Notes: generated by a model from the sequence alone, not told the origin. Shown: positions 1 through 64,000, counted from the first letter of the stretch. The stretch is DNA of 64,000 nucleotides from Seison nebaliae (GCA_023231475.1 JALJEE010001766.1:1-64000), one strand, 5' to 3'. Made by a program: numbers and translations.

Positions 1-232
1 TTGCAGTTCGTTCATTTGTTCCCAGATTTTATTGTTGAGGTTCTTGATTTCGATCGCTTTCTCGCGGATAGATTCGCGGATGTCCCAGTCGATTTAATAT
101 AATTCTCTTCCTTATTCTCCTTCTTCAGCTTTTCGATTCGCCTTGTGATACTGCACTTCGCACTACTTCGAAATTTCTTCAACTTACGCAAACCGGTTTC
201 ATTCTGTCCTTCCATGCTTCACAAGACCACTA
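1..232 (-). pseudogene. 5' end (PBS + gag start) of a second, tandem BEL/Pao copy; frameshifted, runs off the window
   Basis: 1-232 aligns nearly base for base with about 5190-5420 (MEGQNETGLRKLKKFRSS...). GATTCGCGGATGTCCC here versus GATTCGATTGTCCC in the other copy is a net +2 nt change that shifts the frame. Confidence 0.9.
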
Positions 233-553
233 TGTTACGGATTGTTTAGCGTTAATGTTGTGTTGTAGTTCGATCGTAGGGCAGAGTGAAACTCAAGTTG
301 CAGTGAGGAAGATATAACTTTATTGCAGAAGTTTTAAGATACGAGCGGAAATATGAGAAAATGTATAATCGATTGTCCAAAAAGTGAATCGTTTTTCTAT
401 CGTTGTGAAAAAAGGTAATAATCGTATGATTTCCCTCCTCCTGATGAGGAATTATTGACATGGAGACGTATACACTCTTATACTTAGGTAAAACAATATA
501 TTATTACACCGTCCATGTTTAATATATTGGCTTCGCTTAGTTGCTTAGCAACA
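233..553 (-). repeat. LTR (3' LTR of the full element and 5' LTR of the tandem copy), 321 bp
   Basis: TG...CA termini; homologous to 5421-5734; PPT on one side and a second PBS/gag start on the other. Confidence 0.92.
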
Positions 554-3500
554 CATCGCTTTCTCCTTCTCCTTCTAAAAAACATAAATTTTGGACTGCC
601 CGAATTCTCTTCTGTCGTAAACCATTTGTCATGCATTCCACTTCAACGGCCCGTATATTGTCTTCCTTGCCTCTTAGTAATTTAGCCACTCTTGCTAGCT
701 TCCATTTGCCACTGGGTCCGTCGTCGATTATCAAAACTACGTCTCCTGCTTTGATTTGAGTTCCCTTTTCTTTCCGATTTCGATGAAAGTCTTTTAAAGA
801 GGTAACGTATGTTTCTTTTAAAATCCTCTCCAATTTCTTAAACCTCTCCGTCCGCCTTTGAATTATAAGTTCCATGGGTATGCGTTGAATCTCGCTATAA
901 ACTGGTCGAGCTGGGCACAAAAAGTCATTCGGCGTTATGGCGGCTATAACGTCAGGGTCATTATTGAACGTGGATATCGGGCGTCGATTCATTAAACCTT
1001 CTATTTCGAGGATATTTGTGTTGAACTGATCCTTGGTGATTGACGTTTCCATTACAAGTTGTCTTAAATGGTTTTTAAGAATGCCGATTAAACGCTCATA
1101 AAAACCTCCCCACCACGGGGAACGAGGAGGTATAAAACGCCATTCGATGCTATTGCGCCAAAGGATTTTGTCGTCGTTAACGTCTGAAAAGTCAAGTCGG
1201 TCGCAAGCCTTACGGCATCTTACGAAGACGGCTGCGTTATCTGATACGTACGTTTTCGGAATTCCTCTTCTGGCCATGAAACGGCGTATTGCCAACATCG
1301 TCGCTTGATATGCTGCATCGGTCGTTGTTTCAAAATGCACTGCCCGACTGACAGCACAAGTGAACACCAATACAAAGCACTTAACCGTTTTTTCGATGAT
1401 GAATGGACCGGCGAAGTCGATTCCTGTGGTTGTGAATGGAGGACCTATTTCGAACCGAATTTCAGGTAATGGCCCTTCGATTTGGTTGATTCTCTTTCTC
1501 TTTACTCTCCTGCAATGTCGGCATTCGTGGATGATGCTTCTCGCCTTACTTCGTAGTTTCTTCATCCAATACTTCTGGCGGAATAGGTAGAGTAATTGAT
1601 TCAAGCCGGCATGATTGTTACTCGCGTGAATTTCGAAAAGTATTAAATTACCGACATTGGACTGATGGGGAATTAATATTAAATTACCATCATGGTGTTC
1701 TGTTTCAGAGAACCGCGTTACGACTGATATCAGACCGTGTTGGTATTCGATATTCATATTTCCATATTCCGACGATCTCTTGTTTAGATATTTCTTCTTC
1801 GTTGTTAGATGATCGATTTCGTTGCTACAATAATATTGTTGCAACAACTGAAGTAGCACCCTCTCCGTTCTTTCGAAGGTATTTGTCTTTATTTCGCTTC
1901 TCGTCATCCGATCGATGGCTCGCCTCACTTGTTGAAATACCGCGATTACCGTTCTCCATTTCGCAAAACTGAGTAGTTTGTCGATCGTGTCATTCTCTTT
2001 CGGTTTATCTGCTTGGACTAAGTTCATTGATAATTGTTCCGCTGTAGCGCCGTTACCTACTACGCTTTGAGACGGCCAATCCTCTTCTTTCAGTAGCCAT
2101 TGCGGCCCTGCTAACCATTCTTCTATTTTCCTCTTGGGTCGAGTGACTCCCCGTGAAGGTAGATCGGCGCAATTTAATTCCGATGGACAATATTTTATTG
2201 TAGTGCTGAACCGTCTAATAGCACTTACCCGTCTCCTGACGTATATATCTTTATGTTCCTTTCCGTTTAGGACCCGTTGAATATTGTCCTTCGAATCGCT
2301 CCAAAGGAAGGTGCGTGCCTCGTCGAATTTCCCAATCTCTCGAATCTTCTTCAACTCGTTTATCCCGAGAAGCATAGCGTCTAATTCGGATCTCTGGATG
2401 GAAGATTTCGGGTTTGCCAGTTTCGATTTAGATCTAATGAATTGCACGTTCCTCCCTACAGTATAGAAAGTGCATGCTTTGGCCTGTTGACTGGCGTCGG
2501 TGAAACAATGTAGTTCCTTGTCGTCTCCCCTGTCAATTGTTCGATTAATTGACAAATTTGAGAAGTTCTGGATGTCGGTCATTAATTTCACAATTTCGTT
2601 TATAGAATTCTCGTCTATTGGTTCATCCCATTTATATTTTCTTGTCCACAGCTTCCTTATTATCGATTTACCGCGTGTGAGAAAGGGGTTTATTATCCCT
2701 ATTGGATCATAGAATGACGCAATTGTGTGAAGGAGCTGTCGTTTAGTGAATATCGTTGAGACTTCCGGTATTCTTATTTGTAAGCGATCATCGGCCGTCC
2801 ACGTGATCCCGAGCACCTTTGTTTCTGTCAACTGCTGCTCGTTCCGACCTTTGCCCCAAAAAAAACCAAAACCGTTTAATACTTTCGTAACATTCTCAAA
2901 AATTTCATCTCTTTCTTTCAAGTTTTCGCCAAGAATGATTGCATCGTCCATATAGAATAACAAGTTTGATTTTGATATGGAATTGGGCAATTGTTGGATA
3001 ATCGATAGCAACACCTCTCTAAATATCGCCGGCCCGCAATTTAATCCGAATGGTAAACGACAGAAACGATATAATTCCACCTCGTTTCTTCTCCTTCTTA
3101 CTAGTGTTTGCAAATAATCTCGATCCTCTTTCCTGATGCCGATCTGCGTAAATGCCGCCGATATGTCTGCGACGATGACGTTTGGTCGCAGTCGGAACTC
3201 TAGGAGCATCTTCTCAATGGATGGGTATGTCATTCTTCCGTCGTCCAAATAGTCGTTCAGACTATCCTGCTGTTTAGATCCGTCAGCTGCATCGAAAACT
3301 AATCTCTGTTTCTGATTATGACTGATGACAAAACTTGGTAGAATATGAACGGGTTTATCTGTTCGTTCAATAATATTGTCCCCCTCCAATTTTTTCAACT
3401 CCGTCTTCATGAATTCGTTTTTACTTTCCGATTGATTGAACCATGTCGATTTCATTCGACCCATCACTCTTCTCAAATTTTGTGGTGGACGCGAATTATT

Positions 3501-4360
3501 CTTAAATGGTAGTGAAACGGTATAACGGTTATTCGTGTTTTCGATTGCTAATTTCCTTCGAAATTCGACTTCATAACTCCTGGAATTCTCGGTCTCCGTT
3601 TGACCTGTAGACGAGATATTTCTCCAAACCTCTTCCGCTGATAGTTGCATGACGGTTGTATTGCCGTTATTTGGCACGACTGTTCCCGAAACGATTGACC
3701 CAAAAATAGTGGGAATTACCATCAAATTCGAATTTGGTATCATTCGATATCCCTCTGTTCGGACGATGTCGTTGTAGCTATCAGCTCCGATTAGCACATC
3801 AATCTCAGGTTTTCCGCTGTTCTCGCGAATGTTCATGAACTGTTCCGTCTTCTGCATCTCAACGGGTATGTTTGCCATTGATAATCGACCAATGAATTCG
3901 ACTTCGAATGCTTTTACTTTCAGTGTAATGTCGCCTTTTTCAAGATTTGCGACAACTATGGGTACTTCTTCAAAGTTCGTTCTATTGCCGTTGAATGAGT
4001 CGATGGAAAGGTTCCGGGTTTTGCCTGTAAATTTCGCGATTCGGCGGGATGCATCCTTCGAGATGTACGACTTATTGCTGCCCGAATCGTATAGGATGTT
4101 GATGGGTTCGTCAGAATTTCCGAGGCGTATCGTGCTTTGAATCACTTGATCTTCCGTCGACGAGTGGATGACAAGCACGTTCTCTTGCGGACGATTTCTT
4201 GGCTGTTGACACAAAGATGTGTGATGTTTATTGCCACAATTGTAGCATCTACTTTGTATACGACAGTTCTCGACAGAGTGATTGCTTCTCAAACAATTCA
4301 CACACAAATTTCTCTCCCTTACCTTTTGTCTTCTACCTTCTACCACAAATGTTACATCCT
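537..4360 (-). CDS. pol: BEL/Pao polyprotein: C-terminal zinc knuckles, aspartic protease, RT, RNase H, integrase
   Basis: LCVNCLRSNHSVENC and CYNCGNKHHTSLC knuckles; ILYDSGSNKSYI protease; RLPFGLNCGP and FYMDD RT; CFTDAS RNase H; H..H..CRHC, GIDFAGP, SDNA and WWGGFYERL integrase motifs; stop codon lies inside the 3' LTR. Confidence 0.95.
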
Positions 4361-5403
4361 GTTGCATTCCCGCTAGAGCCTCTCGTCGATTCTTTCCTAC
4401 CATACGTCCGATCCTCATTATTTCCCCCTAGTTGGCGATTGTTTTGGGACATCCTTCCTTCTTCTCGATGTGCCTTGAAGGATTCCTCTTCCAGTAACTG
4501 TATTAGATCCGTAATAGATGGTTTTTCTATGTTCATCGTTTTGGAGGTCCATTTATTCCGTATTCCCGGATCGAGCTTTTCCACCAGCAACGGTACTGCC
4601 ATAATCTCATATTCGTTAGCGTTCACATCCAATGATTGTAAATTGCGCACATATTTATTGAGTTCTAATGAAAAAAATCTAATATGGTTCGCTGAAAGAT
4701 TTCTCATTTTTTGGAAGATTTTTTCAATGAGCAATTTGCGGTTTCCAAAATATCGCTCTAGGATATCCTTTGTAGTCGAGTATGACGCGGCGTCCATGGG
4801 AATTCCTTCGGTAGCGCGCGCTGCTTCGCCTCGTAGCATTGACCGTAGATAACGGTGCTTCGTAACCGTAGGGATATTGTTGTTTTTATCGATGGTACTT
4901 TCAAACTGTTCCTTGAACTCAATCCATTTTTCTTCATTACCGTCGAAGTAAAGCAATTCCAGCGGAGGGAGCTTTGTGTATTCCATTCCTTCCGTAGTGT
5001 AAATCAAATCGTTAGATTTTTCTGCCACTGTCTCATCGGTTATGTCGGGTCGTACTCTTCCGAAGGTAAAATTTAGTTCACTTCTTCGTCTTTCATCTTC
5101 CTTTCTTTCTTTTATTTCTGATTCATAATCGATTATTAAATCTTCGAGATCTTCGAGATAAGTCGTTATCTCTTCCTCGTCATCGTCGAATTGTAGTTCG
5201 TTCATTTGTTCCCAGATTTTATTGTTGAGGTTCTTGATTTCGATCGCTTTCTCGCGGATAGATTCGATTGTCCCAGTCGATTTAATATAATTCTCTTCCT
5301 TATTCTCCTTCTTCAGCTTTTCGATTCGCCTTGTGATACTGCACTTCGCACTACTTCGAAATTTCTTCAACTTGCGCAGACCGGTTTCGTTCTGTCCTTC
5401 CAT
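4333..5403 (-). CDS. gag: BEL/Pao gag (DUF1759-like)
   Basis: KLPPLELLYFDGNEEKWIEFKEQFESTID...KHRYLRSMLRGEA...ILERYFGN is typical BEL gag; ends in a truncated CNIC knuckle. Confidence 0.92.
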   Translation of the reverse strand: MEGQNETGLRKLKKFRSSAKCSITRRIEKLKKENKEENYIKSTGTIESIREKAIEIKNLNNKIWEQMNELQFDDDEEEITTYLEDLEDLIIDYESEIKERKEDERRRSELNFTFGRVRPDITDETVAEKSNDLIYTTEGMEYTKLPPLELLYFDGNEEKWIEFKEQFESTIDKNNNIPTVTKHRYLRSMLRGEAARATEGIPMDAASYSTTKDILERYFGNRKLLIEKIFQKMRNLSANHIRFFSLELNKYVRNLQSLDVNANEYEIMAVPLLVEKLDPGIRNKWTSKTMNIEKPSITDLIQLLEEESFKAHREEGRMSQNNRQLGGNNEDRTYGRKESTRGSSGNATGCNICGRR

Positions 5404-5420
5404 GCTTCGCGAGACCACTA

Positions 5421-5734
5421 TGTTACGGATTGTTTAGCGTTAATGTTGTGTTGTAGTTCGATCGTAGGGCAGAGTGAAACTCAAGTTGCAGTGATGAAGA
5501 TATGACTTTATTGCAGAAGTTTTAAGATACGAGCGGAAATGTGAGAAAATGTATATCGATTGTCGAAAGTGAATAGTTTTTTCCTATGTTAAAAAGGTAA
5601 TAAATCGGATGATTCCCCTCGCCAGATGAGGGATTAATGACATGAAGACGTATATGTTCTTATACTTAGGTAAACAATATATTATTAGACAGTCCATGTT
5701 TAGTATATTGGCTTTGCTCAGTTGCTTAGCAACA
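5421..5734 (-). repeat. 5' LTR, 314 bp
   Basis: TGTT...AACA termini; homologous to 233-553. Confidence 0.92.
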
Positions 5735-6190
5735 GATGCATTATCGCGTTACCCAATAATGCTTAATTTACAAGCATCAGATTATATCGATCATATTCTA
5801 AGGATATTGAAGGAAGAAAAAATCACAAGTGCGGAATTATCAGTAATGATGAACCATGAAAGATTCCGCAAGTTATACAATCAACGAAAACACTTGTTCC
5901 TCAAAGACGAGGAAATTTTTATTAAAATAAACCAAGAAGTAAAAAGAATAGTTCGACCAGGAGAAACAAGAAAAATAATTCAAGAAGAACATAACATGGG
6001 ACATTTCGGAGTCGATAAAACAATGGAAGCAGTAAAACGAGACTATTACTGGCCCAAAATGAGAAAAGATATAGAAACAATTATTAAAGAATGCGAAGAG
6101 TGTGAAATGAATAAAGCACCGAAGAACAAAAGCCAATATTTAACGATAAGAAACGATATCACGTACCCTAATGAAAAGATAAGTATTGCC
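5735..6190 (+). pseudogene. Ty3/gypsy pol remnant (RNase H end + integrase zinc-binding domain), interrupted by the BEL element
   Basis: Starts DALSR immediately after the LTR; HNMGHFGVDKTMEAVKRDYYWPKMRKDIETIIKECEEC HHCC motif; breaks off at KISI, before the first catalytic Asp. Confidence 0.85.
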
Positions 6191-6739
6191 CCCAACTGCA
6201 AATAGTTATTTCTGTAGGTTTAGTAGGGATTCTGTAGGCCGAAAATGAATTTTTTGATTTTCAGTTTCGTTCGTCGATTTATGAGCGAGGGGCGACCCAA
6301 ATTTTCTTTTCTACGATCGGGCGTTACCTCTCAGATCTTGCAAATTCGTCCCACTGTTGCCAAAGAGACACCTAATTCTTTGGAAACCTACCTCATAGTT
6401 TTATTCCCTTTATAGGTCTGTAAAATGGCTGACTGTAAATCTTCACTTACTTTTTTTGATTTAGTCATTTTCAAATTATGCGTGTTTTATTTTAAAAAAT
6501 TTCAATTCTTAATATAGTCCTAAAAATAATATTAAAACAGGTCAAAAAGTTTTGTCTCACAATTTATGAATTTTTTTTGAAACTTTTCTTGATAAATTTC
6601 TAATACATGGGATTTCCTATGTTCCACAATTGATGAAACACAGTGTATATATTCTTGAATATGCTCAAAAAATATTATGTAATAAAAAATATGTAATTTA
6701 CAATATGCTTTTCCTGTTCAAAAAATCCATAAGTCCTAA

Positions 6740-7210
6740 ATATGAGATGTTGATGAAATTTAGGTAAATTAGTTGAAGATCTTTGAGTGGAAATATTTCA
6801 GTTGGGTATAGAGGAATAACAACAAGAAGATGGTAAACAAATAATAAAATGGTATGCTAAATAATAAAGTCCATTGTACATAGGAATTTGGAAAAAAAAT
6901 TTCCAACCTTTAATTGGATGCGACAAATTAAAGAGTTGTTGATGGAGTAGTGGGAGGTGTATGTCGATACGATCTGAATTGAATCGAGGTGATTCGAATG
7001 TTTGAAAGAATTTCTTCATTTGATCATGACTCATAAGAAATGCCAACAACTAAATTTTTAGAAGGTATGTAACACTCTGTGACAACCTCATAAGGTCGCT
7101 AGAATGAATAGAGAAGCGGTTGCTGCATGTAGGTAGACATTATGTACATAGAACACTTGAAAGGAAGACAAAACATAGATACAGTTTCACTACAGAGAAT
7201 TGAGAAGTAA
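6740..7210 (+). pseudogene. possible very degenerate gypsy RNase H relic
   Basis: Across shifting frames, KELL/GVVGGVCRY, SSFDH and IEHLKGRQNIDTVSLQRI resemble the EKELLA..TDH..I.Y.KG..N..ADALSR motif order; many stops. Confidence 0.35.
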
Positions 7211-8610
7211 TTTATCTTATTAATTCAAGGTTGGTGGATAGAGACGCAGAGCTAAACCAAATTAAATAAATTTATTTTTTTAACTACCCAATACAAAAAA
7301 TGTATTGATATTGTGTTCGACGTATACCGACGTATACATACTAGACTGTAGCAACGATGATGTAGAGTGTTAGTTAGCATGTCAGTATAATAATTCAATT
7401 TTTAAATTTTTATAAAATCTCTTGCTGAGATAAATATATATGAGAAGTTGATTATGATGTAAGATGAAAAAAGACTATAAAATATCTAGGAAAATGCTGC
7501 CCTATCTGTCTAGATGTGCAATGATCACAATTAACTTATGAATAATAATAAAATTCAAAAAATGATGTCTTAATCTAAATGTTGGGTAGGAATTAAATAG
7601 ATTTTCTCAACTATTCTAATTCAGTTAGTACACGAAAAGTATATCGTTGTCAATATACATCCATTATTTCTCCCATTATAATTATTGATAATATAAATCA
7701 ATTTCGTAATATAACAAACTTCATTGAATGAGAAGGGGCCACAATAGGCCATCCCTCTACGTCATGATTGTAAAGGATGTTTATATAAAGAAAATGTTTA
7801 TAATGAAAATAAAATGGACCACTGATTCCACCATCGCCATACAGACATGTGGATATCTACAGACATTCATTTATAATTATTCTCCGATCATATAGCGTCG
7901 ACACTTATGTGTATATTTTCACGTAGCTGAGGCGAATGGTGTAGTATGGGTCATACATAGTCATTCGGCTTGAATGTTCGTAGTTAACATTGAAATATTT
8001 TCTTTCTTTCTTCATCCATGTCCCTCGTGCATAGACATGGGGCAGATCTATGATGATGAGAAGAAGGAAGAATTGAATTATGAATATAGTATGCTTGTCA
8101 TGAAATTTGCATTATTCATTTTAATTTAATGAAAATGCTGCCTGTCTGCACTTTTCGATGATTTTGAGAGAAAGTTCCAAACGGCAGTAGAGAAGAGAAC
8201 AATATAGAGGAGATGTATATACAGAAATTATTGAGAAGAGGATGCGTTTGTCTTCAATTAAATACTTCGCCATTTGGTTCTTTTCTTGTATGTATTGCTA
8301 TAAAAAAAATGGGAGAATGGTCAAAAAATAGGAAGAAGAGGAATTAAGTAGGAAGGAAACGAAGAAGAAAGAATTTCAGGCGCTATTTCGTTCATTCAAT
8401 GCCATTCAGAGATGAATGAGAGATATTATTACATAAAATAGCCAAGGAAAGAAAGGAGCGATTGGAAGACAAGAGAGAGGCATAAGGAAACATTACGTAA
8501 AATTTCTGAATTAATGTCTACAAATAATAATAGGAGGAATAATAATAAGATTTTGTTCTTTATCAAATAGATTTTATTCTTCTCCTTCATCAAATCATTT
8601 TCATCACATA

Positions 8611-10827
8611 ATGACTACAGCTGTGTCTGTAGCAGTTGCAGATAAGAAAATGACTACAAACGAAATTGTACAGAGTAAAATATCAACATCCTTAGAATTG
8701 TCTAGATTATTCTATGTGTTACATCAACGGTCCAACACAATAACAACACCGACCCACTCGCCAATCACTGTGACAGACAAGGACATGGATCAGACGAGTG
8801 AGATAAAACCTTCCCAAATCAATATAATTCCATCGAACACATCCTCTATAGCCCAAGTGAAAAAAGAACCCAATTCTCCCAAACCCACGAGATCTCCCCG
8901 TCAAACCCAACATCCGCCGAATGAGAGATTTGTGGTGGACGATAATGTCGTTCCTTCCAAATCGTATCATCCAATCTTATCCAATTCTGTCATATTGGCC
9001 AACGGTATTGTAGGTGGAGGGAAATCCAAACGGAAAATTGATGACACTTCCAATAGACCTGTGAATTTTGAGAAAGAAAAAAAACCGTTCATGAATACCA
9101 CGGTCAAATGCACCGACTCCAAACAACAACAACAACAACTCCAAGAAGAGAAGACGATAGCGAAAATAAAGAATTTGAGGTCGATCGTATCGTCTGGTAT
9201 TCAGACGATAGATAAAATGTTATTAACATCATTTATGAATAAGAGAATCGCATCTTTCGATATTTCCGGTGAGAAATGTTTATGGTTCAATCAATTGATG
9301 GAAGAGTTCACTTTCACTTTCGATGACGTTGAGAATTTACATGTAAATCTTATAGAATGTTCCGTTCTTCAACTTCTCTTTCTCGCATTAACCAAATCGA
9401 ACGGTTTATCCAATTACAAGTTGATACGATTATCCGATGCTTATCGAATTTTATCTTACAAGAATCTTATCTTACAATCACCACAACCACAAATCAAGGA
9501 AACTGTTGAATCGTCAAAAGATAAATTTCTGATTTATCATGACGTTTTTGGTTTCAAGACAATCGGTGTCGTCTCTCTCAATTTGTATTCGAGTGACAAC
9601 TCGCCATGTATCAGATGTGAGAAATGTCTCGAATATTTTGCTCCACCTGATTTCATCATTCATTCTCATCAACAGGATTTCACTTTTATTTGTTGGGGAT
9701 TCCACACAAAAAATTGGAGACGTTACATTTATCTCCAGAACCATAACGAAGCGTACAATTTCTTTCAGATGACATTGTTGAAACAAAGATTCGATATCAC
9801 TTCTCCATTGAATAGCAACATCTCGACCGATTTGAGTAAATCGAATGTTTCCAATTTGAATAATATTCTCACGAATTCTGTTAAAAGAAATGTCAATCTA
9901 TCCAATATTAGTGAAAAAGAGAAGAAGACGAAAGAGACGAAGGAGAATAAAATTGAAGTTAATCAAAGTGTGTTGACTGAACCAACTCAAACTCTATCCA
10001 TTCCAATCATTACCACTCAACAAATACCGTCGACAACAAATGAGACTGCATTAACAACAGAAAACATGATGAGAAACAGTGACTTTCCCATTGAAAATCA
10101 AATGCAATATATTGATGAATATAATAAGCAAATGATTAAGAATAAATTGAAAGCGATTTTACAAGTTCAATATAATTTGAGTCAACGTCGGACAGCTGAA
10201 TTATCGAATCAGCAGAACAATATTGTTATTCCCATACCCGTTCATCCGACTTACACATCTATCAGTATGCCAATGGGAAATGAAATGATTCCAAACACCA
10301 TCCAAGTAACAACGAACCAACCAATAATGTTCGAGATGGCTCCCGCTCAAACTCAAATGCCTAATCCGGATATGAATAATTTGAAGAATGTGAATAACGT
10401 TAATGAAGCGACTGATTATCCTGAAGTGAAACGTTCCCGATTATCTGATCAGAGATATACTACTAATAATAAAATTTCAGGAATGCATTATTTGACAACT
10501 GAGGAATTTGAAAGTTCGTTGTTTATTATTCTTGATATATCTTATTCATTTATTTTTCAGACACGAATGATATTTATGGAATAATGTTGAGTGCAATTGA
10601 GAATTTAGTGAAAGATCTTCCAGCTAAAGAATATCTTGCCAATCTATTCTTGCGATTGTCAAATGTTGAACAATCGAAAGAACGTGAATCACTCCGACAG
10701 CAAAATAAATTACTCCAAGTTATTTTTTCATTTTTATTCGTCTCAATTTATTTAGTAGACAATTAAAAAATTGAATGAAGATTATGCGGAACTTGTTGAG
10801 GAGGTTAATCGATCAAAAATTAAATGA
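8611..10827 (+). CDS. ski: Ski/Sno family transcriptional corepressor; introns 10514-10560 and 10719-10758
   Basis: DHD-like RIASFDISGEKCL; SMAD4-binding domain YHDVFG...PCIRCEKCLEYFAPPDFIIHSH...CWGFHTKNWRRYI; C-terminal coiled coil. Confidence 0.85.
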
Positions 10828-11633
10828 GAAACTTCGACAATCAATTATCGAGTTACGTAGAAGGAGTTATCTTGTACAATTCGAGCAATCTACAATTGAC
10901 GATATTTATTTTTAATATTTAACTCTTCCTGCCAAATATTTTGGTGATGATCTGGTGAAAAATATTTATTTGCAAAGTTCTTGGCAGTATATGTTGTAAA
11001 TCTTTTTTAAATTTCCAAACAAAACAAACAGAACAAACCCTTAAAAAGTGTTTAAACTCGGTGTTTCAAATATTTCTATTTTATCACAATATTTATTTTA
11101 ACCTCCAACTATATGATGTTCTGTCTTAATGTGACTATAAAAAGAATTGGGCTTACATTATATCATGTACATTGTACAGTCAGATTAGACAATGAAAAAA
11201 AAGTTATTAAAGAAATTTTATACGTACGAACAATTTTGGGGAAATGAATATTGGGTAAAATATTAATTTCCATACTTTCTTTCTATTACCGTTCTATTCA
11301 TTTTACGATTCATCAAGCATAGTCTAATTATTTAAGTTTTCTTTTTTATTTTTCTTTTATTTCAACTTTATATTTCGCCCATTCTAATCATTGTATGAAG
11401 TCACAATAATTTATTGATTAAAAAATTTTATTGAATTTCTAGTTATCGTTGTTAATTGGAACAAAATAAAATTTATTAAAAATCAATTTGAAGATGAATG
11501 AAGAATTAGAATGAAGTTAAAATTTCTTGAAAGTAATTTAAAAATGAGAGTTTCAAAATGAGAATAAAATATGAGTTCGCAATTCGATTTCTTTCGATTA
11601 GTACAAACGGAAAAAACTGAACAACGAAATTAA

Positions 11634-13295
11634 TTATAACGAATTTTTAATGTTCTCTGAGAAATTATTAAATAATTCATCAGCTTTCTTCATGTCGCCT
11701 CGTGCCAGAATCAGGAATGCGATCGTATCCAGATGATTGGAAGAATTCCTTTGGAAGAATTGTTCGATTTGTTCATTTGAAATGAAATTCTTCAATTCAT
11801 CGAAAGTGCTTTTTAGTATGTTGTCGCTATTGTTTTGTTGTAAGATGGTTGTGGCGATTGGGGTAATGGTGGGAGTGGAAATTGTCGACGACGTAGATGA
11901 TGAGGATGAAATTGTTGTTAAAAGATTCTTCTTATCAGTTTTTGATTGATTGGAATTAGATGATGATGATGATGACGACGATGATGATGATGATGAAGAT
12001 GATGTAGGTTGTTGTTGAACATTTTCTTGTTCATTATTATTTTCGTCGTTAGGTACAATAAATATTTTTTCAGCTAATTTCACTTCATAGCGACAAAGTG
12101 GACAATAATATCTACAATGGGATACCGCTTGTTGTTCGGACAATGTAAAACATCGTCTTCTCCATTCGTCCATACATCGATAACAAAACAAATGTCCACA
12201 AGGTTCCAATCGTAATTCTTTTCTTCTCTCCACACAAATTTTACATAAATCGAATGTTTGTCCGATAGCATCATAAATTCCCTCATCCATCGACGGCGAA
12301 ATAATTGTCCGTTGTTGACGGTTTGTGTCATTGATGAGTTGTAACGTCCGTCGCAAAACATCGTTCAATGAGATGTCGGTTGAATTAATTCCTTTCGGAT
12401 AACGATATAAATTGCAACGACTTCCTTCCACTAATGCTTCTAATAATGTCTTGTTAGTGGGAATGGTTTGGAGAATGTCTCCGTTTCGGTTGACGTAACC
12501 AATAGCCCACTCTCCCAATCGAGTACATGATAATCGATAAACGAAAGAATATGGTTCTTTACCATTCAAAATCTCTTTCACCTCATCATAAGTGATATAA
12601 GCACAATAAGCTGGATGAGTAATCGTCAATAATCGCCATGTCCGAATGAGATGAGACCATGGCTGATAGAGTCGAACGAAAATATCGAACTCAAATATCG
12701 ATACTTGATAATTCATAGTTATGTCGATACTTCGTCTCAATGCTTCACTATCGATTGCCGTTAACCGATTATCACCATCCTGATAGACGTGTCGTTCCAA
12801 AACGTTGAAGAAAGTTTTCCATGGAACGATGATGGTATTCTCACCAAAATTGTCTCTCCAAAATTCTTGAGCATTTATCCGAACCATTTTAAATTGATGG
12901 AAATTGAAGATCATTTGACCATTCTCTTCTGTGTAGAAGGAACGAAGTTCATGAAGAATATGAGAGAAGATGACGGATAATCGAACGATATCAGCTCGAA
13001 TCGAATTACGATCATTTCCACCTTTCTCTCGACATAATTGTATCGACGATTTCGCCTTTACCATCAAATTAGTGATGACGAATGATAAATAATTCAATTC
13101 CACATAATTACTTGCATCAATTGTAATCGCTGATAAGATCTTCGATATCTCAGGTAACAGATCACAGATGTAGGGAGGACATGGTTTCAATCCCAATTTC
13201 GTCGTCAATATCGTCAGAGTATTCAACTTCTTCAATAATTTACTGACATGACTCCAATCATATGGTGGTGCTGGTGATGATTTATTGGAATCCAT
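11634..13295 (-). CDS. cbl: E3 ubiquitin ligase Cbl (TKB + RING + probable UBA-like tail); coding region intronless
   Basis: PPYICDLLP, SIFEFDIFVRLYQPW, THPAYCAYITYDEVK, YRLSCTRLGEWAIGYV, TFDLCKIC...EPCGHLFC...CPLCR. Confidence 0.95.
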   Translation of the reverse strand: MDSNKSSPAPPYDWSHVSKLLKKLNTLTILTTKLGLKPCPPYICDLLPEISKILSAITIDASNYVELNYLSFVITNLMVKAKSSIQLCREKGGNDRNSIRADIVRLSVIFSHILHELRSFYTEENGQMIFNFHQFKMVRINAQEFWRDNFGENTIIVPWKTFFNVLERHVYQDGDNRLTAIDSEALRRSIDITMNYQVSIFEFDIFVRLYQPWSHLIRTWRLLTITHPAYCAYITYDEVKEILNGKEPYSFVYRLSCTRLGEWAIGYVNRNGDILQTIPTNKTLLEALVEGSRCNLYRYPKGINSTDISLNDVLRRTLQLINDTNRQQRTIISPSMDEGIYDAIGQTFDLCKICVERRKELRLEPCGHLFCYRCMDEWRRRCFTLSEQQAVSHCRYYCPLCRYEVKLAEKIFIVPNDENNNEQENVQQQPTSSSSSSSSSSSSSSSNSNQSKTDKKNLLTTISSSSSTSSTISTPTITPIATTILQQNNSDNILKSTFDELKNFISNEQIEQFFQRNSSNHLDTIAFLILARGDMKKADELFNNFSENIKNSL

Positions 13296-14022
13296 TCGAT
13301 ATTTCTATAATTTTCGACGAATTTTCTTTTTCTAATTATTAAACAACGACGACGATGTTAATTGCATAATCATTCGAATTTTTTATCGATAATTTGATCA
13401 ATACAATTTATTTGATAACGTTCGACAATTGGTTGAAGGTTATACTTACAGGTTATCGAAGTATTCGAAAGGAATAATTCTCTATCGAAATTAAAGGAGT
13501 GATTAATCGTTTATTAATTCTAATTAATTTCTGTTGGCTGAGGAGAAGGAGAAGAAAGTTTTCTTCTTACGAATCGTTCATTATATCAAGTGGTTACGGA
13601 TATAAATCGTCTGTCCAAATAGTTATTAAAAAATTAATTTTCCGTGCCTTACTTTTCAGTTTTCGTGAATGGAGGCTAATGTTGTTGTTCTCTTCTTTCA
13701 AATATTTCTTCTTCATATAATTCTTTATAAGTTTGATATTTTCATTTAATATTTACGCTCTCTACACCTACACAATTTAATAATTATATTATAAATAAAT
13801 TATTTATCTGATGTACATGTGCGTTGTTATGGTTACTATGAATAATCAATTCTTTAAGTAAATAATTCTAAAATTTGTAGTAATCTCTAAACATTTCTCA
13901 AACAAAAAAATGTCAACAATTTCAATAAAGGAATAATTTAGAATTTATGAATTTTTATAAAATGGAAAATTTGAGATAATAAATAAGATGATGATGGAGA
14001 GATGAATGAGAGGAAAACTATT

Positions 14023-17000
14023 TTAAATTTTCTCTTCGATCGGTATCATATAAACGAAATAAGACGGGGACGTGGTGCTCATTGGCGAATTGGGCAATTG
14101 GTTATTCATATGGAATCGTTTCTGTTGATAATGGTCAGATGGATAGAGTTCGATGTGGAACATTTTATAAGACGTCCAACAATTAAGTGATTGATCGATT
14201 AAGAGGATAGGATACGATTTGTTACCGAATCGTTGCAAATAACAAATCGTTAACGATTCACATAATTCATTTAGTAACGATAGTTCTGGTGGGGAGAATG
14301 ATAAGGAATTAGATAAATATCTCAAATAATTACTGATACATTGAGTGAGATCTGAGATATTTCTCTTTTTCAAAAATAATGGATAAAAAAAATTGGTGGC
14401 ATTCTTTATCATTTTTTCATAAATAATTTGAAATATTCCTTTTATGTTATCGTTGTTGTTGTTGTTGTTGTTGTTGGTTTCATTGTAAATGAGTTTGATT
14501 GAAATACATAATGGTTCGTCCATTAATCGATGAAGTGAAAAATCAGAAGTGGATTTTATCAAATTATATAATCGAATCGATTCTGAATAAGAATTAAATG
14601 ATTTCACCGAACTCTCTTTCACTTCTCTCATAATTTCGATGAGATCCTTCTTCTCTAATCGTTCGATGGATTTCCCATCGAAATTTCTCAACGACTCCAT
14701 CACATTTACATCGAAAAGATTAACTTGAAGGAATGTGGTTAGTTCGTCGACGGTGAAAGAAGAATTGAATATTTTATACTGATCTTGTACATCTGGAGGA
14801 AATGAATTTCCATCAATTTTAATCGAATAATTTTGATTATTCTCTAACTGATTATGATGAATCATATTGAATTGATGATTCTGATTTGATTTCTCATAAT
14901 TATAAGAGGGAAATCCATTCTGATCGAATGAATGATCTTCTATGACATTCTCATTCAATCGATTATCTTTCAATTCAATATTTTGAGTGTGGAAATATTC
15001 GGAGGAATTAGTTGTATTCATTGACATTGTTGTGAAGTTCCCATAATTCACGTTATAGTTCCCATCGATCAAATATGAATTACGATTCTTTCGTTTATTC
15101 GAAACGGATAATTCACCAAGTGCCGACGTAAAATCAGATGACGAATCATTATCTGTTTTCATATCGATCGATCGTTTCGATCCTCTCAATTTCGGTAGTG
15201 GTGGCAACGAATCGGCAATTTCTGACGAATCCCAAAATCGATCGTTCGATCTTCCTGATATCGATTTCGATATGGATGACACTGACGTTGGAATATTGTT
15301 GGATTGTAATGACAATGAATTTTGGTTACTAATCTTTTCTTGTTTAATTACAAATTGATTATTCTCATTGGAATAGTTGTCGTTGGAAATTAAAGAATTA
15401 TTCGATTCTTGTTGAATTTCTTTATTATTTTCATGTTTTCCTTTCTCAGATATACCATCACTTTGTAATGATGTATCGTTACTGGAAGCGGAAATAGTTG
15501 TTGAAATGAATTCATTATTTATCATATGATTATCATCAACATTCCTCAAATTATTCGATTGATTATTATTATTATTAATTCCAAATAATTGATGATTTGA
15601 TATCAATGATGGAGGTTGATCATAACCATTATTATCTAAAGACATCTCATCGAAATGTGTTCGAACAGAACTCTGTTCTCTTGAACGACCACTCATCAAT
15701 TCTAAATCGAATATTTGTTGTTGTTGTTGTTGTGATGGTGCTGGTGGTGCTGGTGGTGCTGATTGTTGTTCTTGATTATATTGAGCAGCATTATTAATTG
15801 GAGGAGTGATAAGAAACATTTTATCATAATTACATTCACGTAAAATCGTATTAATCGGTGCTGAACGTGAAGTATGTGACGTATGATTATTATTATTATT
15901 ATTGTTATTATTATTATTATTGTTATTATTATTATTATTATTATTGTTATTATTATTATTATTATTATTATTGTTGTTGTTGTTGTTGAATGAAGATGGT
16001 GAAACGGATGATATTCGATGATATTTATCAATTTTCAAATAATCCGTTCTCAATTTACGTTCGGCACCTTTCAATTTGAAGACTTGAATGATACAGTAGA
16101 ATGAATTGATTAATGTAAAATACTTGTCGAGATTGTCATTCAATAAAATGAACGATGCTGCTTGCAATCGAAATGGAACGCCTTTCTCACCACCATGCTT
16201 TCTCGCCGTAAATTCCGAACTGATACAATTGACAGCGAACGATACGACAACATTCCCATTATTCTTCTGATAGTTGAAGTTCTTCTTCCTCTCATCATTG
16301 GCCACATCTCCACAATTCAACTTCCAATCAAACATGATTTTATTGATGGAATTATTATGGAATTTGAGAACGTTAATAGATTGTTGTGGATCCTCCTTCA
16401 CCAACCGATCCTCCTCACTCGAATTATCTTCTTTCCACTTCTCGAAAATATCTAATTGTTTCGACAATTGTCGACGATCGTTAAAACTGATTTGTAATAT
16501 CGTTCGAATTGTTAATTCGGATCGATTCAAAACCGACGCCAACGGAACAATATTACTATTACTATTATTGTTGTTGTTGTTGTTGTTGTTGTTATTGTCG
16601 TTGAGCATGGATGAAGTGATGGGAAGTAGAGAAGAATTATCCATCGAATTAGATTGTTGTGTCATTTGATAGTTGTTGACGAGTTGTATCGATGAATATT
16701 TCAAGAAATTCTCAACATTTATATTTAAATAATAATTTTGCATTTGATTCAAATACGCTAATACATGACCATTCTTCAAAGGAGATGATGGTGCCGAAAT
16801 TGACATCACTTCAACTTCATCTTTAATTGTTCGTCGTAGAATGGAATTTTTATAAATCCGATTCATTGGAATTCGAGGTGATGATATTCCTGATCTGGAC
16901 ATTCCATCATTCTTATTCTTCATCGATGATGTGATGGGCAGATGTGGCGATGATGAAGTGGATTGATTTATCACCAAACCGTCTTCATTCAGATGATTAA

Positions 17001-17163
17001 TTTGTGTCTCGTTATAATAAGAATTGCCAGTCATCGGGTTATTATAATGATATTGACTCATCGAATTCGATTGTTCATAAAAATTGGAGAAATTATCATT
17101 ATGAAATTGTTGTTGCAATTTCTCGTCAATAGGAATTTCATATTGTTTGAATGACTCCATCAT
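14023..17163 (-). CDS. tfcp2: TFCP2/LSF (CP2/Grainyhead family) transcription factor with poly-Asn tracts
   Basis: YLNQ motif, VNCISSEFTARKHGGEKGVPFRLQ, CIIQVFKLKGAERKLRTD; SAM-like LRNFDGKSIERLEKKDLIEIM. Confidence 0.88.
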   Translation of the reverse strand: MMESFKQYEIPIDEKLQQQFHNDNFSNFYEQSNSMSQYHYNNPMTGNSYYNETQINHLNEDGLVINQSTSSSPHLPITSSMKNKNDGMSRSGISSPRIPMNRIYKNSILRRTIKDEVEVMSISAPSSPLKNGHVLAYLNQMQNYYLNINVENFLKYSSIQLVNNYQMTQQSNSMDNSSLLPITSSMLNDNNNNNNNNNNNSNSNIVPLASVLNRSELTIRTILQISFNDRRQLSKQLDIFEKWKEDNSSEEDRLVKEDPQQSINVLKFHNNSINKIMFDWKLNCGDVANDERKKNFNYQKNNGNVVVSFAVNCISSEFTARKHGGEKGVPFRLQAASFILLNDNLDKYFTLINSFYCIIQVFKLKGAERKLRTDYLKIDKYHRISSVSPSSFNNNNNNNNNNNNNNNNNNNNNNNNNNNNNNNNNNHTSHTSRSAPINTILRECNYDKMFLITPPINNAAQYNQEQQSAPPAPPAPSQQQQQQIFDLELMSGRSREQSSVRTHFDEMSLDNNGYDQPPSLISNHQLFGINNNNNQSNNLRNVDDNHMINNEFISTTISASSNDTSLQSDGISEKGKHENNKEIQQESNNSLISNDNYSNENNQFVIKQEKISNQNSLSLQSNNIPTSVSSISKSISGRSNDRFWDSSEIADSLPPLPKLRGSKRSIDMKTDNDSSSDFTSALGELSVSNKRKNRNSYLIDGNYNVNYGNFTTMSMNTTNSSEYFHTQNIELKDNRLNENVIEDHSFDQNGFPSYNYEKSNQNHQFNMIHHNQLENNQNYSIKIDGNSFPPDVQDQYKIFNSSFTVDELTTFLQVNLFDVNVMESLRNFDGKSIERLEKKDLIEIMREVKESSVKSFNSYSESIRLYNLIKSTSDFSLHRLMDEPLCISIKLIYNETNNNNNNNNDNIKGIFQIIYEKMIKNATNFFYPLFLKKRNISDLTQCISNYLRYLSNSLSFSPPELSLLNELCESLTICYLQRFGNKSYPILLIDQSLNCWTSYKMFHIELYPSDHYQQKRFHMNNQLPNSPMSTTSPSYFVYMIPIEEKI
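15888..15988. repeat. (AAT/AAC)n coding microsatellite, more than 30 consecutive Asn
   Basis: Long tta/ttg run on the + strand inside the TFCP2 ORF. Confidence 0.9.
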
Positions 17164-18217
17164 TTAATGGAATTAAACTTATTCGATCACAAAGAGAAAA
17201 TGTCAATATTTTCCAATTTGAAAGTTTAATGAATAGGAATGTCAATTGAATTGGAAAAATGAATAGGATCATCGGAGAACGTCAATCATTGGTCATGAAA
17301 CAATCAAGTTCGTTGTTCGTTGATCTTCTTCATTGGAAATGTCATCATTTCTTTCGACCTTCAAACAATTAATTAATTAATCAACCAAATCAACATCTAT
17401 CCAACATATCGACGAACGATCGGAAAACAATTCGATGTAATTTATATCTATTCATATTTCTCCTACGAACTACCATCCCAACAACGAATACACTTTCCCA
17501 ACTAACCCTCTTTCCAAACTATTCACTCACTTTCTCCAACACAAATAAATTCAAAACTATTTTTCCTATTACTCATCCGCCAATCGATAATATTGTCCAA
17601 TTATCAGATAAATCAATATCAAACTCTCTTCTATTCTATTGAAAATTGATAAAAAAAACTGCAGAAAGAAGCTAAATTTATGAAAGAATTAAATTTCATT
17701 TAAATATTCCCAACAAGTCATTATGATCAATATGGAAATGAAGCAACACAACGGAATTATTTCGATTTATAAATATTAATAAAAACAACACCTTTTATTC
17801 GAATTTGTTTAATAAGAGAATAATGACAATTTAGTTAATTTTAAGACGACTTTCTGTCTCTTACGCATAAAGTGGAAGTTAAAAATTAATTGTGATTGAA
17901 AGAATCAAGTCAATGCAAACAATTTAAATAAGAAGTGCTAATGATGAAAATACATTTATTAGTTAACCGTGTGTAATAAAAGGAAAGAGAATTTGTCTTT
18001 TCAATGAGAAATAAAAGTGGAGAAATAAGCCTTTATTGAAACGAAAGAAAATTTTGAAATTTTAAAAATAATTCACAATAAGATAAGAGGAAAAGAAATT
18101 TGAAAATTAGTTTGACGACACGTAATAAGGTTAATCAGATCGTATTCGTCCAATTTGTAATGTTCGGTTCCTGCTGATTATAAAAACACAAAGAACATTG
18201 TCCAGTTGTTCTCCATC

Positions 18218-19652
18218 ATGAATCTTTCTCTTTTTCCCATTTTCTATCTGATTTATCAATTGACATTGACCGATTTGGTTTGTATTTATATCTCGAAGAG
18301 AACTCCAATTCTTAACATTCGTCCTTAGGTCGATGCTGGTGCAGTTCCGTTGTCGCGTACAAATATCGATATAATTTTAAGTTTTCCTTTTTTTCCCTCT
18401 CTATCTCTAATTTTCCATCTGATTGTTTGATCTGATTCATCTCAAATTTATGAATGATTTGTAGAAGACTATGAATATGTGCTTGTTAATTTCTATGCGA
18501 ATTGGTGTCGATTTAGTCAGATGTTGGAACCGGTTTTCGATGAGGCAGCCGATAAATTTGCGGGGAAGAAAGCATTATTAGCGAAAGTAGATTGTGATAC
18601 AGAAAGTTACTAATTTCTTTCTCTCATTATTAATTTTGTTCTTTTTAGCTGAAATTTCCAATCGATTTCGTGTAAATAAATATCCAACATTGAAAATATT
18701 TAGAAATGGAGAAATGGCAAAGAAAGAGTATCGAGGACAGAGAACTGTCGATGCATTTGTAGAATTTGTGAATAAGGAAACAATCGATCCGATCAGCTAT
18801 GTAACTTCATTGAATGATATTGTCTCTCCTGATGTTACTCATTTTAATATGTTCTCTCAATCATTTTCTTTGTTCTAGTTGAAGAAAGGAAAGATCATTG
18901 CATATGTAGAAAACACAAACACACCAGCTGCTATTACATTCAAGAAAATTTCACATATCCTCCGAGATGATTGTCACACATTCATGGTATCATCACCATT
19001 GAGTGATCCTTATAGGAAGAATGGAGATACGATCATTTTCCAACCGAAGAAAACGTCGGCCATTAGCAACAATGTCGTTTACAGCGGATCATTTCAGGAT
19101 TTCAATCAATTGAAAGATTGGGCATATTATTTATGTGTACCACTGGTGAGAGAGATAACATTCGAAAATGCTGAAGGTCTCACTGAAGAAGGATTACCAT
19201 TTCTCATCTTATTTCATCATCTTGACGATACGAATATCGTGAAAAACTATGAAAAAATGGTTTCGAGTGAATTGGTCGAAGAACGAAGACTCATCAATAT
19301 CCTTCATGCAGATGGAACAAAATTCTCTCATCCACTCATGCATTTAGGGAAGACTACTCGAGATTTACCATTAATAGCAATCGACTCATTCCGTCATATG
19401 TATCTATTTCCAGATATAAAAAGATTAACAGTTCCTGGCGAATTGAAACGATTCATTCAAGATCTTCATTCAGGAAAGCTCCATCGCGAATTTCATCATG
19501 GACCCGATCCAGTGACGGAAGCACCACAAAAACAATTGGCTGGAGGTCAAGCACCATCGTCTAAGAAAGTGAAATCTAAAGATCCGCCAGAATCATCATT
19601 CGTCTTATTGGCACCATCACCAACCAGATATAGTTTCCGCGATGAATTGTGA
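18218..19652 (+). CDS. ERp44: ER resident protein 44; introns 18278-18328, 18381-18464, 18606-18648, 18834-18878
   Basis: Signal peptide, FYANWCRFS motif, VREITFENAEGLTEEGLPFLILF, DSFRHMY, C-terminal RDEL. Confidence 0.95.
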
Positions 19653-20273
19653 TTATTCAGGCATAGTCAATTTATTTCTCTTATTTCTTTCGAAAATTAT
19701 TTTGATCAAACGAAAAATAAAAAGATTTTCATCGTCTTCGATGAATGGAAAAAATTAATATCGATACTATTGTCACAAATTGAAATAATATTCGCTTAAA
19801 TTACGAGAAGTTTATTTCTTTATTCACATGCTTCGAATCTATTACCAACATTTTTTTTTCTTTCTTTCACAATTCCTTCTTCTTCTATTTGTTAAGTGGA
19901 TATTAATATTTCCCCATTTATTATTTATCCACATTTTATTTATTTTCTACATTTTAACTTTCCGTATCATCAAGTGTTTCTCATCGATAAACTTTTTTCA
20001 TAATCTGAAGTCAAAAAATCTTTGAATGTTTGAATGAGTTCAATTTATCGAATTCTCATTAAATATAATTATAATTCCATATTTCGATCACTTATTAATA
20101 AATTATGAAACTTTGAATTAACTAACAATTGTAAATTTATGGATTGTAATGAGATTGCAATTATTTAACGAGTTCATTCCGATGAGATTAAAGAATAGTT
20201 GCAATCGAATAAAGGATGCATAAAAGATGAGTTAGATGTATGAAATTAAAATGAAATATACAATCGATAAAAG

Positions 20274-21766
20274 TTAATTAATAATAAAATTCTTTTCAGG
20301 AACTTTCTTCAAATTCTCACTGTTTGATCGACGATGAATTCTTTTTTGGACTAACTGATATTTCAATTCACAATAATTTGATACCAACTGAATGAAATAG
20401 ACAAAATAGAATTAGATATGAAATATTCAAACGAAAACTTCTAATTCGATAGCACGCTGATTTGTTAATGGATATGTTGGACGACATAAACTATTGAGAA
20501 TAGCGACATGTCTCAGATCGAAATAATATTTGGCATATACACTGGATGGGACGTCAATATTGAATTGAATCGCTTCTAAATAGAATCGTTCCATTTCATT
20601 CATATTCGGAACGGTGAGATTCCGTACGATTTGACAGAAGTCCACATTCCACACAGCCTGATCTTCCCACACTTTCGATGCGAGTAAAACAGAAGCTAAA
20701 AGAATTCTCCTCCAATTGAATTGTGTCAAACGGACAGTGGTATATAAGAGTAATCGTTCCAAATAGACTAGCGTGACTATTCCACATTCAGGAGTAAGTT
20801 GTGCATTCTCAAACAATAAAACGAGAAAATAATAAATGGTATTGCCTGTGGGAATATAATATTTTCCATTATTCGAACAGGAAGTATTGACATGGAGCGG
20901 ATGTATTCGTTCATCGAAAATATCATAATTCTCATCAATGTTCATCATTAATGTAGTTGATAATAAATTTGATGGTTTCCACAATTTATCTTTTTCAATG
21001 TGTGACTGAATAGCAATCGACACACAAATGAGTAGAGTTCGCATATTCGGTAATGAAACTGAATTCTCATCGACAAATATGGTCGATGTCGATGAGGAAG
21101 GAAGTCGTTCCAATTTATTGAAATTAATTCGATTTTTCAGTATCAAATGTTTATTCTGAAAATATAATAGAATATTTATCAATAAGTAAAAGACAAACTT
21201 TCGACTTTAATGAATCGAAATTTTCTAAAAGAAATTAAAAGTGAATGGAATTCCCAAAAAAAATTAACTTAATTTTCGGAAAAATAATGGTTCGTCCAAC
21301 GGTTTGTCAACCGGATTCGTTCCTTTCACCAAATCATCATCATTTAAATAAATGTCGGTTATATGAGAAACGGAAAAGGAATCAAGGTTCGGCAATTTTA
21401 TCGGATCACATCCAATCGATATAGTATTTGAACTAGAAATTATTTGGTAAGTTTGTGATTTCTGTAATTGTGGTTTACTAACAAAATAAGTAAATTAGAG
21501 GATAATTAATTATTTAAACTTTCTAAAATGAACTTTACAGATTTTAAAAAGAATGGTTTCGGAATACAGCACGCAAATAATGGGAGGTTGTACTGTGAGG
21601 AACTGTTGGACAAATATCGATATTCTTTTCGACTCTTTGGACTATTGTCATCATCATCATCCTCCTCCTCTTCGTCTTCTTCATTATCTGTGAAACATTT
21701 ATCTTTACCTAATTTGTTAGTTATTTTATTTTTGTAAATATTAGGAGGATACGACTCTTTCGACAT
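20274..21766 (-). CDS. ccny: Cyclin Y-like; 4 introns
   Basis: AQLTPECGIVTLVYLERLL, LLASKVWEDQAVWNVDFCQI, VPSSVYAKYYFDLR; exons join in frame via GTT..AG introns. Confidence 0.9.
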
Positions 21767-22189
21767 TACCAGAGATTATGGTAATTATTCAATAATTTTG
21801 ATTTTTTTTATAAACCAAATATAAGTATAGTTTTTTTATTCGTTCTATAAATATAACGCTTAAAATTTAAAGGAACAAATTTGAGATGAACCAACAGAAA
21901 TCACACAGAAAGATTACAGGATGTCGTTCTAATTGTTAACGACTAAAGCTACCGAAAGATATGATAAATCTAGATGTAAAAAGCTTCGTTGTTGAATTTT
22001 CAGTTATTTTCATGTTCATCTCTTGATATGCAGTTTTTCTATCCATTATTGTATACTAAATAACTTACTATTGAAGAAAATTGAAGTTTTGATATTATTT
22101 AATCCGATTTAATACATAATCGTTTAATCGTACCAGTTTCCATTTGCTTAATAACTTGATAGACTGGCATTATGGAAATACTGCACAAT

Positions 22190-22745
22190 AAAGCAAGCGG
22201 ACAAAAAGGACTATTCCAACTTCAAAAAACATCTCTCTTTGAAAATCGGACTATTCTTACTTTGAGAATAAGACAACTTCCACTTTGAAAAACGGATATT
22301 TGTTTTTGTTCTGATTAACTAACCTTTTTCGCTTACGTGGACTCACTCCCCTTACAAATAATTCACGATTAGTTTATAACTGAAAAATTTATTGAAAAAA
22401 GAATAAATGACAAATCGAATTGACATGTCAGAATTTTTTATATCTCATATTTGAAATTGATGTAGACATTTTAATTTACTAGCAAAATTTACGTATATTA
22501 ATTTTGTTATTTCTGATATTTTATTTAAATTTAAGAAGTTTTCGCTTTCCAAAAAGCTTCCGTCCCAATTTTTTTTTGTTTCAATTTTCTTTTGTCCCAA
22601 TTGTGGTTTGTCCTGATTCTATTATTAGAATAATTTTATAAAAAAATTCTTGAAAAAAATTTTTGTTAATAAAAACTTATAAAAACTTATAGAAACTTTC
22701 CTAAAAAGATTTTTACTAATAAAAACTTATAAAAACTTATAATAA
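22190..22745. repeat. degenerate short tandem repeats (GGACTATT-type units, TGTCCCAATT units, duplicated AATAAAAACTTATAAAAACTTATAGAA)
   Basis: Visible repeated motifs at 22190-22300, 22560-22620 and 22668-22745. Confidence 0.45.
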
Positions 22746-23067
22746 AAAAAAGTTTAAACTGAAAAGTAGTTTTTACAGTCTGTTTTGAAAACTATTTTTT
22801 GTAGGACAAAAAACACATAGAAAATAGTTTCCGATGAACATTTAATTTTAATAAAAATTCTTATATCTGGATTATTGAATCAATAATCATCAATAAGAAA
22901 CATGATGCTGAAGAAGATGCAATAATTTACTTTTTTTACATAATAATTTTTTATTATCAAAGTTTTCATTATTTTTTATAATTATTATTCTTATTATTCG
23001 TTAATACTTAATTACTAACATCCCATAAGTTGTTCCCATAAGAATATTGTTGAACAAAAGAATCATC

Positions 23068-23141
23068 GGCCGATTAGCTCAGTTGGTTAGAGCGTCGTGC
23101 TAATAACGCGAATGTCGTGGGTTCGATCCCCACATTGGCCA
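23068..23141 (+). tRNA. tRNA-Ile (AAT)
   Basis: GGCCGAT/ATTGGCC acceptor stem, TAGCTCAGTTGG A box, CT-AAT-AA anticodon loop, GTTCGATCC B box, downstream T run. Confidence 0.96.
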
Positions 23142-23205
23142 AAATTTTTTTTAAAATTTATTATTAAAATTACATTTATTAACCTTTTTTGAACACTAGT
23201 AGTAT

Positions 23206-23309
23206 GCAGTGGTGGCCGAGTGGTTAAGGCGACTGACTAGAATTTCTAAGCGATTGTGCTAGTGATCAGTTGGGATCTTCCCGCACAGGTTCGAATCCTG
23301 TCCACTGCG
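23206..23309 (+). tRNA. tRNA-Ser (AGA) with a 22-nt intron at 23243-23264
   Basis: GCAGTGG/CCACTGC acceptor stem, G discriminator, long variable arm GGGATCTTCCC, GTTCGAATCC, anticodon AGA at 23239-23241, insert at position 37/38. Confidence 0.93.
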
Positions 23310-23826
23310 ATAAATTTTTCAATCGAAATTCGATTTTTTAATATTCCTTTCAAGGTCCTCCGGATCAAAATCGATAAAGCAATTCGACAGATTGAGAGGA
23401 TGAGAATCTCTCTGTATAGTTTGGAAAGTAACTACACTGACTACAGGAATATAAGTTGAATAACAAAAAAATGAACAGAATCATCATTAAACATTTTAAT
23501 GATGATAATTGCCAATAAAATTTATCGATGATTTGGCATTGGATTATATATAAAAATGTATCGTATCATTTTCGTATTCTTTTTACATCTGCATTAGAAT
23601 GAAACTAGTTCAAATATTTTCCGTTTAATACGAATAGAGATAAGTAGAAAATTAAAAAAATTTTCTGATAATTAACTGATACCGAATAACTGATATTATT
23701 ATATTTCTTTTAGGAAGAACGAATATCAGAATTATTCCAATATTCATCTATTTTTTCAACCCAAATCGTCATTTGGAAGTCGTCCAAGTATATTCAGTTT
23801 GAATCGATAGCTGTGACTTGTACGCG

Positions 23827-24489
23827 ATGTCTCACAAAGTGTCAATAAAAGACAGTATGACGTCGGAATTACTAATGGAACTACCAGCACCGGAACGAAT
23901 AGCATTCCTTGCTGTCGATTTACAGACTTCTCTTTTACAGATTGTTCAAAATTCGGAGAGTATAGTTGAGAATGCTAATCGACTAATAAAAACGGCAGCA
24001 CTTATCGGTTCACCACTGGTAGTAACGGAACAATATCCTGCAAAACTTGGCTACACATCTGAATCGATTGACATCACAACTAAAGAATTAATCATTGAAA
24101 AGACATCATTTAGTGCAGTGGATTCGGAGCAATTATTGAGATTCCTATCAGCTCGACAAATTGATGTTGTTGTACTTTTTGGATTGGAGTCACATATATG
24201 TATCCTACAAACGGCTTTAGCTTTACGACGTTTAAGATATCGAGTTTACGTCATTGCCGATGCTTGTACATCGCGGAACAATGCTGATAGAATGTATTCC
24301 TTCCAAGTTCATCTCCTTTCCCTTCAATCTCCTTTTCTAATTCATTTTTTAAAGAGAATGGAAAAAGTTGGTGTTGTTATAACAACATTCGAAGCATTTG
24401 TTATGGAAATAGTTCGTGATAAGAATCATAATAAATTCAAAGATATTTCTAAACTAATCAAACGAACAGTCGCCTCAACTGGACTATAG
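23827..24489 (+). CDS. isoc: isochorismatase domain-containing protein (ISOC-like); intron 24307-24354
   Basis: AFLAVDLQ, VTEQYPAKLG, EKTSFS, GLESHICILQTA, VIADACTSR, KNHNKFKDI. Confidence 0.9.
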   Translation: MSHKVSIKDSMTSELLMELPAPERIAFLAVDLQTSLLQIVQNSESIVENANRLIKTAALIGSPLVVTEQYPAKLGYTSESIDITTKELIIEKTSFSAVDSEQLLRFLSARQIDVVVLFGLESHICILQTALALRRLRYRVYVIADACTSRNNADRMYSFQVHLLSLQSPFLIHFLKRMEKVGVVITTFEAFVMEIVRDKNHNKFKDISKLIKRTVASTGL

Positions 24490-24792
24490 ATGAATAAGTT
24501 TATAGAAGATGAAATTTTATCCAAATAATAAAATTGTTTAAAATGACTGATGAATAAATAGTAAATAGATTGAGAAATTTCTTTTTCCATATTCTCTCCA
24601 AAACTGAATAAATATTTTCTTTTTCGTAAATTATGGGGAACCCTATGGGGATTCCGCGTCTTAAAATAAAAAAAAAAAAAAAAAAAAATTATCTTCTTCA
24701 TTTTAGTAAACACATTTTTTCAAATAATATCGAAAATTTCTTCATTCTGTTCATTTTGATAGTGAGAGTATTTTATTGCTGGTTTTTCCTTT

Positions 24793-25222
24793 TCATTCCT
24801 TCTTCTTGTTAGTCGATTTAGGAAGCCATTTTAATTCATTCCGTCTATGAAAGAACCATGGAGGTAATCCATACTGGAAAATGACATAACATAATGAAAC
24901 ACGTAACGAATTGGCACATTAATCTACTAACAAGAAATGCTGTTAACATTCCCAAACCAACAATCATTATCGTTAATGAATAACGTTGATAATGATAACC
25001 AACAAAAAATCCAATTATCTATTTATAAAACTAATTAAATGTTAAACTGGAATTGAAATTAAAACAGCAAATAAAGTAATGATTCGTTGATGGAATGAAT
25101 CGATTTTTTTCTGAGCTTCATAATCCTGTTGATGGTGATAAGATGATTAAGTGGAAAAACTGGAAAATACAAACAATATGTGTTGGAAAAGGAGCATATT
25201 TGGCGAGGAAATCCAAATTCAT
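24793..25222 (-). CDS. spcs1: signal peptidase complex subunit 1 (SPC12); 3 introns; missing from the ORF track
   Basis: Spliced product MNLDFLAKYAPFPTHI|DYEAQKKS...ITLFA|IIGFFVGYHYQRYSLT...|YGLPPWFFHRRNELKWLP matches SPC12 hallmarks. Confidence 0.88.
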
Positions 25223-25673
25223 TTTGTTTTTCGAACAATTCTTGTTTAATAATGAACTGAAACTATTTGGCAATTCGTTCAATGGAATTTAATTTAGTGT
25301 TCTTTCTGCATGATGATGTGGTGAACGAGAAAATGCAGAAATAAAATATGTGGATGATTAGTGAAAATTTGAAGACAAAAAATATTTTTAGAATTTTAAG
25401 CCTAAATTTTCCTTTACATTTCCATATAGTTTCTTTGTGTTTTTTAAACGACTATTCATATGTTGAACAATAAATAAATAAATTTTATTTTTTCATTCCT
25501 TCATATGTATAAAAATTGGATAATTCAATGTTTGAACATTTGTTATAAGAATTGATATAAATTAATTTCAAAATTGAAGAATTTATCTAAAAAAAAAAAT
25601 TGAAAGTTCACTTTTCAAATTTGTCTTTTGTTTTCAAGTAGATTGGTTTCTCTACTTACTCACCCGTTAGTTT

Positions 25674-26990
25674 ATGGGAAATATGGAGATGAACGGTAAA
25701 AAACGATCATTTGAAGTGAATTGTGCGGCGGTTCTGGAAAGAAATGAAAATGAACATAAGAAATCCCGTTTGGATGAAGATGACTCCTCATCGATCATTT
25801 TATCGGATGACGAACAATTATCCAATTCGATTATTCCATTGAATAATGCCATTTTAAGTGAAGAAGATGATGATATCATTTTCAGTGACGAAGAAATTTC
25901 ACCTATTGCATCGATTCAATCAAGACGTCAAGATACTGATTGTGTTACCGTTGTCTTAGATGACGGTCCCGAACCATCTCCGAGGAGTGAAACGGTGATA
26001 TTGAGCGATACGGAAGAAAATGATGAGGACAACGACATCTCTTTTTTAGGAGAAGAGAGACGAGTTCGAACAGAATCCAGCGACGATATAATTTGTTTAT
26101 CAAATAGCTTCCGAATTGTTCGTCCAATCGTAGACAGTAATGACGTTATTCCTGTCAGTGTTCGAACAGCTTCTCCATCGGAAACTCACAATCATCTCCA
26201 CGTTATATATCGAAGTGTCAGCTGTCTTTCTTATGGGATTCATAGACCCCAAATTTCGTTACCGAGAGCAGGTACTTCTGATAATAATGAGATCGATCTT
26301 TCAGTGGAAGAAAATCCTCCATCAAATCTCACAAATTCCCAGACCAATTCTCAAGTTCCGGTAGTAAATTCTGGTGAGAATAGACCTTTCTTCTATAATC
26401 CTGCCTGTCGTTCGTTTTTCGACGTTCAAAATCGACCAACAAACAATCAAACTTCTTCAACTGAAACAGATCTACCAGGTCAAACACGAATGATACAATA
26501 TTCACGTAATCAGATGAGAAATTCTAGACAAGACACATTTCATGTGGATGATGTTGCTTTTAATTCATTATCTGGTACAGTCAATAATGAACTTTATGTA
26601 CCAAATGAAAATGTTGATTCTCCTCAATTGACTACAACACCTTTGTTAACACATTTATATCGACAAATTCCCAATGATTTACCAACTGTCCAAAATATTG
26701 TTGAACGTTCAATGGAACTTTCAAGACCTAAAATTCCACCTGTATTGTTGAACAAAAACGACGAACGAATGATCTTAACACGAATCAATTGTGCTCAATT
26801 GGATTCTGAAGATACGGTATGTGCCATCTGTTTAGATTCGGTAACGAAAAAAACGAAAAAGATTGTCGTTAAATTAAATTCATGTTCTCACATTTTCCAT
26901 AAAACCTGCATTCTCCCGTGGTTGAAGAAATGTAATGGAAGTTGTCCGTTATGCAGACAGTCTTGTTATCCTAAAGTTTCAACTTCTTAA
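25674..26990 (+). CDS. RING-H2 E3 ligase with multiple SIM-like motifs (STUbL-like)
   Basis: C-terminal CAICLD...CSHIFHKTCILPWL...CPLCR; N-terminal IILSDDE, IIFSDEE, TVVLDD, VILSDTEE, IICLS, EIDLS. Confidence 0.8.
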   Translation: MGNMEMNGKKRSFEVNCAAVLERNENEHKKSRLDEDDSSSIILSDDEQLSNSIIPLNNAILSEEDDDIIFSDEEISPIASIQSRRQDTDCVTVVLDDGPEPSPRSETVILSDTEENDEDNDISFLGEERRVRTESSDDIICLSNSFRIVRPIVDSNDVIPVSVRTASPSETHNHLHVIYRSVSCLSYGIHRPQISLPRAGTSDNNEIDLSVEENPPSNLTNSQTNSQVPVVNSGENRPFFYNPACRSFFDVQNRPTNNQTSSTETDLPGQTRMIQYSRNQMRNSRQDTFHVDDVAFNSLSGTVNNELYVPNENVDSPQLTTTPLLTHLYRQIPNDLPTVQNIVERSMELSRPKIPPVLLNKNDERMILTRINCAQLDSEDTVCAICLDSVTKKTKKIVVKLNSCSHIFHKTCILPWLKKCNGSCPLCRQSCYPKVSTS

Positions 26991-27223
26991 ATGATTCGTT
27001 TGTTATACTTTTTTCCTCGTTAATTGGATCGATTGGACGATATAAAATAAATTTGTAATTTCATTTATTTTCTCCCATTCAATAACATTTTTTATGTTTA
27101 AAATCGGACATTTTTCCTTTATTCATATTCTTTCATTTCCTCAATTTTTTCCATCTCAATAAAAACCAATTCTTTAATTTTCTTTCATTTTTCTACAGAA
27201 TTTTTTTCTATTATCTTTCCACT

Positions 27224-28810
27224 ATGGCACCATCGATGCCAGCAAAACAGACGACATCCAGGAATTTTCAGATGAAAATCTCTTCGATCTTTCGAATGAT
27301 ATTCAATGGAAATTTATTTAGTCGATATGGAAAATTACATATTTTCCTTCCGTTATCCATCTTTCTTCTAGTCGTTGAAGTGCTCGTCAATTTTTTAATA
27401 ATAAACAAAATAAAATGTTAATTTTTCACTAGAATTTTTTCTACTAAATTAATTCTGAATGAAATTTTGGAATAGATACGGAAATTGATTGGAAGGCATA
27501 TATGGATGAGGTTGAAGGTGTTATCAATGGAACTTATAATTACACATTATTAAAAGGCGATACCGGACCATTAGTGTAGTGAAAAAAATTTATTTAATTC
27601 TTTAATTATTTTTCTTCAGTTATCCAGCAGGATTCGTCTACATTTATATGATCCTATATTGGCTGACTGATAAAGGAAAAGATATTCGATGTGCTCAATA
27701 TATATTTCTTTTGATGTATATCGTTTTTCTAACGATCATTATTCGAATTTATTCGAAATCGAAAAAAAATGTTATAAATTTTCTTTTTCCATCAAAATGT
27801 TAATTGAAAAAAGATTCCTATTTTGTTGTTTCTAGCCATCTCATTCACGTCATATCGAATTCATTCTTTATTCGTTTTGAGATTGTTCAATGATAATATT
27901 TCCATGTTATTCTTCTATGCATCATTATTATTGTTGTTGGAAGAGAAATATTTTCTGTCCACAATCATTTACAGGTTTTTTCCTCCATCTTCAATTGTTT
28001 AACCAACTAAATTATTTTTCAGTGTTGCATTGTCAATTAAAATGAATGTTTTGTTATTTGCACCAGCATTGGCATTCGTTACACTCCAAAAAATCGGATA
28101 TATTAAAACCATTTTGTATGGAATTAATGCCATCACATTACAAGTTAATCGGAATTAATTCATTTACAATTTCCAATTGTCAATTATTTCTATACATCAG
28201 TTCATTATGGCATTACCTTTCTTATTAGGAGATTGGAAAGCATATATGAATGGTGCCTTCCAATTTTCAAGAGTTTTCTTTTATAAATGGACCGTCAATT
28301 GGAGATTGATTCCAGAAGAAATATTTCTGTCGAAAACATTCCATTTAATTCTTCTTCAATTACATATGACGTTTCTAGTCATTTATTTCTTGACACGGTT
28401 CAATATATTAAAATCAATCCAACTCAAGTACAAGTTTATCGATTATTGATTATTGGATGAAAATTTATAAATATCAATTTCGTTTTTTTTCCTTCAGATC
28501 TATGAAGAATGATGAAATTTTATCAATTTTTTTCTTAACCAATTTCATCGGTATCACTTTCTGTCGCTCTCTACATTATCAATTCTATGTGTGGTATTAT
28601 CATTCGTTACCATTTCTTCTTGGTCGATTGAAAATCTTTCCAAATTATTTCAAGTTTCTTTTTTTCTCATTCACTTCTACATATCTCCATAGATTTATTC
28701 TCTTGTTGACAATTGAAGTGTGTTGGAATGTTTATCCTTCCACATTCACCTCATCTCTTCTACTTCATTCCGTCCATCTCCTCGTACTATTCCTCAATTT
28801 GGTGAGTTGA
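27224..28810 (+). CDS. alg3: ALG3 alpha-1,3-mannosyltransferase; 7 introns
   Basis: [75 protein letters not shown]. Confidence 0.95.
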
Positions 28811-29081
28811 AAAAGGATTTTATTATTCCAAAATTAAGAAAGTCAAAATTTTTTCTTTGAAAGATTTTTCCGAAGAACATTGAAATATGAAAAATTTGGA
28901 GTAAATGTTTTAGAAATAAAATATCTTTAAAATTATTTTTGTCATTTTGTAAAATTTAGTCAAAGAAATCTTCTTTCCAAAGAAGAGTGTCATAGTCATT
29001 CGTTAGAAAATTTGTTTTTTTTTGTTTTGGACATTTTTTTTTGTTAGGTCAAAAAGTTTTAAATTCGATTCCAAATTTCAT

Positions 29082-31886
29082 TTATCCGAGTTTCGCCACC
29101 GTGTCAATTGTCCATTGAATGAGGGAGTTGGCTTGAGGCGAACCGATTTTCCGGCAACGTTCAACCAATCCTTGTGTTTCGTTTGAAGTGCAGAATTCCC
29201 TTGTTACTTTCCCAAATACATTTCCTGCGTCACCTATTAATCCGGTAGCACCCAAAATGACACGTTCAGATACATAATGATCAGTGAATACTCGTTTGAT
29301 CAAGGTAGTTATTGTTGGAGCGATCATCAACCAAAATTTCTCTTTGTCCGCTTGTTCAACGGATGGTCCTTAAAAAAAAGAGAAAATTATAAAAACAAAT
29401 GAAGAATAAAATTGAACTGTCTTGAATACTCTGAATGATACCAGAGAATGCAGCACAAATACTTTCTAATAATTGAGAGAAATAATCTAAAATATCTTCG
29501 TCCGTCTAAAGAAAGAATGAAATGAAAGAAATGAAGAGAAAAAAGTAATGTAAGATGTAAAGAGAGAGAGAGAGAATGTGTTAACTTCATTACTACTAGC
29601 CATTGTAGCGACACCAAGAATTTCGATAGATTTTTGGAGAAACGGTGAATAATCGTTTTTCATGGCGGGACAGAAATCGCCAAATGATTCGATGATATGT
29701 GGTTTGACCGATTGGTCGAGTGTTGGACTATCGATAATTTGTAAGAGAAGTTGCATAAATTCTTGATAGAATTTGGCGATTTCAGGATTGTATTTTGTGA
29801 CACAACGTGTAATATCTGTTGCCACACCGATGGCAGCAATAACTAGTTGTGTTTCGTCGGTTTTAGCGACAGCTGCGAAAATTGAATTTTTGAATTGGGG
29901 GAAATATTGGACGAAATCTTCATTGAGAGTTTCGATGATACATGAAAGTAGAGAAAATGCTTCTTCTTGTACACCGTTCGAACGGTTATATTGTGGTGAG
30001 AGAATGATTGCTAATTTTTGAAGTAATTTCTCTGATAATTTAATAATGTCCTCTTCCTTCAATCGTCGAAGTAACATTTGTACAGTGGCGCATAATAAAC
30101 TTTCAATATCACAAATTTCATTAATATCATAATTTCCAGAAGTGACATCGATATTCATTATTTGTTCTAATCGTTCGATCATTATCGTTGTCGATTCCTT
30201 CACCATTCGATAACAATCATTTGGGCTGTATCTCAACAGATTCATGATTGCTTGATATGCGGCCGTTCTTAAATTTGATCTATTTCCATCATTTCGATCA
30301 CTAACAATTAATAATCGTCGGAATAATTCATCAAAATTCTCACTGAACACATAAGTGTTTGGTCTTTCATCTTCACATGATTTATTTGGAAAGGCAGCAC
30401 CAATTCCACTTGCTTCCATATATGTTACACGAAATAAATCTGATAATGCCCAACAAGCGTTCGCTGTAGCTCTTGGAGAGCGATCGAGATTCTTCAACAA
30501 ACCTTCCAACATCGGTGCTACGAAAGCATTATTAGTAGCGACTTGTGGAACGAATTTACAAACACAATTCACTGCCCAAATTGCAGCGTCACGTATACAC
30601 ATTTGGTCAATAGATAAATATTCGATAATGAGAGGGAGAGCAACTTTAGAAATATCGAAAATTTGAGTCGGTTCAGGTCCCTCCATAATACAACTAAATG
30701 CATTAATTGCTGCTTCTCGTGATTGCCAATTTGGTTGTCGAATATGATTTTCGAGGAAAGGAAGAATATATGAGAGAATGTCTGATTCCACATTACGACT
30801 GATCAACTGGAGACAGACACAGACGGATTTGGAGGGAGTGAATTCATCTTCCTCCTCCTCGTCATCATGAAGGAGACGTGAGAGTAATGCTGGCATTAAC
30901 GTTCCTAGAGCATTTTTTGCAAATTTTAAATTTTGTTCTTTTTCTGGTAATCCGCCATTTTCAATAATTTGCATATAACGTTGTTGGAATTCCCATTCCA
31001 TTTCGTTCAATGTCGACCAGAATTCAATTCCTTGTAAAGAAATTTGATCTTCCTTCGATTTGATCGCCATTATCGTGATTGGTACGAGTGCTACATTCAT
31101 ATATTTCTCCATATGCTCATAATAAGTGGCGATAATTCGAACGAGAATTTCCAGACTAATAATATTCAGTTCCATTTTAGGTAATTGAGTCATCTCACAA
31201 ACCACCGTCATAATAACGTCACGTTCTTCTTCTCGTTTAAAATTCGCTCGACAAAATTCGATCGCATTTAATAACGCTTTTGCTGCCGCTATTTTCACAT
31301 GTTCATTCGTTTCCGTTTCACGACGCAATCCATGAACAATGGCCGTCAAAATCGCTGATGATGACGATTCCAAATGTTCTGGTTCCAAATCTTGACAAAT
31401 ATATCCTAAAGCTTCCAAACATGCTTCGATTAATGCAGCTTTACTATCGTCCATGGTAATCTGTTGTGCAAGAAACGGAACAATTTCCATCCATTCCTTC
31501 ATCGACAATTCAGTGATAGCAATAAATCCGACACATTGTGCCGCTTGAGATGGTCGAGTGGTCTCCGTTCCTAATGCTTCCACACAATCTTGTTTGATTT
31601 TCATTCGAACTTCTTTGCTTAACGTCATCCATCGTTGCTGATTAGCGATCTTCTTATTCTCTTCTTTCGAATAGAAAAGATTCTTCAATTGAATTCCTGC
31701 CTGTTGACGACAGACACTCGTATTATTCGCATCATTTAATAATGCCGCCAATGCCCGAGTGAAATTACCAAAATCTGTTTTCAGAGCATCTTCCAATAAA
31801 GCGAATGCTTGATTCAACTCAACCTGATCAGCTGAAGTCGTCTTATGAAGAACGATCTTCAATTGCTCCTTCCAATCATCGCTCAT
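29082..31886 (-). CDS. kpnb1: Importin subunit beta-1; 2 introns near the 3' end
   Basis: RQQAGIQLKN, RPSQAAQCV, LQGIEFWS, WQSREAA, NLRTAAY HEAT-repeat signatures. Confidence 0.95.
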
Positions 31887-34255
31887 GATTCTCTAACAAA
31901 TAACGAAGAAATGAATCGACTGCAAAAGATACAAAAGAAATTAATTATAATCTTCAAAAACACTCTCGCGTCTTTTAAAAGAAAGAGATGGAGAGAGAAA
32001 ATTTGGCAATTAAAATTGAAAATCTGTAAAAGTAAAAAATGATTTTGTGGAAAAGATGGAGGGAGGATTCGCCAATGTCCTATTGCTCAAAAATTTCGGT
32101 AAAGCTTAAAATAATATCTGAATTTGAAAAAGGGAAACTTTTAAACATTCTTATGTTCGTTTAATTATTGTTTGAGAATAATTGCCGATTTCCATTCAAA
32201 TTTTTCTGTTTCTTTTAAATTTTTAGTTTTCTCGTTTATTTATTTACATTTCTTTACATGCTCTCTCCTTTTACAGGTCAAAACGTATGTACGACGTACT
32301 TCCTCATGAAAAAAAAAATTGTTTCAAAATATGAAAACATTCCGCTTTCTTTCAAAACAATTTTTTTTTAAATTTTCAAACTTCACCAATTATTACTTAA
32401 TTGTTAGAAATTACTAACAAAAAGTAAGAAGTGTAAGAAAGCTTAATAAAAATTCTTCACCAAGAATTTTGAATTATTCAAAAACAAATTCTCTTCGTTA
32501 TGTTTGTATTAGTAACTATGAATTGTTAATTTTGACTTGATTAAACTTGAAGAAATCAATTCATAATATACTACGAATAATTATAGAACCACAAAAACCC
32601 GTTCTTCAGATTATCATTGTATGATTCATCTACTATAGTCATTGTTTTTAAGAAACTTTTTTAAAATTAATGGTTAAGACACATTAGACATGTTTTCTAC
32701 ACATATTATTATTATTATCTTCGTGTTATTAATAATTCTCCTGAAAAATATTCATTTGGATGCATTATTTATCAATTATACTATAAAGTTCAACATGACT
32801 TTACTTCTATTTAATGCCGTTGAATAATTAGATATAATAATAATATAATACCCGAAAGCTAAATCTACTAATTATTGGATCTCTACGACTCTTATAAGCA
32901 ATATTTATAACTCAATAAGTTTGCATATATATAATATTATATATATTAATATAATATAATATATATTATAATATAAGTATATTTTGCTTTTACAAATTCG
33001 TGAATAATTATGCACTATTACAGAATTCAATTTTTTAATTTTTAATTTTTAATTTTAAGGATAGCAATAATAATAAGCAAAATGACTTCCAGTGTATTTT
33101 GATGAATGGTTTGATTTTAAAATGTTTTACATATATAATCATACATAAGTTTACTAACTGAACTCACCTAAATACATCGTTAATGGACAGATGGCACCAA
33201 AAATTATCGCTTTCCCAAAGTCACAATCTGATATTTATCATTCGCTAGATTCATTGAATGATATCTCCTTTGAATGATATAAACAGTAATGTAGTAATGT
33301 TAATACTTATTTAATTTGTCTTCCTATTGGAAATGGAAAGAAATATTAACGATTCGTAAATTGAGAGTATTCTCATCATATCATGAAATTTCACATTTCT
33401 TTATTATTATTAACTTTCTCTCAATTAGAGAATATCAAATTTCTATTAAATAAATAAACTTTAAAATTCATTTGACATGTTCAAATAATCGATGATTGAC
33501 TAACTCAAATTTCTTCCCGATGATCACGTTTAACAGCTTATTCCATATCTCTCGATTGGAAAACAAAAAAAATAGTTTCCTCAATTTATTCCATTCTAAT
33601 TTCCGACGTTTCTAACAAGTTGTACGATGTCGTATAATTACTGAAGTCTTAATTCTAATCTCCTAAAGAACAATTCGCTATTTATGTTTTCTTAAAAAAT
33701 TCTGTACATTCAATACAAAAAAATTGTACATCTTTCCAATGTACAAAGTTAGTTAATGTGCGAATGAAATCTGATATATTTTAGCGCGAAAGTGACAAGA
33801 ATTGGAACGTATTAGGATGACTCATATTTTCCACATGAATTCTACACGATTTCTTTCTTTTATTCTCGACTATTGATAAAAGAGATAGAAAGTTTCCTTT
33901 TTCATGAGTGTTGTACTGAGTGTGTGGGGGGACGGTACATCGTCGATCATATTTTAAATTGCAAATGAAGTGTGTTTAGTTGGACAGTTGGGCAGGTAGA
34001 TGAAAGAGAGAATTAGGTAGAACAAGAAAACAAAATAATTATTAAAGGAAATGAGAAAGTTCGTTCAAAGTCCTTCATTTTCAACTAAGCCAGTCTGTAT
34101 AAAAACGACGAGATATTCAACTTTTATCAATCCCCACATTTTATCATTTTATCATCAACGAATTTGTTTATTCCAAATCCCAAATAAAGATTTCCATATA
34201 AATAAGGAAATTAATTAATTCGATTCAATTCTAATTCCTGTTTCAATTTATTAGA

Positions 34256-35479
34256 ATGAATATATTTCTCTCATTTCTCCTTTTAATTTCCTCCGTAGTC
34301 CATCACAATGAAGCGATCAATTTCGGTTCAATGTTCCCAGGTTGGTTTACTTCATTCTAAAGTCATTACAATGAGACTATTTTGTTAGGGAATCCATTCT
34401 CCTTCTCCAATTTTTCACGACCATTTCTCCCCATGATGAAACCGATGCAATTTCAACCGATGCAATTCCAACCGATGCAAATGCCATTTGCAAATGCGTT
34501 CCCATTTTTCTCATGGGATTTCAATCCGATGCAACCTACAAAATTCAGACCACCATGTGATTGTGTTTATCATCAATGTCGTTGTTGTTCCGATTTTGGA
34601 ACTGATCGAGGTTATATCCAACTCATTTAATCTAAATAATTCATTGAACAATTTCTTCATTTTAGTCTGTCTCAAAATTAGTTTGGGCGAAGTTTCAGGT
34701 ACTGGCACACCAGTTGCTGTAACGATTAATGACACTACAGTTATCGACGAAGAAATTAACAGTTTTATCTTTTACTTTCCGTATATATTACGTACAATTC
34801 TTTTTCAGGTAATCAACCGTTGCATGGAATGTTTGATTTTAAACCCGTAGATGTTTATTTCGATAAAGACACGACAATGGTACCTGGTAAATCATTCACT
34901 GGTTGTGCTAATGGTTCTCTGGCTGAACGGAATGCACCTTTGGGATGTTTCACAATTACACAATATCATGCCAGTGTCTCATTACAATCGTATTCCAAAG
35001 ATCCTCAAAACCAAGCATTCCACTCATTCCAGTCATTCCATTACAGCAAGATGAATGGTGACAAGAAACCAGATGAACCGTCAGATGAAACATTAGATGA
35101 ACTATCAGATGATGAATATAAAATTGGAAGATCCCACCATAACAAAAAGAGACCGGAAGATAAGAAGAATAAAGAGGAAAGTACTAAAACACCACAACAA
35201 GAAACTACGAAACCACCAGTAGAAAATAATGCTCCATTAAATTTTCAGCAAACGAATGAATTGGATAATCCGATGAATTACAGAGATCAAATCGATGCTC
35301 TATCAAATCAACCAACTGTCAATAATCCATCATTCAATATGCCGTTCAATTCCGAACTTTTTAGTAGCATAAACAACGAAAATGAAGAGGACGAGGGTAT
35401 TCCCAATAAACGTATCGCATTCAACAAGGACAAATATGCAAATCCATCCAAATACCGATATGATTCTAATGAACATTAA
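34256..35479 (+). CDS. secreted Cys-containing protein, DUF4773-like; 3 introns
   Basis: Signal peptide MNIFLSFLLLISSVV, PMQFQ repeats, PCDCVYHQCRCC..VCLKIS pattern, charged tail; TATAAAAA near 34098. Confidence 0.6.
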
Positions 35480-35817
35480 GAATTTCCAAGAATTAAAAGT
35501 GAAGATTACTGAACATTCTAAAATTACCATTCATATTAATTTCAACATCATTCTCTTATTATTCATTCTTTTAGAAATAATGACGAGAAATGAATCAATT
35601 TCATGAGGAAAATCTTTTTCCAACAAATAATTTTTTAATTTGTTCAAAAAGAAATTTAATTTCAACACAAGTTTATCTTCAAAAAAACTTACACGGGAAG
35701 TATCCGATATGCATGAAATGAAATTAAAATTAAAAATAAATAGGATATGTAAAAAATAATGCTTATTAGGATAGCATTTTTATTTTCTGCCATTTTTTTC
35801 TATTAGTGCCTAAAATG

Positions 35818-35957
35818 GTACAAAGCTCGTGTAGTTACTATAAATACTTTTATTGAGCATTTTTAAATAAAAAAATTAAAAAAATATTAATTAATTTTAC
35901 ATAAAAATGCTATATACCGCCATTACTGTATTTATAGTAACTACACGAGCTTTGCAC
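35818..35957. repeat. inverted repeat / MITE-like foldback
   Basis: GTACAAAGCTCGTGTAGTTACTATAAATAC (35818-35847) is the reverse complement of 35928-35957 with 1 mismatch; inner AGCATTTTTA/TAAAAATGCT pair. Confidence 0.8.
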
Positions 35958-36229
35958 ATTAATATATTGTAATGATCAATATATATTGCACATTCATTTC
36001 CGTAGAATTATAAAACTCACTAATAATATCTAATATCAAGTTTGAATTAGAAGGAAAATTTAGGAATTTAAATACCGATAATAAATTTTTAAGATTTAAA
36101 TATAACAGATTTTTATTCTAAACAATGGAAAATATCTAAAAGAAGTTTGGTATGAGATATCTACTCTATAAATTTGCTATAATATTTTATGAAGCGATAT
36201 GGAATGTGTCTTCTATACAATCTTTTATT

Positions 36230-39200
36230 TTATCTGCAAATTTCTTTCAAACCGAAATCGACCGATTGATTCCGTAATACACGATCTTTGATTTTCTGTA
36301 AAAGAATTAAGATTGAAATTGATTTTACAATTATTAGAGAAAGAGGAAAATTAAACGTTATTGAAATTTTTTGCATTTTCTCGAAATTTTCTTCGATCTT
36401 CCAACATTCTCTTTTCTTTCTCTTTCTTTCGAACTTCTGGTAAATTCCTGTAACGTTTCTTCGTATTCGGAATTATATTATTCAAACTTTTCTCACCTTT
36501 TCCATGAATGAAAGATATAGTGAAATAGAAAAAATAATTAACTTATTTCATCCGATCGATTAGATAAAGGAATTTCTTTGATAATATTCTCATTATTCAT
36601 ATCAGTCTTAGTGACCATAGTCGATCGATAAAGTTGTGAGCGATTGGCAGATAAACATTTTCGAGAATGATTATTCGAGTTCTTCATAGTTGAGGATGTT
36701 ACTCGTCGTTGTGGTGGTACGGCACGGATAAGATCGGAAAAATTGTTAATTCTTTCCGATTTGTTCTTGATGAATTTTTTCTGATAGTTCTTTTTCTTCT
36801 CGTCGGAACGTGAATAATTTTGTCGATTTCTCAATTTTTCTTGACGATTTAATTCCTGTCTATAATTCACTCTCGCTTTCAATAACTGAATGCGTTTTTT
36901 CGATTTTTCAATGAATTTGGGATGAAAACATTCACATAAATCTCGAATTGGCATATTGTCAATTTTTGTGACGTTTTTTGATAATGATGGTGATATTGGT
37001 AATTGGATGATGGGAGGAATGATATGTTCATTCTCTTTTTCCTCATGAAATTTCCGTTTGGTGAATGTGTCCGTCTTCTTCTCGTCATCTTTTTTTTCGT
37101 TCTCATCGAATAAAATGAAATATGACTCAGATTTTTTCTTTTTTAATTTTGGAGGAGAATATGTTGTTCCTTCAGAAATGTATTGGGGGAAATAATGATC
37201 TTCTAGAATTGACGTTTGAGTTGAAATATTTTGATGGATGTTTATTTCATTCATGGATTGGTTGTCAGTTCCGATTTTTGCATCTCGTAAACTAGTTTGA
37301 GAGATTATCGATTTTTTTATGAAATATGGTCGATGTTTCTCATTAATTCGAATTTCTTTCTTCAATGGACGATGATTTTCATTCAAATCAATTTCTTTCT
37401 TCAATGGACGATGATTTTCATTCATTTCAATCTTCTTCGTCAATAGTCGATGATTTCGATTGAGATCAATGTCCTGCGGTAATGGACAATGATGATAATG
37501 ATGATGATTATAATTCTCATGATGACATCGATTAGGACGATAAAGATTATTTGCGTTTAATTTTGGTGTATTGAATTGAATAGTTTCTTCTAGGAATGGA
37601 ATAGTTTCGTCAAGAAATGGAATCGTTTCATCCGAATTCATCGTTCGATTCATTTCATTCTTACAACGATCACAAACATTTTTCTTTTCTGTCAATTCGG
37701 ATTTAGTATGTGGAGAAACTTTTCTCTTCTGATTAGAATTGGAATGAATTTGAAGATTTTCTTTATTGGAAATTCTGTTAATTTTTTTCTGAAATTTCGA
37801 AGGACGATTTCTCGGTATGTCATCGAAAATCGACGAAGAAGAAGAAGAAGAAGAAACTGAAGACAATTCGAATTCGGTCACTTTATCCAAATTCATTTTT
37901 TTCTTCTTCGTTTTACGATTGGAAGATTTCTGTTCTTGAACCAGATGTTTCATGAATAATTTACGTTCATCTGATAAATGAATTTTCGGTTTATTCATCA
38001 ACATTTCCGTTCGATCTATTGAATAAAATGATGTAGAATCAGATTTGATTGATATAAATGATTCCTCACAATAATCTTCTTTCACTAATTTCATTCCATT
38101 CGTTTCTTCCGTTATGGTACTCAATGATTTTGTTGATAAATTATCATCATTCTCCGAATTATAATTATTACTATCCACATTGCCGTTGTTGTTGTTGTTA
38201 TTGTTAATACTATTCTTGAGATTGGATGAATCGATTTGTTGAACATGAAATAATTTTGGATTAGATAAATTTGTTGAGATTTTCTCAATATCTTTATTGT
38301 TCTTGATTTGTTTCATTAGGAATTTCAATTCGTTCTGATAATCGATCGATTCTGGTTTCTCACTCAATTTCATTATAACGTCCGTCGCTTTCATGAGAGT
38401 AGAAAGAATATTTGACATTTGATCAGTGGAAATTGTAGGAAGACTTTCATCCGATATTATTGACTCGTCACCATCTTCATTTATTTTTGATGGTTTTTTT
38501 CCAATGGACATATCAATATCTTCGAAATCATCCGAAACTTTCTCTTCCGTTGCGAATGATTGTTGGATCTTCTTCAATTCTTTCAATCTCGTCGATAATT
38601 TATTAGTCTCATCATTCAACCATCCATCATCGATGTCATCAACTTCGTTGATTGATGTGCAAATCGTTTCCGTCGTCGAATCGGTCATTGATTCATTAAT
38701 TTCTTTCGCTATTTCATTAAACTGATCAATTAATTGAATATTTTCATTCATCAGTTTTTCCGGAGAACGACCATCATCTACATCTAAGACTTGACTTGAG
38801 AACATATCTCTAATCTTCTTTAAATTGTCACTAATTCGTTGAGTCATGTCAAGAAGTTGTTCGTCTGATTTCTCTCCATTTTTCACTTCTTTTGAATCCT
38901 GAAGAGTTTCATTCAATTCTTCACTTTCCTCCTCATCATTCTTTTCTTTATTACAAATCTTCTTCCCGTCATTTTCAATCATTCCAATATCGTTTTGCTG
39001 ATTTCTTTCTCCATCACGAGAATTGTTTTTTGTATGTTCATCTTCCATATTTGAATTATTATTATTTTTATTTTGTAATTTATTATCATTAATAATATCA
39101 TCCATCAATTTCTTTCCGATATCATCCACATTCTCACAATAAACGAGACTACTACTATTCGTAATGACATTGTCGAAAGATGACGACGATTTGTTATTAG

Positions 39201-40524
39201 TAGAAGAAGATATTTTAGTTGACGTTCGACTACCAGTTAAGAGATCAGTGGAGAATGAATCGACATTAAATGATTGAATTCCATCATAATTCTGTTGATA
39301 AGTAAAATCGATGGGAAGATATGTCGCTGTATGTAACGCCAATTGTTCTACATTTGTCGATTGATTATTAACTGATTTTGACAATTTCGGTTCTCCCACC
39401 GTCTTTCTCGGATGATCCAGTTGATTTTGAAAGCGATGAAAAATATCTTTCAAATCTTTTCGACTATTATATTCATTCTTTTCATTCGACATCGATATCT
39501 CCTTCAAATTTCCGTTTTCTGATGAAATTTTAGTTACAGGACATATATTGGGAGAATAAAGATGATGAGATGAATTGGATAATTGAAGAAGATGATGATC
39601 ATCAGATAATGTGGTTGGTGGTTGTGCCAATGGTTCTTTTCCATTATTTGATCTTTCTAACGAATTTCCATTTCGACTGATCTTCTCCACTAAATCATTG
39701 AACGACGGTCGTCCACTATACAAATTAGATGTTGCTGTTGTAGCGGATGAAAGAAATGATGACGAATGATCGGACGACGAATCATTTTTCACTGAATGAA
39801 ATTCATTAGAACTTTTATTTTCATTTTTTACGAAATTCGAATCAGCTTCGTCTATTACCGTTGTGTCGGCGAATGGATGGAATATTTCTTTCTGTTTCTT
39901 CACTAATCTCATCGATCGAGGACCAGTTATTCGTCGTTTAGAACAACAAATCTCTTTCGAGTCAGTTAACATAAATTTTATTTTGTTTATATCAACTTGT
40001 TTGGAAGGGAGTGATCTCAAAGAAGAAACTGATGAACGATCTCCATCAATTTCATCATCTAAAAATTCCGATTTTAAATATTTCGTATCAATACTTTCGA
40101 ATGAATTCGTCAAATTATGATTTTGCAATTTAGATACATTACTATTATTCGTCAAATTCATCCACAAATTCTCATCAATCGTCTCACAACTCTCATTGAA
40201 AGTCGTCCAATTTGTGGTTGACATGGGATTGGATCGATCCATCTTCTTCCCATCAATCAGAATTCCTTCTGAATACATTTTAGAATGAGCTGCCAATTCC
40301 CTTTTATCGTGTTCTCGTATCGTATCATACACATGTTCACTTTTATCGTCGACCGATTTATCTAGAAACTCTTTCCGTATTTCATCATTCGTTTTAATCA
40401 ATTGTGACGGTGCCAAATAATTTAAGTGATCGAACGTTTCCCGACTGTCCTCCAAATTACATTCCGACCGAAACTGATCACTTACATCCAACATCAAACG
40501 ATTATTCTCTTCTTTTTTCTCCAT
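36230..40524 (-). CDS. large low-complexity protein with a C-terminal ALMS motif (ALMS1-like); 2 short 3' introns
   Basis: FHPKFIEKSKKRIQLL and, after splicing, TKKRYRNLPEVRKK...|KIKDRVLRN resemble the ALMS motif. Confidence 0.7.
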
Positions 40525-41852
40525 TTAACATAAAATTTCATTTATTCGATTTTTTTCTCTTTAAATCCATTCTGAAATAGGCGCCAAATTCAACTATTAG
40601 GTTGATATGGGAACATTCGTTGATACATTCACTAATTCCTAAAATTTTTCTTCTATTTTTTTTTTAAAGTTTAGCCAAATCACTCAAATAAATACCTAAT
40701 GTTCCAAAATGTAGAAATGAATATAACATAATTCCTCTCAACCTCTCAATTCTTTCATTTCAAAACTTTGTTTTTTTTAATAATAAAATAAAAATTATAT
40801 TTTTAACTATTAGAATGTCTTATAATATACTTCAGATTAAAAGTTTTGATTTCTAATTGAAATTGTTTGAACTTCTTTTACAATCGTGAACTATTTAAAT
40901 ATGGACAAGAAATTAGATAAAATAATGAATTGAATTGTGAGAAAGTTAAACATGGGGTTTTATTGTAGTAAACATGAATGATATTGTTTCATAACATTTA
41001 ATAATTATATTATTGGTAAATCAGAAATATTTGTATATTGGCAATTCTATAATGACATTGAACTTGATACATATGGAGCTCAAAACTAGAGTAGGCGTAA
41101 CATTTCACTCAATGATAATCTTGCACTGTCACAATTATACTTCATTTATATGTCATAAATGTAATAGTTTATTTCAAATCTTTCATTTTTAGATTCAAAT
41201 ATTTAATATTAATAAAAATGATTCTTTTTTTGCATATTTCTCATAATATTATTCCGTACTTTCCAAGTAGTAGGAAAGGAATATAATAATAATGATGTAG
41301 AAGAAATATAAATCGTCCCTTCTTCTATCCCCCATGTAGAGTTGATATAAAATGAATTTCATCTTTCTCATTCAATTCATATTTATAAGTATCCTAGAAA
41401 GAATAATTGGAATGGACAAAGATAAAAGAAAGTTCAACATGTAATTCCCAATCAACATCGTTGATTAACACTAATATTCCCGGTCGTCTATTATTCAATT
41501 AATTATTAAACGTGTAAAAAGAATGCAACATTTTATATTCGTCAATTGCGAAAAGTTCTGGTCTCTCTTTTATCATATTCAACATGATCCATTTGATGAG
41601 ATCATGAATTGTTTCTAAAGAAAAAAAAATTAATTTTTACTAAATTTGTCTTCGACGATAACTAAAATGAACTTGTGTCCGGTGAAACTTCAACTTCATG
41701 TTTAGATTTATTCTCCACCAAATTCTCACAACCACCTCCAAACAATAATTTTAATTTCATCAAAAAAAAGTTTTTTTTAAAATAATTTCTTAACTTTTTT
41801 TTATTTTTTTAAACTTAAAATTTAAGAAATATTTATTTCAAAATTCCCCGTG

Positions 41853-42588
41853 TCAAATCAAATAGAATTTATTTTCGAATAATTGTGGTCGAATTTTCTT
41901 ATATGAAATGATGAATTGATCATCCTTCGACATATTAATTAGATAATCGGATTCTGGGAGATTTTCATCGTTTTCATTGGGATTCCATCGAGTATCGAAA
42001 TTGTTTATATCTTCGTTGCAACGACCAATAATGAATTTATTCAAATTCGGTTTCTCTGTTATCGATAAGAGATCGATTCCTTGTAACATAGATGGAAGAT
42101 GAGATAATACTGAATCTTCAAACATCTTCCCCATGTTAGCTATATATTGCTCCGCATAAATAACTTCTTCACTCGATAATAATTTTATATCAGGATTCTT
42201 CCGATCTATATCGAGAACTCTCGCTGCGAATCTCTCAATTTTCTCCAATCGTTTTCGAAGATATCCACTTAAAATATAATGTAATCTCTGACTTTCTAAT
42301 TGTTTAATTCCCATCTGAATTTTGTAAAAAAATTAATTTTAAGTTTTCTTAATTAAAATATCTAACTGCAAATTCATTTTCATATTTTTTTGTATTAGAA
42401 CCGATTTGTTTTTCGATTGAAGAAATTAATTGTAAAATACAATCAACTGACGTATTGGAATATGGTAATAATTCTGGTGCCATTCGTTCATTGATCCATG
42501 CTCGTTTCATACTGTGATAAACTTGCTCCGAAGTAACACATTCTTCAGTACTCTCCATTTTTTCATTCATATCAACTTCAAGAGACAT
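41853..42588 (-). CDS. gins4: GINS complex subunit Sld5; intron 42315-42366
   Basis: AWINERMAPELLPY, RLHYILSGYLRKRLEKIERF, LLSSEEVIYA. Confidence 0.92.
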
Positions 42589-42907
42589 AGCTACTTTTTC
42601 GAAAAGATGGGAAGAATACTATTTAGAGGAAAACAATTTTTTGCTGAAATATTAAAAACTTTTTTATGATCTTAAAAATCAAAAAATAATGATCTTCAAA
42701 ATCTTTTTTTTCTCCTTTTTTTATTCCTGGTTCCCGATAATAATGTGAAGGAACTTGTGATACTGATTATTGAGAAGATAGTTCGAGGAGATACTGATCG
42801 TTAATAGATTGATGTTTTCGTGCAGTTTTATGAAGAAAAATTTTAAGAAGTTCAATTTCATTTATTTACAGAAGAACCGGTAGAATGAAAAAAGTAAAAG
42901 GTTGTGA

Positions 42908-43201
42908 TTAAAAATGATCATCTGGTGAAACATTAATATCAGATGTACTGGTAAAAATTCGGTTATTATATTCGGTGAGGGTTTTGGAATGTTTCGGTAA
43001 TGAATTGGATTGAGTAGGAGTAGATTTTGAATGAGTTTTATTCTTCATTTGTTTCAATGCCTCTTTAATTTTATGTCGAACATCATATCGGGACTTGGAG
43101 AAGAACATGTAGTAAACACCGTAACCGAAAACGCCAACAAGTCCGGGAACGATGAGTACGGCGAATGGAATGATAATTCTGATGGCGAGATCACTGACCA
43201 T
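42908..43201 (-). CDS. small single-pass membrane protein of unknown function (ORF could start at 43324)
   Basis: Hydrophobic IIIPFAVLIVPGLVGVFGYGVYYMFF followed by a basic tail; no recognised family. Confidence 0.5.
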   Translation of the reverse strand: MVSDLAIRIIIPFAVLIVPGLVGVFGYGVYYMFFSKSRYDVRHKIKEALKQMKNKTHSKSTPTQSNSLPKHSKTLTEYNNRIFTSTSDINVSPDDHF

Positions 43202-44586
43202 AGTTTGAGGAATTGAATTAAAAGTTTTTTTGTTATGAGAACGATGCAGGTTTTCATTGAACTGTCCAAGTATGTTCGTTTCTCTTTGTTCTGAAGAAAG
43301 AAAATTTGTTTTGTTCTCATACAAAATTCTCTACATCTGGTTGTTACATGGAGATTTTATTGATTATTATGTATGAGAAGAAATTTGAAAGAGTGTTGAA
43401 ATTTCTATTAGAGGAAGAAGAAGAATATTAATCGATAACGAGATCTTCTCTAATGTCGTCTTAATTTACAATAAAATCGACAACTAACATTATCTCATTG
43501 GTTATGATATATCACAAAAATAATTATTAGGAGACATTAACTTCTATTGAAACTTTTTACACTAGTTAAATAAACGTTTCACAAATTGTGAAAATAACTA
43601 ACTCAATGTTATCCAGAAGTGCTATATAAGTACTCTTTACTGTCAAAATTATAACTGGTGGAAACCTATGGCAATGTACATTAATTTCCTTCTCTTTTTT
43701 CTCAGCGGAATTTATATGATATATGTCATGGTAAAAAAAAGTAGGAATGAAAAACAACTTTTATTCCTGTTTGATCGGTCATTTAATATTACCAATAACT
43801 AATATTGGACATAGACACATAAAAGTGTGTTTTTTGTTCACGGAATGGACATGGTAAGGGCTATGTATACAGTATACAGAATGAGAAATAAGAAGGAAAC
43901 AATCGAAGATATCCAAGAGAAACATAAAGAAATTTATACATATATTAGTTATGCATAAAATTCTCCTTTCATCACATAAATAGTTCACTAAATGTAGTTC
44001 AACATTTGGAATATTCTAAACATGCATGAAGAAATTACTGAAGTTAGAAAATTTTGATTTTTTGACATCCTACACATTCGCCCACCAAGTCTCACCTTGT
44101 TCTTTCCACTTTAATTTCAACAAACGTTAAATCTGTTCTAAAACTGACCAACTGTGCTACAAATTATTCAATAATGTCTTAATAAATAGTTTTGCTAGTT
44201 GTCTTACAACTTACTTTTTAATACCGAAATTTGATCGAACTAAAAATTCATAAAATTTCTATTGGCAAAACATGTTACGCTATAAAAAAGGAAGTTATAT
44301 TGGGTTCAATATCTACATCTCCCAAAGATAATTAATATAGTTTTGGTCACATAATCGGTAAAATGTTTAAAAGAATTAGAAAACTTCTCATCAATTGAGT
44401 GGGGAAAAAGAAAGAAAATGTTGGCGGCTAATATTTCGAAGAATGTTGAAATGTTGGATGAATAATGATCGCGAAGAAATTTGAAGGAGAGTCATTAACG
44501 TGTGTTTTCTAAACTATCTATGTGATGAGAATAAGATTTCACTCAAATTTTTGTTATTCGATTTGACATTCAATTTTTCGTGAATT

Positions 44587-46393
44587 ATGATACATCGATT
44601 GGTTGAGATGAGTAGTCGGCATTCTTTCTTATCTGTGTTTGGGCGAAGGACAAAGAATAATTCGGTGAATAGTTCATTTATAGAATTTGTTTTATTCTCT
44701 TCAAAGACACAAATAGCATCCTTCACTCGTTCGTCATTCTCTTCATTATCCTCATTTGCTAATGAATCGTTGGATCATCTTAATCGTTCGTTGAATGAGG
44801 TCGACCCACAAATTAGTCGATTGATCGATGAAGAGAAACGAAGACAATGTGAGAGTCTCGAATTGATTGCTTCTGAGGTTTTTGTTTAATTTGACGAACT
44901 TTAAATTTTGAAGAATTTTGCAAGTCGCGCTTGTCTCGAAGCAGTTGGCTCTTGCCTTAATAATAAATATGCGGAAGGATATCCTGGTGCTAGGTGATCA
45001 TTTATCTTCTTCCTCTTCTAATATCATTCTTTGTAAAATAGATATTATGGTGGAACGAATGTGGTTGATAAAGTGGAACGTTTATGTCAACAACGAGCAT
45101 TAGATGCATTTGGATTAAATTCGAATGAATGGTTCGTTAATGTTCAACCACTTTCCGGTTCACCTGCAAATTTTGCCGTTTATACGGCACTATTAAAACC
45201 ACATGATCGTCTCATGGGATTGGATTTACCAGATGGTGGACAGTTAACTAATTTCCATATTTGCAATAATTCATTAATTTTTTTAAGTTTAACTCATGGA
45301 TTTATGACGAAGAAAAAACGGATTTCAGCCACTAGTATTTATTTCGAATCGATGCCATATCGTTTGAATGTTGGAAAAAAATTATTTTTTCTTAAATTTT
45401 TAATTTGGTTCTTTATTTATTTTAATTTTCATCAGCCATCAAATGGATTAATCGATTTTGATGCATTATATCGAACGGCGTCATTATTCCGTCCAAAACT
45501 CATCATTGCTGGTACATCTTCATATTCACGATTATTGGATTATCGAATATTTCGTCAAGTTTATCTTATTTGTAGGATTTGATGACAAATACGTTGAATC
45601 AGATTTGTGATGATGTCGGGGCGATTTTGATGGGTGATATGTCCCACATTTCTGGATTGGTTGCTGCCGGTGTAATTCCATCACCGTTCGATTATTGTGA
45701 CGTGGTCACTACCACCACACATAAGACTTTGAGAGGTGTACGATCTGGATTGATTATGGGTAAATTAGAATTTGAGAGACAAATTAATTCGGCCGTATTT
45801 CCCGGTTTGCAAGGAGGTCCTCACATCCATCAGATAGCTGGTGTGGCCGTGGCTTTGGAATTAAGCAAAAGAAAAGATTTTGTCGACTATCAAAAACAAG
45901 TGCTAGCCAATGGGAAACTAATGGAGAAGTTGTTTAAGGAACGAAATTTTAAAATTATCAGTAACGGAACTGATACACATCTCATTTTAATCGATTTACG
46001 ATCACACGATTTGGATGGAGCGAGAGCGGAACTTTTATGTGAGCGAGTGAACATTTCTGTGAATAAGAATACTTGTCCTGGTGACATTTCAGCATTGACA
46101 CCCAGTGGATTAAGATTAGGCACAGCCGCTCTCACTAGTCGAGGTTTTAGTCAAAGTGATTTTATTGCGACTATCGATCTTTTCTGCTCAGCCCTCCAAT
46201 TAGCCAAACAGGCGAAAAAGTCGACAAGTTACAAACAGATTTCGGAAAGAAAAAATTATAAAATATTTATGTTGTAGCTACATTGAAAGAGTATTATTCA
46301 TTTCTTCAAACAAGTGAAATAATGAAGAAGGAGATGCATAATTTAAAAACGGATGTTACTCAATTTGCTTCTACTTTTCCCATGCCTGGTTAG
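44587..46393 (+). CDS. shmt2: serine hydroxymethyltransferase, probably mitochondrial; 6 introns
   Basis: [57 protein letters not shown]; Ser/Arg-rich N-terminal extension. Confidence 0.95.
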
Positions 46394-46903
46394 GATGACT
46401 GGTGAGAATTCGTCATTGACAACTAATCGATCGTCGGCCGTATGAACATCTCGAAATAGATTCATTCGATTTTTAACTTTATCAATTAATGTTCTTTTCG
46501 CTTGGACGACATCTAAATGAAATAAAATAAGAATTATCTTCCAAATAGATGTGAAAACATTTGTGTCGGAATAACATTTGACATTTCCTGTTGTACGGTG
46601 ACGCTTCGGCGATATCACACATTTTATGATTTATCGTACTATAATTTGAAATAATTTGAGAATGATGAGAAGGAATAAAAACTCATATTGAATGATTTGA
46701 TAATGGGGATGACATCGTTTAGTTCGTCGATGATGACCATAATTCAAACAGAGTCGAACACGAGTAAATGTCATACATTTGACTGTTCGTTGGATGTCAG
46801 GAAGGAATGCATGCATCCATGGACTCCAAGGTGAATATGAAAAGAATTTAGTATTTCTACTCAACACTAAATCGATGAGGAGAATGAAAAAGAAACTTTC
46901 CAT
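46343..46903 (-). CDS. small secreted orphan protein with a TSP1-like WSPW motif; introns 46639-46682 and 46513-46558
   Basis: Signal-peptide-like MESFFFILLIDLVLS, SPWSPW...TRVRLC...C; two GTT..AG introns keep the frame open. Confidence 0.6.
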
Positions 46904-47120
46904 AGAAACTATGATTTCAGATAATCGAAGCTTTGAATGAGAGAAGCCAAACTTTTTATTCTTCTCGAAATTGTTAATAAATTATAATCAATTTACATTA
47001 ATTTCATTTTATTTATGTTTTTTAAATGTTTAAAAAAATTTCTATCAGACGTGTCATTAGATTTCCCTTTCGTCACAACAATTTCATTATCAATTTCGAG
47101 AATTAAATTCTTTTTCCACC

Positions 47121-48564
47121 ATGTCCATCATGGGAAGATTTCTCATACTATTCATTTGTATCAATTTGAATTATTCATTAAATGACACTAATTCTGATGG
47201 GAAACGTTTGTTAGTTCTCGTTGATACGATGACAATTAGAGAAACACATTCCATCATTTTAGATGGTTTACGAGGTTCATTTCCTGCACTTGTTCTTTTT
47301 AAACGATTTTTTTCCATCCAGACGAAGGCTTTGATGTACATGTACAAACGGTGGATGATGAACGATTGCAATTATTGAGATATGGAGAATATTTATATGA
47401 TCATATTCTACTTTTAGCACCATCAGTTGAACGTTCGTCATGAAATTTGTATAATTTCAATTTCATCATTTTTTCATTTTAGAATTCGGCGGCGATTTAT
47501 CCACCGCCACATTAAATCGATTTGTTGATGCTGGAGGAAATATTTTTGTGGCTGCATCAACTGAGATGGGAAATGGAATTCGAGAATTATTGGCAGAAAG
47601 TGGGGTAGAAGTGGATGATGATAATAGTCCATTGATTGATCATAAAAATTTTAATGATAAATTCGATGTTGATGGAAATCATGAGACGATAGAATTATCA
47701 ACAAAAAATTTGAATGATGGGAAAATCATTACGGGAATTGATAAGACGACGAATGGTAAATTATTATTCAAAGGAACAGCATTACAGATGGACAAAGAGA
47801 ATCAATTATTGATCAAGGTTCTCAGCGGTAATGTTGAGAGTTATACAGGAAATAGTGATGGAAGTCGATTGACTGAATATCCACATGCGATTGGTAAGAC
47901 AGCTGCATTAGTTGTTGCATTGCAAGCACGGAACAATGCACGAATGGTAATGATCGGATCTTTAGATTTCTTATCTAATGAATTCATTGAATCATTCCCA
48001 TTAAACGGAAAGATGAGTAATTCTCTCCTCCGATGGACTTTCAAACGATCGGGAGTAATTCGTATGAGACAAGTGTTCCATCGACTCGCTACTGACACTA
48101 ATACAAAATCAATAAAATCTAATGATGCAATACCGTCATCACCTGAAGAATACACGATTAAGGAGTTCGTCCAATTTTATGGCATTCTCGAACAATTCGA
48201 CAAAGGAGAATGGATTCCGATGAATGAGAAACATTCAGTAGCAAATGACCTCCAAATGGAATTCGTTCGAATCGATCCATTCGTTCGACGTAACATGCAA
48301 CCATCAAAAGATGTTAATGGTCGTTTTGAAGTGAAATTCCAAGTGCCTGATGTCTATGGAATTTATACATTCAAAGTCAATCATGAACGATTAGGTTACA
48401 CGAAAATTGATGAGGCACATCGAGTAAAAGTCCGTCCATTGACCCATCGACAATATGAACGATTCATTCCGTCTGCTTATCCATATTATGCTTCAGCCTT
48501 CAGTATGATGATTGGAGTGTATCTTTTATCATTCGTCGTTCTTTATCATTCGGATGAGAAGTAG
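47121..48564 (+). CDS. ddost: oligosaccharyltransferase 48 kDa subunit; 2 introns
   Basis: YGEYLYDHILLLAP, ALQARNNAR, QMEFVRIDPFVR, VPDVYGIYTFKV, YERFIPSAYPYYASAFSMM. Confidence 0.96.
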
Positions 48565-51500
48565 AAAAGATGCTCATTACTTTCATTTCATATCAATTCT
48601 TTCTTTCTTTTTCTTAGCAAATTAGAAATGATTATACTCGAAAAAATTTAGTTAACAAAAAACAATTAAAAAATCTTAAAAGAATTTCTATATTTTTCGT
48701 TAAAATCTCTTCTCTTGTCCATTGTCGTCTACTTTTTTTATATTTATTTCCATTCGTTTTCATCATCATTTATTCCAGTTAACAAATAAACGATGTTCCT
48801 CCTTTACCCATTTATTTGCGCTCACCAACAGTTCGAATGATGTGAAGGAGAAAAGTAATTAATAGGAGAGAAGGAATAGATCAACATCATCACCATCATT
48901 AGCCATCTCTCCGGAAATTGCATGTTCTTGGTGACTGATACGGATAATATAACTGTCTTCTTATTAGGAGTGAATCCTTAAACATTTTTCTATTCCGAAT
49001 ATTTATGATTTACTTTTATCTCAATTTATGATATTGTCAAATCAAAGAAATTTTTTTCGTTACACTATGAAAGATAAGAAAGAATTTCAAAATGGAAATT
49101 TCTATTCTTGATACTGATCAATGTTGTTGTTTTGTTTGATGGATTAATTTCAGTAGGAGTATATTCCATGTCAATATGAAATAGGAGAATATTAATTATG
49201 AGAAGAATAGAATCAATTGAGGAGATGAGGAATCATATCAATATACTGGTGTGAAAGGGAAATGATATATTTTTATCGTCCATCGAATTGTTTTCTCATA
49301 AATCGTCGTTAGTTAGAAATATGTTATCTATTAATGTTTGTTCCATTTGACGTATCTGATTACTATGCATATTCTTTTATGAATACTGATAATGAAACAT
49401 GTATATTACGCAGCTTAACGATGATTATATTCCGTGCGAAAATTGTCATTTGTCACCTGTTCCTAGAAGCAGAAAAAATAGATGACTTGTTTTTCTCAAT
49501 GGTTTTTACTTATCTTTTATTTGTTAAGAATTGTCATGAAGGAAATCTTTCATTACTCTCAATAATCAATTTTATCAATGTCAATTCACTGGACAATGTT
49601 GTTGATATTCTCCAAATTATTGATGACGAGAAATTCATTATTCCTTCAAACAGAACGACAAATAATTTGATTTGACTTCTTCCATGACAACTTCACTTTC
49701 TTCTTCAGATAGAAGACTGATGATGTAAAACTATATAAGTAACAAGTGGAATGATAATGAGTATGGAATCATGTGCTTCTTTCACAGACATTTTCTATGG
49801 AGTTCCATTTCCAATAAATCAATACATTCATCACCAATACAATAATCAATTTTTTTCCATTAAAATTTTTCTAAATTTTCTTTTCGAAAATCATTTCCTT
49901 TGGAAATTCACCGAACAAATGATTATTTTCATTGTGGAATTTCAGTCGTGCGGAAAATTTAATTTTGAAGTACTTGAAGAACATTTCTCGATGAAACATG
50001 ATTGGAATTTAAAGAATTAAATTGAAATTAAAGAATTAAAGAGATTTCATTCATCCATCGAATGATGGGGGAAGACTCTATTCAATATCATTCCCAATAC
50101 AATCAATGATTTGATTGAAGAATAATATCTTTCTTCTTTCTTCTCCTTTAATTACATTCTACTTCTTTTTCTTATTATTCTCGTACAAATCTCCGCATAA
50201 TGATCAGCATGTAACATTATGCATGCTTGGTGGGAGTGAATGCAAATGACGAAAGTTTGAAGGAAATTAAAGGACAGTATTATATATAATTTGGGAGGAA
50301 CAAAATTATTGGAAGGAAGTCTTTCTTTCCAAATGACTTTCTATTATTATAAATTCAATTTTTACCATCTGTTCAAATTCAACTCACTATTCCCATTAAA
50401 CAATGAATTTTTCAAGTGTAATTCTTAATGTACTATTTGTCCATTTGGAGGAGACGGAAATAAATTCGGAAATTTCTCACTTATCATATTCTCACATCGA
50501 TGTACTCATAATTGTTCGGGACAGCGAAAGATTCGTTTAATTCCTTCCCTAACAGAAAATCGCATCAAGCAAAATGATCAAAGAAAATTTAATTTGACTA
50601 TAAATTTCGAAGGAAATGAATAAATTAATAAGAAGTATACGACGTAATAGTACGTATACGTCCTTAGACTAAGCCTGCACGTCCCACACTCACATTTTAC
50701 TTATTTCCATTATAAGACGGATGAAGATAAGATGAAGTAGATATAATTTTGCAGAAAATTCTTATGATTTCAATTTACTTCACCCACATACTTCTCCTTT
50801 CTGTCTTCTCAATTATCGATCCTTCTGGATTCTTCAATCTTACGGTATTACCACCACAACTCTGAAATAATTTATCTCGTTCATTTCAGAGAAAAGGAAA
50901 ATTCATAATTTTTTGTTTATTTTATTTTTTTCATAAAAAAACTATAATTTAAAAATGTAAATGGAAAATTGAGAGACATTATTAGTTTAATTATTAATAT
51001 ATGTCTTGAAATTAATTTGGTTGGTGAGACGTATGAATAATTGAGTGGGAGAAAGGGTTTTTAGGTAATTTCTCGCAGAATAAATCGATAAGTCTCCTGA
51101 GATAGGAGATGTCCGGACATATTAATCTAAAAAATTTTATGAAAAACCATTGTCACAAAAACTGCTCATTCTTTTTTCATTTATCATCTTCATCATTTTA
51201 TGGAAGTGATCGTTCTTCCATCATCTGCCTTCTATTCATTCATCTATCTTCCACAATCAAACTTTATCGCATTCATTATAATTTTCCTTCTTCACACGAC
51301 AGGAGAAAATGAAACTGGTAAATAACAAAAATTTTTCATTATAAAAAGTAGTTAAGAATAAATTAGTAGCGATGAAAGATTATTCATGTATCAATCATTT
51401 GAATCGTTAATTTTAATTCTCGAAACCTCGACGGTATAATCTCGATCATAATTTATTATCTAATCTGAATGAACTCATTTTGAAAATAAGAAGGCAACTG

Positions 51501-52987
51501 TTGAATTGTTAGTAATATCGTTCCATGTTGACTAACAAGAAAGAAGGATAGTAAATATTTTCGTTATTATTTGCTTATCCGAATTTCAACGATACTAATA
51601 TCTTTCATAGAAAAACATGATCATCAATTTAATTAAATGTACTTTATGGTGAGATCGAACCGTTTAAAATGAATTATTTTTCAGTTCAATATCGCATGTA
51701 AAAAACAAGACCTTTAATTTAATGATCAATTACATTAAATTTGTTTTCGGGTACACTACACTCTACGGATTAGTTTTGATATATTTTTTATGAGTTACGT
51801 AGATGTATGGTGGAGGCACATTAACTGCTGAACTGGACGATCAAACTTTTCCCCTAGTTTCCTCTTACATACAATAGTGGTAACTTCTGGGAGTTTCTAA
51901 ATTGTCCTAACTGAAATGAGAATGCGAATTAGAGTGGAGAGTTAATGGAGACACATCAACCGGAAATGAGGAAAATTAACTTATGTTCATTTCGACTATT
52001 TTCAATGGCTTCCAATATTGTGTTGGTATAATTAGAGTATATTATTTATCTCATTACTTCGGAAAATGTGACTAATTGAAATTTAATATTAATTCAATTG
52101 TCAACATTTATCCATCGACGAACAACAAAATGTTTGAAGACGAATTCCCATTCATCATAATATGATCTTCATTCTTATTCAGTTGTTAGTATTTGTTTGT
52201 CTCCGCCTCGCCCTCCTGCCTCCTTTACAACGTCAGTCACAATGTCAGTTGAATCTTCTCATGAATATCTGGCGAGAATAATATTCGGTCTCTTTTGTTC
52301 ATCTGATTATTTCGAAAATAACAAGAATGATTGTTATTATTCGAATGATTATTTTGAAAAAAAGATAAATTGGAAGAAATTACATTTCTCTTTCGATATG
52401 ACTATTACGTCGAATTGGCATACGGTAATTTAAATTCTTGTAAATTATTCATTAATAATTTCTCTCGAATATTTCCTTTTCGCTACTACTATTACATACG
52501 ACTTTCTGTGCTTCTATGCAAATGGAGATTTCCGACTCTACCCATTCAGACTTGAATAGTTAAATTGTTCGTTTGATTACCATGTAGACTTGGTAGTTTT
52601 CGCATGGAAATTTATATGGAGTTCCCAGAGGCGTTGTCATATATTTACATGCTACGATTATACATCGACCAATATCACAACAAATGAGGATAATAATATA
52701 TGTCATAACGAAAACGATTTCTCTCCAATGACAAACAGTTTAACATAAATTCAACGTGTTCTCCATTCATAATTTCCATCTGATTAATTACCTTCAATCT
52801 TCTTCTTCTTCTTCTTCCTCTTCTCATTTAGCGACATGATTATTCGAACGATATACGTCAATTCTCTCTAATTTACACTAAATAAATAACATTTCTATGA
52901 TTCTAAACGGAAATTTTTTCTTAGCAAATCTTTATTCTTCTCCTCTTGTTCTTTTGTGAGAAAAGCAGATGTAATTCATTAGTGACA

Positions 52988-55538
52988 ATGTGGAATATTT
53001 GTTGCAATTGGTTAAAACATTTTAGGAAATCGGCAACTGTCGAACCGATTTCAACGAAAACGGTGGTCGAACTACCGAAAATTACCGCAGAAATTAACAT
53101 TGAAAAAAATGAGCTTCCTCTCGTTATCTCGAAACAAATACCGTCGGAGCCATTGAAAGAAGATGAAATGGAAAATGAGAAGAAATATGAATTTCCAACG
53201 GAAAATGGAGAAGTGAAGATAAACGATGAATTAAAAATCGAAACTACAAATGATATCATGTCGACAATTAGCGAAATATCCGACAACGATTATCGACGTA
53301 CAAATTGTTATGTCACATTTTCCGATCAAGGTTGTTCCGGTGCAGTTGATGATGATCATTCTTGTTCGAGATGCACTTTCCAACGAACATCATTGACGAC
53401 ATGTGTTAGTATCTGTTTGAAATTGTTCGATATTCATTCAATATTCATCAGTTATTCATTCGTGACAGTAAATCATCGGAACGGCTAAATACGAAAGAAT
53501 CATCTTTGTTTTTACAGCAATATGATTTCGAATGGATTTGCAGTCGTGTCGGTCTTCCATTAGATATGAATTTTAAAGTTTATTTTTTTCTTTCTCTTCC
53601 GATTCTAATTTCATCAATTTCCAGTGTTCCATTTATAAGGAACTTTCACATGGAATGAATGAGAAAGAATATGACGATTCATTATTTCTAATTTGTTTCC
53701 ACCGAATTATGGAAATTATCAATAATCAGAACACGAACAACAGTTTACTTAAAGGATATACATCTATATTGAAGAGAATTCTTCCCCAAATGAACGAAGA
53801 TGAAAGACAACATTATTTGGAAGTGATCGATGATATGACGGGGAAAGGTGATTGGAAAGAAATCGATAATTATTTATTAGAGAATCGTAAACTTTGGTTA
53901 CCCGTCTACTTGCGAGTTGTTTTAAATGATAATTTTTTTTGGATCTCTCACATCCAACGATCATTGTTGAATTGTTATGAGAATACTAATAATGGAAATA
54001 CAAGATTTCATTTAATAAAAAATGTCGAGTTTGAGAGTGAGCAATTGAAAGAGTATGGAATTATTGTTTCTATCGAAATCTTGGGAGATTTCATGTTCGT
54101 AAGTCATTCGAATGGTTGGTTGATGGTATGGAGAGGTTGGCGTCATCGTTCCACTCCGAAGAAATATAGAAAAACTAGTTATGGTAAATTGATCGAAGTG
54201 ATTGATGAGATTAATGAATTACAAAATGATTCATTACAATCCACCAATACCATATCGAGTGAAGCACAGAAATTAGATCAAAATATCAAAGGATGGGAAT
54301 GTGTAGAGCGAATCAATTTGACATCATGGTTCCCCGACGACAAGGTGGTCATATCTCACTTATCAGCCACGTCATCATTAGCAGAATATTACAACTATAA
54401 ATTCGGAACCTCAATTTTGGCATTACAAAACGATTTGATTCCTACGTCGTTACTCGCTGCCTTAACTGAAGTGAAGTACACGAATCAAAGATTATTCTTC
54501 TGGTTACCAATTTTCAATAATGAGATTGGAAAGAATCTTCAGAACTTCCATTCAGATGTGTTTTATTGTTTGAAGAAGAATGATAAGAAGAACGATTCGG
54601 GATTTATCGAACCTGTAAATATGGTGAATCAATCGTTGATGAATAAACCGATACAAATAATTTTAGATAAATCGATTGATATTATAGATATGAAATTAAA
54701 TGAAGATTATCTTATTTTACGTATAAGAAATGCGTTGAAAAAATCATTATGCTTCCAAATCTATTCAATTCCAAATATTATCGAATCGTTAATATCTCAC
54801 CAAAACAACAACAACAATAATATTGATAATAATATTATGAATTTAGCTCAATTTCCTTTATTACAAAAAATTGAAACTCAACAAAAATTCCTTTTATTCT
54901 ATTACAATTATTTCATGTTCACTTGTCATGACGCTTCTCATGAATCATATCAAACATCAGCTGATAAAGATAATCGATTGACCATCTACAACATCAAAGA
55001 AGGAACTCCAGTTCTCGTTCTGAAAAAACAAGCGATATCAACTGCAGCGACTTTATTATCTAAAACTAATAAATCGAATAATAACAATGTATCAAACAAA
55101 TCGAATTGCACATATAAAAGTGTTGAGATTCGCAGTAACGAAACGTTACCGATGGAAGCGAAAGATCTAGCATTCGGAATTCAAACTTATCTAGATAAAT
55201 CGCCATCAAACTATTTCATGGGGATTCATTCGGGAATATTTTGCCTCATCGATTTCTCATATCGAATCAAAACCTTAAGTGTTCTACACTCCACATTGAA
55301 AACGTTAAATCGTTCGAAACACAAACAATATCATTCAACTCTCTCAAACGATAATCATAACAGTGAGGACGACCCGTCGAATTTGAAGAACCTGGTGAAA
55401 CAATGCACGTTCATTCGTGGACCGATTACGGAGACAATGGATGAAAATAAGTCAAAGATGATTTTTAAAATAATCGATTCTCATCCAACATTGATAGTGA
55501 TCGATGAAAGAATTGATGTTTTTTCTAATTTCATATAG
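52988..55538 (+). CDS. uncharacterised protein of about 818 aa; introns 53405-53451 and 53578-53624
   Basis: Two ORF-track ORFs join in frame through two 47-nt GTT..AG introns; no family recognised. Confidence 0.7.
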
Positions 55539-56069
55539 TTTCTTCTCTTCCTCTTCATCAAACATTTCTTTCTATTTTATTGAAGTTTATTAATGTAAAA
55601 TAAAAGAAATATAACTATTATTAATTAATCAATAATGAATCGGATTGATGTTATATTAATTATATAAAATAAGAACAATTTTCGTAATAGAAAAATATAG
55701 AAAGTATATTTCTTTTTTAAATTATGATCAATCATTTTCTTTGTATTGTTATTCAGTGACCATTGACATTTATCCATAGTCTTTTCTGTTTTTTTATATC
55801 GAGGGAAATATGACACAAAATTTCTTATCATTGAAAACAAATATTTTCTCGTTATGCATGAAAGGCAATGATGCATAACATTAGAAGAAAGTTTGCAGAT
55901 AATAAAATGATCATCTCATTGACGAATGATCCTTGTACTAAATAGAATCACATATGTTATGTCCGATTTAAATTGTGATCGTGAAGACTCTTATTAACCG
56001 TTGACAAAAACTCGTTAAAATTCCCAAATTAAAATTTAAAATTCATTTAACAGAATTATTAATATCAAA

Positions 56070-56160
56070 TGACGTGTCATTCCATGATTGGTACATCAAA
56101 CATAGGTACGTACCGAAATATTATTGGACGAAATGAAATGATGGCACTCGACTATAAATA
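56070..56160 (+). promoter_or_regulatory. promoter-like cluster: TGACGTGTCA, two ATTGG (reverse CCAAT) boxes, TATAAATA
   Basis: Motifs at 56070-56079, 56087, 56123 and 56153-56160, with no + strand protein gene downstream. Confidence 0.5.
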
Positions 56161-56204
56161 GAGCGGAGAATTTCGAATAGAATTAATGAATTATTTAAAT
56201 GGAA

Positions 56205-56500
56205 GTATTATTGGCCATACTAGTAGGCCATACATGGAAAAATGATGGCCGTAAGACTTTACTCCGTGGGGGAGTAAAGTATGATGAACCAATTTGAGCA
56301 GAAGAACGTTCGCTCAAATTGGTCATCCGTTCTCGTTCATCCAATAGTGGCCGATGTGAATTAGAAAAGTCTAAAAATTCATGATACAAGAACGAACTCC
56401 TTGGGATAATTTCAAGAAATACCTAATACCTAATACTCGATGACTATGTGAGTCGAATACTCGAATATCAATTATAGTCATTACAAATGACGAAACATTT
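56205..56500 (+). ncRNA. candidate structured non-coding RNA of unknown class
   Basis: Three hairpins closed by an outer stem, plus further hairpins; G-U pairs favour the + strand. Confidence 0.55.
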
Positions 56501-56593
56501 TCATTCATATATTTTATTTAATAAAATTTAATAAAAAACAAATTCCTTTTTTTTGGTGAGATTGTGACTTTAAAATAGTTACTTATTGATTAA

Positions 56594-57106
56594 TTAATAT
56601 CGATATTTTGTTGAATAGTCTTTAGGAGAAATTACTAGACCGCGACCTTTTCTCGCTCCTCGAAAAACCGTTTCAGTAATATCGATCAATTCTTGTGTAT
56701 TAGTTAATGCCCAATTGATTTTATTGTTATTTCCAGTGCCCAAATCGATCATGATATGTTTATTCCGATAGAAGAACATGACAGTACATGGATCATACAA
56801 TTCATACATTTTATTGAAATCAGGAACTTCACTGATATCCACTAAATAGATGACTCCGAAATTTTTAATTCGATCGTTCACTTTGTATAAAGTCTACAGA
56901 AGTAAGAGATAGATATATAAGATAAAATAAAGAATAATAATGAACCGTCTAACAAAAAATTCTTTTCATTCACTAACTTCATCCATTTGCATACAGGTCG
57001 GATCCCAATCATGTCCAAATCGAATGATGACAACTCGATCCTCTTCCGAAAGAATTGCTTGATCCACCTCCCAACCACTGTGCAAATGATGTAACATGTA
57101 CGACAT
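56594..57106 (-). CDS. txnl4a: U5 snRNP protein Dim1; intron 56894-56977
   Basis: MSYMLHHLHSGWEVDQAILSEEDRVVIIRFGHDWDPTC...GRGLVISPKDYSTKYRY. Confidence 0.97.
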
Positions 57107-57297
57107 GATTAATCTAATTATAACGGAAGAAAGTTCTAAGAGAAAAATTGAGAACAAAAGAAAAAATTATTTCGAAAAAGTTAAAAGGAAATAAAAGAGT
57201 GGGGATGGATAGCAAATTGAAGTATGTTGAAAAACTAAAATAAATATGTGAAAATTATTATCAAAAAAAAAGAAATTCTTCATTTCCAATCCGACTG

Positions 57298-57754
57298 TTA
57301 AGGGAGAAGCATTCGAATCATATTCACTTCTCGTTTCCGACGAGTGGGAGGAGCAGTGGTCGTGGTCGTTTTCGTTTTATGACCACTACCTCCCGTTTTT
57401 GATGCGATGACAATAGCAATGATTGCAATAATTATAAGGACGACCGCTACAATCACTATCCACATTTTCACATTTTTCCACCACATCTTCCGACGAACAC
57501 GTGACGCATTCGATCGGAATTTAACAGCTCCATTCTGCATGTCATCTGCACGGTTCTGTAGATCGTCCAATTGATCTCCACGTTCGATCACTTTGTTGAT
57601 ATTATTCGCCATAATTCCTTTCACCTAATCCCAATCACATTAATCTCTATATAAACGATAATCGAACCTGATCAACTTGATTCTTCATTTGTTCTAATTG
57701 GTCGTTGCCTCCTGATTGTCCAGTTGGAGCAGTTCCATAACCATTCGGTTCCAT
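57298..57754 (-). CDS. vamp: synaptobrevin/VAMP R-SNARE with a luminal tail; intron 57625-57667
   Basis: QVDQ|VKGIMANNINKVIERGDQLDDLQ...RRKMWWKNVKM followed by a TM helix. Confidence 0.92.
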
Positions 57755-58192
57755 ATTTCAAACAACTTATAAAAAAATTATATTCTCAACAATAAAATCT
57801 TCTTCTCTTTCTAAACACACTGATTATATTAAGACAGACCTTTATTGACATACAACAACGTCTATCTCCTGAATGTAACAGAACATTCTCTTGAATTACA
57901 AAAGAATTTTAAAAAATTTTTTTTTAAATTTCCAAATCACTTCCTCATTTTTAAGCTTCATTAAATATTTATTTTATTTTTAATCGATTACATCGTCATC
58001 GTCATTCAAATGATTCATAATTTATTTTGACGTGAGAATAAAATTTGTTTTTTGGAATATAAGTTGGTAAATTGGAAATGAGAAGAAAAAAAGCAAAAAT
58101 TAAATAAAGTGTCATCCCAATCACCAATTAAGAAATGTGTAAATTATAAAATTCTTCTTCCAATTTAAATTAACAAGTCTCATTCAGTCCAA

Positions 58193-59721
58193 TTAAATGC
58201 CTTTCTTTCTCATTAAATTCTTTCCAACTTCCTCATATTCTTTCTTCGTCACCCACATCTTTGTAAACGAGCCTAACGAAGCCAAAATTGAACCACTAAA
58301 AGAAATTCATAAAAAAAAATTAAAATATTGTAAAATATGTTTAAAATCGAAAACATTTTTAAAAATATTTGAAAATTGAAAAAATGGATTAAAATTTTTC
58401 AAAAAAACTATAAAAATCATAAGAGAAAAAATTAAAAATTTCAATATACAAACCCAATCCAAGCAGATGAAGCACGATCTCTGGAAGCATGTATTTTGAG
58501 TTTTATATCTTTCGGAGCAATTTGTTTCAATTCCTCCATTAATCGATCAGGGAAATTTTTCATGATAGTTGTGCCGCCAGCTAGTATGATGGATTGATAG
58601 AGATTCTTCCTCAAATCAAGATCGCACATGGCGACTGAATATCTGAGAATTTCATGTACACCGGGTGATTCATCGCCGATTAACGTTGGATTGAATAAAA
58701 CTTCTGGTGCGTTATAAAAAGATGTATTTATCTAAAATTTTTTACAATGATTTTAATCTGGAATAATTGAAAATTAACATCGATAATATTTCCGTCAGGT
58801 AACTTGTATTTTAATGATTCTTTACTTTCCATATTTTTAAATGATGATGTTTGTACTAAACACACATTCTAATAAATAAAAACAACAATAATAACAATAA
58901 TGATGATAATGAGAGGAACTTCTTTAATTTGTCGAACTAAATCGAATTCTGCTGTGGAATTAAATTTATATCCTTCTTTTCTTAAAAGATATCGAAAATA
59001 TTTGGTGACTTCACGTCCAGCTATATCATTCCGACATATACAATGATTTAAAGAGAATCCTTCAACTATCGGCACAGCATGTGTTACACCTTCTCCTGAA
59101 TCAAGTACGACGCCACTCGTCTTTCCTGACGCATATCTGATGAGAAGAATTTTTAAAATGGAAATTTGACAAATGAGAACGAACAATACGAGAACTGCTT
59201 GCATGGCAGACATCATTGCCGGAACAGTGAAAGTTTCGAAGAAGATTTCTGTTATTTTTTCAGCATTTCGTTGAGGATTCCAAGGTGTTTCTGTTATCAA
59301 TACCGGATGTTCAATCGGATTAACATTTAGATTCTCTTTAGAGAACATGTAACGCCAAATCTTCTCCATATCGTCCCAATTCGTTACGACTCCACAATCC
59401 ATTGGATTGTTCATTCTTAATAATCCTCGGAATGTTTCAGCTTTAGATCCGATAAAATTCTCTTTATCCACCGACGTCGTCATTGCACGTTGATATTTTG
59501 GATAACCGATACTATAAAGAAAATTTCCATTGATCGAATTAGATTAAGAGAATGGAAACTAATTTAATTCTTGATATTTCGGTTTATCATCACCGGCAAA
59601 ACCGGCTTTCAATGTTCCAGTTCCCTTTAAATTATCATAAGTTTTTCTAAAACGGAAATAAAATCATTTTAACATTATCGATAACGATCGGTTGATTCAA
59701 TATCAATTTATCACCATCCAT
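58193..59721 (-). CDS. actr1: actin-related protein 1 (centractin), divergent; 6 introns
   Basis: [68 protein letters not shown] (Arp1-type), WIG|GSILASL. Confidence 0.88.
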
Positions 59722-60082
59722 CACTGAAATGAATTCTGGAAAACAAATAAAGAAATTGATAGAAATTATTATTTCTGATAATGATGATAAAAAATTGATT
59801 TATTCTTCTTGAAAATAATCATACTCTCAGCTTAAGTTAAAGTTAATAGTTTTATGAAATTCAAGATTCGAATTGTTCATTTTAAAAAAATACTTCAATT
59901 AAACTCCCTTCGTCTACACTTATCGTTCCTACAACTTTACTTTAACAGCAGTTACACATTTAATGTTCTTTCCCTATTTCAAATATATATAATCAATGAT
60001 AATGTATGTGTCTTTTGAAATTAAAGGGACGAGAAGAATAAAAGAAGAAAATTTTATTTTCAATTAAATTTTTTTATTCAAC

Positions 60083-60746
60083 TTACAAATTTATACCTGT
60101 TAAAGTTTCATTTAAAGTGCCATTTTCGTGGAGTTGTTTGAGAATGTCCAATCCTCCAATTAATTGAGTATTCACGTAGATTTGGGGATAGGTCGGCCAA
60201 TCGGAATAAGTTTTCAATCCTTGACGCACTTCCTCATTCTCCAGTATATTGAAATGAGACCATTGGATAGGGTACTGAGAGAGAAGTTGGACCATTTCTC
60301 TACTGAATTTACACAAAGGTTGTTCGGGTGTTCCTTTCATGAAAATTTTTACTTTATCCGAACTGATTAATTTGAAGAGATAATTCTCATGTAAATTTTT
60401 TAATTTACTCACGAGAGGACCCATTTTGTCTCCTTCGAATCTCCCAACCTCTTTTCCATTCTAATAATGAATTGATTTTTATATTTATAAAAGAATTGAA
60501 AAAAACTTGAAAAACGACATATGTTGGGAGAAGTTTCAAATGGATTTTCTTAAAAATTTCGCGGAACTTCTCATTAACCTTCAATTCCAATAAATAAACT
60601 GTGATGTTCGGATACAGATGGCTCAAACCGTTCAATTGGTCCATGTTTTCAGCACGATGGCAAATTTTCATGATATTGATTCCAGTTTTTTCCGTCAACT
60701 CCGTCCAATCGTTTATATCCTCATATTTCTCAACTTTTATCAACAT
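60083..60746 (-). CDS. glrx3: glutaredoxin-3/PICOT-like (degenerate Trx domain + one monothiol Grx domain); intron 60461-60506
   Basis: FMKGTPEQPLCKFSR, VRQGLKTYSDWPTYPQIYV, LIGGLDI. Confidence 0.85.
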
Positions 60747-60851
60747 TCTCGGAAAATGAATTAAAATAATTTGTCAATAAAACTTATTTTTTGTAATGTA
60801 AAATTTTATTTGAAAAACAAATTTTTTTTCAGCAAAAAATTAAACAAATTT

Positions 60852-63238
60852 TTAAGAGTCATTTTCAGTTTTCCGAGTCTTATTAATTCCAAGTTTTAGC
60901 TTCTCCACAAAAAATTTAATTTTAGCATCGACCACTTTTCTCTTCTTTTTCATTTCTATAAATTTCACTATTAACAATTCGATGAATTCGAAGAATGTTA
61001 CGAGACTCATTCCAATACATAATCCCATTGAACCACCGATATTACTGAGCACTGTAACGAATGTTAATGCATTTCGTTGAGTGTTCCTCTCATAGAAAGC
61101 GTCGCCAAATTTGAATTGCAATTGAATAATTTTTTCACTAGAACAAATAGGAAAATGAAATTCGTTCAAGAAATTATCAATTCATTAACTGATAATTGTT
61201 GTTGTTCAAACATAAGTCATTGTGAACTTTCTCATAGGTGAGCGATCCATTTTGGATGAGATTGAAATATCCCATTTCACAAGTCTCTCCTATCTTCTCA
61301 ATTGCATTATACATATCGAACTGGACTTCCGTTGGTTGTATAGACGATTGAAAATCATATATATTTATTTCACATGCTTCCTTACACTCCTTACATTCAT
61401 TCTCCTTAAACTTATCTAACAAATCATTCAGACATTTATATTTCAATGAAAAAAATGAAACGTTTAGTGACCAATTGACAGGAAACTTCCGTAATTGATT
61501 GACAAACATCTTTGCTAGTACTTCCTATAAAATACAATTAAATTTTAAATTAAGTAATAGTTAAATTTTAAAAGACTTGCGTCGAATGTAGCGAAACATT
61601 TGCAGTTCTTTCGGATTCTCTCACATAAACAAGCATGGATACAAGCTGATTTTGTATATTTAGTTTTATTCTGAAACTTTGAAATTTCATCCAATTTTTC
61701 TTCGTTTGCACACACTCCCCAATCTTTCTCTCTCAGATTCTCTCTCTGTTATTAATATTGACGTTTAAATATTGAAGTGGAATGAATGAATTAACTCTCG
61801 TATATGTCATATGAATATCGATTTTGACACCAGACACATACTCCGCTGTACCTTCCATTTGTGGTGCTTCGTTATCATCATGAATATCAAGCACGATTCC
61901 GTCGATCAATTCTCCCTTATCAATTCTCATCGATGGTAAATTGTTGTATTGGAAAGTGTTCCAATAAATCTTTGAGAATGTTCATCAAAATTATTTAAAA
62001 TGAAATTTCCCAACATAAAAATCTTGAATATCTTTATGATATTTTCTTGCATTTCTCAACGTGACACAAATCCCTCTGTCAGTAATTTCTTGTGTGAACA
62101 TCTGATGGAAATGTGATCGTGAGTTTAGAAAAGAAAAATCGAACGTTCCCATTACACAAATAATCATCGACTCGACAATACATTATGAAATCTTCTTCTT
62201 TGGAAATACTTCGACTAACATCGATCAAATTGGTTGGTTCTGTTGAGATATAATTTAATGATTCACAAATTTCTTATTAGACGACAAAGAAGACCTTTCA
62301 CCATTATTTGAGATAAATCATCCAATTCATAGAATGAATTGATATAGGAGAAGACTAACTGATTCTCATCGGAAGAATCATAAGCATTCGAGGAAAAGAT
62401 GTTGATCTGATTTAAAGATGATGATAAATGTTCGTACTTCTCTTCCAAAGGAACCAATCGACATAAATGAGTCCAGAGAACATTCTCGTCGATCTGTTCC
62501 ATTTTTTTCAATATCGAATGTCGTTGAAATAATAAATGATTCTTCTTCTCCTCTAAAACATTAAACACTTTTTCTTGTAATTCTAAAATTTGTTCCGTTT
62601 TCTTTTCCTCTTGACACATTAGTTCAAATTCGTCTAATTTCCAATATATTTGTCCTTTTTCCATAATCAATAATTCGAATAAATAAAGTTCGTAGAAATT
62701 GAGTTGAAATTTCTTCATGAACGATTTGATTATATCTTTCATTTTTCTATTAAATATTCGCCCATGATCATCATCTTTCATATATTTCTTTAGTTTTTCA
62801 TTTGTCAATTCGTCATAATCGTTTTCTGGACAGAACGAAGATATACCCATTTCTCCTTCCGTCATCATTAACGGATTCTCACAATTTTTCGACGCTTCAT
62901 ATAACCGAGACCAGAATTGAAGGTAATTGAAATGTTTCTCTTCTAAATCCAAACGATTATTTCTACTCAATTTTATTCAAACAAATTAATTATGCAGAAA
63001 ATGTTAACATTAAATTATTACAAATTGTGAAGGCGGGAAATGGTGGAATATCATAAATCAATGTCATATCTGATTGTTTTGGATGACTGACATACAAATC
63101 CAAATTGGTCCAAACGTTATACACTAGGAAACATGTACTTCCACAAATGATCAGTAACCATAACGCTTTCTTGATCTTCGATGATTTGATCATCCAGGGA
63201 ATTCCATGAATCGTTGTTCGATCGATAAATTCACTCAT
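60852..63238 (-). CDS. DEG/ENaC (ASIC-like) channel subunit; 8 introns
   Basis: TTIHG motif, FPAFTICN, Cys-rich thumb (YTKSACIHAC...C.C, CKECKEAC), TM2 SNIGGSMGLCIGMSLVTFFEFIE. Confidence 0.92.
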
Positions 63239-63591
63239 TATGTTTATGTTAAACTTTTTTTTTTAAAATTAAATAAATATCTGTATTATAAATTTCTATT
63301 AAACTTTCTGATGATTTTGATTAAGTTAAAGAATTTTTCACTTTTTCAGCAATTGTTTATCGTCGAAACGATTTGGAATGAAGAAGAAAATCAAAAAGTT
63401 TTATAATATCATAAAAATAAACAAAATTTTCATATAAAAATTGACAAAACGAATTTCTTCCACTGAACATCGATTAAGAAAATAAGGAGAAATTAAAATA
63501 TGAAAAGGAAATTGATGAAAATGCAAAAAAATTTTTGTGAGAAAATATTTCTATTTGTTTGTCTGACATTTGATTCATTAAGTTTTTCGAT

Positions 63592-64000
63592 TTAGAAATC
63601 TCCTTCTTCGAATTCTTCTTCGATCATTTTTCTGCTCGACAACTTTCTTTCAGTTGACTTGCCGACCCGTTCGCCGATATATTTGAATGGTGCTGATTTC
63701 GAGTCTTTTCCAAATTGGTTGAAAGCTGTACAAATATATGTTCCTTCGTCATGTTCGTTTCCTCCGATGATTTGTAACCATCCAGTTGCTTCATAATGAT
63801 TGGGTCCTCCTCGAACTAAAGCTGAGACATGATCGTCGTCACCTAGAATGATGGAATGAAAAATGAAATTTGATGGAATATTGAAAATTTACCTGGAAGA
63901 ATAATTGCATTTGGGACTTCATTAATAGAGATGGATTGATCATGAATATCGTTAGTGTAGAACCATTCGATAACTGGAATTGGATTTCCTGTGACTTCAC
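63592..64000 (-). CDS. 3' end of an IGFBP7/Kazald1-like protein (Ig domain); partial
   Basis: EVTGNPIPVIEW...LP|GDDDHVSALVRGGPNHYEATGWLQI...DEGTYICTAFNQFG matches the IGFBP-rP1 Ig-domain pattern. Confidence 0.8.

Follow-up and report, generated by a model that had tools for sequence, protein, structure and literature searches.

I found that the introns of Seison nebaliae begin with GTT about nine times in ten, and the junctions are confirmed by published RNA data. S. nebaliae is a small rotifer (Seisonidea) that lives on crustaceans, and the proteins encoded in the analysed DNA match it. Animal introns usually start with GTA or GTG, a purine at +3 being the usual state of the 5′ splice site. 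In the window, the whole 64,000-nucleotide stretch of DNA that was analysed, 59 introns were placed in 19 genes with reading frames open throughout, and their donors are 54 GTT, 2 GTC, 2 GTA, and 1 GTG. An earlier sequence-only reading of this DNA had given the same tally, with about 11 donors preceded by an exonic G at −1 and about 16 carrying G at +5; my set equals these counts, and the two intron sets may differ. All of its quoted examples (10514, 18381, 18606, 24307, 44878, 60506, and the six Arp1 introns) were recovered. It had seen no GTAAGT or GTGAGT donor, and GTRAG occurs in none of my 59 introns; likewise, three of the five non-GTT donors follow an exonic AG, just as it had counted. 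The introns are as follows.

10514-10560 and 10719-10758, plus strand: SKI-family gene; both GTT, placed by frame restoration only.
18278-18328, 18381-18464, 18606-18648, and 18834-18878, plus strand: ERp44; all GTT, placed by frames, the third RNA-confirmed and with its exons contiguous on the Pfam thioredoxin profile.
21533-21478, 21268-21225, 21198-21156, and 20438-20388, minus strand: gene with a cyclin domain (20388..21533), presumably cyclin Y-like; all GTT, four of four RNA-confirmed.
24307-24354, plus strand: isochorismatase-domain gene; GTT, 48 nt and in frame, an exact 16-residue insert relative to PDB 2b34.
25174-25126, 25065-25019, and 24931-24874, minus strand: SPC12/SPCS1 (Pfam); all GTT, three of three RNA-confirmed.
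27417..28692, plus strand: ALG3, seven introns; GTT at 27417, 27771, 27975, 28144, 28434, and 28654, GTA at 27576; the NCBI model maps exactly.
29585-29506 and 29417-29369, minus strand: importin beta; GTT, RNA-confirmed.
34341-34388, 34611-34665, and 34762-34808, plus strand: gene without a Pfam match; GTT, frame restoration only.
36542-36497 and 36356-36296, minus strand: large gene without a Pfam match; GTT, RNA-derived gaps, both coding, outside the first set.
41672-41615, 41529-41488, and 41438-41394, minus strand: URM1 (Pfam); GTT, RNA-confirmed.
42315..42366, minus strand: SLD5/GINS4; GTT, RNA-confirmed.
44672..46277, plus strand: SHMT, seven introns; GTT at 44672, 44878, 45243, 45370, 45559, and 46228, GTG after an exonic AG at 44994.
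46682-46639 and 46558-46513, minus strand: spliced transcript without a Pfam match; GTT, RNA gaps with an open frame, outside the first set.
47275-47321 and 47433-47482, plus strand: OST48/DDOST; GTT, RNA-confirmed, contiguous on Pfam.
53405-53451 and 53578-53624, plus strand: gene without a Pfam match; GTT, frame restoration only.
56894..56977, minus strand: DIM1 (U5-15K); main donor 56977 GTT (84 nt), alternative donor 56945 GTT (52 nt), RNA-derived; the exons join at human residues 43/44 in a gapless alignment to the human protein.
57625..57667, minus strand: synaptobrevin; GTT, RNA-confirmed.
58296..59673, minus strand: Arp1, six introns; GTT at 59673, 59559, 59184, 58919, 58778, and 58453, six of six RNA-confirmed.
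60461..60506, minus strand: glutaredoxin (GLRX3-like); GTT, RNA-confirmed.
61138..63008, minus strand: DEG/ENaC channel, eight introns; GTT at 63008, 62144, 62014, 61795, 61461, and 61189, GTC at 62294 and 61576; RNA confirms five of the eight, both GTC introns among them, and the other three are known from the NCBI model alone.
63843..63892, minus strand: Ig-domain gene; GTA after an exonic AG, RNA-confirmed.

The RNA evidence comes from the first 19,906 rows of a published transcript-to-genome GMAP table. Gaps of at least 25 nt were counted, giving 38 in the window, and two in simple repeats without GT-AG ends were excluded. The 36 GT-AG junctions among these rows comprise 33 GTT, 2 GTC, and 1 GTA. 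Thirty-one of the 36 are identical to my introns to the base, and the remaining five are new and all GTT; 28 of my 59 introns, mostly in plus-strand genes, lie outside those rows. In 24 of the RNA junctions sliding is impossible, and each of the remaining 12 allows a single GT/GC-AG placement. In the combined set, U occupies +3 in 59 of 64 donors (about 92%), a purine in three, and GURAG is found in none. The NCBI gene models share the coordinates of 28 of my 59 introns and, unedited, have GTT in 29 of 34 introns. These public models of the contig are wrong in places, with three genes fused and false introns. The model introns at 44944, 46144, 60975, and 60599 (GTT) and at 60096 (GTA) were rejected as errors by homology or RNA cover, and on the same grounds the model acceptor at 44924 was moved to 44913.

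Junctions were also assessed by other means. When the donor score was made blind to positions +3 to +8, the same donor was chosen in 52 of 59 introns and GTT in 50 of 59, while GTT makes up 38 of the 110 frame-compatible GT donors that were rejected. Homologue profiles built without Seison sequences ranked the placed junction first in 13 of the 14 SHMT and ALG3 introns. Every ALG3 intron came first, with margins of only 2-4 bits at 27771 and 28434, and so did six of SHMT; the single miss, at the uncertain 44672, falls in the unconserved N-terminus, where the scores nearly tie. None of the Arp1 junctions coincides with a gap against PDB Arp1; a search for Arp1 homologues returned the Seison model as its sole match. 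Matches to the window in sequencing runs were unspliced DNA contigs, and two small runs gave no match. At SHMT, at least eight indels that set a divergent copy apart lie within the intron 46228-46277; that copy, recovered by matching at 80% likeness, shows 75 differences in 438 letters at a depth of 3-5. Searching metagenomes with a bdelloid SHMT gave 80 loci of 38-52% identity, none rotifer-like, and the single locus translated is intronless.

Could T-rich introns and hand placement generate the GTT excess with no special recognition at all? Intron interiors are 49% T, GTT accounts for 40% of GT sites window-wide and 56% within introns, and a single contig was analysed. Against these two backgrounds, however, the donor excess has p values of 2e-16 and 3e-9, respectively, and the RNA junctions alone give p 4e-6 against 56%. 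T at +4 and +5 (19 and 14 of 59) is under background, and blind scoring is concordant. Among GT sites lying 36-66 nt from used acceptors, 50 of 71 GTT sites are used versus 5 of 41 other GT sites (p 1e-9). The preference at +3 is specific to U: the base there is A in 2 donors versus 17.5 expected, C in 2 versus 8.6, and T in 54 versus 28.9. A compositional artefact is thus largely refuted by the RNA junctions, blind scoring, and the T counts at +4 and +5, and I regard it as extremely unlikely.

The remaining donor signals are uneven. The sequence-only reading had considered −1G and +5G largely lost. This holds for −1G, which is exactly at chance (11 of 59 versus 11.1 expected), but +5G is reduced rather than lost, since 16 of 59 is four times the background (4.0 expected, p 1e-6). 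GT at +5/+6 occurs in 11 donors versus 1.5 expected, while 36 of 59 have neither −1G nor +5G. The strongest signal after +3U, overlooked in that reading, is A at −2 (43 of 59 versus 20.5 expected). U is depleted at +4 (19 of 59 versus 28.9 expected, p 0.013), and non-GTT donors are more frequent after an exonic AG (3 of 9) than elsewhere (2 of 50; p 0.02).

A further explanation supposes that GTT is an ordinary signal which a canonical U1 reads with a shift of one base or around a bulged U. Roca and Krainer (2009) reportedly described human shifted-register donors that begin with GUU and need +6G and +7U. A mild enrichment of A at −1 (29 versus 20.1 expected, p 0.02), its anticorrelation with +5G (p 0.04), and AA at +4/+5 (11 versus 6.8 expected, p 0.07) lean this way. 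The GUU start is common to both, but +6G and +7U are absent in Seison: the +6G that the shifted motif requires occurs in 2 of 59 donors, and GT is found at +6/+7 in 0 of 59 against 11 at +5/+6. U1 matches in the shifted register (3.7) are also fewer than in the standard one (4.5) and close to those of GTT decoys (3.4). I rejected the shifted or bulged register as highly improbable.

The introns are short, about 48 nt, and 55 of 59 fall within 36-66 nt. Acceptors are TAG in 32, CAG in 20, and AAG in 7 of the 59 introns, with T-rich sequence at −10 to −4. Of 11 branch-point motifs scanned, TTCAT alone exceeded base-shuffled controls (20 versus 9.3), and CTAAY and CTGAC were not enriched. The genome is not intron-poor here: the 24 genes carry 59 introns, which is 2.5 per gene or 1.8 per kb of coding DNA. 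The introns are likely those of the major spliceosome with a changed +3 base. GT-AG ends and removal from mRNA were seen for 36 of the 38 RNA-derived gaps, and a pyrimidine-rich 3′ end with a YAG acceptor was found. The donor consensus GURAG, with its +3 purine, is absent; since it is typical of U2-type introns and not defining, their membership as a variant stands. Other classes were considered and rejected. Neither the RTATCCTT donor nor the CCTTAAC branch site of U12-type introns was seen: a single intron of the 59 starts with GTTTCC, and none contains CCTTAA; the best intron-pair score, 34, lies within the shuffled range of 30-38 (overlapping DIM1 forms set aside), speaking against introner-type mobile introns; and the depletion of +4U opposes a shift of the METTL16-loss type. 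With Rfam at gathering and E-value thresholds, the window gave no snRNA genes and only tRNAs.

As GTT opens most introns, the RNA or protein with which the machinery recognises donors is likely altered. The reading I tentatively favour, giving it slightly less than an even chance, is that these short GT-AG introns with AN|GUU donors are removed by the major spliceosome with a U1 predicted to carry A opposite +3 (ACUAAC for ACUUAC). The spliceosome would assemble across the intron, so that a fixed distance to the YAG acceptor and a U-rich, G-poor interior may supply much of the specificity. A at −2 would pair with U10 of U1 and with U5 loop 1; in a minority of donors, G and U at +5/+6 would pair with U1 and the U6 ACAGA box. 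Of the extended pairs, only +3U would be retained in nearly all donors, and an exonic AG may rescue the rare non-GUU donors. Length-driven definition is supported by the narrow intron lengths and by DIM1, where an internal GTT 52 nt before the acceptor of the 84-nt intron is used alternatively. Thus, of the interpretation offered by the sequence-only reading, the rewired donor is RNA-confirmed and length-driven intron definition is supported, while the loss of +5G was overstated.

For the variant U1, the residual −2A and the GT at +5/+6 sit in the normal U1 register, and depletion of +4U is expected if position 5 of U1 is unchanged. Among +3U systems, a U1 has been published for Entamoeba only, and it is described as having A opposite +3 and +4 (bioRxiv 10.1101/2022.06.08.495308). 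On the other hand, the variant would pair at only 5.3 of 9 positions on average, two of which are the invariant GU, and its gain is circular as it counts +3U. Were U1 pairing the force that keeps +3U at 92%, −1G, which pairs more strongly, would be expected above chance. No U1 gene was seen in the window. Computed duplex energies hardly tell true donors and decoys apart, whichever U1 variant is used (AUC 0.43-0.61). A canonical U1 is reported to persist in the majority of lineages whose donors are atypical, among them 227 Saccharomycotina genomes (PMC10581693), and also Thecamonas, Mamiellales, Giardia, and Trichomonas; these cases concern +4 or GY donors.

I favour a compensatory change in the U1 5′ end like that of Entamoeba, at nearly even chances, over changes in U6 or proteins, for which my expectation is somewhat lower but substantial. 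With a canonical U1, +3U would be selected later or by proteins. The U6 base facing +3 (human G44, yeast G50) would form a G-U wobble or have changed from G to A, accompanied by relaxed PRP28/DDX23 proofreading or by an altered U1C, LUC7, SNRNP27K, or PRP8 that tolerates the loss of +5G and −1G. The +3 base lies opposite U6 G44, where a purine is described as pairing weakly (PMC11732430). Yeast prp28 alleles are reported to improve A3U, A3G, G5A, and G5U reporters, most at +3 and +5, and U6-G50A to pair with A3U (PMC3632134); +3 and +5 are the two positions altered in Seison. C at +3 is said to hyperstabilise the U6 pair and block step 2 (PMC11331412), which would explain U over C, and donor shifts without snRNA change are presented as common (bioRxiv 10.1101/2022.06.08.495308; PMC10581693). 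Relaxed proofreading, however, yields tolerance and not a 92% preference, and the ACAGA box is reported as invariant across 240 fungal genomes (PMC10581693). If U6 drove the selection, +5G and +4U should both be favoured; +5G, however, is confined to 16 of 59 donors, and +4U is depleted. DIM1, the only tri-snRNP protein in the window, aligns to its human counterpart without gaps.

Alternatively, the U1 snRNP may be lost or unpaired. Length and composition would then guide intron finding, and U5 loop 1, U6, and PRP8 alone would read the donor. Mean matching of the donors to canonical U1 is 4.5 of 9 versus 3.4 for decoys, −1G is at chance, and −2A fits U5 loop 1. About one-third of metazoan BUSCO genes are reported missing in S. 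nebaliae (PMC8351084), Cyanidioschyzon is described as apparently without U1, and U1-free splicing is reported in vitro (PMC11732430). Yet the cited U1-less case is a reduced system and the genome here is not intron-poor, and loss of U1 alone does not predict +3U. It is unlikely, then, that U1 is lost or unpaired; similarly doubtful is an intron-rich animal that has given up finding donors by U1 base pairing, with a lost or vestigial U1, a ruler of about 48 nt, and direct reading of GUU by U5, U6, and PRP8.

In the literature, I found no paper describing such GTT donors in any animal, and the donor transformations published so far are known from lineages that are intron-poor or unicellular. 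Seison is an animal whose genes carry several introns each, with +3U in about 92% of donors, outside both described metazoan donor classes. Seison makes the co-evolution of splice sites and snRNAs testable, as well as which step, U1 pairing or the U5/U6 hand-over, fixes +3. Test material exists in a public assembly and a public transcriptome, and a second Seison lineage, bdelloids, monogononts, and acanthocephalans can serve as comparators. Errors in gene models may affect gene-loss counts for the phylogenetically important Seison.

A close likeness is to Entamoeba, a GT-AG system in which almost every intron has U at +3 and whose donors are described as co-evolved with a U1 ACAAAC; it has few introns, and 88-90% of them follow the strict hexamer GUUUGU (Roy and Bowser, bioRxiv 10.1101/2022.06.08.495308). 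Seison shares the +3U (59 of 64) but neither the strict GUUUGU nor the intron-poor genome: it is an animal with 2.5 introns per gene, GTTTGT in 4 of 59 donors, +4U depleted, and +5G in 16 of 59. In Saccharomycotina, where a lineage-wide change also affects a single donor position, switches from +4A to +4U are linked to the loss of METTL16/SNRNP27K, with U1 and U6 reported as invariant (Parker et al. 2023, PMC10581693). In Seison, +3 has changed and +4U is depleted, and thus METTL16 loss is not indicated. Two classes of metazoan 5′ splice sites are described, NN|GURAG (53.6% in humans) and AG|GU (45.1%) (Parker, Fica, and Simpson 2025, PMC11732430). Seison resembles them in having GT-AG ends, A at −2, some remaining +5G, and an exonic AG next to atypical bases in the intron; in contrast, 0 of its 59 donors are NN|GURAG, 9 are AG|GU, and 50 are neither. 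The copepod Eurytemora affinis is likewise an animal whose unusual donors mislead gene prediction, with GA/GG donors reported in about 12% of introns (PMC5714493); there the change is at +2, while in Seison it is at +3 and reaches about 90% of introns.

An exon of the serine hydroxymethyltransferase gene SHMT found SNEBB_009238 of Seison nebaliae, a seisonid rotifer, as the top match (following matches, 57-59% identical). Homology search led from the ALG3 and Arp1 exons to SNEBB_009232 and SNEBB_009244, respectively. Each of the three proteins can be placed on the window without a single mismatch, its introns being GT-AG. The genome is compact (~46 Mb, 32% GC; PMC8351084). Introns were defined from three-frame translations and mapped NCBI models, each yielding an open frame. 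It was found that 54 of 59 introns in 19 genes begin with GTT, the others with GTC (2), GTA (2) and GTG (1). Their median length is 48 nt (36-66 nt in 55/59), and they end in TAG (32), CAG (20) or AAG (7). NCBI model introns coincide with 28 of the 59; five others (44944, 46144, 60975, 60599 and 60096) were discarded as errors and one acceptor was shifted (44924 to 44913). The public models at 58193-63238 (-) and 44587-46393 (+) are faulty: SNEBB_009244 joins a DEG/ENaC channel, a glutaredoxin and Arp1 into 1189 aa, which are separate transcripts in the RNA rows, and the SNEBB_009238 model lacks one conserved stretch and the C-terminus.

As a guard against hand-picking, every frame-compatible GT/GC-AG pair at most 45 nt away was enumerated. 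Scoring that ignored positions +3 to +8 picked the same donor in 52/59 introns and a GTT in 50/59, while GTT makes up 38 of 110 unchosen frame-compatible donors. With profiles of non-Seison homologues, the placed junction ranked top in 13 of 14 SHMT and ALG3 introns, GTG and GTA donors included. Arp1 aligns to PDB Arp1 with all six junctions free of gaps, the intron of ISOC (isochorismatase) is an insert of exactly 16 residues, and the DIM1 (U5-15K) exon junction corresponds to human residues 43/44. Pfam profiles run on without a break across ERp44 intron 3, SPCS1 intron 3 and OST48 intron 2, and the junctions of URM1 and importin beta are off by 1-6 positions.

GMAP placements of genome-guided Trinity transcripts are tabulated in supplement 2 of PMC8351084, where the rows of one contig (at least 96) match the window coordinates. 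Gaps of at least 25 nt were sought in 37 rows, among the matches listed, in the range of the finding. At least 38 lie within the window; two were set aside as simple repeats without GT-AG. The other 36, among the matches listed, have GTT (33), GTC (2) or GTA (1), with unique placement in 24 and a single GT/GC-AG option in 12. Among the matches listed, 31 of the 36 agree to the base with frame-placed introns, none contradicts one, and five are new introns, all GTT; 28 of the 59, chiefly in plus-strand genes, fall outside those matches. The combined sets have 59/64 GTT donors (Wilson interval, 83-97%). GMAP favours GT-AG ends and has no known reason to prefer T at +3. An artefact is given next to no credence. 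Composition as the cause was rejected, as GTT is 40% of GT sites window-wide and 56% within introns, against its share of the donors by frame and by RNA. The sequence-only reading, that donors here are overwhelmingly GTT, is thus borne out on this one contig.

Some Trinity forms keep a single intron: SPCS1 introns 1 and 3 (24874-25174, -) and Arp1 intron 1 (59625-59673, -). Comparable one-intron variants occur on other contigs, among the matches listed. These may be pre-mRNA or reflect inefficient splicing at weak donors.

At +3 of the 59 introns, T was observed 54 times (28.9 expected), A 2 (17.5), C 2 (8.6) and G 1 (4.0). Exonic -2A is enriched (43 vs 20.5), -1G is at chance (11 vs 11.1) and -1A stands at 29 vs 20.1. 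Position +4 has no preferred base, with T depleted (19 vs 28.9); +5 is enriched in G (16 vs 4.0) and depleted in T, and GT at +5/+6 occurs 11 times (1.5 expected). A shifted register was rejected on the same 59 introns and is very improbable. Under the human donor classes (PMC11732430), NN/GURAG fits 0/59, AG/GU 9/59 and neither 50/59; exonic AG precedes three of the five non-GTT donors. Where a GT lies 36-66 nt ahead of an acceptor in use, GTT served as the donor in 50/71 cases and other GT in 5/41. No clear branch-point motif was seen among the 59 introns, for which a U12-type reading was rejected, and intron-intron comparison rejected an introner origin.

DIM1 is a spliceosomal protein. Within its 84-nt intron (56894-56977, -), an internal GTT at 56945 is also used in RNA and leaves 52 nt, which fits a length rule, although such a GTT lies at a workable distance in 10/59 introns and its use was seen, among the matches listed, solely in DIM1. 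The alternative form reaches a stop after 46 codons; it may be mere noise, or it may serve autoregulation as an unproductive transcript.

Other features of the window are as follows.

540-6202: Pao/BEL-type retrotransposon frames (peptidase A17, reverse transcriptase, integrase zinc finger), with matching transcript rows
23068-23141: tRNA-Ile(AAT), adjoining the next
23206-23309 (+): tRNA gene, 104 nt, Rfam match, no ARAGORN call
46371-46920 (-): spliced transcript, two GTT introns, 152-codon open frame, no Pfam match

By eye, the 104-nt gene is tRNA-Ser(AGA) with a ~22-nt intron; this tRNA seldom bears an intron in animals. The 46371-46920 transcript overlaps the SHMT 3′ end on the opposite strand. 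Transcript alignments of DIM1 (57137, -) and Arp1 (59737, -) start exactly at an AG that follows a run of pyrimidines; for the CP2 gene (17671, -), the start is directly after TTTAG. AG starts, found in 3/15 minus-strand alignments (p 0.03), hint at spliced-leader trans-splicing. In two DNA sequencing runs, 45054-47260 (the SHMT-OST48 region) has a second copy, ~83% identical, at depth 3-5 vs 27-28, whose exon changes fall mostly at every third base. Among the nine gaps listed in that record, at least eight indels lie within the SHMT intron 46228-46277 and none in the adjoining exon.

Short GT-AG introns with an AN/GUU donor and a weak normal-register +5G/+6U are removed from RNA. I infer that the major spliceosome would act by intron definition, with some component favouring U at +3. 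The U1 core is ACUUAC, and U1 position 6 faces donor +3. By analogy, a variant U1 is predicted at just short of an even chance, because, among published +3U systems, the one whose U1 is known, Entamoeba, has a compensatory U1 (bioRxiv 10.1101/2022.06.08.495308); however, -1G is at chance level, and many atypical-donor lineages keep a canonical U1 (PMC10581693; bioRxiv 10.1101/2022.06.08.495308). U6 G44/G50 also faces +3 (PMC11732430, PMC3632134). A route through U6 or a protein, rated somewhat less probable than a variant U1, draws on yeast genetics, in which both PRP28 and U6-G50 exert their effects at positions +3 and +5 (PMC3632134, PMC11331412). Loss of U1 as the source of +3U is unlikely. 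The 64-kb window holds no snRNA genes.

In the literature searched, mostly outside subscription papers, neither the donors of Seison nor any GTT-dominant animal was found described. The accessible text of the Seison genome paper discusses gene compactness alone, and the words intron, splice and snRNA are absent from the accessible parts of its supplements (PMC8351084). Among U2-type splice sites, the Seison donor is a new form; the observation, made on one contig, is upheld by RNA. The trait may be broader than Seison, or the extreme of a trend among AT-rich invertebrates. At +3, the Seison donors work like those of Entamoeba, yet they are not a member of that system.
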